Shown one piece after another: positions 1 through 43,254 of a stretch of DNA of 43,254 nucleotides. The first letter of the stretch is position 1; every line of letters begins with the position of its first letter. The stretch is from an uncultured Clostridia bacterium (GTDB lineage Bacteria; Bacillota; Clostridia; Christensenellales; Pumilibacteraceae), in NCBI GenBank assembly GCA_934247335.1, contig CAKQJJ010000001.1, positions 1 through 43,254 of the forward strand, read 5' to 3'. The position numbers and the translations under genes were made by a program. The notes below the pieces were generated by a model. The model did not search any database, was not told where the DNA came from, and worked only from the letters and a program-made list of their open reading frames with translations.

Positions 1-544
1 GAGTAAGCCAGCTGCCGATTACGCACATCCATATGAGAATGGCAACCACTTTCACCGCGTCGAGAATAAGCATGATTATGCTGGACGAGAAAACGTTTGC
101 AAGTTCGTCGAGATAGGACGTGACGCGGACCAGAATTTTGCCGTTGGGGCGGGAGTCGTAGAAGTCGAACGCAAGCTTTTGCAGATGTTCGTACGTGGCG
201 TAGCGTATGTCGTGGACTATGCTGTGCCCCACCTTGGTCATATAAAACTGACGGAAATAGCTGAACACGGTGTCGGTTACGACGGCTAAAACGTAAGCCG
301 CGATAAGCACGACCGACAGCGTTTTGTAGTCCATTCCCAGCACGGTTTTCTTGGGAATAACGTTGTCCACGATAAGCCCGTTGATCATGGGCGGCAACAT
401 GGAGATAAACGTGATGAGAATCATCAGTATGAACAGAACGCTTAAAAGTTTGCGGTACGGAACGACGAATTTCAGCGCGTGGCGCAACTGACTTTTGGAC
501 AGTTTTTTGGTTTTTTCGTCCTCGTAATAACGGTTCCTTGCCAT
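1..544 (-). CDS. ABC exporter permease/ATPase subunit, N-terminal fragment (gene continues past the left edge)
   Basis: Reverse-strand ATG at 542-544, 1 nt after the stop (546-548) of the upstream ABC gene. My own translation is MARNRYYEDEKTKKLSKSQLRHALKFVVPYRKLLSVLFILMILITF...FYDSRPNGKILVRVTSYLDEL, a typical N-terminal transmembrane domain of a type-I ABC exporter. It is absent from the ORF track because it is open at the edge. Confidence 0.8.
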   Translation of the reverse strand, partial: MARNRYYEDEKTKKLSKSQLRHALKFVVPYRKLLSVLFILMILITFISMLPPMINGLIVDNVIPKKTVLGMDYKTLSVVLIAAYVLAVVTDTVFSYFRQFYMTKVGHSIVHDIRYATYEHLQKLAFDFYDSRPNGKILVRVTSYLDELANVFSSSIIMLILDAVKVVAILIWMCVIGSWLT

Positions 545-545
545 T

Positions 546-2360
546 TTACGCAACCTCCTCGTCGGTATTCATGGTCTGTTCGGTGTAGATGGACCAGTAT
601 TTGCCACGAAGCGCCATAAGCTGTTCGTGCGATCCGCGCTCGACGACCGCTCCGTCCTCCATATACAGGATTTCGTCGCAGAACGACACGCTGGTTGCGC
701 GGTTGGAAGCGATTATAAGCGTTTTTTCGCCGTAATGCGTGCTTATGTTGTCGATAATTTCTTTTTCGGTCTGGTAGTCGAGCGCAGAGGTGCAGTCGTC
801 CAGAAGCAGTACGGGCGCCTCCTTATACAGCGCTCTCGCAATGGAAACACGCTGTTTCTGTCCGCCGGACAAGCCTAGTCCGCGCTCGCCCACGACGGTA
901 TCGTAGCCGTCGGTAAGGCGCGGAACGAATTTATCCACGCGCGCAAGCGAGGCGAAATGCTCTATTTTGTCCATATCCTTGCCCTCGTCGTAAAAGGCGA
1001 TGTTGTTTGCAACCGTTTCGGAGAACAGGAACACGTCCTGCGACACGAACGAAGTGGATCTTCTCACGTCGTCCAGTTTATATTCGGAAATGTCTTTGCC
1101 GTCCACTGTTATGCTGCCCGAAGTACAGTCGTAAAAACGGTTCATAAGGCGCATGATAACCGACTTTCCGCAGCCCGTTCTGCCCATTATTCCCACTTTT
1201 TTGCCATACGGCAGATCGATGTCGATTTTTTTGAGCACGTCGGTTTTGCCGTTGAAATTCATGGTGACGTCGCTGAATTTATAGTTTGGCTTTTCGGGCA
1301 TATCGAGCGTTTCGCGGCTGTGATCGAAGCCGTCGCTTGCATCCATAAACGAGAACAGGCGTTTTCCCGCGACCATGCAGTTCTGAATATTGCCTATTTC
1401 GGAAGCAATGGTAATCATGTTGCCGTTAAGCAGTCCGACGTACGTGGTAAAAGTCGTAAACTGACCCACGCTTATTTTTCCGTCCACGGCGAGGATAATG
1501 CCCACGATCATCGCGCTTACGCTCATTGCGTAGCCGATAAGGCGGAAATACATGTGATACTTCGCCGCGGTTTTGGTAAGATTGACGTAATTGTCGCGGA
1601 AACGGGCGTTTTTCTTTTCAAACTTTGCCATTTCCTCGTCTTCGGTGGCAAACGAACGCACGATTCGCACGCCGTTTATGTTTTCCTGAATGCAGGTGTT
1701 GAGGTCTACGTTGCCTTCGCGGATGTCCGAATATCTTTTAACCAGTTCTTTTTTAAATTTAAGGCTGACGAAAAAGGTGACTACGGCAAGCGCGAGCGGA
1801 ACGATAGCCATGACCGGGCTTGTAGCCAGCATTATAACGATTGTGCCAACGCCCGACACTATTGCCGAGAACAGGAACACGAAACGGTGCTGATACAAGT
1901 CCATTACGTTGTCGATATCGTTGCTGAGAATGTTCATCATATCGCCGCCCGAATACGAATGAACGACGACCGGCGAACAGCTTAAATACTTTGCGAAAGC
2001 GTCGCGGCGCAGATAGTTGGCGATTTTCCGGTTGTAGGCGTGCGCCATATTCCACCGCGTATAGTGGCATATATATTGCAATAAAGCCACCGCGCCCAGC
2101 GTTATTAAAAGCACGGTGATCATGCCTGTGTAATCGTCGGAAGCAAAACCCGCCACCAAAAATTTGAGCGGCGAAGAACTTGCCTGCGTCATCTCCCTTT
2201 CGGGGTCGAGTACGGGCGTAATAACACGGTCGATGATAAGCTGAGTTATCTGCGGAATTATCAGATTTATCGCAATCTGTAAAAGAGCAAACACGACTAT
2301 TATGATTAGTTGCGGTCGGATTTTTTTCCAGTACTTCCAGGAATGTTTTATTACGTCCAT
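546..2360 (-). CDS. ABC exporter permease/ATP-binding subunit with a degenerate catalytic site
   Basis: Walker A GRTGCGKS, ABC signature LSGGQKQR, Walker B LLLDD, and an N-terminal multi-helix TMD. I place the start at Met13 of the 616-aa ORF (ATG 2358-2360) because GGAG lies 9 nt upstream. The track start at 2396 has only a weak GAGA and remains an alternative. Confidence 0.9.
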   Translation of the reverse strand: MDVIKHSWKYWKKIRPQLIIIVVFALLQIAINLIIPQITQLIIDRVITPVLDPEREMTQASSSPLKFLVAGFASDDYTGMITVLLITLGAVALLQYICHYTRWNMAHAYNRKIANYLRRDAFAKYLSCSPVVVHSYSGGDMMNILSNDIDNVMDLYQHRFVFLFSAIVSGVGTIVIMLATSPVMAIVPLALAVVTFFVSLKFKKELVKRYSDIREGNVDLNTCIQENINGVRIVRSFATEDEEMAKFEKKNARFRDNYVNLTKTAAKYHMYFRLIGYAMSVSAMIVGIILAVDGKISVGQFTTFTTYVGLLNGNMITIASEIGNIQNCMVAGKRLFSFMDASDGFDHSRETLDMPEKPNYKFSDVTMNFNGKTDVLKKIDIDLPYGKKVGIMGRTGCGKSVIMRLMNRFYDCTSGSITVDGKDISEYKLDDVRRSTSFVSQDVFLFSETVANNIAFYDEGKDMDKIEHFASLARVDKFVPRLTDGYDTVVGERGLGLSGGQKQRVSIARALYKEAPVLLLDDCTSALDYQTEKEIIDNISTHYGEKTLIIASNRATSVSFCDEILYMEDGAVVERGSHEQLMALRGKYWSIYTEQTMNTDEEVA

Positions 2361-2469
2361 AAGTAATTTCTCCAAAAAAAACGGCAAACTTTTCATATTC
2401 TCGCATAGAACTGAATTGTTTGCCTGATTTTTTAAGTACGCTTGTCAATCGCTGCCGGATTGTACCGAA

Positions 2470-2498
2470 ATTATACAGCAAGCGGCGACTTTTGTCAA
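2470..2498 (-). promoter_or_regulatory. sigma-A type promoter of the ABC exporter pair
   Basis: The reverse strand reads TTGACA aaagtcgccgcttgctg TATAAT: -35 at 2493-2498, a 17-nt spacer, -10 at 2470-2475. Confidence 0.7.
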
Positions 2499-2554
2499 CC
2501 CCAAAACGGCAAAATTATTTGGACAAATTTGCTGAAATGGGTGACAAGAATGTC

Positions 2555-3649
2555 CTATTTTTGTTTTTCGGTCACGATGCCGCCGGAAACCGAAAACTCT
2601 TTGTATTGCCCCAGCGCCTCCTCTATCTCCTCGGAAAGGTGAGTGCAGGTTATTATGGTCTGATAGCCCGAAACCGCCCTTGCAAGGCGTTTGGAGCGCG
2701 TTTTGTCCAGTTCGGAAAACACGTCGTCCAGCAAAAGAACGGGATATTCGCCCTGTTCCTCGCGGTAAAGGTCCATTTCGGCAAGTTTTAAGCTGAGCGC
2801 GGCGCAGCGCTGTTGCCCCTGCGAGCCGAATTTACGCACGTCTATGCCGTCCAGCAACACCGCAAGATCGTCGGTTTGCGCGCCTGCGTGCGTATAGCCG
2901 TGGCGATAGTCTATCTCGCGGTTTTCACGCAGTTTATCGGCAAAGTTTTTTTCTATTTCTTCAACGCTTTCGCCCGCCGTTCCTTCGTAGGAAAGAGAAA
3001 GATTTTCCTTGCCGTCGGACAAAAACGAGTGGTTTTGGGCTGCGAATTTTTCCAGTCTTCGCACGAATTCGCGGCGATTGCGCACGATGAGCGCGCATTT
3101 TTTGATAAGCTGTAAATCCCACGCCTCTATTGCCGACAACGGAGCGTTTTTTTTGAGCAGTTTGTTGCGCTGAACGAGAATTTTATTATAATCGCTGAGA
3201 CAGTAAAAATAGGACTTTGAAAGCTGGCAAAGCGCAATGTCTATAAATCTGCGGCGCTTTTGCGGAGTGTCCTTTATTATCGCTATTTCGTCGGGGGAAA
3301 ACAAAACGGTGGTAATGACGCCCATAAGTTCGCCTATGCGCGTTATCGGCATGCCGTTTATCGCAACACGCTTATTGACCGCGCTGTCCAGCACTATTTC
3401 AACCGTTTTGGTGCCTATTCTCTTGTTTACTTCCGCCTTTATTCTGCCGCGTGCGTGATTCCAGGCAATAAGCTCCTTGTCGCGCGGGGTGCGCATGCTT
3501 TTGCCAAGACTCGAAAAATATACCGCTTCCAATAAATTGGTTTTGCCCTGAGCGTTATCGCCCGAAAAAACGTTTACGCCGGGGCAGAACTCCACCTTTT
3601 GCGAAAGGTAGTTGCGGAAATAATTAAGTTCGAGGCGCGTAATGTTCAT
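2555..3649 (-). CDS. recF: DNA replication/repair protein RecF
   Basis: 364 aa. N-terminus MNITRLELNYFRNY, Walker A GDNAQGKTNLLEA, and a C-terminal LLLDDVFSELD Walker B/D-loop, all typical of RecF. Confidence 0.9.
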   Translation of the reverse strand: MNITRLELNYFRNYLSQKVEFCPGVNVFSGDNAQGKTNLLEAVYFSSLGKSMRTPRDKELIAWNHARGRIKAEVNKRIGTKTVEIVLDSAVNKRVAINGMPITRIGELMGVITTVLFSPDEIAIIKDTPQKRRRFIDIALCQLSKSYFYCLSDYNKILVQRNKLLKKNAPLSAIEAWDLQLIKKCALIVRNRREFVRRLEKFAAQNHSFLSDGKENLSLSYEGTAGESVEEIEKNFADKLRENREIDYRHGYTHAGAQTDDLAVLLDGIDVRKFGSQGQQRCAALSLKLAEMDLYREEQGEYPVLLLDDVFSELDKTRSKRLARAVSGYQTIITCTHLSEEIEEALGQYKEFSVSGGIVTEKQK

Positions 3650-3656
3650 AAGTGCA

Positions 3657-3685
3657 ATTATAGCATATTATCTCGGTTTTGTAAA
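3657..3685 (-). promoter_or_regulatory. extended -10 promoter abutting the recF start codon
   Basis: The reverse strand reads TTTACA aaaccgagataatatgc TATAAT, with TGc directly before the -10. -35 at 3680-3685, -10 at 3657-3662. Only 7 nt (tgcactt) separate the -10 from the recF ATG. Confidence 0.65.
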
Positions 3686-3726
3686 GTTTCAGCCGCCGAA
3701 TATGCGATGTTTTTATTCCGATATAA

Positions 3727-3762
3727 AGAAAAAGCCGAACCGTGGTAGCGATTCGGGCTTTT
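3727..3762 (-). terminator. intrinsic terminator after pyrP
   Basis: RNA GCCCGAAUCG-cuacca-CGGUUCGGC (about 9 bp with one bulged C) followed by UUUUUCUUUAU. It starts 27 nt after the pyrP stop. Confidence 0.75.
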
Positions 3763-3788
3763 CTCCGTAATTTATTTATTTACGATTA

Positions 3789-5261
3789 TTATTTGTTTTC
3801 TTCTTCGGTCGTTGCCGATACGGTTGCGTCTTCGGTTGCGGCGGTTTCTTTCTTTTCCTTTTTGTTTCCGATGTTTACGAGGACGTTTACGAGGATACCG
3901 AGGATGAGTGCGCATGCTACTGCGGTGATGGTTACTTTACCGAAGGTGAGAACCATTCCGCCGACGCCTGCGATGAGTATTACGCATACTACGAAGAGGT
4001 TTCTGTTGTCGCCGAGGTCAACTTCCTGTATCATCTTCAAGCCGGATACCGCGATGAAGCCGTACAGAGTGATGCACACGCCGCCCATTACACAGGAAGG
4101 AATGCTTGCCAGGAAGGTTGCGAACGGAGAGATGAACGAGATTACGATTGCCATTACCGCAGTGGTGATGATGGTGCGTACCGATGCGTTACCGGAGATT
4201 GCTACGCAGCCTACCGATTCGCCGTAGGTGGTGTTGGGGCATCCGCCGAAGATTGCGCCTGCCATGCTGCCTACGCCGTCGCCGAGCAGAGTTCTGCTGA
4301 GACCGGGATCTTCGAGAAGGTCGTGTTCAATGACAGTAGAGAGGTTTTTGTGGTCGGCTACGTGTTCTGCGAATACTACGAACGCTACGGGCACGTATGC
4401 AACCGCGATGGTTCCGATGTAAGCTCCGTTAAGTTCGCCGAAGCCTTTGAACGCGGTGAGGAAGGTGAAGTCGGGATACCATTTGCTGAAAGCGTCCTTG
4501 AACAGGCTGAAGTTGATTACCTGAAGCGCTTCGTTGCCGGTTGCGATACCGATTCCGGTAAAGATTGCGGCTACTGCGTATCCTGCGAGGATACCGATGA
4601 TGAACGGGATCATTTTAAGCATTTTCTTGCCGTATACCGAGCAAGCGATGGTTACGAACAGAGTTACAAGTCCGCAAACGAGCGCTACGTACGGCGAGCA
4701 GAGCATTACCGAATTGGTCTCGGTGATTACGTTGCCGGCTGCGTCGAAAACTTTGTCGCCGTTGACCAGAACATCCGAAACGACGTCTTTGAACGCGCTG
4801 CCCTTGGAAAGGTCGCCGATTGCGTTGCCTGCCAGCGAAAGACCGATGATTGCGACGGTAGGTCCGATGACGACTGCAGGCATAAGTTTGTTAAGCCATT
4901 CGACGCCTGCGAATTTGATTACTATTGCGATGATGACGTATACGAGTCCTGCGAAGACAGCGCCGAGGATAAGTCCGAGATATCCCAGCTGCATGGATAC
5001 GCCGCCTGCGAATGCCGCACTCATCGAGCCGAGGAATGCGAACGAGCTGCCCAGAAATACGGGGCTGCGGAATTTGGTGAAGAGCAGATAAACGAGCGTT
5101 CCTACGCCTGCTCCGAACAAAGCTGCGGTGGTGCTCATTCCGTTGCCTATGATCATAGGAACGGCGATAGTTGCAGCCATGATTGCCAGCAACTGCTGCA
5201 AAGCAAATACGATTGTTTTGCCCCAGCTCGGCTTGTCTTGTACACCATAAACGAGTTTCAT
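3789..5261 (-). CDS. pyrP: uracil/xanthine permease (NCS2 family)
   Basis: 490 aa and polytopic. The N-terminus (QDKPSWGKTIVFALQQLLAIMAATIAVPMIIG) is NCS2-like. It lies directly downstream of pyrR. RBS AAAGGAGA. Confidence 0.85.
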   Translation of the reverse strand: MKLVYGVQDKPSWGKTIVFALQQLLAIMAATIAVPMIIGNGMSTTAALFGAGVGTLVYLLFTKFRSPVFLGSSFAFLGSMSAAFAGGVSMQLGYLGLILGAVFAGLVYVIIAIVIKFAGVEWLNKLMPAVVIGPTVAIIGLSLAGNAIGDLSKGSAFKDVVSDVLVNGDKVFDAAGNVITETNSVMLCSPYVALVCGLVTLFVTIACSVYGKKMLKMIPFIIGILAGYAVAAIFTGIGIATGNEALQVINFSLFKDAFSKWYPDFTFLTAFKGFGELNGAYIGTIAVAYVPVAFVVFAEHVADHKNLSTVIEHDLLEDPGLSRTLLGDGVGSMAGAIFGGCPNTTYGESVGCVAISGNASVRTIITTAVMAIVISFISPFATFLASIPSCVMGGVCITLYGFIAVSGLKMIQEVDLGDNRNLFVVCVILIAGVGGMVLTFGKVTITAVACALILGILVNVLVNIGNKKEKKETAATEDATVSATTEEENK

Positions 5262-5322
5262 AAAAAATTCTCCTTTGGTTTGTTTATTTCAAATTCCGCT
5301 TTCGGGGAAGTTGATTACTTTT

Positions 5323-5856
5323 TTACAGGTCGTACAGCTCGACGGACAGTTTGTCGTCGTACGGCGGAATGTTGACCTTAACCATTTCGCTGTGTGAAGT
5401 GGGCAGGTTTTTACCCACGTAGTCGGCGCGTATCGGAAGTTCGCGATGACCTCTGTCGCACAGCACCGCAAGCTGAACGCAGGCGGGTCTGCCCATGCTT
5501 ATCACCGCTTCCATTGCGGCGCGCGCCGTTCTTCCTGTGTACAGCACGTCGTCGATAAGCACGATTTTTTTGCCTTCCGTGGTAAACTTGTTTATTTTGT
5601 TTACCACCGGGTCGCGCGAGATCAGGCTGAGGTCGTCGCGGTAGAAGCTGATGTCCAGCTCTCTCGTTTCGACCGGGGCGCCTTCGTAGCCCGAGATGTT
5701 GGCGGCGATTATCTTTGCGAGAGGCACTCCTCTGCTTTTGATGCCCACCAGCACCAGATCTTTAATTCCGTCGTTGCGTTCGGTTATTTCATGCGCTATT
5801 CGTACGAGCGCGCGGCGCACCGCGTTTTCGTCAAACAGTTCCGACTTGAATTTCAT
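5323..5856 (-). CDS. pyrR: bifunctional pyrimidine operon regulator / uracil phosphoribosyltransferase PyrR
   Basis: 177 aa. ALVRIAHEITERN, LVGIKSRGVPLA and the PRPP-binding loop VLIDDVLYTGRTARAAMEA match PyrR. Confidence 0.9.
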   Translation of the reverse strand: MKFKSELFDENAVRRALVRIAHEITERNDGIKDLVLVGIKSRGVPLAKIIAANISGYEGAPVETRELDISFYRDDLSLISRDPVVNKINKFTTEGKKIVLIDDVLYTGRTARAAMEAVISMGRPACVQLAVLCDRGHRELPIRADYVGKNLPTSHSEMVKVNIPPYDDKLSVELYDL

Positions 5857-5988
5857 GATTCACCTCACAAAAAAAATCCGCTCAAGACGATCTTGAACGG
5901 AATTGTACTTACATACTTATAATACCTCGGTTTACGCCGGTAATATATTGTTGTGAGCTTGCCGATGTCTCGCATCCGCTTAAAGATC
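5857..5988 (-). promoter_or_regulatory. pyr leader with PyrR-type transcription attenuator
   Basis: The leader RNA begins near 5988. It has a 5' hairpin region CUUUAAGCGGAUGCGAGACAUCGGCAAGC (5955-5985) that partly resembles the B. subtilis PyrR binding loop (UUUAA...GAGA-type loop...GCAAG). This is followed by a terminator hairpin directly in front of the pyrR RBS. Confidence 0.6.
5869..5900 (-). terminator. attenuator terminator in the pyrR leader
   Basis: RNA CCGUUCAAGA-ucg-UCUUGAGCGG (10 bp, one G-U pair) followed by A-U8, then GUGAGGUG (the RBS) and the ATG. Confidence 0.8.
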
Positions 5989-5994
5989 TGTTGT

Positions 5995-6023
5995 AGTATA
6001 ACCTATTTGACGACAAATGTCAA
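5995..6023 (-). promoter_or_regulatory. sigma-A type promoter of pyrR-pyrP
   Basis: The reverse strand reads TTGACA tttgtcgtcaaataggt TATACT: -35 at 6018-6023, a 17-nt spacer, -10 at 5995-6000. Confidence 0.7.
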
Positions 6024-6048
6024 ACGTTTTTCACGTGTTTTTCGTTTT

Positions 6049-7170
6049 TTACGAAAGTTTTTTTACGAACGAGCGGCGGCGTTTGTGCAGTCTGGCGTCG
6101 AACACGTGCCACTGGTTCTGGATATTGTGGTTGTCTTCGAGGTTGAGATTGGTTTCGGCGTACTCCACGCCGTGATTTTTCAGCATATCCATGACGGCGA
6201 CGATAAAAGTGGTTACTATTCCCTTTCCCGCGTATTCGGGCTTTACGCCGACCAGCGCAAGATCGATTATTTTGGGATTACGCACGGCTTTAAGTATCCG
6301 TATAAGCGCGGCGGGCGTAAGTCTGCCGCCGGAAGGTTGAACGGCTTTTGCAAGCGACGGAATGGCAAGACCGAAGCACACGGCGTTGTCGTTTTCGTCG
6401 AGAATGACCGAAACGAAACGGGTGTCTATCACGAGCTTGAAGTTTTCCATCATCATTTTTTTCATGCCATCGGTGAAAGGCACGGTGCCATACAAATCGA
6501 CGTACGTTTGGTCCAGCAACTCAAAAAACTGATCGCCGTACTTTTTGCAGAACTGCGCGCCGTTTTTTGCCGTTCCGAGACGAAGTTTGTATTTCTTCAT
6601 CATCATATTGCTGAGGCGCGCTAATCTCTCGTCGATTACCGCGGGGGCGCGAAGCTGACGTTCCACCCAGTCCACTTCCTTTTCGTAGCCGAGATTTTCG
6701 ATGAGTTTCTGATAATACGGGTAGTTGTACTGCTCCTCGAAAGTGGCAAGCTCGTCGAAGCCTTCGATAAGCAGCCCTTCTCTTTCGAGATCGGAAAAGC
6801 CGAGCGGTCCCACGACTTCTTCCATTCCCTTCTGCTTTGCCCAGTTTTCGACTGCGGCAAACAGAGCGTCGGCTACGTCCTGATCGTCTACGCTGTCGAA
6901 GCGGGTGAATCTGACGCGCTTTTGATTCCATTTTTTGTTTGCGGCAAGCTGCAATATGCCCGAAATTCTGCCCGCTATTTTTCCGTCCTTATAGGCGTTG
7001 AAATACACGGCTTCGCACTGGTCGTTGTACACGAAGTTCTTTTTGAACATTTTTTTCTCGTCGGAGTACAGCGGCGGCACGAAATAGGGGCAATTTTTGT
7101 AGAGGTTAAGCGGAAATTCGATAAATCTTTTAATCTCTTTTGCCGATTTTACTTCTCTTATTTCAATCAT
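6049..7170 (-). CDS. two-lobed GNAT-superfamily acyl/acetyltransferase-like protein
   Basis: 373 aa. The N-terminus MIEIREVKSAKEIKRFIEFPLNLYKNCPYFVPPL and the following DGKIAGRISGI block match a family I recall being annotated as GNAT N-acetyltransferase. The ATG lies 1 nt after the degV stop. The family call comes from memory, not a search. Confidence 0.55.
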   Translation of the reverse strand: MIEIREVKSAKEIKRFIEFPLNLYKNCPYFVPPLYSDEKKMFKKNFVYNDQCEAVYFNAYKDGKIAGRISGILQLAANKKWNQKRVRFTRFDSVDDQDVADALFAAVENWAKQKGMEEVVGPLGFSDLEREGLLIEGFDELATFEEQYNYPYYQKLIENLGYEKEVDWVERQLRAPAVIDERLARLSNMMMKKYKLRLGTAKNGAQFCKKYGDQFFELLDQTYVDLYGTVPFTDGMKKMMMENFKLVIDTRFVSVILDENDNAVCFGLAIPSLAKAVQPSGGRLTPAALIRILKAVRNPKIIDLALVGVKPEYAGKGIVTTFIVAVMDMLKNHGVEYAETNLNLEDNHNIQNQWHVFDARLHKRRRSFVKKLS

Positions 7171-7171
7171 A

Positions 7172-8050
7172 TTATCTGTTTTTGGAGTGGAACACTATGC
7201 CCAGTCCGTCGGGTCCGCAGTGGCAGCCGGCGGTTGGATTTACGTCCACGGTTACGATGTCGAGATTTTCGCCGAAGCGTTTTTTAAGCATATCGGCAAC
7301 GTTTGCGGCGATATCGGGAATATCGCAATGTCCGATGACTACGCGGTGAGAGGCGATTCCGTCCTCTTTTTCCGCTATCATGTCCATTATTTTATTAAGT
7401 GTTTTCTTTCTGCCCTGAGCCTTGCCGAGCGCGGTCATCATGCCGTCCGCGCCCATGGTGAGTATGGGGTGAATGCCGATTATATTGCCCATAATCGCGG
7501 AAAAATTGGTAACTCTGCCGCTTCTCGCAAAGAATTTGAGATCGTCCACGTAGAAATAAATGGCGTGCTTTAACACTTCTTTATCCGCCCAAGCCAGAAT
7601 TTCCGATATATCCGCTCCGTTTTTATACATTTCGCCTATTTCGAGAGCGATGGCGTAGCTTAATATGGTTATGCCCTTGGTGTCGATTTCGTAGAATTTG
7701 CGCTCGGGATATTTTTCTTTCAGCTCGCTTACGGCAAGGTTCATCGCACCGAAAGTGCCGCTCATTGCCGTGGCAAAATGCACGTACAGAATATCGTCGC
7801 CGTTTTCAAAAAACGGTTCAAAATAGCTTTTATATTTTTCGGGGCTGAGTCCGGCAGTCGTGGGCAACGCGCCTTTGCGCAGTTTTTCGTAAAACTCGTG
7901 ACTGTCGTAATTTTTCTCGAAGTCCGCGTCCTCATACGGGTAAATCGTTTTATCGTCCATTATATACGGCATGCTGATGAGATTGTAGCCGTATTGCTTT
8001 GCCGATTCGGGCGTAAAATCGCTGTCCGTATCCGTAAAAAGAACTAACAT
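7172..8050 (-). CDS. DegV family (fatty-acid binding, FakB-like) protein
   Basis: 292 aa. The N-terminal LVLFTDTDSDFTPE motif and overall length and pattern fit DegV. RBS GAAGGAGA. Confidence 0.8.
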   Translation of the reverse strand: MLVLFTDTDSDFTPESAKQYGYNLISMPYIMDDKTIYPYEDADFEKNYDSHEFYEKLRKGALPTTAGLSPEKYKSYFEPFFENGDDILYVHFATAMSGTFGAMNLAVSELKEKYPERKFYEIDTKGITILSYAIALEIGEMYKNGADISEILAWADKEVLKHAIYFYVDDLKFFARSGRVTNFSAIMGNIIGIHPILTMGADGMMTALGKAQGRKKTLNKIMDMIAEKEDGIASHRVVIGHCDIPDIAANVADMLKKRFGENLDIVTVDVNPTAGCHCGPDGLGIVFHSKNR

Positions 8051-8111
8051 TCTATTCTCCTTCGTGTGGTTTTGCGTCGGATTTTGTCAAAAAAACGCAA
8101 CGTATACGTCA

Positions 8112-8140
8112 ATTATATCACCGAATTATCATTTTGTCAA
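8112..8140 (-). promoter_or_regulatory. consensus sigma-A promoter of degV-GNAT
   Basis: The reverse strand reads TTGACA aaatgataattcggtga TATAAT, a perfect -35 and -10 with a 17-nt spacer. Confidence 0.75.
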
Positions 8141-8223
8141 TAAAAAACTGAACATTAGGCGGTGCATATGTAAACTTTCCCCGTTTGGTGGGCGTTTTGT
8201 TCTGCCGTTCGGTTTATTTGCGC

Positions 8224-8266
8224 GCAAACGAAAAGCGCACCCTCCTTTTTACGGGAGAATGCGCTT
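8224..8266 (-). terminator. intrinsic terminator closing the large surface-protein operon
   Basis: RNA GCGCAUUCUCC-cguaaaa-GGAGGGUGCGC (11 bp, two G-U pairs) followed by UUUUCGUUU. It starts about 20 nt after the stop at 8285. Confidence 0.8.
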
Positions 8267-8284
8267 TTTTTCGATTATTGAAGC

Positions 8285-11200
8285 TTACGCGTTTTCTTCG
8301 GAAGTCTCGATTACTTCGGTGATTTCGACGTATTCGCCGTTGTCGCCGGTTTTGGTTTCGAGCTTATACTTTTTGCTGCCGCCCACGGTTACGATTTTTA
8401 CGTTTGCGTTGTCGGGATCGGCTTCGATTTCGGTAACGAGGTACGTGCTGCCGCCCACTGTGAGAAGCAGTGCGTTGCCTTCGGAATCTACGTCAACGTA
8501 ATCTTCGCCGTTTTCTGCGTAGATTGCCTTGCCGTCCTCAACCGAAACGCTTACGCTTTCGTAAGGAGCGATGACGTTGGTGTCGTCTTCGGAAGGTTCG
8601 CCGGGCTGATCGCCGCCGAGATCGGCTTCTACGACGGTGAGTTTGTAGTACTTGTTTGCCGTGATCTTGCCGTTTTCGTCAGTGGTTCTGGAAACGAGGT
8701 ACCATACGTTGTTCTTCTGGAAACGAATGGTGTACTCGATTGCGTTTTCTTCGGTAACTTCGCCGTTATACAGTCTTGCCGCAAACAGATATCCGGTGGG
8801 ATAGCCCGCGTCGGAAGTGATATTGCGTTCGAGTTCGACGGTGTAGCCGTTGGTCGTCGTCAAAGTCTGCGTACGGGTGAGCGCTACCGTCACGTAACCG
8901 GAAGTACTAAGCGCCTGAATGTACTGAATAGAGAAGTACATTTTGTAGGTGTACGTATCGGGATTCTGTTCGTCGTCGGCGTTCTTTACGGTAAAGGTTG
9001 CGATATAGTTCTGTCCGGTTTCGCCCTGACGCTCGAAGTCGGCTTTATCGAATACGATGATATTGCCGTTGACGTCGTACGCGCCCGAAGCCTGACCGAA
9101 TTCGCCGGTCATATAGTGAATGGTTTCCTTACCTTCGAGGTCGTATTCGTATACGAGCTGAAGCGTTCCGAACACATTGGGAAGCTGCTGAGCGTACTGC
9201 TGACCGTAAATCATGCTGTACATATAGTACATGTACCAGTAGTTATACGAACGAACGCCCATGATACGCTTCATGGAAACGATATCGTACGAGTTGACGC
9301 CCGAACCCTGATAGTCGACGCTGATATCCAGACGGAAGTAGGTCAAAGAATTTATTTGCAGGAGAATAAAGGTTTCGGGCTTGTCGCCGTTCATTATTCT
9401 GTAAACGTAGCAATCGAACTGGTCGTCGCCAAGCATAACCTTGCCGCTTACCGCAAACTGATCTGCTCCGGAAGGCGTGAAGGTAAGATGTCCGATGGTG
9501 CGATATTCGGTTTCTTCTTTTCCCTGTACCGGAATTCTGAACTTACCCGCATTTTCTTCGGGACGCTCGAAGTGGAGAGCGGCACCGTCGTCGTGATAGT
9601 AAGTCTTTCCTGCGTATTCTTTGGTTTCGGTGAATTCGCCGAACACTTCTTCGATGTAGCCGTACTTGTTGGTTTCCTGCGGAATAAGACCGTTTTCGTC
9701 GAATTCCTGATGATAAATGTAGCAAACGCCGTCCACTACGTTGTAGTAATAACGGGTGGTTCCGTTGAATACCGCAAAGCCGTATTTGGTGAACACGAGC
9801 GATTCGAGATCCTTGGTGTAGTAGCCGCGGGCTCTGTTTTCTACGGGGGTTATGGTTCCGTTGGTAAGGTTGTATTTATAGATAGAAGCGTCGCTGTCGG
9901 TTGCGTAGTACAGCAGGTCGTCGGTGATGAGCATGTAAGTTCCGGTTTCCTTTTCGCCGGTTTTGCCCACTTTCACCGCGTTGCCGTAGCCGTCGAGCGA
10001 CAGAACCGACCAGTCGTTGGTGTCGATGAAGTTCATCACGACTTCTTCGTTTCTGACGAAGAACGCAGGATACGTAGAAGTTCCGCTGCGGAAATATCCG
10101 AACTGACCTTTAAGCGTAACCGAAGTTCCGTTGGACATGGTATAGGTAAACGAGCAGTAGCCGTCGGCAAGCGTGTATTCGACGTCGGTTGCGATGTCTT
10201 TGGTTTCGTACTTGCCTGTTTCTTCATTAAGCGAAGTTACGCTTAACGTAAGCTTTCCGTAGCCGTCGAAAGCAACGGTCATACCGCCGTTGGTTCGGTT
10301 GTTGAGCACTACGTACGAGCCGTATTCAAAGCCGCGCTTGGTGAAGGTTTTGTCTTCTTTGAGATCGAGATAAATATAGCCGCTTTCCGAGATAAAGGTG
10401 AGCGCGCCGTTATCGCCGAGGTAGTAATAGCCTTCGATTTCGTTGCCGCTTTCGTCGGTGTAGAGCGCGCGATAGCCGAAGCCGTCGAGCGAAATGCTGG
10501 AATCGCCGAAAGTATATACGCCGTTTACCGAATCGTTGAGGCGTGCGAAGTAAACCGAATTGGAAACTACGACGCGGACGAACTCGAACGAGGTGTTACC
10601 CGAACGGAATCTGTAAATGTCGTCGCCGAATACGGTCTTTGCGCCGGTGGTGTCAGCCGTTCCTACGAGCGTAACCTTTTCGGCTGCGGCGCCTTCTCCT
10701 TCAACGGTAGTGTAGGTTGCGGCGCCCTTGCCGTCGAGAGCAAGAGTGGTGTTTCTGGATGCGGTGCCGTCCGAAAGCATTTCGGCTGCGGTGTACGGTG
10801 CAAACGCAAGTTTGGTAAGCGAAAGCGCGTCCGCGTTCAGCTCGAAATACATATAACGAGTGGTGGTCGTCTCGTCAACGGTGACCTTATAAGTAAGGAC
10901 GTAATATCCGTCTTTTGCGGCAGCCAGCGTTCCGTAGTAGCTGTTGTTGCCCTCGGTATATTTAGCAAAACCGCCCCAGACGGTGAGTTTTGCGCCGCTT
11001 TCGCCGTCGTAAATCTTGGTAAGAGTTTCGACTTCGCCGTCTTTAAGTTTATAGGACGACCAGAAGTTTACGCTGTACTGGGTGCTGTCGGAATCGACGA
11101 TAACGTCGGCGTATTCGACCATTGCGATATTTACGGTGGGCTGCATCCACAGCTTCTTTTCGCCGTTTTCGTCGGTAATGTAGTACGAATAAGCGGCAAC

Positions 11201-13465
11201 GTTGCCGTCCTCGTCCTTCACTTCTTCGATAGAAGTGAATTTATCGATGAAATATTCTTTTGCCGTATATCTGTACGCGCCGTCGGCAGAGCCTTTGGTA
11301 ACGGTACCGGTGGAGATAAGCTCGTACGTTTTGTTTGCGGTGTAGCCGTAGAACGAAGCTTTGCCTTCCGACAAATTATCGATTACGAGCAAGGGTGCGT
11401 AATAGACGCCTTCTGCCGTGCTGTAATAGTACTCGGCGTACGAAGCGTCCTTTTTCTCGAAAGAATAAATGGTTTCGACTTTCTTTTCGCCGTCTTCGCC
11501 TTCTACTTCCTGGGAAGCGGAAGTGACGAGGAATTTATAGGTCTTGGAATCGTTGCCGTAAAGCGTTACCATGTAGCCGAACACCGAAGAACTCGTGACG
11601 TAGTTGCCGGTAACGGTGGTTTTGCCGTCGTTGTATTCGGCAGTGTAAACGCCGTCGGTTTTAAGCGTTGCGCCGCCGGAAGTAATGGTTCTGTCGTAAT
11701 TAGACTCGTACAGGGTGTACACCGTCATTCCGTTGTGAGTGAACACGCTGAGTACGCCCGCCGTCTGCATTCCGTTTACGCGCAGAGTGAGAAGCGTTCT
11801 GTCTTCGTTGAACGAATAGTAATAGTTTGCCGATCCGATCTTGCCGGTGGTAAGATCGACGGTGGACATGGTTGCCACGCCGAAGCCGTTGAGCTTGATG
11901 CCGTAGTACATTTCGCGAAGAGTGACGAGCTTGCCTTCTGCGTTAAGCATCACGCGGGAAATGGTTCCCATATTGATATCGTCTTCGTTGCGCACCTGGA
12001 AAGCGTTCTGCTGCTGTTCGTTGATGGTTACGGTACCTCTTACGAAAGTCATAATCTGACCTTCGAGGTCGCCGCCTTCAAACACCGCAACGTGCTGATT
12101 GCCGTTTTCGATGGTGTAATAACCGGTTGCGCTTACGGTAATTTTATTCTTTTCGTCGTACTCGTTGTAGGTAATGCCGTTGTACTGGTCGAGAACGATT
12201 ACCTTGGATTTATCTATTCCGCCGCCAAGCACATAGAGATAAGCGGTGTAGCCGTCGCGGGTTTTATCAGCATAAACGTACGTGAGGTCGTCGTTGAGCT
12301 TGCCTTTCAGCAAAGTGGTGTCTTCGGTTGCGTGAATAAGCGTGAAAGTGCTGTCCTTTGCGGAATATTCGGCACGGTAGAACACGCCGTTTCTTTCGAT
12401 GAACACGCTCTTCTGCTCGGCAAAGAAATAAACGTTGTCTGCGCCGCCGAACATATCGGTGTACGCTTCTTCCCATACCGCGTAGTAGGTTTTGCTTGCG
12501 GTGGGATTGAGCATGTTTTTAACGTCGGCGTCGGTCTTGTTGTAAAGGCGATTGTAGATATAATTTGCGTAAACTTCTACGCTGCCGCCTTCCTTGGTGG
12601 TCCAGCCTGCGAGAACGTAGCCGTCGGCTTTGTAATCGGAGGGAACTTCTACTTCGGTTCCCGCAGCGACGTCGCTTAAAACGAAGTCATCGGAAGTAGT
12701 GCCGTCGGGATAGGAAACTTTGAAGGTAAGATTGATGGACAAACGGTCAAAGTAATGACGGAACACGTTTTCGGAAGCGTTTTCGGAGAGGTTGCCCTCG
12801 GTTTTGGCGTTGTCGTTTGCAACTTCTTCGTATCCTTCCTTGGTTACGGAAGCGGAGTAAGCCGAACCTACGTAGCCGCTGCCGGACTTGGTTTCTTCCA
12901 ATTCGTAGCCGGATTTATCTGCTTTCTGAACGTAGATTTCGACGGTGTAAGCAACTTTATAGCGCGCGGTAAGCGTGGTGTCGGCGGTCATGAGCGTGGA
13001 CGAAGTGACTTCGTTGTCGCCGATAAACCATGCGCCGAACGTAAGACCCGCTTTTTCGGGGACTATGTTTTTAACCGCGTCGTAAATGATTGCTCCTTCT
13101 TTTACGGTAAGCGTAGTCGTATTAACCGTGCCGCCGTTTGCGTCCAGCGTAAGAGTAAGCAACTTTGCCCACTTTGCGTAGAACTTTACGTCTGCGGAAA
13201 CGGTGATTTCGGTTACGGGGCTGCCCGAGAATGAAGGATCGGTGTACCAGCCTTCAAATTCGTAGCCGTCGCGGGAAGGCGTGGGAAGCGTGTACTTGCT
13301 GCCCTCTTCCTTTGTTTCCTGAGCTATCGAAGCCGCGCCGTTGGTTTCAAACGAGAGCGCGAACTTCTTCGAGTCTTTGTCGTTGTCGCACGCGGCAAGC
13401 GAAGTTACCGACAGTGCGGTTACGGCAAAAACCGTAGTCAAAAGAATTTTTTTGAATTTGTTCAT
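8285..13465 (-). CDS. 1726-aa lipoprotein: three N-terminal Listeria-Bacteroides (InlB B) repeats plus about 1400 aa of unrecognised Tyr/Thr/Gly-rich sequence
   Basis: Signal peptide with lipobox LAAC (Cys26). B-repeat hallmarks GYEFEGWYTD, LTFGAWF and GYVLAGWTT. RBS AGGAGA. I recognise no family for residues about 335-1726. Confidence 0.85.
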   Translation of the reverse strand: MNKFKKILLTTVFAVTALSVTSLAACDNDKDSKKFALSFETNGAASIAQETKEEGSKYTLPTPSRDGYEFEGWYTDPSFSGSPVTEITVSADVKFYAKWAKLLTLTLDANGGTVNTTTLTVKEGAIIYDAVKNIVPEKAGLTFGAWFIGDNEVTSSTLMTADTTLTARYKVAYTVEIYVQKADKSGYELEETKSGSGYVGSAYSASVTKEGYEEVANDNAKTEGNLSENASENVFRHYFDRLSINLTFKVSYPDGTTSDDFVLSDVAAGTEVEVPSDYKADGYVLAGWTTKEGGSVEVYANYIYNRLYNKTDADVKNMLNPTASKTYYAVWEEAYTDMFGGADNVYFFAEQKSVFIERNGVFYRAEYSAKDSTFTLIHATEDTTLLKGKLNDDLTYVYADKTRDGYTAYLYVLGGGIDKSKVIVLDQYNGITYNEYDEKNKITVSATGYYTIENGNQHVAVFEGGDLEGQIMTFVRGTVTINEQQQNAFQVRNEDDINMGTISRVMLNAEGKLVTLREMYYGIKLNGFGVATMSTVDLTTGKIGSANYYYSFNEDRTLLTLRVNGMQTAGVLSVFTHNGMTVYTLYESNYDRTITSGGATLKTDGVYTAEYNDGKTTVTGNYVTSSSVFGYMVTLYGNDSKTYKFLVTSASQEVEGEDGEKKVETIYSFEKKDASYAEYYYSTAEGVYYAPLLVIDNLSEGKASFYGYTANKTYELISTGTVTKGSADGAYRYTAKEYFIDKFTSIEEVKDEDGNVAAYSYYITDENGEKKLWMQPTVNIAMVEYADVIVDSDSTQYSVNFWSSYKLKDGEVETLTKIYDGESGAKLTVWGGFAKYTEGNNSYYGTLAAAKDGYYVLTYKVTVDETTTTRYMYFELNADALSLTKLAFAPYTAAEMLSDGTASRNTTLALDGKGAATYTTVEGEGAAAEKVTLVGTADTTGAKTVFGDDIYRFRSGNTSFEFVRVVVSNSVYFARLNDSVNGVYTFGDSSISLDGFGYRALYTDESGNEIEGYYYLGDNGALTFISESGYIYLDLKEDKTFTKRGFEYGSYVVLNNRTNGGMTVAFDGYGKLTLSVTSLNEETGKYETKDIATDVEYTLADGYCSFTYTMSNGTSVTLKGQFGYFRSGTSTYPAFFVRNEEVVMNFIDTNDWSVLSLDGYGNAVKVGKTGEKETGTYMLITDDLLYYATDSDASIYKYNLTNGTITPVENRARGYYTKDLESLVFTKYGFAVFNGTTRYYYNVVDGVCYIYHQEFDENGLIPQETNKYGYIEEVFGEFTETKEYAGKTYYHDDGAALHFERPEENAGKFRIPVQGKEETEYRTIGHLTFTPSGADQFAVSGKVMLGDDQFDCYVYRIMNGDKPETFILLQINSLTYFRLDISVDYQGSGVNSYDIVSMKRIMGVRSYNYWYMYYMYSMIYGQQYAQQLPNVFGTLQLVYEYDLEGKETIHYMTGEFGQASGAYDVNGNIIVFDKADFERQGETGQNYIATFTVKNADDEQNPDTYTYKMYFSIQYIQALSTSGYVTVALTRTQTLTTTNGYTVELERNITSDAGYPTGYLFAARLYNGEVTEENAIEYTIRFQKNNVWYLVSRTTDENGKITANKYYKLTVVEADLGGDQPGEPSEDDTNVIAPYESVSVSVEDGKAIYAENGEDYVDVDSEGNALLLTVGGSTYLVTEIEADPDNANVKIVTVGGSKKYKLETKTGDNGEYVEITEVIETSEENA

Positions 13466-13486
13466 ATATATCTCCTGTAAAGTTGA

Positions 13487-16400
13487 TTACTTGATTAAAA
13501 ACGCGTTGAACGCGCCGCTAAGCAGCATTTTTGCCGTCTGGCTGTCGGCGTCGTTTTGTTCGTTGTCGGGATTGCCGAATATGTCGTCAATAAGGTCGCC
13601 GAACGGGTTGTCGCTGTCGTCCGCTTCTCTCCACACGGTATACAGAACGGTGCCGTCGGGAAGATTGAACACATCGCCGTCGGTATATTCTGCTTCGGTG
13701 GCGTCCGGAGTGGTGGCAAAGCCCGCGCACACAAGACCTGCTCTTCCGGGCAACGTGATCTTGACGGTGGTATATTCGTAGTGTTCGCCGTCATCGTCGG
13801 TTACTTTTACGACCTGATATACGTTTTCGGTATTATTCTGCGAAACGGTGAAGCTTTCGACGTAGCCGTCGGCGGAAATCGTGCTTCCGTATATAACGGG
13901 GAGGACGGACGAGTTCCAGCCTTGCTGCCAGCCTGCCAGAGCCTCTTCGGATTCGGCGTAAATCACCGCCGGGCTTGCATTATAAAATGCGTTTTCGGCA
14001 ATGTTTTTAAGCGAACTTCTGAGAGTAATCGAGCGGGCGTTTGTGTTTGCGAAAGCATAACTTTCTATCGTTTCGACGTTTTCGGGAATTGCGATATTTC
14101 TGAATCCCGTGCCGTAGAACGCGTATTCGCCTATTTCCTTTACTCCTTTTCCGAAGTCAACGCTGCTGAGCGCCGTGGCTCCGTAGAAGGTGCTGTTTTC
14201 TATTCTTTCAAGCGAATCGGGCAACTTTATCGAGGTAATGCGGGTTTTGTAGAATGCCGCGTAGCCTATTTCGGTAACGTTACCTTCGATTATTACGTTT
14301 TTAAGATAGCGACTGCTTCCGAAAGCTTTTCTGCCGATAACCGTGACGTTCTCCGGGATAGTTAATCTACCCAAGCCGCTGTTGAAGAACGCAAAATCGG
14401 GTATTTCGGTAATGCCTTCGCCGAATTTCACGTCGACCAGGTTGGCGCAGGAATTGAACGCGTTGGTTCCAATCGAGGTAGTGGAATCGGGGATGTCCAC
14501 TTCGCTTAGTCTTGCGCAGGCGTAGAACGCAGACCTACCTATCGAGCGCAATCTCGACGGCAAAGTTATTTTCATCATTGACTGGCAGCCGAGAAAAGCG
14601 TAGTCGGGGATATCGCGCAGGTCGTCGCTGAGCGCAATGCCGGTGAGTGCCTGACATGCGTAGAACGCGCCTTTACCGATATAGCGAACGTTTTCGGTTG
14701 CAGTAATCGTGGTCATGGATTGCTGAACGATAAACGCGTAGTCGGCTATTCCGACGCAGGTGATTTTGTCCTTGCCCTTTTCGTCTATCGTAAGGTTTGC
14801 GGTGCTTATCGACTCCCAGTTTCCAAGCATGTCTTTTTTGCCGAACGTCGTCGTTCCTACCGCCCACTTTCCGCAGAATACGACGCCGTTGGTGGCGTTA
14901 TTCCACAGCTGAGTGCCGTAAAACGCAAGCGCTCCGATGCTTCTTACCGAATCGGGAAGAGTATCTTCAGGGCTGTACTTGTTGTTATCGAAAGTGGAAC
15001 ATCCGTAAAAAGCAGCGCCTTCTATCGTGGTGAGTACGTCGCCGAAGTCCACGTTAGTTAAGATCGGACACGAAGCAAACGCGCCGTAAGCAATTACTCT
15101 TACCTTGGGCATAATCACTTTGTACAAAAGCGGACACGCGATAAACGCCTGTTTTCCCACTATTTCCACGGACGAGGGAAGCGTAACGTCCGAAAGTCGC
15201 TGGCATTTGGTAAATACCGAATCGGCGATTGCGTACGTGCCTTCTTTTATCTGATCTTTTCCGAGCGACACGACGTCGCGGGTTTCGGATTTATATGCGA
15301 CCAGCCATTTGTCGGCGTAGACGTATTCGCCCGCCGCCTCGTAAAGTCCGGTAAGGTCAAACGCGCCGAAACCGACGTGATTTACCGAATCCGGAATGGA
15401 TATTTCTTTGATTTCGCTGTCGCCGTAGAAGCATGCCTCGCCCAGATCTTCTGTGCCGTCGGGCAAAACGACGCCCGTAAGTTTCGTGCAGTAGCTGAAC
15501 GCGTTGGTTTCAAGCGTTTTGAGCGACGACTGAGCGGCAAAGTTTACGGTTTTGAGCGATTCGGCACGGGAGAACGCATATTCTTTAATCGTTTCGACTC
15601 CTGCTCCGACGTTTACCGTTTCAAGCGCTTTGGACACGGTGAAAGCGGATTTTCCTATCGTTTTAACCGTATCGGGAATTGTTATTTCTTTAAGCGAGCT
15701 GCCGTAAGCAAAGGCAAGTTCGCCGATGTTTTCCAAGCCCTCGTTGAGCGTGACTTTTTCAAGCGACGCGCAATACGCAAACGTGTTGTACGGAATTTCC
15801 TTGACGGTGGACGGAATTACCATTTCTTTAAGCGAGCTGCACGACTGGAACGCGCTTTCGCCTATCGTCGTAACGCCTTCCGGGAGCACTACTCTTTCCA
15901 GTTTCGGACAGGACGAGAAAGCCGCTTTACCTATATAAGTAACGTTGTTTCCCACGGTTACGTCCACGATTTTGACGCTTCCCTTAAACGCCTGATCGGC
16001 GATGCGTGTTACGGGCTTGCCGCGGTAGTAGTCTTCGATGACTATTGCGCCCGAAGCTTTGCCCACGCGGTTTACCTCGTATTCGGTGCCACCGTTTATA
16101 AGCGCGTACTTACACCCGGTTTCGTACTCCTTGTGGAAGGAATACTGTTCCGACCAGTCGGAATCGCTTGTGCCTTTTGTTTTTCCCAGCGCTTTTATCT
16201 TTATTATATAGTCGCCTTCGTTGAGCGTGAATCTGTTGCTGTTGCTGAGTTCGACGGTAGTTCTTCTCGAATCGAAGCTGTACGTGTTTACCGACGTTTC
16301 TTCTTTGACGAGATCGATTAAATCGCTTCCGTCAAGAGTGCTGATTTCAACCGTATACGCGGAAGCGTTTGTAACCGCCGACCACGTAAGCGTGTTTTCG

Positions 16401-16510
16401 AGATCGACGTTTACGTCTTCGGGCGCGGCAAGAGTTCCGCCGCACGCGGTAAACGCCGCCAGCAACGCACACGCTATAAATATAAAGAAAATTTTCCTAA
16501 CGGATTTCAT
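13487..16510 (-). CDS. 1007-aa BspA-type leucine-rich-repeat lipoprotein
   Basis: Signal peptide with FTAC lipobox (Cys23). An Fn3-like module (LTWSAVTNASAYTVEI) is followed by about 700 aa of LRR_5-type repeats (IPxxVxxIGxxAFxxCxxLxxV). The C-terminus has a partial B-repeat and an acidic tail. RBS AAGGAGA. Confidence 0.9.
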   Translation of the reverse strand: MKSVRKIFFIFIACALLAAFTACGGTLAAPEDVNVDLENTLTWSAVTNASAYTVEISTLDGSDLIDLVKEETSVNTYSFDSRRTTVELSNSNRFTLNEGDYIIKIKALGKTKGTSDSDWSEQYSFHKEYETGCKYALINGGTEYEVNRVGKASGAIVIEDYYRGKPVTRIADQAFKGSVKIVDVTVGNNVTYIGKAAFSSCPKLERVVLPEGVTTIGESAFQSCSSLKEMVIPSTVKEIPYNTFAYCASLEKVTLNEGLENIGELAFAYGSSLKEITIPDTVKTIGKSAFTVSKALETVNVGAGVETIKEYAFSRAESLKTVNFAAQSSLKTLETNAFSYCTKLTGVVLPDGTEDLGEACFYGDSEIKEISIPDSVNHVGFGAFDLTGLYEAAGEYVYADKWLVAYKSETRDVVSLGKDQIKEGTYAIADSVFTKCQRLSDVTLPSSVEIVGKQAFIACPLLYKVIMPKVRVIAYGAFASCPILTNVDFGDVLTTIEGAAFYGCSTFDNNKYSPEDTLPDSVRSIGALAFYGTQLWNNATNGVVFCGKWAVGTTTFGKKDMLGNWESISTANLTIDEKGKDKITCVGIADYAFIVQQSMTTITATENVRYIGKGAFYACQALTGIALSDDLRDIPDYAFLGCQSMMKITLPSRLRSIGRSAFYACARLSEVDIPDSTTSIGTNAFNSCANLVDVKFGEGITEIPDFAFFNSGLGRLTIPENVTVIGRKAFGSSRYLKNVIIEGNVTEIGYAAFYKTRITSIKLPDSLERIENSTFYGATALSSVDFGKGVKEIGEYAFYGTGFRNIAIPENVETIESYAFANTNARSITLRSSLKNIAENAFYNASPAVIYAESEEALAGWQQGWNSSVLPVIYGSTISADGYVESFTVSQNNTENVYQVVKVTDDDGEHYEYTTVKITLPGRAGLVCAGFATTPDATEAEYTDGDVFNLPDGTVLYTVWREADDSDNPFGDLIDDIFGNPDNEQNDADSQTAKMLLSGAFNAFLIK
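13886..16018 (-). repeat. tandem BspA/LRR_5-type repeat coding array (protein-level repeats)
   Basis: A recurrent unit of about 23-25 aa, for example VTYIGKAAFSSCPKLERVVLPEG / VTTIGESAFQSCSSLKEMVIPST. Boundaries are approximate (aa about 165-875). Confidence 0.8.
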
Positions 16511-16580
16511 TTACTCTCCTTGAATAGCGGCAAACAAAACTTTTTTATCGTTTTACCACCGCTTTCGTAACATAATCGGT

Positions 16581-19454
16581 CTATTTTCCGTTCTTCTCTC
16601 TGTGTTCGCGAATGATTTCGTGCGGCCACTTGAACTTGAATTTACGAACCGCAATGTCTGCCAGGAACAACACGATTGCAATGATAATGAACAGATATCT
16701 CGGGTCGAATTTTCTTGCGAACGAAATTACTATTTCTTCAAAGATTTCGACGGGATCGTCGTTATCCGCAACCAGCGCGCCTTTACCTTTCGCGGCGATA
16801 TCGGACATAACTTCTCTCATCGCTGTTTCGTCGGCGTCTTTGGAAATATCGTATTCCGCCGAGTACGCGAACGATTTGAACGCCTCGCTTTCCGTCTGTT
16901 CAACCACTGCTCCGCTCGCGTTCACGCGTTTTGCGACTATTTTGTACACGCCCGCGTTTTTAATTGCGAAAGTGCTGCGGGTATAACCGGTTTCGGCGTC
17001 GAGCGCAACGGTAACGAAGCAATCGGCGTCTGCCGAGTACGAGGAAGTCGAATTGAGCGACACCGTTTTGCCGGTATCTACGTTTACCACTTCCGCGGTA
17101 ATGCGCTCGCCCTCGTTAAGCTCGGAATAGTATACGGAAAGTCGGTTGTATACGTTTTCTTCGGTAATTTTGAGAGAAAGCTTGGTTACGCGTATGTTTT
17201 CGGTGGGCATCAGGTTGTTTACGATGTTCTGGATAAGCTTAACGCCGTTTTTATCGGACATGAATTCGCTTGACCAGCTGCTGTTCTGCAAATCGCACAT
17301 GAAGCTTCCCACCTTGCCTTTTCCGTACGACCACTGCGCGTAAACGGGCACGTCGTAGTCGCCTGCAAGGTACAAATCCGCGTTCTGACGCTTTTTAACG
17401 CCGTAGAAGCCGTTAAGCTTAACCGTCATGCGGGATTTTTCCTCTTCTTCGCCGGTTTCGATGCCGTTGAAGACCGGACTCATAAGCTTTTTGACAATCG
17501 GCTTGAACGGATCTTTTCCCAGTTCCTGCAAAGTAGGCGAAGTGAGGTCGTTACGCATGGTAAGCGTAAGTTTTGCCAGATCGGTTACGGCATAGCAACC
17601 GCCGCCGCCCGTACCGTCCGCGTTTTTGCCGGCGGCAACTATTTTCTGCATGTTGGACATACCGGTTGCGTTCTCCGAATCGGTGAGCACCACCGCCGAC
17701 AGCGTGAGGTTGGATTCCTTGTGAGCGGTTGCAACCTGTTCGCACACCGTCTGAACCTGGTCGTCGCTTATAAAACCGTCGGTAACGATGACGATGTGGC
17801 GTTTATCCACTTCGGTGAGCGCCGAAAGCGAGTTTATCGCACGTTTTATTGCGCCGACGAACGACGTTCCGCCTGCCGCCACCTGCACTTTGTTTATCGC
17901 GTTTAAGATTTCGTCCTTTCTGGTGACCGGGATGGGGTCGAGAAGCGAACGATAGTCGTTGTCGAGCGTCATAACGCCGAAGTAGTTGGCAAGACCGGTA
18001 TTGGTGGTTTCGTCGTATACCGCGTTGTAGCAGGAAAGCGCGCCGCTTCGCGCAGCCGTAAGCTTTCCGCCGCCCATAGATCCCGAACGGTCGATAATAA
18101 GCATAACCCCGATAGGAGGCGTGTAGTTATCGACAGCCAGAACGGGCAACATTTTCTGAAGATCGCTCTCTTCGAGGTCTTCGGCAACGTACGCGTGCTG
18201 ATCGCCCTTTTCGTCGTTACCGCCTACGGTGAACATGCCGCCGCCGAATTCGTAAACGTATTCGTCGAGGATGTCAACCAGCACCGATTTGTCCTTTTGC
18301 GTGGGCAAATTGGGGTTCTGAGCGGTGTCGGTGAGATCGGCGTTGGAAATATTGTTGAGAATTACCTGATCGTAAGCGCGAAGTTCTTCCACCGTGGACG
18401 GCAATTTATCGTTGTATACGTCCAATACGGTGAGATCGAACGCGGAAGTAACGTCGGTGTTGATAAGCTTTTTAAGTTCTTCCGACTGACCTTTCACGCT
18501 TTCGAGAACGAGTATTTTGTTGAAAGCTTCGATATAAACGTGAGTTATATATTCGCTGTTTTTTTCTATCGAATCACCGTTATCGAGCGAGATTTTTACC
18601 TTTATTTCATGCAATCCGTCGGTAGTAAACGTATGGCGCATGACGAAAGACTGCTCGCCGCGGGTAATTTCGGTATCTTCGAGCGCACTCTCGACGTCCA
18701 GTTCGCCGTTATCGAAAAGCTGAACGGTTGCGCCGGTTGCGGGTTCGCTTGCGAAGATATTTACCGTGAACGCGCTTTCTTCGTTTACCTTAACGTTATA
18801 GTCGGGGCGTTCGACCGAAGAAATCTGAACGTCGGCTCCGCTGAACTGCGAGGACACGAATACGGTGTCCACTATTGTTCCCTGAACGGAAAGCGAACGA
18901 GCCACGTCCGCAGCGTTTTTGTCGGTTTGTTTGCCGTCGGATATCAGAACAATACGCGACGATTCGGGATGAGTAAAGCAACTTCTCGCAAACACGAGCG
19001 CGGACGCAATATCGGTTGCCGTAACGTCGGGAAGTTCCGCCGTCAGGTACGCGTCGTAAATGCCGTTTATATCGGTAGTAAGCGGAACGACGTATTTCTG
19101 ATTAAGTCCGAAAGTCACCAGTCCCACTTTAAGGTTGCTGTTTTTGCTGTAATCGAGTACCGCTTCAACCGCTCTGTCGCGATTGTCGGCGGAATTTTCC
19201 TGCGAATCGGACATATCGACGAGAACTATTATTTCGTTGGAAGTATTGGGAACTTCGTACGAGAAGGTCACGTCCGCAAGTACCGAAACGGCAAGGACCA
19301 TTACTATGCAGTGCAACACTATCGAACAGATACGGTTTCTGCTGCGTCTGTGCTTTTTGGAAAGTCTGAAATAGGGGATAAAGACCAGCAAAAACGCGGG
19401 AATGAGCAGGAGCAGCAGCCAGGGATGAGCGAAATTAATTGAGCAATTTGACAT
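16581..19454 (-). CDS. Bat-like membrane protein with two VWA domains (N-terminal double-TM hairpin, C-terminal TM anchor)
   Basis: I place the start at MSNCSINFAHPWLLLLLIPAF (ATG 19452-19454), preceded by GAGGAGG. MIDAS motifs are DMSDS (19203-19217) and DRSGS (18078-18092). The C-terminal helix is YLFIIIAIVLFLADIAV, followed by a basic tail. The 26 codons upstream in the ORF track overlap the previous gene and have no RBS. Confidence 0.85.
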   Translation of the reverse strand: MSNCSINFAHPWLLLLLIPAFLLVFIPYFRLSKKHRRSRNRICSIVLHCIVMVLAVSVLADVTFSYEVPNTSNEIIVLVDMSDSQENSADNRDRAVEAVLDYSKNSNLKVGLVTFGLNQKYVVPLTTDINGIYDAYLTAELPDVTATDIASALVFARSCFTHPESSRIVLISDGKQTDKNAADVARSLSVQGTIVDTVFVSSQFSGADVQISSVERPDYNVKVNEESAFTVNIFASEPATGATVQLFDNGELDVESALEDTEITRGEQSFVMRHTFTTDGLHEIKVKISLDNGDSIEKNSEYITHVYIEAFNKILVLESVKGQSEELKKLINTDVTSAFDLTVLDVYNDKLPSTVEELRAYDQVILNNISNADLTDTAQNPNLPTQKDKSVLVDILDEYVYEFGGGMFTVGGNDEKGDQHAYVAEDLEESDLQKMLPVLAVDNYTPPIGVMLIIDRSGSMGGGKLTAARSGALSCYNAVYDETTNTGLANYFGVMTLDNDYRSLLDPIPVTRKDEILNAINKVQVAAGGTSFVGAIKRAINSLSALTEVDKRHIVIVTDGFISDDQVQTVCEQVATAHKESNLTLSAVVLTDSENATGMSNMQKIVAAGKNADGTGGGGCYAVTDLAKLTLTMRNDLTSPTLQELGKDPFKPIVKKLMSPVFNGIETGEEEEKSRMTVKLNGFYGVKKRQNADLYLAGDYDVPVYAQWSYGKGKVGSFMCDLQNSSWSSEFMSDKNGVKLIQNIVNNLMPTENIRVTKLSLKITEENVYNRLSVYYSELNEGERITAEVVNVDTGKTVSLNSTSSYSADADCFVTVALDAETGYTRSTFAIKNAGVYKIVAKRVNASGAVVEQTESEAFKSFAYSAEYDISKDADETAMREVMSDIAAKGKGALVADNDDPVEIFEEIVISFARKFDPRYLFIIIAIVLFLADIAVRKFKFKWPHEIIREHREKNGK

Positions 19455-19467
19455 AAACCGCACCTCC

Positions 19468-21471
19468 TCACATATTGTCGCGCAACTGAAGAATCCACTC
19501 GATAAAGAGCAGTGCAACCAGCGCGGCGGCAAAGTAAATCAGAAGATCTTTAAAGTAATCGTATTTAACCGAACCGGTGAACGGATCGTATACGGTATCT
19601 TCTCTTGCCGCTATATTGCTTTCTGCGGCAGGTATTTTGACGTAAATTTTAGTATCGTCCACTTCTTTTCCCAAAAATCCGGTCTGAGAAATATTGTACG
19701 TTCCGGGAACGGTAAGCTTGACCTTTGCGGGGAATTCGTTGAAAGTGGTGCCTTCATCGTCGTCGGAAGAAATACGCTTTAAGTTAAGCTCGGTGCCCAT
19801 GCTGTTGATGGTAATTTCCGAGTACACTTCAAACGAATTTCCGTTTACCGTAGCAGGCAGGAAATAATCGAATAAATTTTTGAAAAGCAACGGCCATGCG
19901 GTTTTCAGCCCGATGTTGGAATAATGAACGCTGAAGCCCATTACAAAAACCTTACTGTCCACCTCGTTTTTGACCAGCATAACCGATTCGCCGTTACAGG
20001 ACGCTATGGACGTATAACCGTCAAAGTTTCCGAATACGTTGTAACGCGTCACTTCGATATCGGACACAGTAATATTTTTAAGAAGCGGGCTGCGACCGGT
20101 TTCGAGATCGTCTTCGGTGAGCGCGGTGGGAATTTTGTTGAGATCGCGCACTCCTCTGAGCGTAAAGCCCGAACGTTCGGGTGCCGAAAGCGGATCGAGA
20201 AGGAAAACAACGCCGTCGTCGGGCATGGTTTCTGGCATCGTATGCTCGAAAATGTACAAATCGAAGCCCTTTGCCTCTTCCGCTTGTTCGTCCAGTTCGA
20301 TATTATAGATATCCGAGTAGTTTTTACGGAGAGCAAGCAACATATCGGTGACGAATATATTTTTGGATACTTCTCCTTCAATGAAGCTGGAATACATAAC
20401 TTTCAACGTGGGTTTGATACCGCCGTAAACGCTGAAATTGTCGTCTTCGGAATAGTTGTCGATAAGGTCGTCGCCGTTTTCGTCGAGATAAACCAGAATG
20501 GAATCGAACGAGTAGTAGCCGCCTTCGGTTACGACGTACTTGGTTTTGCCGTCCTCCGACTCGCCGTCATCGCCGTAAGCCCGAAATACCACGGTGGTGG
20601 TTTCTTCCGTACATTCGATGTCTTTTGCTTCAAATGTAAGCGTAGTTCCGCCGGTTACGGTGGAATTTTTATTGGCTCCGCTGACCACTACGTTTACGCC
20701 GAGAGTGGCGTCACGGTTGTAGGAAGCGATTTCGACGGTGAGAGTATAGTAACCGCTTTCAAAAGTGGTGTACGCGTTTAAGATTGCGGCGTTCCACTCG
20801 GCGGAAGCTTTGACGTTTTGCACTCGAACGTTGTTAGGCAGATAGTCGTACTCTTTATCGGTGTAGATATAGATAAGCGTTTTCGGATTTTCGGCAACTA
20901 CGTCTTCACACAATTCAAGCGCGCCGTCGATATCGCCGTTACCGTACGAGCAGTACACGGGATTGTATCCGTCAATCTGCATAAGATCGCCGAAAGTGCC
21001 GCTGACATTGAGAGCCTCTGCACTCGAAGCTCTTTTATTGAGAAAAGCGGGGTTGTCGTTTGCCAGTATTACCGAAACCGTTCCGTCTTCTTTGAGAATT
21101 TTGTCGGACAGTTCGGAAGCCTGTCTTACCGCGCGGATAAAACGGGTTTCGTCGTCGGTGGTGGTGCGCATACTTGCCGAAGCGTCCACGATTATTATCA
21201 CTTCGCCCTCTTCTGGTTGCTGACGAAGCACCTGCGAAGGCGTTGCAAGCAGCAATGCGCAGCAAGTGATCGCCAGAATCTGGCAAATAATAAGCAATAA
21301 GTCCCTCAGCCTGCTGGTGGGAATTTTTTTCTTTTTATATTTAAGACTTAGCTTCCAGATATAGGTACTGGAAACGAATTTTTGCTGATAGTTAGGCTTT
21401 ATGATGTAAATGAGAATAAGAACAAGTATTCCCAGTAAACCCAAAAGCCCCAAAGGCGTTAAGATTTTCAT
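19468..21471 (-). CDS. BatA-like VWA membrane protein (N-terminal double-TM domain, C-terminal TM anchor)
   Basis: 667 aa. MKILTPLGLLGLLGILVLILIYIIKP followed by a Lys-rich loop and a second TM helix. MIDAS DASAS (21172-21186). C-terminal helix LLIYFAAALVALLFIEWIL. Its ATG overlaps the DUF58 stop (ATGA). Confidence 0.85.
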   Translation of the reverse strand: MKILTPLGLLGLLGILVLILIYIIKPNYQQKFVSSTYIWKLSLKYKKKKIPTSRLRDLLLIICQILAITCCALLLATPSQVLRQQPEEGEVIIIVDASASMRTTTDDETRFIRAVRQASELSDKILKEDGTVSVILANDNPAFLNKRASSAEALNVSGTFGDLMQIDGYNPVYCSYGNGDIDGALELCEDVVAENPKTLIYIYTDKEYDYLPNNVRVQNVKASAEWNAAILNAYTTFESGYYTLTVEIASYNRDATLGVNVVVSGANKNSTVTGGTTLTFEAKDIECTEETTTVVFRAYGDDGESEDGKTKYVVTEGGYYSFDSILVYLDENGDDLIDNYSEDDNFSVYGGIKPTLKVMYSSFIEGEVSKNIFVTDMLLALRKNYSDIYNIELDEQAEEAKGFDLYIFEHTMPETMPDDGVVFLLDPLSAPERSGFTLRGVRDLNKIPTALTEDDLETGRSPLLKNITVSDIEVTRYNVFGNFDGYTSIASCNGESVMLVKNEVDSKVFVMGFSVHYSNIGLKTAWPLLFKNLFDYFLPATVNGNSFEVYSEITINSMGTELNLKRISSDDDEGTTFNEFPAKVKLTVPGTYNISQTGFLGKEVDDTKIYVKIPAAESNIAAREDTVYDPFTGSVKYDYFKDLLIYFAAALVALLFIEWILQLRDNM

Positions 21472-22367
21472 GACATAATACCTGCCTTTAACAATTCTCC
21501 GAACAACACTCTTTCAATGGGTTTGTCCGTTTGTACGGAAATAAAGTCTACGCTGCGTTTTTTACAATATTCGGCAATACCGGCGCGAAAATCGGCAAGA
21601 GCCTGCGCGTACGCCGCCTGCATGCTGCGGGTAATGCGGATACGCATATTTTTCGGGTCGCTGGTATCGATCGACTCGGAATCGATAAGATTTACTCTGC
21701 CGTCGTAAGCCGGATCGACTTCTTCGGGCGTGAGAATCTGCACGAGCATGACCTGTCTTTTTTTGTAGCAAAGATAGTCCACCGCTTTTTTCCAGTTTCC
21801 GTCGGTGAGAAAATCGGAAATAATAACCGACAAGCCGTTGCTTGTTCCGGTTTCCGGGCAACTCGTAACGCACGCGTCGATGTCAACGTCGTCGCCGAAC
21901 GTAACGTCCTGCAACTGACCGATCGCACGGAAGAAAGCCTGTTTTCCGATGATATTGCCAAACGGATTTTCCGATTTATTGCCTTTCATTATATTGAAAG
22001 ACAGTTTATCCATATTGTGGACGGCGAGAAAACCGAGCGCGGCGGCGGTAGCCATAGCGTAGGCGCCTTTGCCGTTAGCCGGGTTTCCCATGGAAGCGGA
22101 ACAGTCCAGAAAAATCTGAATCTGCATCTGCCGCTCGTCCGTAAACAGCTTTAGAAAATACTTCTCGAAACGGCTGTAAAGGTTCCAGTCGATTCGTCTG
22201 ATGTCGTCGCCCAGCTGATATTCGCGGAAGTCCGCAAATTCAACCGTCTGACCGTAAGTACTTACAAGATGTTTTCCACCGAAATAACCGGAAAGGCTCG
22301 TTTTTAAGTTTAACGATAAAGTTTCGAGACGACTGAAAAAGCCGTCGTTAAGATAAGAACCTTTCAT
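21468..22367 (-). CDS. DUF58 family protein (MoxR-associated, VWA-like)
   Basis: 299 aa. The hallmark block FADFREYQLGDDIRRIDWN, and a DxSxS motif DCSAS (22092-22106). Confidence 0.85.
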   Translation of the reverse strand: MKGSYLNDGFFSRLETLSLNLKTSLSGYFGGKHLVSTYGQTVEFADFREYQLGDDIRRIDWNLYSRFEKYFLKLFTDERQMQIQIFLDCSASMGNPANGKGAYAMATAAALGFLAVHNMDKLSFNIMKGNKSENPFGNIIGKQAFFRAIGQLQDVTFGDDVDIDACVTSCPETGTSNGLSVIISDFLTDGNWKKAVDYLCYKKRQVMLVQILTPEEVDPAYDGRVNLIDSESIDTSDPKNMRIRITRSMQAAYAQALADFRAGIAEYCKKRSVDFISVQTDKPIERVLFGELLKAGIMS

Positions 22368-22398
22368 TATTTGAGCTCCGTAAAAGATTTATTAAAGG

Positions 22399-23397
22399 TT
22401 ATTTCGAGGTTTTATAGTTTTTGCTTACCTCTTCTACTATCATTTTGATGATATTGTCTGCGGAAATTCTGTCCGCAACCGCCTCGAAGTTGAGTTTTAT
22501 TCTGTGACGCAGAACGGGGTATGCCAGTTCGTTGATGTCCGAATAAGAAACGTTGAATCTGCCCTTGATGAGCGCGAGGACTTTTGCCGCGGAAATGAGC
22601 GCCTGACCGGCACGGGGGCTGGCGCCCACTCTTATATACTTCTTAGCGGCTTCGGTTGCGCACTCTCCGTCGGGATGAGTTGCGGCGGTCATGGTCATGG
22701 CGTATTTGAGAACGTCGGTTGCAACCGGGATGAGATTTGCGGTTTCGCGCATTTTGAGAATCTGTTCCTTATTGCATACGCATTCGGCAACTTCCGCCAT
22801 GGTTTTCTGAGTCATGTCGACTATCTGCATGAGTTCGTCCAGAGAAGGATCGGGCACGAGCAGTTTGAACATGAAACGGTCCATCTGCGCTTCGGGAAGC
22901 GGATACGTACCGTCTTGCTCGATCGGGTTCTGGGTAGCAAGCACGAAGAACGGTTCTTCAAGCTTTCTGGACACGCCCATAACGGTGACGGTGTGCTCCT
23001 GCATTGCTTCGAGCAGAGCCGACTGAGTTTTTGGCGTAGCACGGTTGATTTCGTCCGCGAGAATAATATTGGAGAAGATCGGACCCTTCTGGAATTGGAA
23101 CGAAGAGTTTCCGTTTTCGTCCTTTACTATAATATTGGTACCGGTAACGTCCGCAGGCATAAGGTCCGGGGTGAACTGTATACGCGAGAACGGCAAGTCG
23201 AATACTCTGCCGAGGGTACGCACCAGACGTGTTTTTCCTACGCCCGGAACGCCTTCGAGCAGCACGTTTCCGCCTGCGATCATTGCTATAACGGTGTTTT
23301 CCACGACTTCCTTTTGTCCGATGACGTCACGGGAAATCTGCTTGAATATCTCGTTACACTGTTTGCTGAATTGTTCGATGTCCTTTTCTGTAATCAT
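22399..23397 (-). CDS. MoxR-family AAA+ ATPase
   Basis: 332 aa. Walker A LLEGVPGVGKT, Walker B ILADEINRA, and the QNPIEQDGTYPLPEAQMDRF block typical of MoxR/RavA-like ATPases. Confidence 0.9.
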   Translation of the reverse strand: MITEKDIEQFSKQCNEIFKQISRDVIGQKEVVENTVIAMIAGGNVLLEGVPGVGKTRLVRTLGRVFDLPFSRIQFTPDLMPADVTGTNIIVKDENGNSSFQFQKGPIFSNIILADEINRATPKTQSALLEAMQEHTVTVMGVSRKLEEPFFVLATQNPIEQDGTYPLPEAQMDRFMFKLLVPDPSLDELMQIVDMTQKTMAEVAECVCNKEQILKMRETANLIPVATDVLKYAMTMTAATHPDGECATEAAKKYIRVGASPRAGQALISAAKVLALIKGRFNVSYSDINELAYPVLRHRIKLNFEAVADRISADNIIKMIVEEVSKNYKTSK

Positions 23398-23453
23398 ATT
23401 TATAGTCTACCTTGTAAAAATTTTTCTGTAACGTTTAAGTCCGGTTTCCGTCG

Positions 23454-24485
23454 TCAGTTGGAAATTCCGTCGAAATAGTCGCCTATAATATCGCCGTCGC
23501 CGGGAGTAAGGTTTCCGTTATTGTTAACTTCGTCCTGGGCATTGTTTTTAGCGTCGCCCAAATCGTCCTTGTAGTTGTGTTCGCCGTCTTTATACTGATT
23601 GTTTTCGTCGTACGAACCGTTTCCGTCGGTGGAAGGCTTGTCGCTGGGCTGAGGAGTGTTGTTGGGTTTATCCGATTTATCGCTGGGAAGGGGCAAATCG
23701 TCGGGATAGGGATCGTTGTCCTCGTCGGCATCCGGATCGGCGTCCTTTGCCTCGACGAAGTTTGCGGTAACCTTGATTTTGCCGGAAACCTCGTAATCGA
23801 CGCGGTAAGCATCGGTTACTCCGTCCGACCAGCCTACGAATATATATCCTTTGTCCGCAACCGCCATGACGGCAAGAGCGTTTTCTCCCTCGTAAACGGT
23901 CTGATTGGTTTCGCCGACTACGGAGCCGTTTTTACCGGCGACGTATTCCACTTTGAAACTTTTGGCTTCTTCCACGTGTTCGGGATTGACAAGCTCGACG
24001 CCGCTTTTGATGACGCCCGCGTTGTACAGAGCGTACACCGTGGTGGTGCCTGCCGCGCAAACGCCGGCAATCGCAACGCCCGCAATGAGCGCAACCGAAA
24101 CGGCGATTTTGATGAGATCGGCGCTTACTTTATTCAACGATTCCATGGCGTCCTGACGCTGACGGGTGGCGATATACGAATCGTCGCCTTCGAGTTCGGT
24201 CATGGTGATAAGACGTTCTTCCAGTCCGAGCTCGTCTACGCGACGGGCAATCGAACGGGTAGTGGGTCGATATTTAACCAGGTAAACGGTAACGGCGGTA
24301 GCCGCAAGCACGACTACGAACAGCACGATGCTGAGCCATATGCCCTTAAAGCCGACAAACCAACAAACCGCCGCGGTTACGAACAGAACCGCGAGAGCAG
24401 CAAGCAGTCCTATGAGCGTAGCCTTTAAAATGCCTTCCGCAACCATGCGTTTGTGGTACTTCTGAAACAGTTGTTTTGCGTTCAT
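23454..24485 (-). CDS. 3-TM membrane protein with an extracytoplasmic Listeria-Bacteroides repeat and an acidic/Pro-rich disordered tail
   Basis: 343 aa. Hydrophobic helices at about aa 22-44, 49-70 and 124-147. B-repeat hallmark KGYIFVGWSDG. The tail (aa 245-343) is rich in D, P, N and K. RBS AGGAGG. Confidence 0.8.
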   Translation of the reverse strand: MNAKQLFQKYHKRMVAEGILKATLIGLLAALAVLFVTAAVCWFVGFKGIWLSIVLFVVVLAATAVTVYLVKYRPTTRSIARRVDELGLEERLITMTELEGDDSYIATRQRQDAMESLNKVSADLIKIAVSVALIAGVAIAGVCAAGTTTVYALYNAGVIKSGVELVNPEHVEEAKSFKVEYVAGKNGSVVGETNQTVYEGENALAVMAVADKGYIFVGWSDGVTDAYRVDYEVSGKIKVTANFVEAKDADPDADEDNDPYPDDLPLPSDKSDKPNNTPQPSDKPSTDGNGSYDENNQYKDGEHNYKDDLGDAKNNAQDEVNNNGNLTPGDGDIIGDYFDGISN

Positions 24486-24545
24486 TTTTGTTACCTCCTG
24501 TCTTCATCCGCCACAGGTATAGTATTGGCGGATTATAATTTTAAT

Positions 24546-24574
24546 ATTATAGCACAAATGCGGAATTTCGTAAA
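24546..24574 (-). promoter_or_regulatory. extended -10 promoter of the MoxR/VWA/lipoprotein operon
   Basis: The reverse strand reads TTTACG aaattccgcatttgtgc TATAAT, with TGc preceding the -10. -35 at 24569-24574, -10 at 24546-24551. Confidence 0.65.
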
Positions 24575-24660
24575 CTGTTTTTTGTAAACAATTCACGAAA
24601 TCCCGACATTTTCACCTAAGTTTCGCCTTTCGGCGGTGCTATTTATTCGTTTTTATTATC

Positions 24661-27600
24661 TTACTCTTTTTCGGCAGGGAATTCGTCGATAAGGACGATG
24701 CGAGCGTTGTTGCCTACCGTTATAGAGCTGTCCCACTGCTTTGCGGCAAGCGTTCTGCCGTCGCCGACGAGATAGATGGTCTGATCTTCCGTCCAGCCGT
24801 TGAACGCCGAATAGTTGACGCTTGCATCCATCGGGAAGTAGATTTCTTTCAGCGAAGTGCAGTAATTGAACGTTCCGGAATAAATGAACGAAAGATTTTT
24901 GCTGATCTTCAAAGTAGTAAGATTGGTGCAGTTTTCAAACATTCTGGTCTGAATTTTGAGAACGTTGGAAATATCGACGTAAGTAAGCTTATCGCAATCT
25001 CCGAAGATCATCGCGCCGCCGTTGTCGAAATCGCCGTCGAACACGACTTTTTCTACCGGACAAGCGCTGAATGCGTATCCGCCGACGTAATTAACGCCTA
25101 CGGGCATATGCACTTCTTTAATTCCGCCGTACTGGAAGACGTAACTTTCCAGACGTTTAAATCCTTCGGGGAAGACGAAACTTTCAAGCGAGGGCGTGTT
25201 GTAGAACATACCGGACGCCAGCCAGTTATATTCGCCGTTTAAGGTAACCGAGGAAAGATTTTCGCAATCGGCAAACATATACTTGCATCCCAGATCGGAA
25301 TTGGTGGTATACGAACCGCTCGAGCTTATCTTCGCCTTTATCGCGAAATTGATGACTACGCTTTCGAGAGCGCTTGCGCGGAACGCGTCGTCGCCTACGC
25401 CGGTTATTCCCGCGGGAAGAGTTACGGTCGTGAGAGCACTTCCCTGGAATGCGCCTTTACCTATAGAGGTAAGCGATTCGGAGAGAGTTATTGCGGTAAA
25501 TCCGGTATTTTGGAACGCGTACTGTCCGATAGAAGTAAGCGTACTCGGCAGAACTATTTCGGTAAGTCCCGTGCATCCGTAGAACGCGTAATCGCCGATT
25601 TTGGTCACTCCTTCGGGGATAACTATCTTTTTGAGTCCCTTGAATCCGTAGAACATCTTTGCGGGGATTTCGGTCATTCCTGCGGGAAGAGTAATCTCGG
25701 TTTCGGTGGTAATTCCGTTGAACGCGCCGGAAGAAGTTATGCTTCCGAAGTCGTAATCGAACGAATTTTTAGCGGGATGATAGTACAGTACGGTCTTTGC
25801 CGCATTGTAGATGGCGTTGTCTTCGGTTACGACGAAGTTTGCGCTGTTGTTTACGAAAGGCTTCATCTCGCAACCCATAAACGCGCCGCTTCCGATGTAT
25901 TTGAGTTTTGCGCCCAAAGTAAATTCGGTGATGCCGGTTCCTGCGAATACTTCGGAGGAAAGTACCTGGAAGTTATTGAGCGGAACGTCGATCGAGGTAA
26001 GTTTTTCGCAGCCGTAGAAGCATCTGTAACCAAAGCCGGTAACTGCGGTTCCCGCAAATTTAACGGTGGTAAGATTGGTGCAGCCTGCAAAAGTATATCC
26101 GTACGATTCGGATTCTTTGTCGTAGTTTGCGGGGTTGGAAGTATATACGCTGCCGATAGCCGCAACCTTTACGGGAACGGTGATTTCGGTAAGCGAAGTG
26201 CAGCCTTCAAACAGTCTTGCGGGCAAAGCGGTAAGCGCCGTGTTGTTTCCGAAGTCTACTTTGCTCAAAGACGTGCATCCGCGGAAAGCACCCCATCCGA
26301 GAGAGGTTCCGCTAACCTTGGGAAGATTTACTTCCTTAAGGCTTACGCAGTTGTCAAACGCACAGTTGCCTATAACGGTGAGGTTGTTGAGGTTTATGGA
26401 TTTGAGCGAAGTGCAGTTCTGGAATACGAACGCGCCCATTTTGGTAACCTTTGCGCCGAGGGTAACAGTTTCGAGATCTTTACAATTCGCAAACGTGTAA
26501 GTCTTGGTGCTGTATCTGGTTCCGAGATCGGCTACTTTATCGGGAATTGCGATAGATTTAAGACCCGAGCCCTGGAAGCAATAGGTACCGATTTTGGTAA
26601 GATTTGCCGGTAACGTTATCGCAGTCAGGCTTTCGCAGAACTGGAAGCTGTTGGAACCCAACTGAGTAACAGAAGCGGGAATATTAACCGATTTAAGCTT
26701 TTTGCAGTTCGCGAACGCGTTGTTGGAAATTGCAGTCAAACTTTCGGGAAGAATTACGCTTTCAAGGCTTTCGCAACCGTCAAACATATAGGTAGGCATA
26801 GCGGTAAGACCGGTTGCCGCTCCGAGATCGACGGAAACGAGCTTTTTGCAGTTCTGGAACATGTAGTTGCCAAGCGTTTTCTTATCCTTGGTGGAAAGTT
26901 TAGCAAGGTTGTTGAAAGTTACGTTCGTAAGATTTGCGCAATCTTTGAAAATGTACGTATCGCTCATCTTCTCCACGCTTGCGGGGATTACGATGCTTTC
27001 GATTCCGCTGTTTATAAACGCGCTGCCCTGAATGGTTTTAAGCGAATCGGGAAGAACGACCGTTTTAAGCGAAATACAGTTACGGAAAGTGTAGCAAGAA
27101 TTGGAATAAGAAGAGGTTCCGCTGCCTATCTGCGTAAGGTTTGCCGGAAGTGTGAGATTTTTAAGGCTCTTGCAACCGTCGAACATTTTGCTAGGCAATA
27201 CGGTTACGCCCTGAGCGTTGGGACGCAGGTTGGGCAATTTGATGGTTTCGAGCGCGTAGCAGTTGCTGAACGCGGCGTCGCCGAACGTGGGATAGCATCC
27301 TTCTTCAAACACTACTTCTTTCAGGTTGATGCAGGACGCAAACGCGTACGAGCCGATGGACTGAACGGACGCAGGTATTACCAATTTTTCGATATCGGTC
27401 TGACCTTCGAGCGCGTTGGGCGAAATTTCGATAATTCCGGCAGGAATTCTGAACACCTTTTCGGTGACGGGATTGCCCTTTTCGTCCTTGATTACGTTGC
27501 CGTCGGCGTCCTTCTTTTCTTCGGGCGTAGCTTTAAGCGTTCCGAGAATATAACGGATAGCTTCGTTGGTGATGTTTACTATTATCTGTTTGTTTTTAGC

Positions 27601-30600
27601 GTATACGGCAAAGTGTTCCGAACCTGCGTCGATTTCGAGCACTTCGATGGACGCGCATTTACTGAACGCGCCTTCGAGCGAAGAAACCGATTTGGAGATA
27701 CTTACAGTGGTAAGTCCTTTACATCCGGAGAATACTGCCGTTCCGAGCGTAACGCCGTTTGCACTCTTGCTTTCCGGAACGCGGAAGTAACTGAGGTCGG
27801 TTCTTGCGAAAGCTTCGTTGCCAATCGATTCGAGGTTGCAGGTCTTTTCGACGAAAGTAACTTCGCCAAGCTGCGAGCAGCCGCTGAAAGCAGAATTTCC
27901 GATGGTTTTAACCGATTCGGGTATTGCTATTTTCTTAATTCCGGTGCCTTCAAACGCGTTTGCACCTATCGTTTCAAGCTGACTGCCTTCCTCGAAGGTT
28001 ACGCTCGTAAGACTTTTAAGGTTTTTGAAAGCCGAGCTTTTTATTGTCTGAATCGAAGCAGGGATTTCGATAGATTCGAGCGAGTTGCACTGAGAGAACA
28101 TGCTGTCGCCGATTTCGGTGAGCGAGCATTTGCCTTCCGAATTCTTTCTGAAAGTCACGGTCTTCAAAGACGTGCAGGACTCGAAGTTTCTGTAATAAAT
28201 AGTGGTTATAATGCTGGAAGAATACCAGGGATCTTTCGTTCCCACCGTGGTAAGCGTGGACGGGAGCGAAACGCTTTCGAGTTTGCCGGCGTGGCTGAAC
28301 GCATAGCATTCGAGAGTGGTTACGCCTTCCGGTATCGTCAACTCTTTGACGGCGGTGTTGTAGAAAGATCTTGCTCCGATTTTAGTAAGAGTATTGTTTT
28401 CGGCAAAATTAACCGTGGTAAGATTTACGGCGTCGTAGAACGCGCTGTGGCTTATTTCGGTATTGCCTTCGGCAAAAGTGATTTTGGTAAGACCGCTGTT
28501 TGCGAATGCCGCCGCGGAAAGCACTTTGAGTCTCTTGGGAAGAGTGATTTCGGTAAGCGCGGTGCAACCTGCAAATACGCCGTCGTAATAAGTTCTTTCT
28601 TCCGTTCCTCCGCCGCTGCCGGGCTCTTCGATGGTGATTTTGCCGTCTGCGAGAGTCAGGTAGTTGAGCACTTCGTCGGTGGGATTGCCGTCCTCGTCTT
28701 CGCCGTAGATAAATTCGTCTTCGATATCCACTTTCGCAAGACTGGTGCAGCCCTTAAACGCGTTTGCGCCTATCGAGATAACCGTCTTGGGGATGAATAC
28801 TTCTTTAAGCGAAGTACACTGAGCAAACATGTTGTCGCCGATTTCGGTAAGACCCTGCGGCAACGAAATTTTGTCAAGCTTAGCGCAGCCGTTGAATACC
28901 GCTTTGCCCATTTCGAGGGTTTTGCCGGTAATTCCGTTGGGGAAGCTGATTTCGACGACGTTCTGATTTGCGTAGAACGCTTTGTCTGCGATTTTTTCGA
29001 CAGACGAAATTATTTCCACGACGCCGCCCTTGTTAAGCGGGCAGACCATAAGGGTGGTTCCGGTAACCTTTCCTTCTTTGTCGTAATTGTTTTTGTAAAG
29101 AATTCCGTCGTTATCGAAATAGTCTTCGTTGCCCTCTTCGACGGTGATCGAGTAAAGCATGCTGCAACCGTCGAAAATACGTGTTTTGGTGATCGCGACG
29201 TTTCCCAGTCCGTAAACGTATTCGTTGGCGGTTCTTTCTTCTATTTCCTGAACGTTTTTAGGAATGGTTATGCTTTCAAGCGAGTAGCAGTTCTGGAACG
29301 CGCCGTCGCCCAGTTTTATAAGGCGCTGGGGAAGAATTATGTTTTTAAGCATTTTGGCGTTCATGAATGCCGACGCACCCAGTTCGAGCGCGTTGGATTT
29401 GTTTGCCGTAAGCTCCTCTGCCGCTGCAGCGAAAGTAACCGTCGTAAGTTCGTCGCAGCCCTTAAACGCGCTGTCGCCGATAAACGTAACCGTCTTCGGA
29501 ATTACTACCGACGAAATTTTGGAATTCATGAATACGTTTCCGCCGATAGCCTTGATGGTACCTTTGCCTTCGATGGTTTCGGGGATGACGTATTCGCCGG
29601 TAATACCGCCGGGGAAGTACGCTATTTCGATTTCGGCGTTTTCTCCGAGCGTCTTACTGAACAGGACGCCTTCCTGCGAGAAATAACTCTGGTTTTGTTC
29701 GTCAACGTTTATTTCTTTAAGGCTGCTGCCGCCGAACACGTTGCCGAAGTTGTCAACCTTGGGCGTATCTTTACCGATGTTTACGTAGTAGAGATAGCCG
29801 GTCGGGCTGGTTGCGTGGTCGGTGTGGAACGCGTATTCTTCGTAATCCACAACCGTGCGAACGATGTTGAGGTTAAGCGTTCTGAGCGCGGTAGTTCCGC
29901 CGAACGCATTCTTTTTAAGAACTTTAAGGTTTTCAGGCAAAGTAAGTTCGGTAATTTTGTTGAGTCCGTAGAAAGCCTTGTTCATTATCGTAAGGTCGCT
30001 GTCGTTTGCCTTACCCTCAAACGAAAGTTCGGTAATCGAGGTGCAGCTCATAAACGCTTCTTCGTCGATGAAAGTCACGTATGCGGGGATGGTGAGTTTG
30101 GTGATTTTCGCGCTCTTGAACGCCCCTTTCGCAATAGTGAAAATTCCCTGCGGAATGGTGTATTCGGTTGCTCTTCCTTTCGGGAAATAGACGATGGTAT
30201 CAAACTGCTTGGTGGCTTCGTTCAGTTTGCACAGAACGCCGTCAATGCTCTTGTAGTTTGCGTTGTTCTCGATGAAGACGTTCTGCATAGCGCTGCATCC
30301 GTCGAACATAGTAACGTCGATTTCCTTCATATAGGACGGAAGCGTTACTTCTTCGAGTTTATAGCAAGATTTGAATATGTTTGCGCCGACGGTCATTTCC
30401 TGTTCGGTTTCGCTGCTTATAAAGGTAACTCTGAGCAGGCTGGAGCAGCTTTGGAACGCTCCCTCGCCGATTTTGATTACGCTCGAGGGAATGGTGATTT
30501 CGGTGATGTTGGATTTCTGATAAAGCGATTTAGCGGGCAATTCGACAACGTCGGAAGGAATTACGTACGCGCCTTCACGATATCTGGGATAGTAAGCGAG

Positions 30601-33390
30601 TTCGTATCCGCCGGTTTCCTGCTTTTTGTAGAGAATACCGTCAACCGATTTATATCTCGGATTTCTTGCACCTTCGACGTGATAAACGTTGACGTACAGA
30701 AGGTTACGGCAACCGTTGAACGCCGCGCCGGATTCGTAACCGCCGTCCATACCTACTTCGACGTTGGTAATGGTGTCGGGCAGGTTGAGCTCGACCATGT
30801 TGGAGCAGCCGTTAAACGAAACTACGCTGGTGACTTTTTTGCCGTTGTAGTTACCGGGAACGGTAACCGTACTCATAAATCCGATACCGGGACCGCCGGA
30901 TACGGCGTATTCGGTGCCGTTGTTGGTAAGGTCGAATTCAAACACTTCAACCCAATAAGCGTACAGAGTGCAATCGCCCGATCTTCTGTATTCGGCAATG
31001 GACGAACCGAGGTAGTCGGTGTACTGAATACCTTTGCCGTTGGGCTCGGTGTACCAGCCCGCAAAAGCAGTCAGAGGATCGTTGGTTTCCGCAGTGCCCA
31101 GCTCGAACTTGCTGCCGTAAGTAACCGTTTTGGTTGCTTCTTTGATGGTACCGCCGCCGCGAACGTCGAGCGTTACTTTATAGGTGTTGGCATTCCACTG
31201 AGCTACGAGCGAAATATCCTGATTTGCAAAGAACTTGGTGGAAGCGTTAACCTTTTCGCCGTCGAGCAGCCAGCTTGCGAAAGTGTAGCCCACGCGGGTA
31301 ACTTCGGGCAAGCCGTAGAAGTCGCCTTCGGTGAGATATTCGTACATATCCTCGTCCTTTCCGGTAACGTAAGTGATTTTGTACGCCTGAACGGTTATTT
31401 CTATCCACTGAGAAGCCTTGTCGCCGCGATAGTAGCATACGGCAACCTTGGTGTTTTTATCTTTAAGTTTAAGAGCGTACTCGGTTACGTTCTGATTGTC
31501 GAGCACGACTTCGCCGTTTACCTTAACCGAGTATCCGGTTGCGCCGAATACGCCGTTCCAGGTAACTTTTCCGTTCTGATAAGCAAGCGTGCTTTCAAGT
31601 GCGCCTTCGCCGAAGTTGAGCGAGGCGGTGTAATCGGAATCGCTGTACTTTTCGCCTTCGATCGTGCCGCCTACGGCTTTAACCGCAGCGGTTTCGGCGT
31701 TGCCGGTTTTTGCGTAATCTTCTTCAGTGAGCGTAAACGAAAGCTCGGCTGCGCCCAGGGTGAATTCGGCGTTGCCTATCTTTATAATATAGCCGGTAGC
31801 GTTGTCAACGGCGTTCCAGGTGAAGGTTCCGTTGACGAATGCAAAGCCCGAGGGAGTTGCAAGCTTGGTCTTTTTAAGCGACAGCGTTGCGGCTTCGCTC
31901 GAAACGTAGCACTTTGCTTCGGCGGTTACCGAAACGGTAAATTCGCCGGAATACGCGCGCAGATCTATCTTGGTTTCGGTGGTTTCTTTCTGCTCGGTGC
32001 CGGCAGCGGTGATAATGTTTACTATATATTTTTCGGCATTTTCTACCGCCGTCCACGTTGCTTCGTCCATATTTTCGTCGGCTGCAAGTCCGCTGACTTT
32101 ATCCAGCTTGCGCACGAGAACGTACTTTTCGGAGTACGAGGAAATATAGCCGTCGGCATACGCTTCGACCACGAAAGACAGTCCGTTTTCGGTCATGCCG
32201 CAGGACGAAAAGTCGTATTCGGTGGCGGTTTTAAGATCGATTGCCGCGGTGTGATTGTGTTCGGGATTTTCGCAGGTTACGGTAAGCTTGTATCCCTCCG
32301 CTTTGGGAACGGGAGCAAACTTTAAGGTGTTGCCTTCGACGGTAAAGTCGGAAACCTTCACGAGACCCATATGACGATAGTATGCGGTGCCGGTTTTGGA
32401 GCCGTATCTGACGGTGATTATGTAGTCGCCGGCAACGTTGGTCATATCGTAGTCGACGTAGTTCTGCATGCAGTTGAGAAGAGCGGGATCCTCGACTTCG
32501 GTTCCGTCGGGCAGAGTGATCTCAACGGCGTAACGAACGTTATTGCCCTGCGCGTTCCAGGAAATGCGCTTGTCGCTTACCGAAACGGCAATTCCGTCGG
32601 TATCCCACACGGCGTACAGCACGGTGTTTTCTTCGATATCCTGGTTTTCGTATTTATAGGAAAGCTTTTCCTTGTCGCCGTACTGGCTTATCCACCAGCC
32701 GAGGAACTTTTTGCCTTCCGCGGTGAGTTCGGGCAAATTGTAAAGCTTGCCGTTCACGGTTTGCATCGTGCCGACCTGCTCGTCGCCGTTCATAAAGGTT
32801 GCGGTGAACACGAACGACGAAGTATTTTGAATGAATTTAGCGTAAACGGTGACGTTTCCACGCTCGTTTACGTCGAAATTATAAGGTTTCGTGCAGGCGC
32901 TGTCCGAGAACCAGCCGACGAAAGTATATCCTTCTTTAACGGGAGCAGTTGCGGGAGACTGAACTTTCTGACCGTTTCTGACAGTGGAGTTTGCCACTCC
33001 GGTGCCGCCGTCCAACTCGAACGTAACGGTAAAAGTCTTGTTCTCCAGAAAAGCGTATTCCTTACCTTTATAAGTCAAGGTAAGTTCGTCCCCGGTTAAC
33101 GTAGCGGTAATAGCCTCTCCGTCCGTGGGATTGATGACCAGCGTATTGCCTTTCAGGTTAAACGTACCGGTTTTGGTTTCGCCGGCAATTACGAGACTGA
33201 AAGAGGTGCCGTCAAGCGACACGGTGTATTCCGTACCGTCAACGATGCAATAATAGCTTGCGGTTTTACTCTCTCCTGTATCGGGACCGTTCGTATCCCC
33301 GTCGCACGCCGCAAACGGCAATGCCATCAGGCATACTGCGACCAATACCAGAATGAGTTTTGTCAATAAAAAGCTCTTGGTTTTTTTCAT
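24661..33390 (-). CDS. 2909-aa giant lipoprotein: B-repeats, Fn3-like modules and a very long BspA-type LRR array
   Basis: Signal peptide with PFAAC lipobox (Cys29). B-repeats at aa about 119-186, 193-262, 669-732 and 736-813 (GYTFVGWFSD, KKFLGWW, GYTFASWLLDG, FAGWYTEPNG). Five modules at aa about 265-668 carry the W-x-A/G-V...Y-x-V motif. LRR_5 repeats run from aa about 815 to about 2865. RBS GGAGG. Confidence 0.9.
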   Translation of the reverse strand: MKKTKSFLLTKLILVLVAVCLMALPFAACDGDTNGPDTGESKTASYYCIVDGTEYTVSLDGTSFSLVIAGETKTGTFNLKGNTLVINPTDGEAITATLTGDELTLTYKGKEYAFLENKTFTVTFELDGGTGVANSTVRNGQKVQSPATAPVKEGYTFVGWFSDSACTKPYNFDVNERGNVTVYAKFIQNTSSFVFTATFMNGDEQVGTMQTVNGKLYNLPELTAEGKKFLGWWISQYGDKEKLSYKYENQDIEENTVLYAVWDTDGIAVSVSDKRISWNAQGNNVRYAVEITLPDGTEVEDPALLNCMQNYVDYDMTNVAGDYIITVRYGSKTGTAYYRHMGLVKVSDFTVEGNTLKFAPVPKAEGYKLTVTCENPEHNHTAAIDLKTATEYDFSSCGMTENGLSFVVEAYADGYISSYSEKYVLVRKLDKVSGLAADENMDEATWTAVENAEKYIVNIITAAGTEQKETTETKIDLRAYSGEFTVSVTAEAKCYVSSEAATLSLKKTKLATPSGFAFVNGTFTWNAVDNATGYIIKIGNAEFTLGAAELSFTLTEEDYAKTGNAETAAVKAVGGTIEGEKYSDSDYTASLNFGEGALESTLAYQNGKVTWNGVFGATGYSVKVNGEVVLDNQNVTEYALKLKDKNTKVAVCYYRGDKASQWIEITVQAYKITYVTGKDEDMYEYLTEGDFYGLPEVTRVGYTFASWLLDGEKVNASTKFFANQDISLVAQWNANTYKVTLDVRGGGTIKEATKTVTYGSKFELGTAETNDPLTAFAGWYTEPNGKGIQYTDYLGSSIAEYRRSGDCTLYAYWVEVFEFDLTNNGTEYAVSGGPGIGFMSTVTVPGNYNGKKVTSVVSFNGCSNMVELNLPDTITNVEVGMDGGYESGAAFNGCRNLLYVNVYHVEGARNPRYKSVDGILYKKQETGGYELAYYPRYREGAYVIPSDVVELPAKSLYQKSNITEITIPSSVIKIGEGAFQSCSSLLRVTFISSETEQEMTVGANIFKSCYKLEEVTLPSYMKEIDVTMFDGCSAMQNVFIENNANYKSIDGVLCKLNEATKQFDTIVYFPKGRATEYTIPQGIFTIAKGAFKSAKITKLTIPAYVTFIDEEAFMSCTSITELSFEGKANDSDLTIMNKAFYGLNKITELTLPENLKVLKKNAFGGTTALRTLNLNIVRTVVDYEEYAFHTDHATSPTGYLYYVNIGKDTPKVDNFGNVFGGSSLKEINVDEQNQSYFSQEGVLFSKTLGENAEIEIAYFPGGITGEYVIPETIEGKGTIKAIGGNVFMNSKISSVVIPKTVTFIGDSAFKGCDELTTVTFAAAAEELTANKSNALELGASAFMNAKMLKNIILPQRLIKLGDGAFQNCYSLESITIPKNVQEIEERTANEYVYGLGNVAITKTRIFDGCSMLYSITVEEGNEDYFDNDGILYKNNYDKEGKVTGTTLMVCPLNKGGVVEIISSVEKIADKAFYANQNVVEISFPNGITGKTLEMGKAVFNGCAKLDKISLPQGLTEIGDNMFAQCTSLKEVFIPKTVISIGANAFKGCTSLAKVDIEDEFIYGEDEDGNPTDEVLNYLTLADGKITIEEPGSGGGTEERTYYDGVFAGCTALTEITLPKRLKVLSAAAFANSGLTKITFAEGNTEISHSAFYDAVNLTTVNFAENNTLTKIGARSFYNTAVKELTIPEGVTTLECYAFSHAGKLESVSLPSTLTTVGTKDPWYSSSIITTIYYRNFESCTSLKTVTFRKNSEGKCSLTEIGDSMFSQCNSLESIEIPASIQTIKSSAFKNLKSLTSVTFEEGSQLETIGANAFEGTGIKKIAIPESVKTIGNSAFSGCSQLGEVTFVEKTCNLESIGNEAFARTDLSYFRVPESKSANGVTLGTAVFSGCKGLTTVSISKSVSSLEGAFSKCASIEVLEIDAGSEHFAVYAKNKQIIVNITNEAIRYILGTLKATPEEKKDADGNVIKDEKGNPVTEKVFRIPAGIIEISPNALEGQTDIEKLVIPASVQSIGSYAFASCINLKEVVFEEGCYPTFGDAAFSNCYALETIKLPNLRPNAQGVTVLPSKMFDGCKSLKNLTLPANLTQIGSGTSSYSNSCYTFRNCISLKTVVLPDSLKTIQGSAFINSGIESIVIPASVEKMSDTYIFKDCANLTNVTFNNLAKLSTKDKKTLGNYMFQNCKKLVSVDLGAATGLTAMPTYMFDGCESLESVILPESLTAISNNAFANCKKLKSVNIPASVTQLGSNSFQFCESLTAITLPANLTKIGTYCFQGSGLKSIAIPDKVADLGTRYSTKTYTFANCKDLETVTLGAKVTKMGAFVFQNCTSLKSINLNNLTVIGNCAFDNCVSLKEVNLPKVSGTSLGWGAFRGCTSLSKVDFGNNTALTALPARLFEGCTSLTEITVPVKVAAIGSVYTSNPANYDKESESYGYTFAGCTNLTTVKFAGTAVTGFGYRCFYGCEKLTSIDVPLNNFQVLSSEVFAGTGITEFTLGAKLKYIGSGAFMGCEMKPFVNNSANFVVTEDNAIYNAAKTVLYYHPAKNSFDYDFGSITSSGAFNGITTETEITLPAGMTEIPAKMFYGFKGLKKIVIPEGVTKIGDYAFYGCTGLTEIVLPSTLTSIGQYAFQNTGFTAITLSESLTSIGKGAFQGSALTTVTLPAGITGVGDDAFRASALESVVINFAIKAKISSSGSYTTNSDLGCKYMFADCENLSSVTLNGEYNWLASGMFYNTPSLESFVFPEGFKRLESYVFQYGGIKEVHMPVGVNYVGGYAFSACPVEKVVFDGDFDNGGAMIFGDCDKLTYVDISNVLKIQTRMFENCTNLTTLKISKNLSFIYSGTFNYCTSLKEIYFPMDASVNYSAFNGWTEDQTIYLVGDGRTLAAKQWDSSITVGNNARIVLIDEFPAEKE
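24796..30948 (-). repeat. tandem BspA/LRR_5-type repeat coding array (about 2050 aa; by length and period on the order of 80-90 units, not counted exactly)
   Basis: Repeated units such as ITIPSSVIKIGEGAFQSCSSLLRVTF, LTIPAYVTFIDEEAFMSCTSITELSF and VVIPKTVTFIGDSAFKGCDELTTVTF. The units are diverged at the DNA level. Boundaries are approximate. Confidence 0.8.
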
Positions 33391-33552
33391 TACGTGCCTC
33401 CGTTTATAAAATTTATTTCCGCTTTGTCTTTCTCATCATCGACCGCCGTTCGGTCTTAAGCGTACTATCGGGGCAATAAGCAACTCCTTTTTTGCTCTTT
33501 TTGCGGACCGCGCTCGATTATGCTCCTCCCTTGCTCATCATATTATTGACCT

Positions 33553-33581
33553 ATTTTACTATTTTATCAGAGTTTTGTCAA
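33553..33581 (-). promoter_or_regulatory. sigma-A type promoter of the giant lipoprotein gene
   Basis: The reverse strand reads TTGACA aaactctgataaaatag TAAAAT: -35 at 33576-33581, a 17-nt spacer, -10 at 33553-33558. This implies a leader of about 156 nt. Confidence 0.6.
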
Positions 33582-33920
33582 CTGATTTTACGTAATTTCC
33601 TGAATAAATATTCATTTTTTACGTAATCACGCGAAATCGACCGATTTTCGGGGCTTTTTACCCTAATAAATACTACTATATCGATAAAAAACCGATTATT
33701 TCACTGCGATTTCACTTTTCATTTAATGTTTTTGCACTTTCGGATAAACATTTGTAGTATTTTCGCTCCGCTTTGAACACTTTTCCGAAAGCGTATTCTT
33801 ATAATTCCGCGCCGTTTGTATGTTTTATGCATAAAAGTCGGTTTTTGTGAATACGGTATAAATTCCGTTGCCGAAAGCTAACCGTTACAAACCTGCGCCG
33901 CGCTTTTTTCGCGTTACCTT

Positions 33921-33959
33921 AAAAATACGCAAAAAGCCCCATCGCTAAGCGATAAGGCT
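33921..33959 (-). terminator. intrinsic terminator after pckA
   Basis: RNA AGCCUUAUCGC-uua-GCGAUGGGGCU (11 bp, two G-U pairs) followed by UUUUGCGUAUUUUU. It starts about 40 nt after the pckA stop. Confidence 0.8.
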
Positions 33960-34000
33960 TTTGTTTTCAAAGTGCGTATATTGCGCCGCCGCGTGAATTA

Positions 34001-35611
34001 TTATTTGCGGGGACCTGCCGAAACGAGCGCCTTGCCGGCTTCGTTTCCTTCGTACTTGGCAAAGTTTTTGATAAATCTGCCTGCGAGGTCTTCTGCCTTC
34101 TTCTCCCATTCGCCTGCGGTTTTGTAGGTGTCGCGGGGATCGAGGATAGCGCTGTCCACTCCGGGAAGAGCGGTAGGAACTTCAAAGTTGAAGTACGGGA
34201 TGGTCTTGGTGGGTGCGGATTCGATTGCGCCGCTGAGGATAGCGTCGATGATGCCGCGGGTATCTTTAATGGAGATACGCTTTCCGGTTCCGTTCCATCC
34301 GGTGTTGACGAGGTATGCCTTTGCGCCGCTTGCTTTCATCTTCTTTACGAGCTCTGCGGCGTACTTGGTGGGATGCAGTTCGAGGAACGCCTGACCGAAG
34401 CAAGCCGAGAAAGTCGGGGTGGGTTCGGTTATTCCGCGTTCGGTGCCGGCAAGCTTAGCGGTGAAGCCGGACAGGAAGTAGTACTGAGTCTGTTCGGGCG
34501 TCAGGATGGACACGGGAGGCAGAACTCCGAATGCGTCTGCGGAAAGGAAGATGACGTTCTTTGCCGCGGGAGCTGCGGAAACCGGGCGAACGATATTCTG
34601 AATATGGTTGATAGGATAGGAAACGCGGGTGTTTTCGGTTACGCTCTTGTCTGCGAAATCGATTTTGCCGTCCTTATCCAGAGTGACGTTTTCAAGCAAA
34701 GCGTTGCGCTTGATTGCGTTGTAAATATCGGGTTCGGATTCCTTGTCGAGGTTGATGACCTTTGCGTAGCAGCCGCCCTCGAAGTTGAACACGCCGTTGT
34801 CGTCCCAGCCGTGCTCGTCGTCGCCGATGAGCAGGCGCTTGGGATCGGTGGAAAGAGTGGTTTTGCCGGTTCCGCTCAGTCCGAAGAATATAGCGGTGTT
34901 CTTTCCTTCCATATCGGTGTTTGCGGAGCAGTGCATGGAAGCGATGCCCTTAAGCGGCAGATAGTAGTTCATCATGGAGAACATACCCTTCTTCATTTCT
35001 CCGCCGTACCAGGTGTTTACGATAACCTGTTCGCGGCTGGTGATGTTGAACATAACTGCGGTTTCGCTGTTAAGACCCAGTTCCTTGTAGTTTTCCACTT
35101 TAGCCTTGGAAGCGTTGTAAACCACGAAGTCGGGCTTGAAGTCTTTAAGTTCTTCTTCGGTGGGCTTAATGAACATGTTGGTAACGAAATGAGCCTGCCA
35201 TGCGACTTCCATGATGAAACGGATAGCCATGCGAGTGTCTTTGTTTGCGCCGCAGAATGCGTCTACGACGAACAGGCGCTTGTTGGAAAGCTCTTTCTTT
35301 GCGATGTCCTTAACTGCCTTCCACGCTTCCTGAGTTGCGGGATGGTTGTCGTTTTTATATTCGTCCGAAGTCCACCAGACGGTGTCCTTGGAATTTTCGT
35401 CCATAACGATGAACTTGTCTTTGGGCGAACGTCCGGTGTAAATACCGGTCATGACGTTGACAGCGCCGAGTTCGCTTACCTGACCCTTCTCGTAACCTTC
35501 GAGTCCGGGTTTGGTTTCTTCCTCGAACAAAAGTTCGTACGAAGGATTATAGACGATTTCGGTGGTTCCGGTAATACCGTATTGAGTAAGATCGATTTTC
35601 TTCATAATCAC
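34001..35611 (-). CDS. pckA: phosphoenolpyruvate carboxykinase (ATP)
   Basis: 536 aa. [14 protein letters not shown], the kinase-1a loop [13 protein letters not shown] and LIGDDEHGW are diagnostic of ATP-dependent PckA. RBS AGAGGTG. Confidence 0.93.
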
Positions 35612-35834
35612 ACCTCTTAAATGTTATTTGCAGTTTGTTTTGCCTTTATCCGGCAAACGCCCGGGAAACAAACGATTTTCCCGACCATACATATTATATA
35701 ACATATTCCGACAAAAACAAAGCAAATTGCGCACGAATTTTAAATTTTTATCTTATTTTCACCTATCGGCGAGGTAGGATATCCGATTGATATGCCGGCA
35801 TATCCCTGGTAATATGCCGCTCGCGCCGAAAGGC

Positions 35835-35880
35835 ATAAAAAACGCGGCGATCCGCACCCGTGTGAGCGCAAACGCCGCAT
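35835..35880 (-). terminator. intrinsic terminator after aspA
   Basis: RNA GCGGCG...(23-nt irregular inner helix)...CGCCGC followed by G-U6. Confidence 0.6.
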
Positions 35881-35892
35881 TAAAATCGATGA

Positions 35893-37293
35893 TCAGTCTT
35901 CCTGTTTGTCCGGTCCGGTCATGGTGAACGGATCGAGTATTTTATCAAGTTGTTCGTCGGGCAGAAGTTTCTGTTCGCGCACGAGATCCTTAATCTTTCT
36001 ATTCTTTTTAAGAGCTTCCTTCGCAAGTTCCGCCGACTTTTTGTAGCCGAGATAGGGGCTGAGCGCCGTAACCGTACCCACGCTTTCGTACAGCAGTTCT
36101 TCGCAACGTGCTCTGTTGGACTGAATGCCTTCGATACAGTTGACGGTAAGCGTTTTTACAGCGTTTTTCATGCAGGTCAGCGACTCGAACAGTTTGTAGA
36201 AAACCACCGGCTCGAAAGCGTTGAGTTCGAGCTGTCCGGCTTCGGCGGCAAGCGTAATCGTGGTATCGTTGCCGATAACCGCGAAAGCAACCTGAGTTGC
36301 CACTTCGGGAATGACGGGGTTTACTTTGCCCGGCATAATGGACGAGCCGTTCTGCATTGCGGGCAGAATAATTTCTTCCAGTCCGGTTTTGGGTCCGCTT
36401 GAAAGCAGGCGCAAATCGTTGCACATCTTTGAAAGCGACACGGCAAGCGTTTTGAGCGCGCCCGAAACGAACACGAAGCCGTCCAGGTTCTGCGTGGCGT
36501 CGATGAGATTTTCCGCCTGATTAAGGTCGTAACCCGTGATTTCGGCAAGCTCGGGAACTATGTTTTTAAGATACTCCTTTTTGACGTTGATTGCCGTTCC
36601 TATCGCCGTTCCGCCCAGATTGAGCGAATGCATTTCCGCTTCCGCCTTGTCGATAAGGCGCATGCAACGGCGAATACACGACGAATACGCGGCAAATTCC
36701 TGACCGAGACGAATGGGCACGGCGTCTTCGAGCTGAGTTCTTCCCATCTTGATAATGCCGTCGAATTCCTTTGCCTTTGCGTCGAGAGCAGAAATAAGCC
36801 CCTCTACGTTCTTTTTAAGTTCGGCGCACATTTCTATTACGGTAAGCTTGCCCGCCGTGGGAATTACGTCGTTAGTGGACTGCGAGCAGTTTACGTGGTC
36901 GTTGGGGTGGCAGATATACTCGCCTTTCTTGCCGCCGAAAAGCTCGGTTGCGCGATTTGCGATTACCTCGTTGACGTTCATGTTTGCGGTGGTACCCGCT
37001 CCGCCCTGAATAGCGTCGGTGATAAAGCCCGAATCCAGCTTGCCTTCGAGCGCTTCGTCGCACGCGGCGACTATGGCGTCGGAAGTTTTTTTATCGAGAA
37101 GTCCCGCTTTGAAGTTTATAATGGCGGCAGCCTTCTTGATCTTTACTATATTCATTATGAACGAGTGATTTATGGGTATTCCGGTAATATAAAAGTTGCG
37201 GTAGCCGCGCAGGGTCTGAACGCCGTAGTACGCGTCGCCGGGTATTTCCAGAGTGCCTATAGAATCGCTTTCAAATCTTTTTTCGTCTGTCAT
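35893..37293 (-). CDS. aspA: aspartate ammonia-lyase (class II fumarase/aspartase family)
   Basis: 466 aa. The family signature GSSIMPGKVNP is present. The N-terminal IPGDAYYGVQTLRGYRNFYITG is closer to aspartases than to FumC (which has YWGAQTQRS). The aspartase-versus-fumarase choice is my judgement. Confidence 0.8.
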   Translation of the reverse strand: MTDEKRFESDSIGTLEIPGDAYYGVQTLRGYRNFYITGIPINHSFIMNIVKIKKAAAIINFKAGLLDKKTSDAIVAACDEALEGKLDSGFITDAIQGGAGTTANMNVNEVIANRATELFGGKKGEYICHPNDHVNCSQSTNDVIPTAGKLTVIEMCAELKKNVEGLISALDAKAKEFDGIIKMGRTQLEDAVPIRLGQEFAAYSSCIRRCMRLIDKAEAEMHSLNLGGTAIGTAINVKKEYLKNIVPELAEITGYDLNQAENLIDATQNLDGFVFVSGALKTLAVSLSKMCNDLRLLSSGPKTGLEEIILPAMQNGSSIMPGKVNPVIPEVATQVAFAVIGNDTTITLAAEAGQLELNAFEPVVFYKLFESLTCMKNAVKTLTVNCIEGIQSNRARCEELLYESVGTVTALSPYLGYKKSAELAKEALKKNRKIKDLVREQKLLPDEQLDKILDPFTMTGPDKQED

Positions 37294-37321
37294 AAGTATA
37301 ACTCCGTTGAATTTCGCTATT

Positions 37322-37350
37322 ATTTTAGCGTTTTACGCCTTTTAAGTCAA
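37322..37350 (-). promoter_or_regulatory. sigma-A type promoter of aspA
   Basis: The reverse strand reads TTGACT taaaaggcgtaaaacgc TAAAAT: -35 at 37345-37350, a 17-nt spacer, -10 at 37322-37327. Confidence 0.7.
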
Positions 37351-37462
37351 CCGTTTTGCACGGCAAGCGCGAAATTTCTTTGCACATTATTTGCGCAAAA
37401 GCAATAACTTATCTGGCGCTTTCCCTCACGTTATACGATATGCGGCAGCACATTCGCCGCGC

Positions 37463-39993
37463 TCACTCGGTTTTTATAACAATGCTGCGTCCGATATTGG
37501 CAAGCGGGAAGCTCAGCGTGCCTTTTTCAAAGGCAAAACTCGATCGTTTTCCGTCAATTGCAAGCGACTTTACGGCTTTTACGAACGGCAGTTTTATTTT
37601 TTCGAGCGAAATCTTTCCGAAAATTATCGCGATTTTTATATCGCCGTTTTTCTTTCTCTCGAACGTGCCGTACGCTCCGCCCGCGCTCCACGGGCAGCGG
37701 AACGCGCCGCATTCTACGGGATTAAAGCCAATCGTTTTGTGCGGAATGTCGAAATAAAAGCCCGAAGTTACGGGAATAAGCGACCAGCTTGACATGCTGC
37801 GCGCGTAGTTGCTGCCGCATTCTATTTCGCCAAACGGATTGCGGTTTGCTCCGTCGTAGCGACCGCGCACCGACTGCACGATTTTTTACTTTCTTCGTTC
37901 ATGCCGTAAAGCGACAAAAGCGCGGCAAACTCGTACTCGAACCCGGTCATGCACTCTTCGCAGTACGGAAGCGGCACGGCGGGCTTGGTCTTCTCGTCGG
38001 GATAAGCGCACATAATCGTGCCTGCCTCGTCGTTTAACGCAAACACTCGCCACGGATTGACGAAATTGCGCACGGAAGGCTTGTAATTGTATTTCAGCAT
38101 GGACAAAAGAGCGGTTTTGGCTTTTTCGGGGTCGAATATTTCGCCCAAGCCTATCAAAGCGGCGTGCCACTGCGCGCAAAGCTGGTCTATTTCGCAGCCG
38201 TCGCCTATCTGATATTTGATTTCGCCCGCCTCGTCGTTGTAATACGCGTCCGAACATCCGAATTTATCGGTTACAGACTTGTCTACCAGATTTATTTTCT
38301 GCACGAAATATTCGCCGCCGAACAATTGCTCGTTTAAAAACTTTTTACCGTTTTCAAAAAGCGCGTCATATTTGTCGCGCGCCGTCTCGTCGCCGAGATA
38401 GTCCGCGATTTCCGCTCCCGCTTTAAGCGCAAGCAGATAAAAGCCCTGCAACCACGAATTTGCGCCGAACAGCTCCATGTCCAGCGTGTGGTGTTGCCTG
38501 CCCGAAATTATGCCCTCGCCCTTTTTGTCCCACAAATCGGGGTTTTCGGGCGAAGCGGCAAAGGCGAGCATCTTTTTAACCGAATCCCACTTGCCTTTAA
38601 GCCATTGGTCGTCGCCGGACAACTTCCATTCGCGGTAAATTTTGGCAATCGTGCCCATATGTCCGTCCACGCACGGGCGGAAATCCCACGGATTGCGACT
38701 AAGAGGCAGCTTGATACGAAAAGCTGTGCCGCCGTTTTCTCTCAGGCAGTATTTTATTTCGAGGTCGCGAATCGAACGTTCGAGATCGGGAAAGAGAAAA
38801 CAAAGCGCATAGGCGTAATTCCACACGTGCTGACAAGTTCCCTCGCACGAGCCCGCCTGTTCGAGCGAGCCTTCCCATCCGTAAAATTCGCCGCCTTCCA
38901 GCCGCATTACGACCGGACTGTGCAGCACGGCAAGATTGCTCAGCGCCGCGTCCTTGAAAGATTCGCAAAGCGACGAGCGCGTAACCGAACGCACGAACTT
39001 TTCGGTTTTTTCTTTAAGTTCCGCGAAGTTTTTCAGGCAATAACTTGCGACTTCTTCCGAAGAGGCAAAAAGCGTTGCGTAGTAGTTTTTCCAGGTTACG
39101 TATCTGCCGTTTTCGTCGCGCACGTCTTCCCAGTAATTTCCACGATTGGGGCTGAACCACGATAAAACGAACCTTATTTTCTTCTTTTCGTACGGATTAA
39201 CGGCGATTTTGCCGCACACCGAGCAGCAGTCGTTGCTGCCGGAAACCTCGTAATTTCTGTCCGCAAGGCTGTCGTTTTGGCTGAATTCGCGGAAAAAAGT
39301 GACTATTCCGTCCTGCCAGCCGCCACGGTACCAATATTTCTGCACGCAGGCGTTTTCGCAGTCGGTCACGACCGAAAGATTGCCGTAATCGGGCGCTTGC
39401 GTATCCGAAGAAGCGGCGTTACCAAGCAAAACTCCCGGATATTTCCCCGAAACGCGCTCGTTTTTGGACGAAGAATACGGATTTCGCACCGAGAATGCGG
39501 ACGTAAACTCTACCTCGTCGCCCGTATCGTTTTCGTATTCTATTTCAAAAAACGCCGCGGGCAGCCCCGAATTATACGAGTCGTAGGGAATAAGCGGATT
39601 AAACGCCGTAAGTGTTATTCTGCCGGGAAAATCGGGGTCGGAAAATTTCAGCTCCGCAATCGGGAAATTGCCGCCGAAAGTCACGTTTTTGAAGTGCGGA
39701 AAGCCCGCCATGGTTTCGGCAGGCGCACCGAAGCCGTAACCCGCGTACGGAATACGTCGATATTCGCCCATAAAACTGCCGTCGTAGTCGCCTTGCAGCA
39801 CTTTGACGAAGGTTTTATCGCCCTTTTTCGCCTTTACGGCAAAATGAGTGTAGCCGTTGTAGCCGCCCTTGTCCGGTCTGTCAAAAATCTCGAAGTCGCA
39901 CAGTCTGCCGTTGCCGCAGATATTGATGCAGCCCGTGCCTATTCCGCCCAGCGGAAACTTTATTTCGCGAAGGTTTTTGCCCTTGTATTTCAT
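37463..39993 (-). pseudogene. GH116 (GBA2-type) beta-glycosidase interrupted by a 1-nt frameshift
   Basis: The 723-aa ORF (37822-39993) starts with the GH116 N-domain hallmark FPLGGIGTGCINICGNGRLCDFEIFDRPDKG. The 138-aa ORF (37463-37879) carries the conserved continuation VRGRYDGANRNPFGEIECGSNYARSMSSW. The two frames join at AGT AAA AAA (T6 on the plus strand, 37882-37887). One extra A would restore a protein of about 843 aa. Confidence 0.8.
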
Positions 39994-40045
39994 ACTTTTC
40001 TCCCGTCGGTTTGTTTAGACGCCCGTGCGGCGCTCGTCAAGCTAA

Positions 40046-40074
40046 ATTATAAACCAAAAAGCAGCAAATATCAA
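40046..40074 (-). promoter_or_regulatory. sigma-A type promoter of the GH116 gene
   Basis: The reverse strand reads TTGATA tttgctgctttttggtt TATAAT: -35 at 40069-40074, a 17-nt spacer, -10 at 40046-40051. Confidence 0.7.
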
Positions 40075-40268
40075 TCGTTTTTAGTAGGCTTTTTTAGCCG
40101 CGCGGTAGGTTTTTCGCACGAAAACTCATCGTCCGGCTTTTCTTAACGAAAATTTGAAAGCGCTCGGCAAATCCTTCTCGATTTATACGTAAAAAAGCCC
40201 GAACGTGAACTTTTTTGCTCCCGTCGGACTTTTTGTGACTGAACCGTTCCTGATAAACGGCATGCGTT

Positions 40269-41705
40269 TTATATTTCTTTAATCAGTATACAACTGTTTC
40301 TGTGCATGGTAAACGACAAATCGCTCGTCGTGTTTACGAGTTCGCCGTCGTGATCGTCGTCCAGCAGATATATCTCGTATTTTCCGCTTTTGCCGAAATC
40401 GACCGTAACGTTCTTATCTCCTGCGCTGTCGTCGTCGGTGTAATAGGTAATCACGGTTAAACTCTTTCCGTCGTTATCCACGCCGCACAACGTATAGACG
40501 TTTTCGGGACGAGAAGTGCATTTCACCTCGTGGTCCATATCGTAAAACATTCCGTACCAATACAGCGGATAATAGCCTTTTAGCGGCTCGTAGGAATAGT
40601 AGTCGAATGCGCCGCAGAAAGCAGACGGACGCGTATCGTAATACATGAGCATGTCGATAGAACTTTTCTGAGCCTCGGACATGCACGCCATGGTAAACGC
40701 CGCGCCTTTCATTCCGTGAATGGATTTAAGCGAATAGACGTAATCCTGCGTCCAGCCTTTTACGTAATTCCATTCGTTGAGAATGCTCTCCGCATTGGCG
40801 TATCCGTAAGTGGTAAGCAATTTTTTGATGCGCTCGCCCTTTTCGATCAGAAACTTTGGCTCGGTGCAGTAAATATGCCAGGAAAAGAAGTCGATTTCCA
40901 CTTTTCTGACTTTCATCGTGATTAAAAAATCTTCAGCCCACTGCTCGTTTCCGGCAAGCGCAGGACCGCCGATTTTAAGGTTCGGGAAACGTTTTTTAAG
41001 ATGCTTTGCGGCGGTTTCGTAAAAATCGTAGAACTGCGCTCTGGTGCCACCCCATGTGCGTTTGTTGGTGCTGTCGTCGCCGTCGAGATCGGGCTCGTTC
41101 CATATTTCCCAGTATTGTATGTTAAGTTCGTATCCGTCCGCCCAGCCGTAATTGTAGTGAAGAATTATATGCTCGCAGATTTCCGCCCATTTCTGAAAAT
41201 CTTTCGGCGGCAGCGTATTGTGCTTTTTGATCTGATGCTCTATCGACTGACCGAGGCGGAAAAAGGTTTCGGTGCCGGCGTCCAGCGTTGCCAGAATCGA
41301 TTCGTCCGTGCATGCGAAATCGTACGAAGCGGGGTCGTTTACGTCCGCGTCGAAATTGGGAAAAATCGCGGAGATATCGTGCGCGTAGGGTCCGCCGTAA
41401 GTCGAACCGGACAAATTGGAGTCGTGATTGCGCGAATACGGTATACGCGCCGCCTTATACGCCTCGAAATTGCTTCGGTATTGGTCGGTAGTGTGACGCT
41501 TGTACCACGGTCCGCCGTTGGTTGCGTTCATAATCTTGAATTTTCCGCTATTTTCGTTTAAGTCGAATTTTATAGTTTCCATAACACTATCCTCAACGTT
41601 TTCCTTTTGGCAAGCCGCGAAAGGCGAGCAAGCCACGCTCATGACAAACAAAGACAACAAGGCGATCAGTAACTTCGATGCTTTCTTGTTTGCTTGATTT
41701 TTCAT
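40269..41705 (-). CDS. secreted/lipoprotein glycoside hydrolase, clan GH-A (GH39-like)
   Basis: 478 aa. Signal peptide with PFAAC lipobox (Cys32). YWEIWNEPD (acid/base NEP motif) and ILNEWN (candidate nucleophile) fit a (beta/alpha)8 clan GH-A enzyme. The GH39 assignment is tentative. Confidence 0.6.
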   Translation of the reverse strand: MKNQANKKASKLLIALLSLFVMSVACSPFAACQKENVEDSVMETIKFDLNENSGKFKIMNATNGGPWYKRHTTDQYRSNFEAYKAARIPYSRNHDSNLSGSTYGGPYAHDISAIFPNFDADVNDPASYDFACTDESILATLDAGTETFFRLGQSIEHQIKKHNTLPPKDFQKWAEICEHIILHYNYGWADGYELNIQYWEIWNEPDLDGDDSTNKRTWGGTRAQFYDFYETAAKHLKKRFPNLKIGGPALAGNEQWAEDFLITMKVRKVEIDFFSWHIYCTEPKFLIEKGERIKKLLTTYGYANAESILNEWNYVKGWTQDYVYSLKSIHGMKGAAFTMACMSEAQKSSIDMLMYYDTRPSAFCGAFDYYSYEPLKGYYPLYWYGMFYDMDHEVKCTSRPENVYTLCGVDNDGKSLTVITYYTDDDSAGDKNVTVDFGKSGKYEIYLLDDDHDGELVNTTSDLSFTMHRNSCILIKEI

Positions 41706-41770
41706 TAATTTACTCCTTACAAATTTTTTTCAAATGCGTATAACTGTTACTATCCGCATTTACATATCAA

Positions 41771-41779
41771 ATTATAGCA
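41771..41779 (-). promoter_or_regulatory. extended -10 element upstream of the GH-A glycosidase gene
   Basis: The reverse strand reads TGcTATAAT. The -35 region (TGTCGG) is poor, so this call depends on the extended -10 alone. Confidence 0.45.
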
Positions 41780-41863
41780 TAGAATAAAGAAAACCGACAC
41801 CGAAATTCAATCAGAAAGTATTCATTTTAAATCATTCGCGCACTCGCCGCAATCGGCGTTAAC

Positions 41864-41893
41864 AAAAAAGCAGGGCTTAGTAAAGTCCTGCCT
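41864..41893 (-). terminator. intrinsic terminator after the feo operon
   Basis: RNA GCAGG-acuuuacuaagc-CCUGC followed by U6. The stem is short but GC-rich. Confidence 0.55.
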
Positions 41894-41936
41894 CTTTGTT
41901 TTGAGAGTTTATATTATTTGCAACGAATTGTCTTGA

Positions 41937-42161
41937 TTATTTTTTAGGAGTGGGCTTGTGGCAACAGCCGCTGCAATGCTCGCAGCAACCGTCGCAGCCG
42001 ATGCTCGGCTTACCCTTTTTCTTCCGCACTATCGAAACGACGACGAAAGATATTACTATTGCGGCGCAGGCGATTATAAGCAGTATTTCCCACACGCCGA
42101 GCTTATTGTTTGCCGCCGCGACGAGAGCGTTTATAGTACTTATAAAGCCGACCGAAATCAT
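41937..42161 (-). CDS. FeoB-associated Cys-rich small membrane protein
   Basis: 74 aa. One TM helix (WEILLIIACAAIVISFVVVSIV) followed by GCDGCCEHCSGCCH. Its ATG overlaps the feoB stop (ATGA). A shorter internal start cannot be excluded. Confidence 0.75.
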   Translation of the reverse strand: MISVGFISTINALVAAANNKLGVWEILLIIACAAIVISFVVVSIVRKKKGKPSIGCDGCCEHCSGCCHKPTPKK

Positions 42162-43254
42162 AACGTTTTTTCTCCTTTGTTAGCGGTACGCTTGTTGTAG
42201 AGGATTACGCCGACAACCACGAGAGCGATTGCGACTGCCCAGATGAAGCAGGTCCACCACCACGAACCGATCGTATAAACCATAGCTGCTACGGTGTACG
42301 AAGCTACTATCCAGAACAAGAGCGTCCATTTATAACGTTTTTTATTCTGCAATTCCGCTTTTGCGGTAGCTACTGCGGCAAAGCAAGGAATAGTGGTCAT
42401 GTTGAATGCGATGAACGAGATAAGTCCGGGAACGGTAATACCGGTATCTGCAATCATCTGCGCGACGTACGTTACGCCGGATTCGTCCTCTGCCATTGCA
42501 TGTCCGAGCAGGCATGCTGCGATGACGCCGAAGGTAGAAATGACGTTTTCCTTTGCGATAAGTCCGGAGACCGCAGCAAGCACAAAAACCCAACCTGTAG
42601 CACCGAGCTGACTTCCGAATCCGAGAGGAGTGAACAGAGGCTGAACCAGCTTACTGATGCTTGCAAGAATACTCTTGTCTATCTCTTCGTCGGCAAGCAA
42701 CGTCCACGAGAAGTCGAAGTGAGTGAGTACCCAGATAACGATGGTGGAAACCAGAATAATGGTGAACGCTTTCTTTACGAAGTGCTTGGTCTTATCCCAC
42801 AGGTGAGCCATAAGGTTCTTGAACTGCGGCATATGATAAGCCGGAAGCTCCATAATGAAGGGCGGGGTTTCGCCTTTGAGCGTGGTAGAGCGCATCAAAA
42901 GCACGCTGCATATTGCAACTACGATACCCAGCAGGTACATGCTGTACGTAATTACGTCGGCATTGCCCGTTCCTGCGTTTGCGACTATCGCACCGGCAAT
43001 TGCCGTCAGGATAGGCAGTTTAGCACCGCACGAGAAGAACGGAATTACGCGGACCGTAGCGGTACGTTCTTTTTCGTCGGCAAGCGTTCGTGTGTTTATC
43101 ATTGCGGGGACCGAGCAACCGAAGCCCATGATCATGGGCAGGAACGCACGACCCGACAAACCGAATTTACGGAACATTCTGTCCAGAATAAAGGCGATAC
43201 GAGCCATATATCCGGAGTCTTCGAGGATTGAGAAGAACAGGAACAGAACGAGGA
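42158..43254 (-). CDS. feoB: ferrous iron transporter FeoB, C-terminal membrane domain (gene continues past the right edge)
   Basis: The frame is open to the window edge. FILDRMFRKFGLSGRAFLPMIMGFGCSVPA and the downstream polytopic region match the FeoB permease domain. The Met at 43207 in the ORF track is internal. Confidence 0.88.
   Translation of the reverse strand, partial: LVLFLFFSILEDSGYMARIAFILDRMFRKFGLSGRAFLPMIMGFGCSVPAMINTRTLADEKERTATVRVIPFFSCGAKLPILTAIAGAIVANAGTGNADVITYSMYLLGIVVAICSVLLMRSTTLKGETPPFIMELPAYHMPQFKNLMAHLWDKTKHFVKKAFTIILVSTIVIWVLTHFDFSWTLLADEEIDKSILASISKLVQPLFTPLGFGSQLGATGWVFVLAAVSGLIAKENVISTFGVIAACLLGHAMAEDESGVTYVAQMIADTGITVPGLISFIAFNMTTIPCFAAVATAKAELQNKKRYKWTLLFWIVASYTVAAMVYTIGSWWWTCFIWAVAIALVVVGVILYNKRTANKGEKTL

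Follow-up and report, generated by a model that had tools for sequence, protein, structure and literature searches.

MoxR-DUF58-VWA (Bat-like) modules are found across many phyla of bacteria, where they influence stress tolerance and virulence. The stretch of DNA analyzed here (the window, 43,254 nucleotides from an uncultured Clostridia bacterium) carries the genes of such a module among those of three very large predicted lipoproteins, which raises the question of whether the two sets of genes belong to one system and what this system might do at the cell surface. A first-pass annotation of the sequence had suggested that the module may mature, organize, or retain these lipoproteins. For comparison, we used the best 80 of 199 confirmed relatives, taken as species-level genomes encoding a relative of the double-VWA protein (37–72% identity). 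All the genomes compared are MAGs of uncultured organisms, and all those sampled belong to one lineage.

Layout and transcription units of the cluster

Eight genes, all on the minus strand, make up the cluster between positions 8285 and 33390. The first-pass annotation had described their order, strand, domains, and gaps, as well as the terminator at the end, and the ORF coordinates and Pfam scans bear this description out. From upstream to downstream, the genes are:

24661–33390, minus strand: giant LRR lipoprotein gene, 2909 aa
23454–24485, minus strand: 3-TM membrane protein gene (T), 343 aa
22399–23397, minus strand: MoxR AAA+ ATPase gene, 332 aa
21468–22367, minus strand: DUF58 protein gene, 299 aa
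19468–21471, minus strand: BatA-like VWA membrane protein gene, 667 aa
16581–19454, minus strand: double-VWA membrane protein gene, 957 aa from the ATG (orthologs begin at the same M)
13487–16510, minus strand: LRR lipoprotein gene, 1007 aa
8285–13465, minus strand: B-repeat/propeller-like lipoprotein gene, 1726 aa

The cluster takes up about 25 kb. From the giant LRR gene to the 1726-aa lipoprotein gene, the intergenic gaps are 175, 56, 31, −4, 13, 70, and 21 bp, the negative value corresponding to the overlap of the DUF58 stop with the start of the BatA-like gene (ATGA). The putative transcription signals in and around the cluster are:

33932–33962: terminator of the upstream PEPCK gene
33553–33581, minus strand: promoter-like site before the giant LRR gene, TTGACA-17-TAAAAT, 11/12 positions
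24561–24605, minus strand: perfect inverted repeat with 20-bp arms, −44.1 kcal/mol, z = −8.7, tail CAUUUGUGCU
24574→24546, minus strand: promoter-like site of the seven-gene operon, TTTACG-17-TATAAT with extended TG, 10/12 positions
8224–8266, minus strand: intrinsic terminator ending the operon, −24.5 kcal/mol, z = −3.7, followed by a U-run

Five promoter-like sites were found in the region before the giant LRR gene, where 1.3 are expected. The 175-bp gap behind this gene had been described as containing a promoter and only a weak hairpin; the promoter-like site is there, but the hairpin is in fact the perfect inverted repeat, at −44 kcal/mol. Located after the giant gene's stop and ahead of the next promoter, whose −35 element it overlaps, this repeat is probably an atypical terminator, the alternative being an operator. 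It is kept in one relative (L002), and other species carry an ordinary hairpin and T-run there; a hairpin with a T-run behind the giant LRR gene, and then a promoter before the 3-TM gene, were seen in 28 of 41 relatives. The relatives that were read have a TATAAT-like −10 element before the 3-TM gene, often with the extended TG, and several have a TTTAC-type −35 element. With its own promoter, the 20-bp hairpin in the window, and ordinary terminators in the relatives, the giant LRR gene probably forms a transcript of its own.

As had been noted, no intergenic hairpin with a U-run is present between 24485 and 8285 in the window, and intragenic terminator-like matches stay at the shuffle level (33 found vs. 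27.8 ± 5 expected). The strong terminator placed at 8224–8266 was recovered, and a terminator-like site follows the last (1726-aa-type) gene in 40 of 59 relatives. At the inner junctions of the seven-gene unit such sites are rare in the relatives (0–12% of loci per junction), and the median gaps of the six junctions are 44, 24, −4, 12, 3.5, and 57 bp. Given these tight junctions in all species and the scarcity of internal terminator-like sites, the stretch of seven genes that starts with the 3-TM gene and ends with the 1726-aa lipoprotein gene has the appearance of a single transcription unit. Of the single operon with three giants that had been proposed, the seven-gene unit would stand, with the giant LRR gene probably transcribed separately.

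Predicted proteins of the module and the lipoproteins

In the Pfam scan, the MoxR protein carries AAA_3 (PF07726, 1.1e-62, 210 bits) and AAA_lid_2; it also passes the threshold of PF20030 (bpMoxR, 40.7 bits vs. a cutoff of 27), AAA_3 being the better match. Its Walker A (GVPGVGKT) and Walker B (LADEINR) motifs are invariant in 48/48 sequences, and the orthologs have a median identity of 84%. The DUF58 protein (PF01882, 4.6e-30), encoded directly downstream of moxR, has a VWA-like domain in which the D, S, and S of the metal-ion-dependent adhesion site (MIDAS) motif DCSAS are invariant in 58/58 sequences (median ortholog identity 71.5%). As it has no TM segment, it should be cytoplasmic.

The 3-TM protein, present in every locus with a visible position upstream of MoxR except L089, combines a conserved cytoplasmic segment (residues 71–125, motif RVDxLGLEERxxTM...QR) with an outward Flg_new_2 B-repeat (178–245, 35.7 bits), an acidic linker, and a conserved C-terminal motif. 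In the BatA-like protein, a double-TM BatA domain at the N-terminus precedes an outward VWA domain, and a further TM segment lies at the C-terminus. The protein matches PF07584 (37.2 bits vs. a cutoff of 25.9) and VWA_2 in Pfam and scores 18.3 on TIGR02226, below the cutoff of 23.05; the D, S, and S of its MIDAS motif DASAS are invariant in 66/66 sequences. For the double-VWA protein, Pfam finds two VWA stretches and GATase1_like, and its parts follow the order two TM segments, VWA1, beta module, GATase1-like alpha/beta module, VWA2, beta module, TM segment, and tail. VWA2 has a full MIDAS (D455, S457, S459, T530, and D559, with DxSxS invariant), VWA1 reads DxSx(T/S) with few exceptions at the last position, and the cytoplasmic tail RKFKFKWPHE is invariant. 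In the AlphaFold model of this protein (pLDDT 85; TM helices 11–30, 39–59, and 919–939), the VWA domains resemble BatB (PDB 3ibs), the Rpn10 VWA domain, integrin beta3, and ANTXR. The VWA domains of both proteins had been placed outside the cell by the positive-inside rule, and this reading is consistent with the model and with the BatA-like protein BB0173, whose VWA domain is experimentally periplasmic (PMC5700661).

Conservation reaches 0.50–0.76 in those parts of the two VWA membrane proteins that are predicted to be cytoplasmic loops or tails and in most of their TM segments, and 0.59 in the cytoplasmic segment of the 3-TM protein, compared to 0.37–0.43 in the ectodomains. This gradient, with MoxR, DUF58, and the cytoplasmic segments above the ectodomains, fits contacts on the cytoplasmic side.

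All three large proteins are predicted lipoproteins with a signal peptide and a lipobox cysteine, the lipoboxes, as read from the sequence, being FAAC (2909 aa), LAAFTAC (1007 aa, FTAC), and LAAC (1726 aa); with the window copy included, 63/70 and 52/60 members of the two smaller families show a lipobox pattern. The 2909-aa protein (LRR_5, PF13306, E = 0, 17 stretches; Flg_new, 111 bits in Pfam) has four B-repeats at residues 120–260 and 676–811 and about 20 BspA-type LRR_5 units at residues 950–2888. The 1007-aa protein (LRR_5, 3.1e-157, six stretches) has an FN3-like N-terminal domain and about nine LRR_5 units, and its orthologs measure 921–1189 aa, a single HSP spanning 95% of the protein. 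The HupY/LrrG adhesin equivalog identity was rejected for the LRR proteins (215–286 bits vs. an NCBIfam cutoff of 1250).

The 1726-aa protein had been grouped under giant B-repeat/LRR lipoproteins, but the Pfam scan found no LRR in it, only Flg_new (78.7 bits) in its N-terminal part, with two to three B-repeats. Its C-terminal ~1400 aa, which define a large unannotated all-beta protein family, contain ~155-aa internal repeats at residues ~360–1250. The model of residues 841–1726 is all-beta (pLDDT 87.7), and its best matches are multi-propeller proteins, namely DDB1 (E = 7e-10) and an RCC1-like protein (2.7e-06), with global TM-scores of only about 0.1; the predicted fold may be propeller-like. 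The orthologs measure 1636–1874 aa, and single HSPs cover 95–97% across the two smaller lipoprotein families, both of which consist of conserved orthologs rather than variable adhesins.

A B-repeat shared by four of the eight products had been proposed as a link between the parts. Three products, of 2909, 1726, and 343 aa, pass the Pfam threshold (PF09479 or PF18998); in the fourth, of 1007 aa, the C-terminal repeat is degenerate and sub-threshold in the window (independent E = 0.023) and clear in 62/69 orthologs. The domain is present as claimed, but with the 3-TM protein as query, 6290 cluster representatives score E ≤ 0.001, and the top 150 are mostly long proteins with many repeat copies. 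Since it is so common in such surface proteins, its sharing is weak evidence of linkage.

Conservation of the gene neighborhood in relatives

An LRR_5 gene lies directly downstream of the double-VWA gene, on the same strand, in all 71 observable loci, and the ~1700-aa B-repeat lipoprotein gene comes next in 63 of 64. The complete order T-MoxR-DUF58-BatA-VWA2-LRR-Lipo was found in 38 loci, 36 of which have the giant LRR gene upstream; three further loci keep the giant LRR gene and the upstream order minus MoxR and DUF58 only. A giant LRR_5 gene occupies the position upstream of the 3-TM gene in 39 relatives, its product measuring 2917, 2869, and 3164 aa in three of them. Core genes are on the opposite strand in none of the loci. 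As a background, LRR or B-repeat domains occur in only 3 of 75 ORFs flanking the cluster. None of the window's ten flanking genes was found in any sampled relative locus, and downstream synteny stops at the cluster edge, where the neighboring gene varies among species. The neighborhood had been named beforehand as a possible refutation of the association, and these counts speak strongly against refutation. The reverse situation, a lipoprotein without the module, was not encountered either: all 48 detectable homologs of the 1726-aa protein are full-length orthologs, and the three most divergent ones, which were checked, are still inside the cluster.

The module had also been called hard-wired to the surface proteins, and for the ATPase this is not strictly so, as four relatives (L016, L028, L067, and L087) keep the membrane and lipoprotein genes and have no MoxR or DUF58 gene in the cluster. 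They retain the conserved cytoplasmic motifs despite this absence, so that either the ATPase is encoded elsewhere or the motifs have another role. In the rearranged cluster of L089, a second, paralogous LRR-plus-lipoprotein pair lies directly upstream of MoxR; the pair thus stays with the module even after rearrangement. It is well supported that the MoxR/DUF58/VWA genes are functionally linked to the LRR and B-repeat lipoprotein genes, rather than placed beside them by chance, and this fixed cluster makes the lipoproteins the first obvious candidate partners of the module. Two MAGs contain two divergent clusters each, which may reflect whole-cluster duplication or bin contamination.

Candidate function of the system and alternatives

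Bat-type operons (B. fragilis, Leptospira, Borrelia BB0170–BB0176, and Riemerella) share with the cluster an AAA_3 MoxR (MRP subfamily) followed by DUF58, a BatA N-terminal double-TM domain with a VWA domain, a second VWA membrane protein, and VWA domains exposed on the outside of the cytoplasmic membrane (PMC5700661), with BatB (PDB 3ibs) as a fold match. However, LRR_5, B-repeat, and propeller-like lipoproteins of 1000–2900 aa replace the TPR proteins (BatB, BatC, and BatE type) and BatD, none of which was detected in the eight products (Pfam, E ≤ 0.01); the second VWA protein has two VWA domains and a GATase1-like module; the operon is headed by the 3-TM B-repeat protein; and the host belongs to a Clostridia lineage. 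The LRR_5 and Flg_new domains clearly belong to the BspA-type LRR_5 and InlB B-repeat families, but such proteins are usually stand-alone variable adhesins, while here they are size-conserved orthologs in an operon with an ATPase/VWA module. The MoxR-DUF58-BatA/VWA core is of an already known kind, and its union with giant LRR, B-repeat, and propeller-like lipoproteins is a new variant.

The reading that we consider probable, if only by a little, is that the cluster encodes one envelope-spanning system that organizes the co-encoded lipoproteins and is remodeled by MoxR-DUF58. Its membrane base would consist of the 3-TM B-repeat protein, the BatA-like VWA protein, and the double-VWA protein, exposing three intact MIDAS sites outward, and would bind the ~1000-aa LRR and ~1700-aa B-repeat/propeller-like lipoproteins and organize them into a large ligand-binding surface assembly, which the ~2900-aa LRR protein from the adjacent transcription unit would also join. 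Topology, MIDAS conservation, and synteny argue for this outer part. Inside the cell, a MoxR AAA+ hexamer would act with DUF58 as a cytoplasmic VWA-like adaptor, engage the three membrane proteins by their strongly conserved cytoplasmic loops and tails, and spend ATP on assembling the base or on switching its state, on the model of NorQ-NorD, RavA-ViaA, and integrin inside-out activation. What was observed is the domain content, the conserved gene order, the conserved catalytic and MIDAS residues, and the conservation pattern; the physical contacts, the direction of control, and a final function in adhesion or substrate capture are what we infer. To our knowledge, there is no demonstrated precedent in Bat-type modules for a cytoplasmic ATPase acting on ectodomains via short loops or tails. 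MoxR ATPases generally remodel dedicated complexes via VWA partners, and in NorQ-NorD, RavA-ViaA, and CbbQ-CbbO an AAA+ hexamer with a MIDAS VWA adaptor does so on a dedicated client (PMC9976466, PMC13036017, PMC3893208), a pattern that MoxR-DUF58 fits. The clients of those pairs are cytoplasmic or membrane enzymes receiving metal cofactors, whereas the candidate clients here are membrane VWA proteins and surface lipoproteins, with no enzyme client in the cluster.

Signaling might instead run from the outside in, the LRR and propeller-like lipoproteins acting as surface sensors that signal via the VWA proteins to a MoxR-DUF58 threshold switch. LRR and propeller folds are typical of ligand sensors, the 1726-aa protein has a propeller-like predicted fold, the membrane proteins are most conserved in their cytoplasmic segments, and MoxR passes the bpMoxR cutoff. 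There is also precedent in signaling: in the MoxR-vWA ternary conflict systems (Kaur et al. 2020, PMC7159879) and in Esr (bioRxiv 10.64898/2026.09.08.750141), a threat-sensing pathway of Actinomycetota, MoxR and VWA genes are tied to large surface-exposed repeat or propeller proteins, among them filamentous ones. However, these systems derive from a CoxD/CoxE-type MoxR pair, their vWA proteins are cytoplasmic and fused to effector or adaptor domains, kinases or FHA proteins accompany them, and their sensor and effector parts are variable; the present ATPase, an AAA_3-type protein, is paired with DUF58, the VWA domains point outward, and the putative sensors are conserved orthologs that are not diversifying. 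No effector/adaptor vWA fusion, kinase, FHA protein, transcription factor, effector domain, or other output gene was found by domain scans in the cluster, and its flanks contain no such fusion, kinase, FHA, or other output gene either; PADLOC returned nothing specific, only weak generic ATPase-domain matches for MoxR. We regard sensing as unlikely. The same holds for a substrate-capture platform in which the LRR proteins hold a protein or glycoprotein for an envelope subtilase, the peptides enter via an Opp-type transporter, and the VWA base is a mere anchor. The next gene encodes an S8 subtilase in 18 of 56 relatives, with a gap of 11–59 bp in about 12, and in L086 and L088 it encodes a 2539–2548-aa protein with Peptidase_S8, PA, fn3_5, and LRR_5 domains and is followed by an SBP_bac_5 gene. 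But no subtilase is encoded at that position in the window or in about two thirds of the relatives, the ATPase is left unexplained, and proteolysis is compatible with the envelope complex rather than exclusive of it.

That a Bat-like stress or aerotolerance module sits beside adhesin genes through common descent in one clade, with no shared function, appears quite improbable. Canonical Bat operons are indeed tied to stress and aerotolerance phenotypes, namely oxidative and heat stress for Bat/MoxR, and not to surface display (PMC11834572, PMC3557215); the sampled genomes are all of one lineage, and MoxR and DUF58 are sometimes absent from the cluster. Yet order, strand, and tight junctions persist at protein identities of about 30–45% while the flanking genes change, the LRR and lipoprotein genes are part of the operon itself, placed after the VWA genes with few terminator-like sites between them, and even the rearranged L089 has a paralogous pair adjoining its MoxR/VWA genes. 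A surface motility or "leg" machine, in which a cytoplasmic ATPase moves the giant surface proteins as in Mycoplasma mobile gliding (Gli123, Gli349, and Gli521), is scarcely credible: the layout of giant tandem surface proteins with an ATPase is similar, and both LRR proteins give partial NCBIfam Gli349 matches (101 and 125 bits), but these are far under the cutoff of 1750 bits and reflect only shared LRR_5-like repeats, there is no F1-like motor, and MoxR ATPases are remodeling chaperones not known as motility motors.

In integrins and PilY1-type adhesins, an outward MIDAS VWA domain is combined with a beta-propeller-like module, and control over the ectodomain's state could come from short cytoplasmic tails. 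The likeness is an analogy, for which we claim homology in the VWA fold only; here, the propeller-like part belongs to a lipoprotein of its own, and the proposed energy source is an AAA+ ATPase. Tentatively, then, the envelope-spanning system could be a hitherto unrecognized trans-envelope machine in which ATP-driven MoxR-DUF58 switches the outward MIDAS VWA anchors from the inside out, in the way of integrins, and thereby assembles or activates a megadalton adhesive or substrate-capturing lipoprotein complex, although we would not expect this specific form to hold. If it did, it would provide the first defined clients and a general mechanism for the Bat/MoxR-DUF58-VWA module. As the candidate partners are mostly encoded in the same operon and conserved as orthologs, concrete tests can be designed on the pairing of VWA/MIDAS sites with lipoproteins and on the change brought about by the ATPase. 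The hosts, Christensenellales-like bacteria, live in the gut of humans and other animals and form a group relevant to host health, and the cluster product is probably a major surface structure of these bacteria.

Gene order and neighbourhood of the cluster

The ORF list reproduced the eight minus-strand genes and the gaps between them described in the first-pass annotation (175, 56, 31, −4, 13, 70, and 21 bp), and Pfam confirmed the domain content claimed there. In order of transcription, the genes encode the following proteins, where Flg_new denotes the InlB-type B-repeat.

Products of the cluster (window 8285-33390, minus strand) and their Pfam domains
2909 aa, giant LRR lipoprotein: LRR_5 (E = 0) and Flg_new
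343 aa, 3-TM protein: Flg_new_2
332 aa, MoxR: AAA_3 and AAA_lid_2
299 aa, DUF58 protein: DUF58
667 aa, BatA-like protein: BatA and VWA_2
957 aa, double-VWA protein: VWA in two stretches and GATase1_like
1007 aa, LRR lipoprotein: LRR_5 (3e-157)
1726 aa, lipoprotein: N-terminal Flg_new only

The start codon of the double-VWA gene is the ATG at 19454, and its orthologues share the N-terminal motif MxNFxIxFSxPWLLLL. Housekeeping genes lie on both flanks of the cluster, with DegV, a phosphoribosyltransferase, a permease, a RecF-like ATPase, and an ABC exporter on one side and PEPCK, fumarase, GH116, and GH39 on the other. GC content is even along the window, with no anomaly pointing to recent transfer, and Rfam and tRNA scans found no RNA family or tRNA in it. 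The window originates from a gut metagenome, and the names attached to its homologues are Clostridia, Christensenellaceae, Candidatus Borkfalkiaceae, Neoclostridium, and Scatosoma.

The neighbourhood analysis that the first-pass annotation had proposed as its own test was run on 80 loci, fetched from one-genome-per-species GTDB contigs with an alignment of double-VWA homologues. These loci are the best 80 of 199 confirmed relatives (37-72% identity to the double-VWA protein of the window), and their ORFs were labelled by profiles from the window's own proteins and domains. The association was upheld: an LRR_5 gene lay directly downstream of the double-VWA gene, on the same strand, in 71/71 loci where this position exists, and a B-repeat gene of >1500 aa came after it in 63/64. 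The full order from the 3-TM gene to the last lipoprotein gene was found in 38 loci, 36 of which also had a giant LRR gene upstream; at this position, three relatives encode proteins of 2917, 2869, and 3164 aa. No core gene was on the opposite strand in any sampled locus.

Among the 75 ORFs (≥150 aa) that flank the cluster, only 3 carried LRR_5 or B-repeat domains. The window's ten flanking genes were absent from every sampled locus, and the gene after the cluster varies between species. The synteny break was judged at the downstream edge only, because the 10-kb flanks stop short of the upstream end of the giant gene. A search for 3-TM homologues in an out-of-clade context was swamped by B-repeat proteins when run exhaustively and gave only 13 fragments when run with the N-terminal part alone.

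Transcription signals

The first-pass annotation had read the seven genes from the 3-TM gene onwards as a likely single transcript, with possible read-through from the giant gene, behind which it saw only a weak hairpin. At this site, we found instead a perfect inverted repeat that overlaps the −35 hexamer.

24561-24605: perfect inverted repeat with 20-bp arms (−44 kcal/mol, z = −8.7)

The repeat sits between the giant LRR stop and the operon promoter and is kept in the closest species (locus L002); it may act as a terminator of unusual form or as an operator. The 175-bp gap holds a promoter-like site (10/12 positions matching, with an extended TG), and the giant gene has its own (11/12 positions), behind the PEPCK terminator. 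The terminator 3′ of the last gene proved real. In the relatives read at the junction of the giant and 3-TM genes, the giant stop is followed by an ordinary hairpin with a T-run and then by a TATAAT-like −10 before the 3-TM gene. Across the fetched loci, a crude scan placed terminator-like sites at 28/41 of these junctions and after 40/59 of the last lipoprotein genes, and at 0-12% of the inner junctions, where the median gaps are 44, 24, −4, 12, 3.5, and 57 bp. From this pattern of promoters, hairpins, terminators, and gaps, we therefore read two transcription units, the giant gene alone and a seven-gene operon from the 3-TM gene to that of the 1726-aa lipoprotein.

Conservation and structure of the components

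Median orthologue identity to the window was highest for MoxR (84%) and DUF58 (71.5%), followed by the double-VWA (41.5%), BatA-like (39%), and 3-TM (37%) proteins, the 1007-aa LRR lipoprotein (36%), the 1726-aa lipoprotein (32.5%), and the giant LRR protein (27%). The two smaller lipoproteins, which vary little in length and align over their whole extent (95-97% coverage by one HSP), behave as conserved components and not as variable adhesins. The Walker A and B motifs of MoxR are invariant, as is DxSxS in DUF58, the BatA-like protein, and VWA2 of the double-VWA protein, which holds a complete set of MIDAS residues (D455, S457, S459, T530, and D559). In VWA1, the motif is DxSx(T/S), the last position deviating in a few sequences.

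As modelled by AlphaFold (pLDDT 85), the double-VWA protein begins with two TM helices and continues with VWA1 and VWA2, which are separated by a beta and then an alpha/beta module; a further beta module leads to a C-terminal TM helix, behind which a short helix lies on the cytoplasmic side. Foldseek matches of this model were the tandem-VWA PTMP1, ITIH1, the Rpn10 VWA (target TM-score ~0.8), integrin beta3, ANTXR, and B. thetaiotaomicron BatB (PDB 3ibs). The inter-TM loops are strongly basic (7/14 and 10/33 residues), as is the tail; by the positive-inside rule, the VWA domains are therefore predicted on the outer side of the membrane. The same placement had been proposed in the first-pass annotation, and the experimental topology of the BatA-like BB0173 (PMC5700661) agrees with it.

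Identity to the window is 0.50-0.76 for most TM segments and for the predicted cytoplasmic loops and tails of the two VWA membrane proteins, well above the 0.37-0.43 of their ectodomains; in the 3-TM protein, the cytoplasmic segment alone stands out (0.59). Two short predicted cytoplasmic stretches are the best-conserved portions of membrane proteins that otherwise evolve fast.

16581-16643, minus strand: predicted cytoplasmic tail of the double-VWA protein (residues 937-957), with RKFKFKW-HE
24111-24275, minus strand: predicted cytoplasmic segment (residues 71-125) of the 3-TM protein, with RVDxLGLEERxxTM...QR

The tail motif, together with R36, R39, N40, and R41 of the loop, is invariant in 75 sequences. 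The segment motif is invariant or nearly so in 31, and the segment holds most of the invariant residues of the 3-TM protein (D84, L86, G87, L88, R91, T94, M95, Q109, and R110). The high conservation of the predicted cytoplasmic segments parallels that of the cytoplasmic MoxR and DUF58, as would be expected if the segments were contact sites.

Queried against Pfam, NCBIfam, and PDB, as a single sequence and as a profile of 29 sequences, the 1726-aa protein gave matches for the B-repeat only.

8285-12475, minus strand: unannotated region of the 1726-aa lipoprotein (residues ~330-1726, about 1400 aa)

The association was upheld in the reverse direction too. A search with the unannotated 1396-aa part recovered 48 proteins: one is a partial sequence of 944 aa, and the other 47 are full-length orthologues (1598-1854 aa). 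We consider the region a candidate new domain family. Homologues of the 1726-aa protein with 28%, 29%, and 31% identity, the first two among the most divergent found, each lie inside the same cluster. Internal repeats of ~155 aa span residues ~360-1250, and residues 841-1726 gave a confident all-beta model (pLDDT 87.7). The best structural matches of this model were the multi-propeller proteins DDB1, SF3b130, and CPSF160 (E about 1e-9) and a viral RCC1-like protein (3e-6), with global TM-scores of only about 0.1; the fold is tentatively propeller-like.

Functional reading and cluster variants

The sequence evidence strongly supports the cluster being a single functional system. Its core, MoxR(AAA_3)-DUF58-BatA/VWA, is a module of the Bat type. 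It lacks the TPR and BatD partners and has instead the 3-TM B-repeat protein, the double-VWA/GATase1-like protein, and LRR/B-repeat/propeller-like lipoproteins. The cluster is of interest because it offers candidate clients, encoded in cis, for a long-enigmatic module. Full-text searches of open-access papers and bioRxiv found no work that connects giant LRR or B-repeat proteins to Bat-like modules, and source annotations of homologues read only "VWA domain-containing protein" or "InlB B-repeat-containing protein".

By analogy with MoxR-VWA pairs characterised elsewhere (PMC9976466, PMC13036017, PMC3893208) and with integrin-type regulation, we propose a mechanism in which the three TM proteins would form a base in the membrane and display MIDAS VWA domains that hold the lipoproteins, while cytoplasmic MoxR-DUF58 would remodel this base through the conserved loops and tails. 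Outside-in sensing would be an alternative role for the same components, on the pattern of the MoxR-vWA ternary systems and of Esr (PMC7159879; bioRxiv 10.64898/2026.09.08.750141), but the cluster has no output component, and PADLOC gave only weak hits, for the MoxR ATPase, with nothing for the six other products of the seven-gene operon. On these matches, we also discarded a defence or conflict system as the main interpretation.

A proteolytic or substrate-capture platform would be compatible with the base-and-remodelling model. Mere inherited adjacency is argued against by the operon structure and by the synteny break at the cluster edge. A gliding-type machine finds its sole support in a sub-threshold similarity of the LRRs to Gli349, and membership in the Gli349/motility and HupY adhesin families was ruled out on score.

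The composition of the cluster varies among relatives. Four loci have no MoxR or DUF58 gene in the cluster, the 3-TM gene being directly followed by the BatA-like gene.

L016:6880-9987, 3-TM then BatA-like gene
L028:4492-7612, the same
L067:6731-9986, the same
L087:740-4316, the same

These clusters keep all cytoplasmic motifs unchanged, so motif decay does not discriminate as a test and was discarded. Locus L089 (1-6065), from an abundant species (its protein cluster has 604 member sequences), lacks the 3-TM and giant genes before MoxR. Their place directly upstream is taken by a paralogous pair, an LRR protein of 931 aa and a B-repeat lipoprotein of 1685 aa that shares 27% identity with its counterpart in the window.

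An S8 subtilase gene extends the operon in 18/56 loci, with a gap of only 11-59 bp in about 12.

L086:15284-22930, S8 subtilase after the ~1700-aa lipoprotein
L088:15831-23450, the same
Also in L005-L007, L010, L011, L019, L021, L034, L038, L045, L053, L061-L063, L069, L074, L077, and L080

In L086 and L088, the subtilase (2539-2548 aa; Peptidase_S8, PA, fn3_5, and LRR_5) is followed by genes for an unknown protein of ~520-540 aa and for an OppA-like SBP_bac_5 protein; none of the three occurs in the window. Two MAGs carry two divergent clusters each (L009 and L064 in CANRGG01; L008 and L051 in SFEB01), reflecting either duplication or paralogy of the whole cluster or bin contamination. The records of cluster carriers L018, L019, L020, L049, L069, and L070 are titled Prevotella sp., Acidiphilium sp., Anaeroplasma bactoclasticum or Anaeroplasma sp., and Parasutterella excrementihominis, and are probably mislabelled or mis-binned MAGs.
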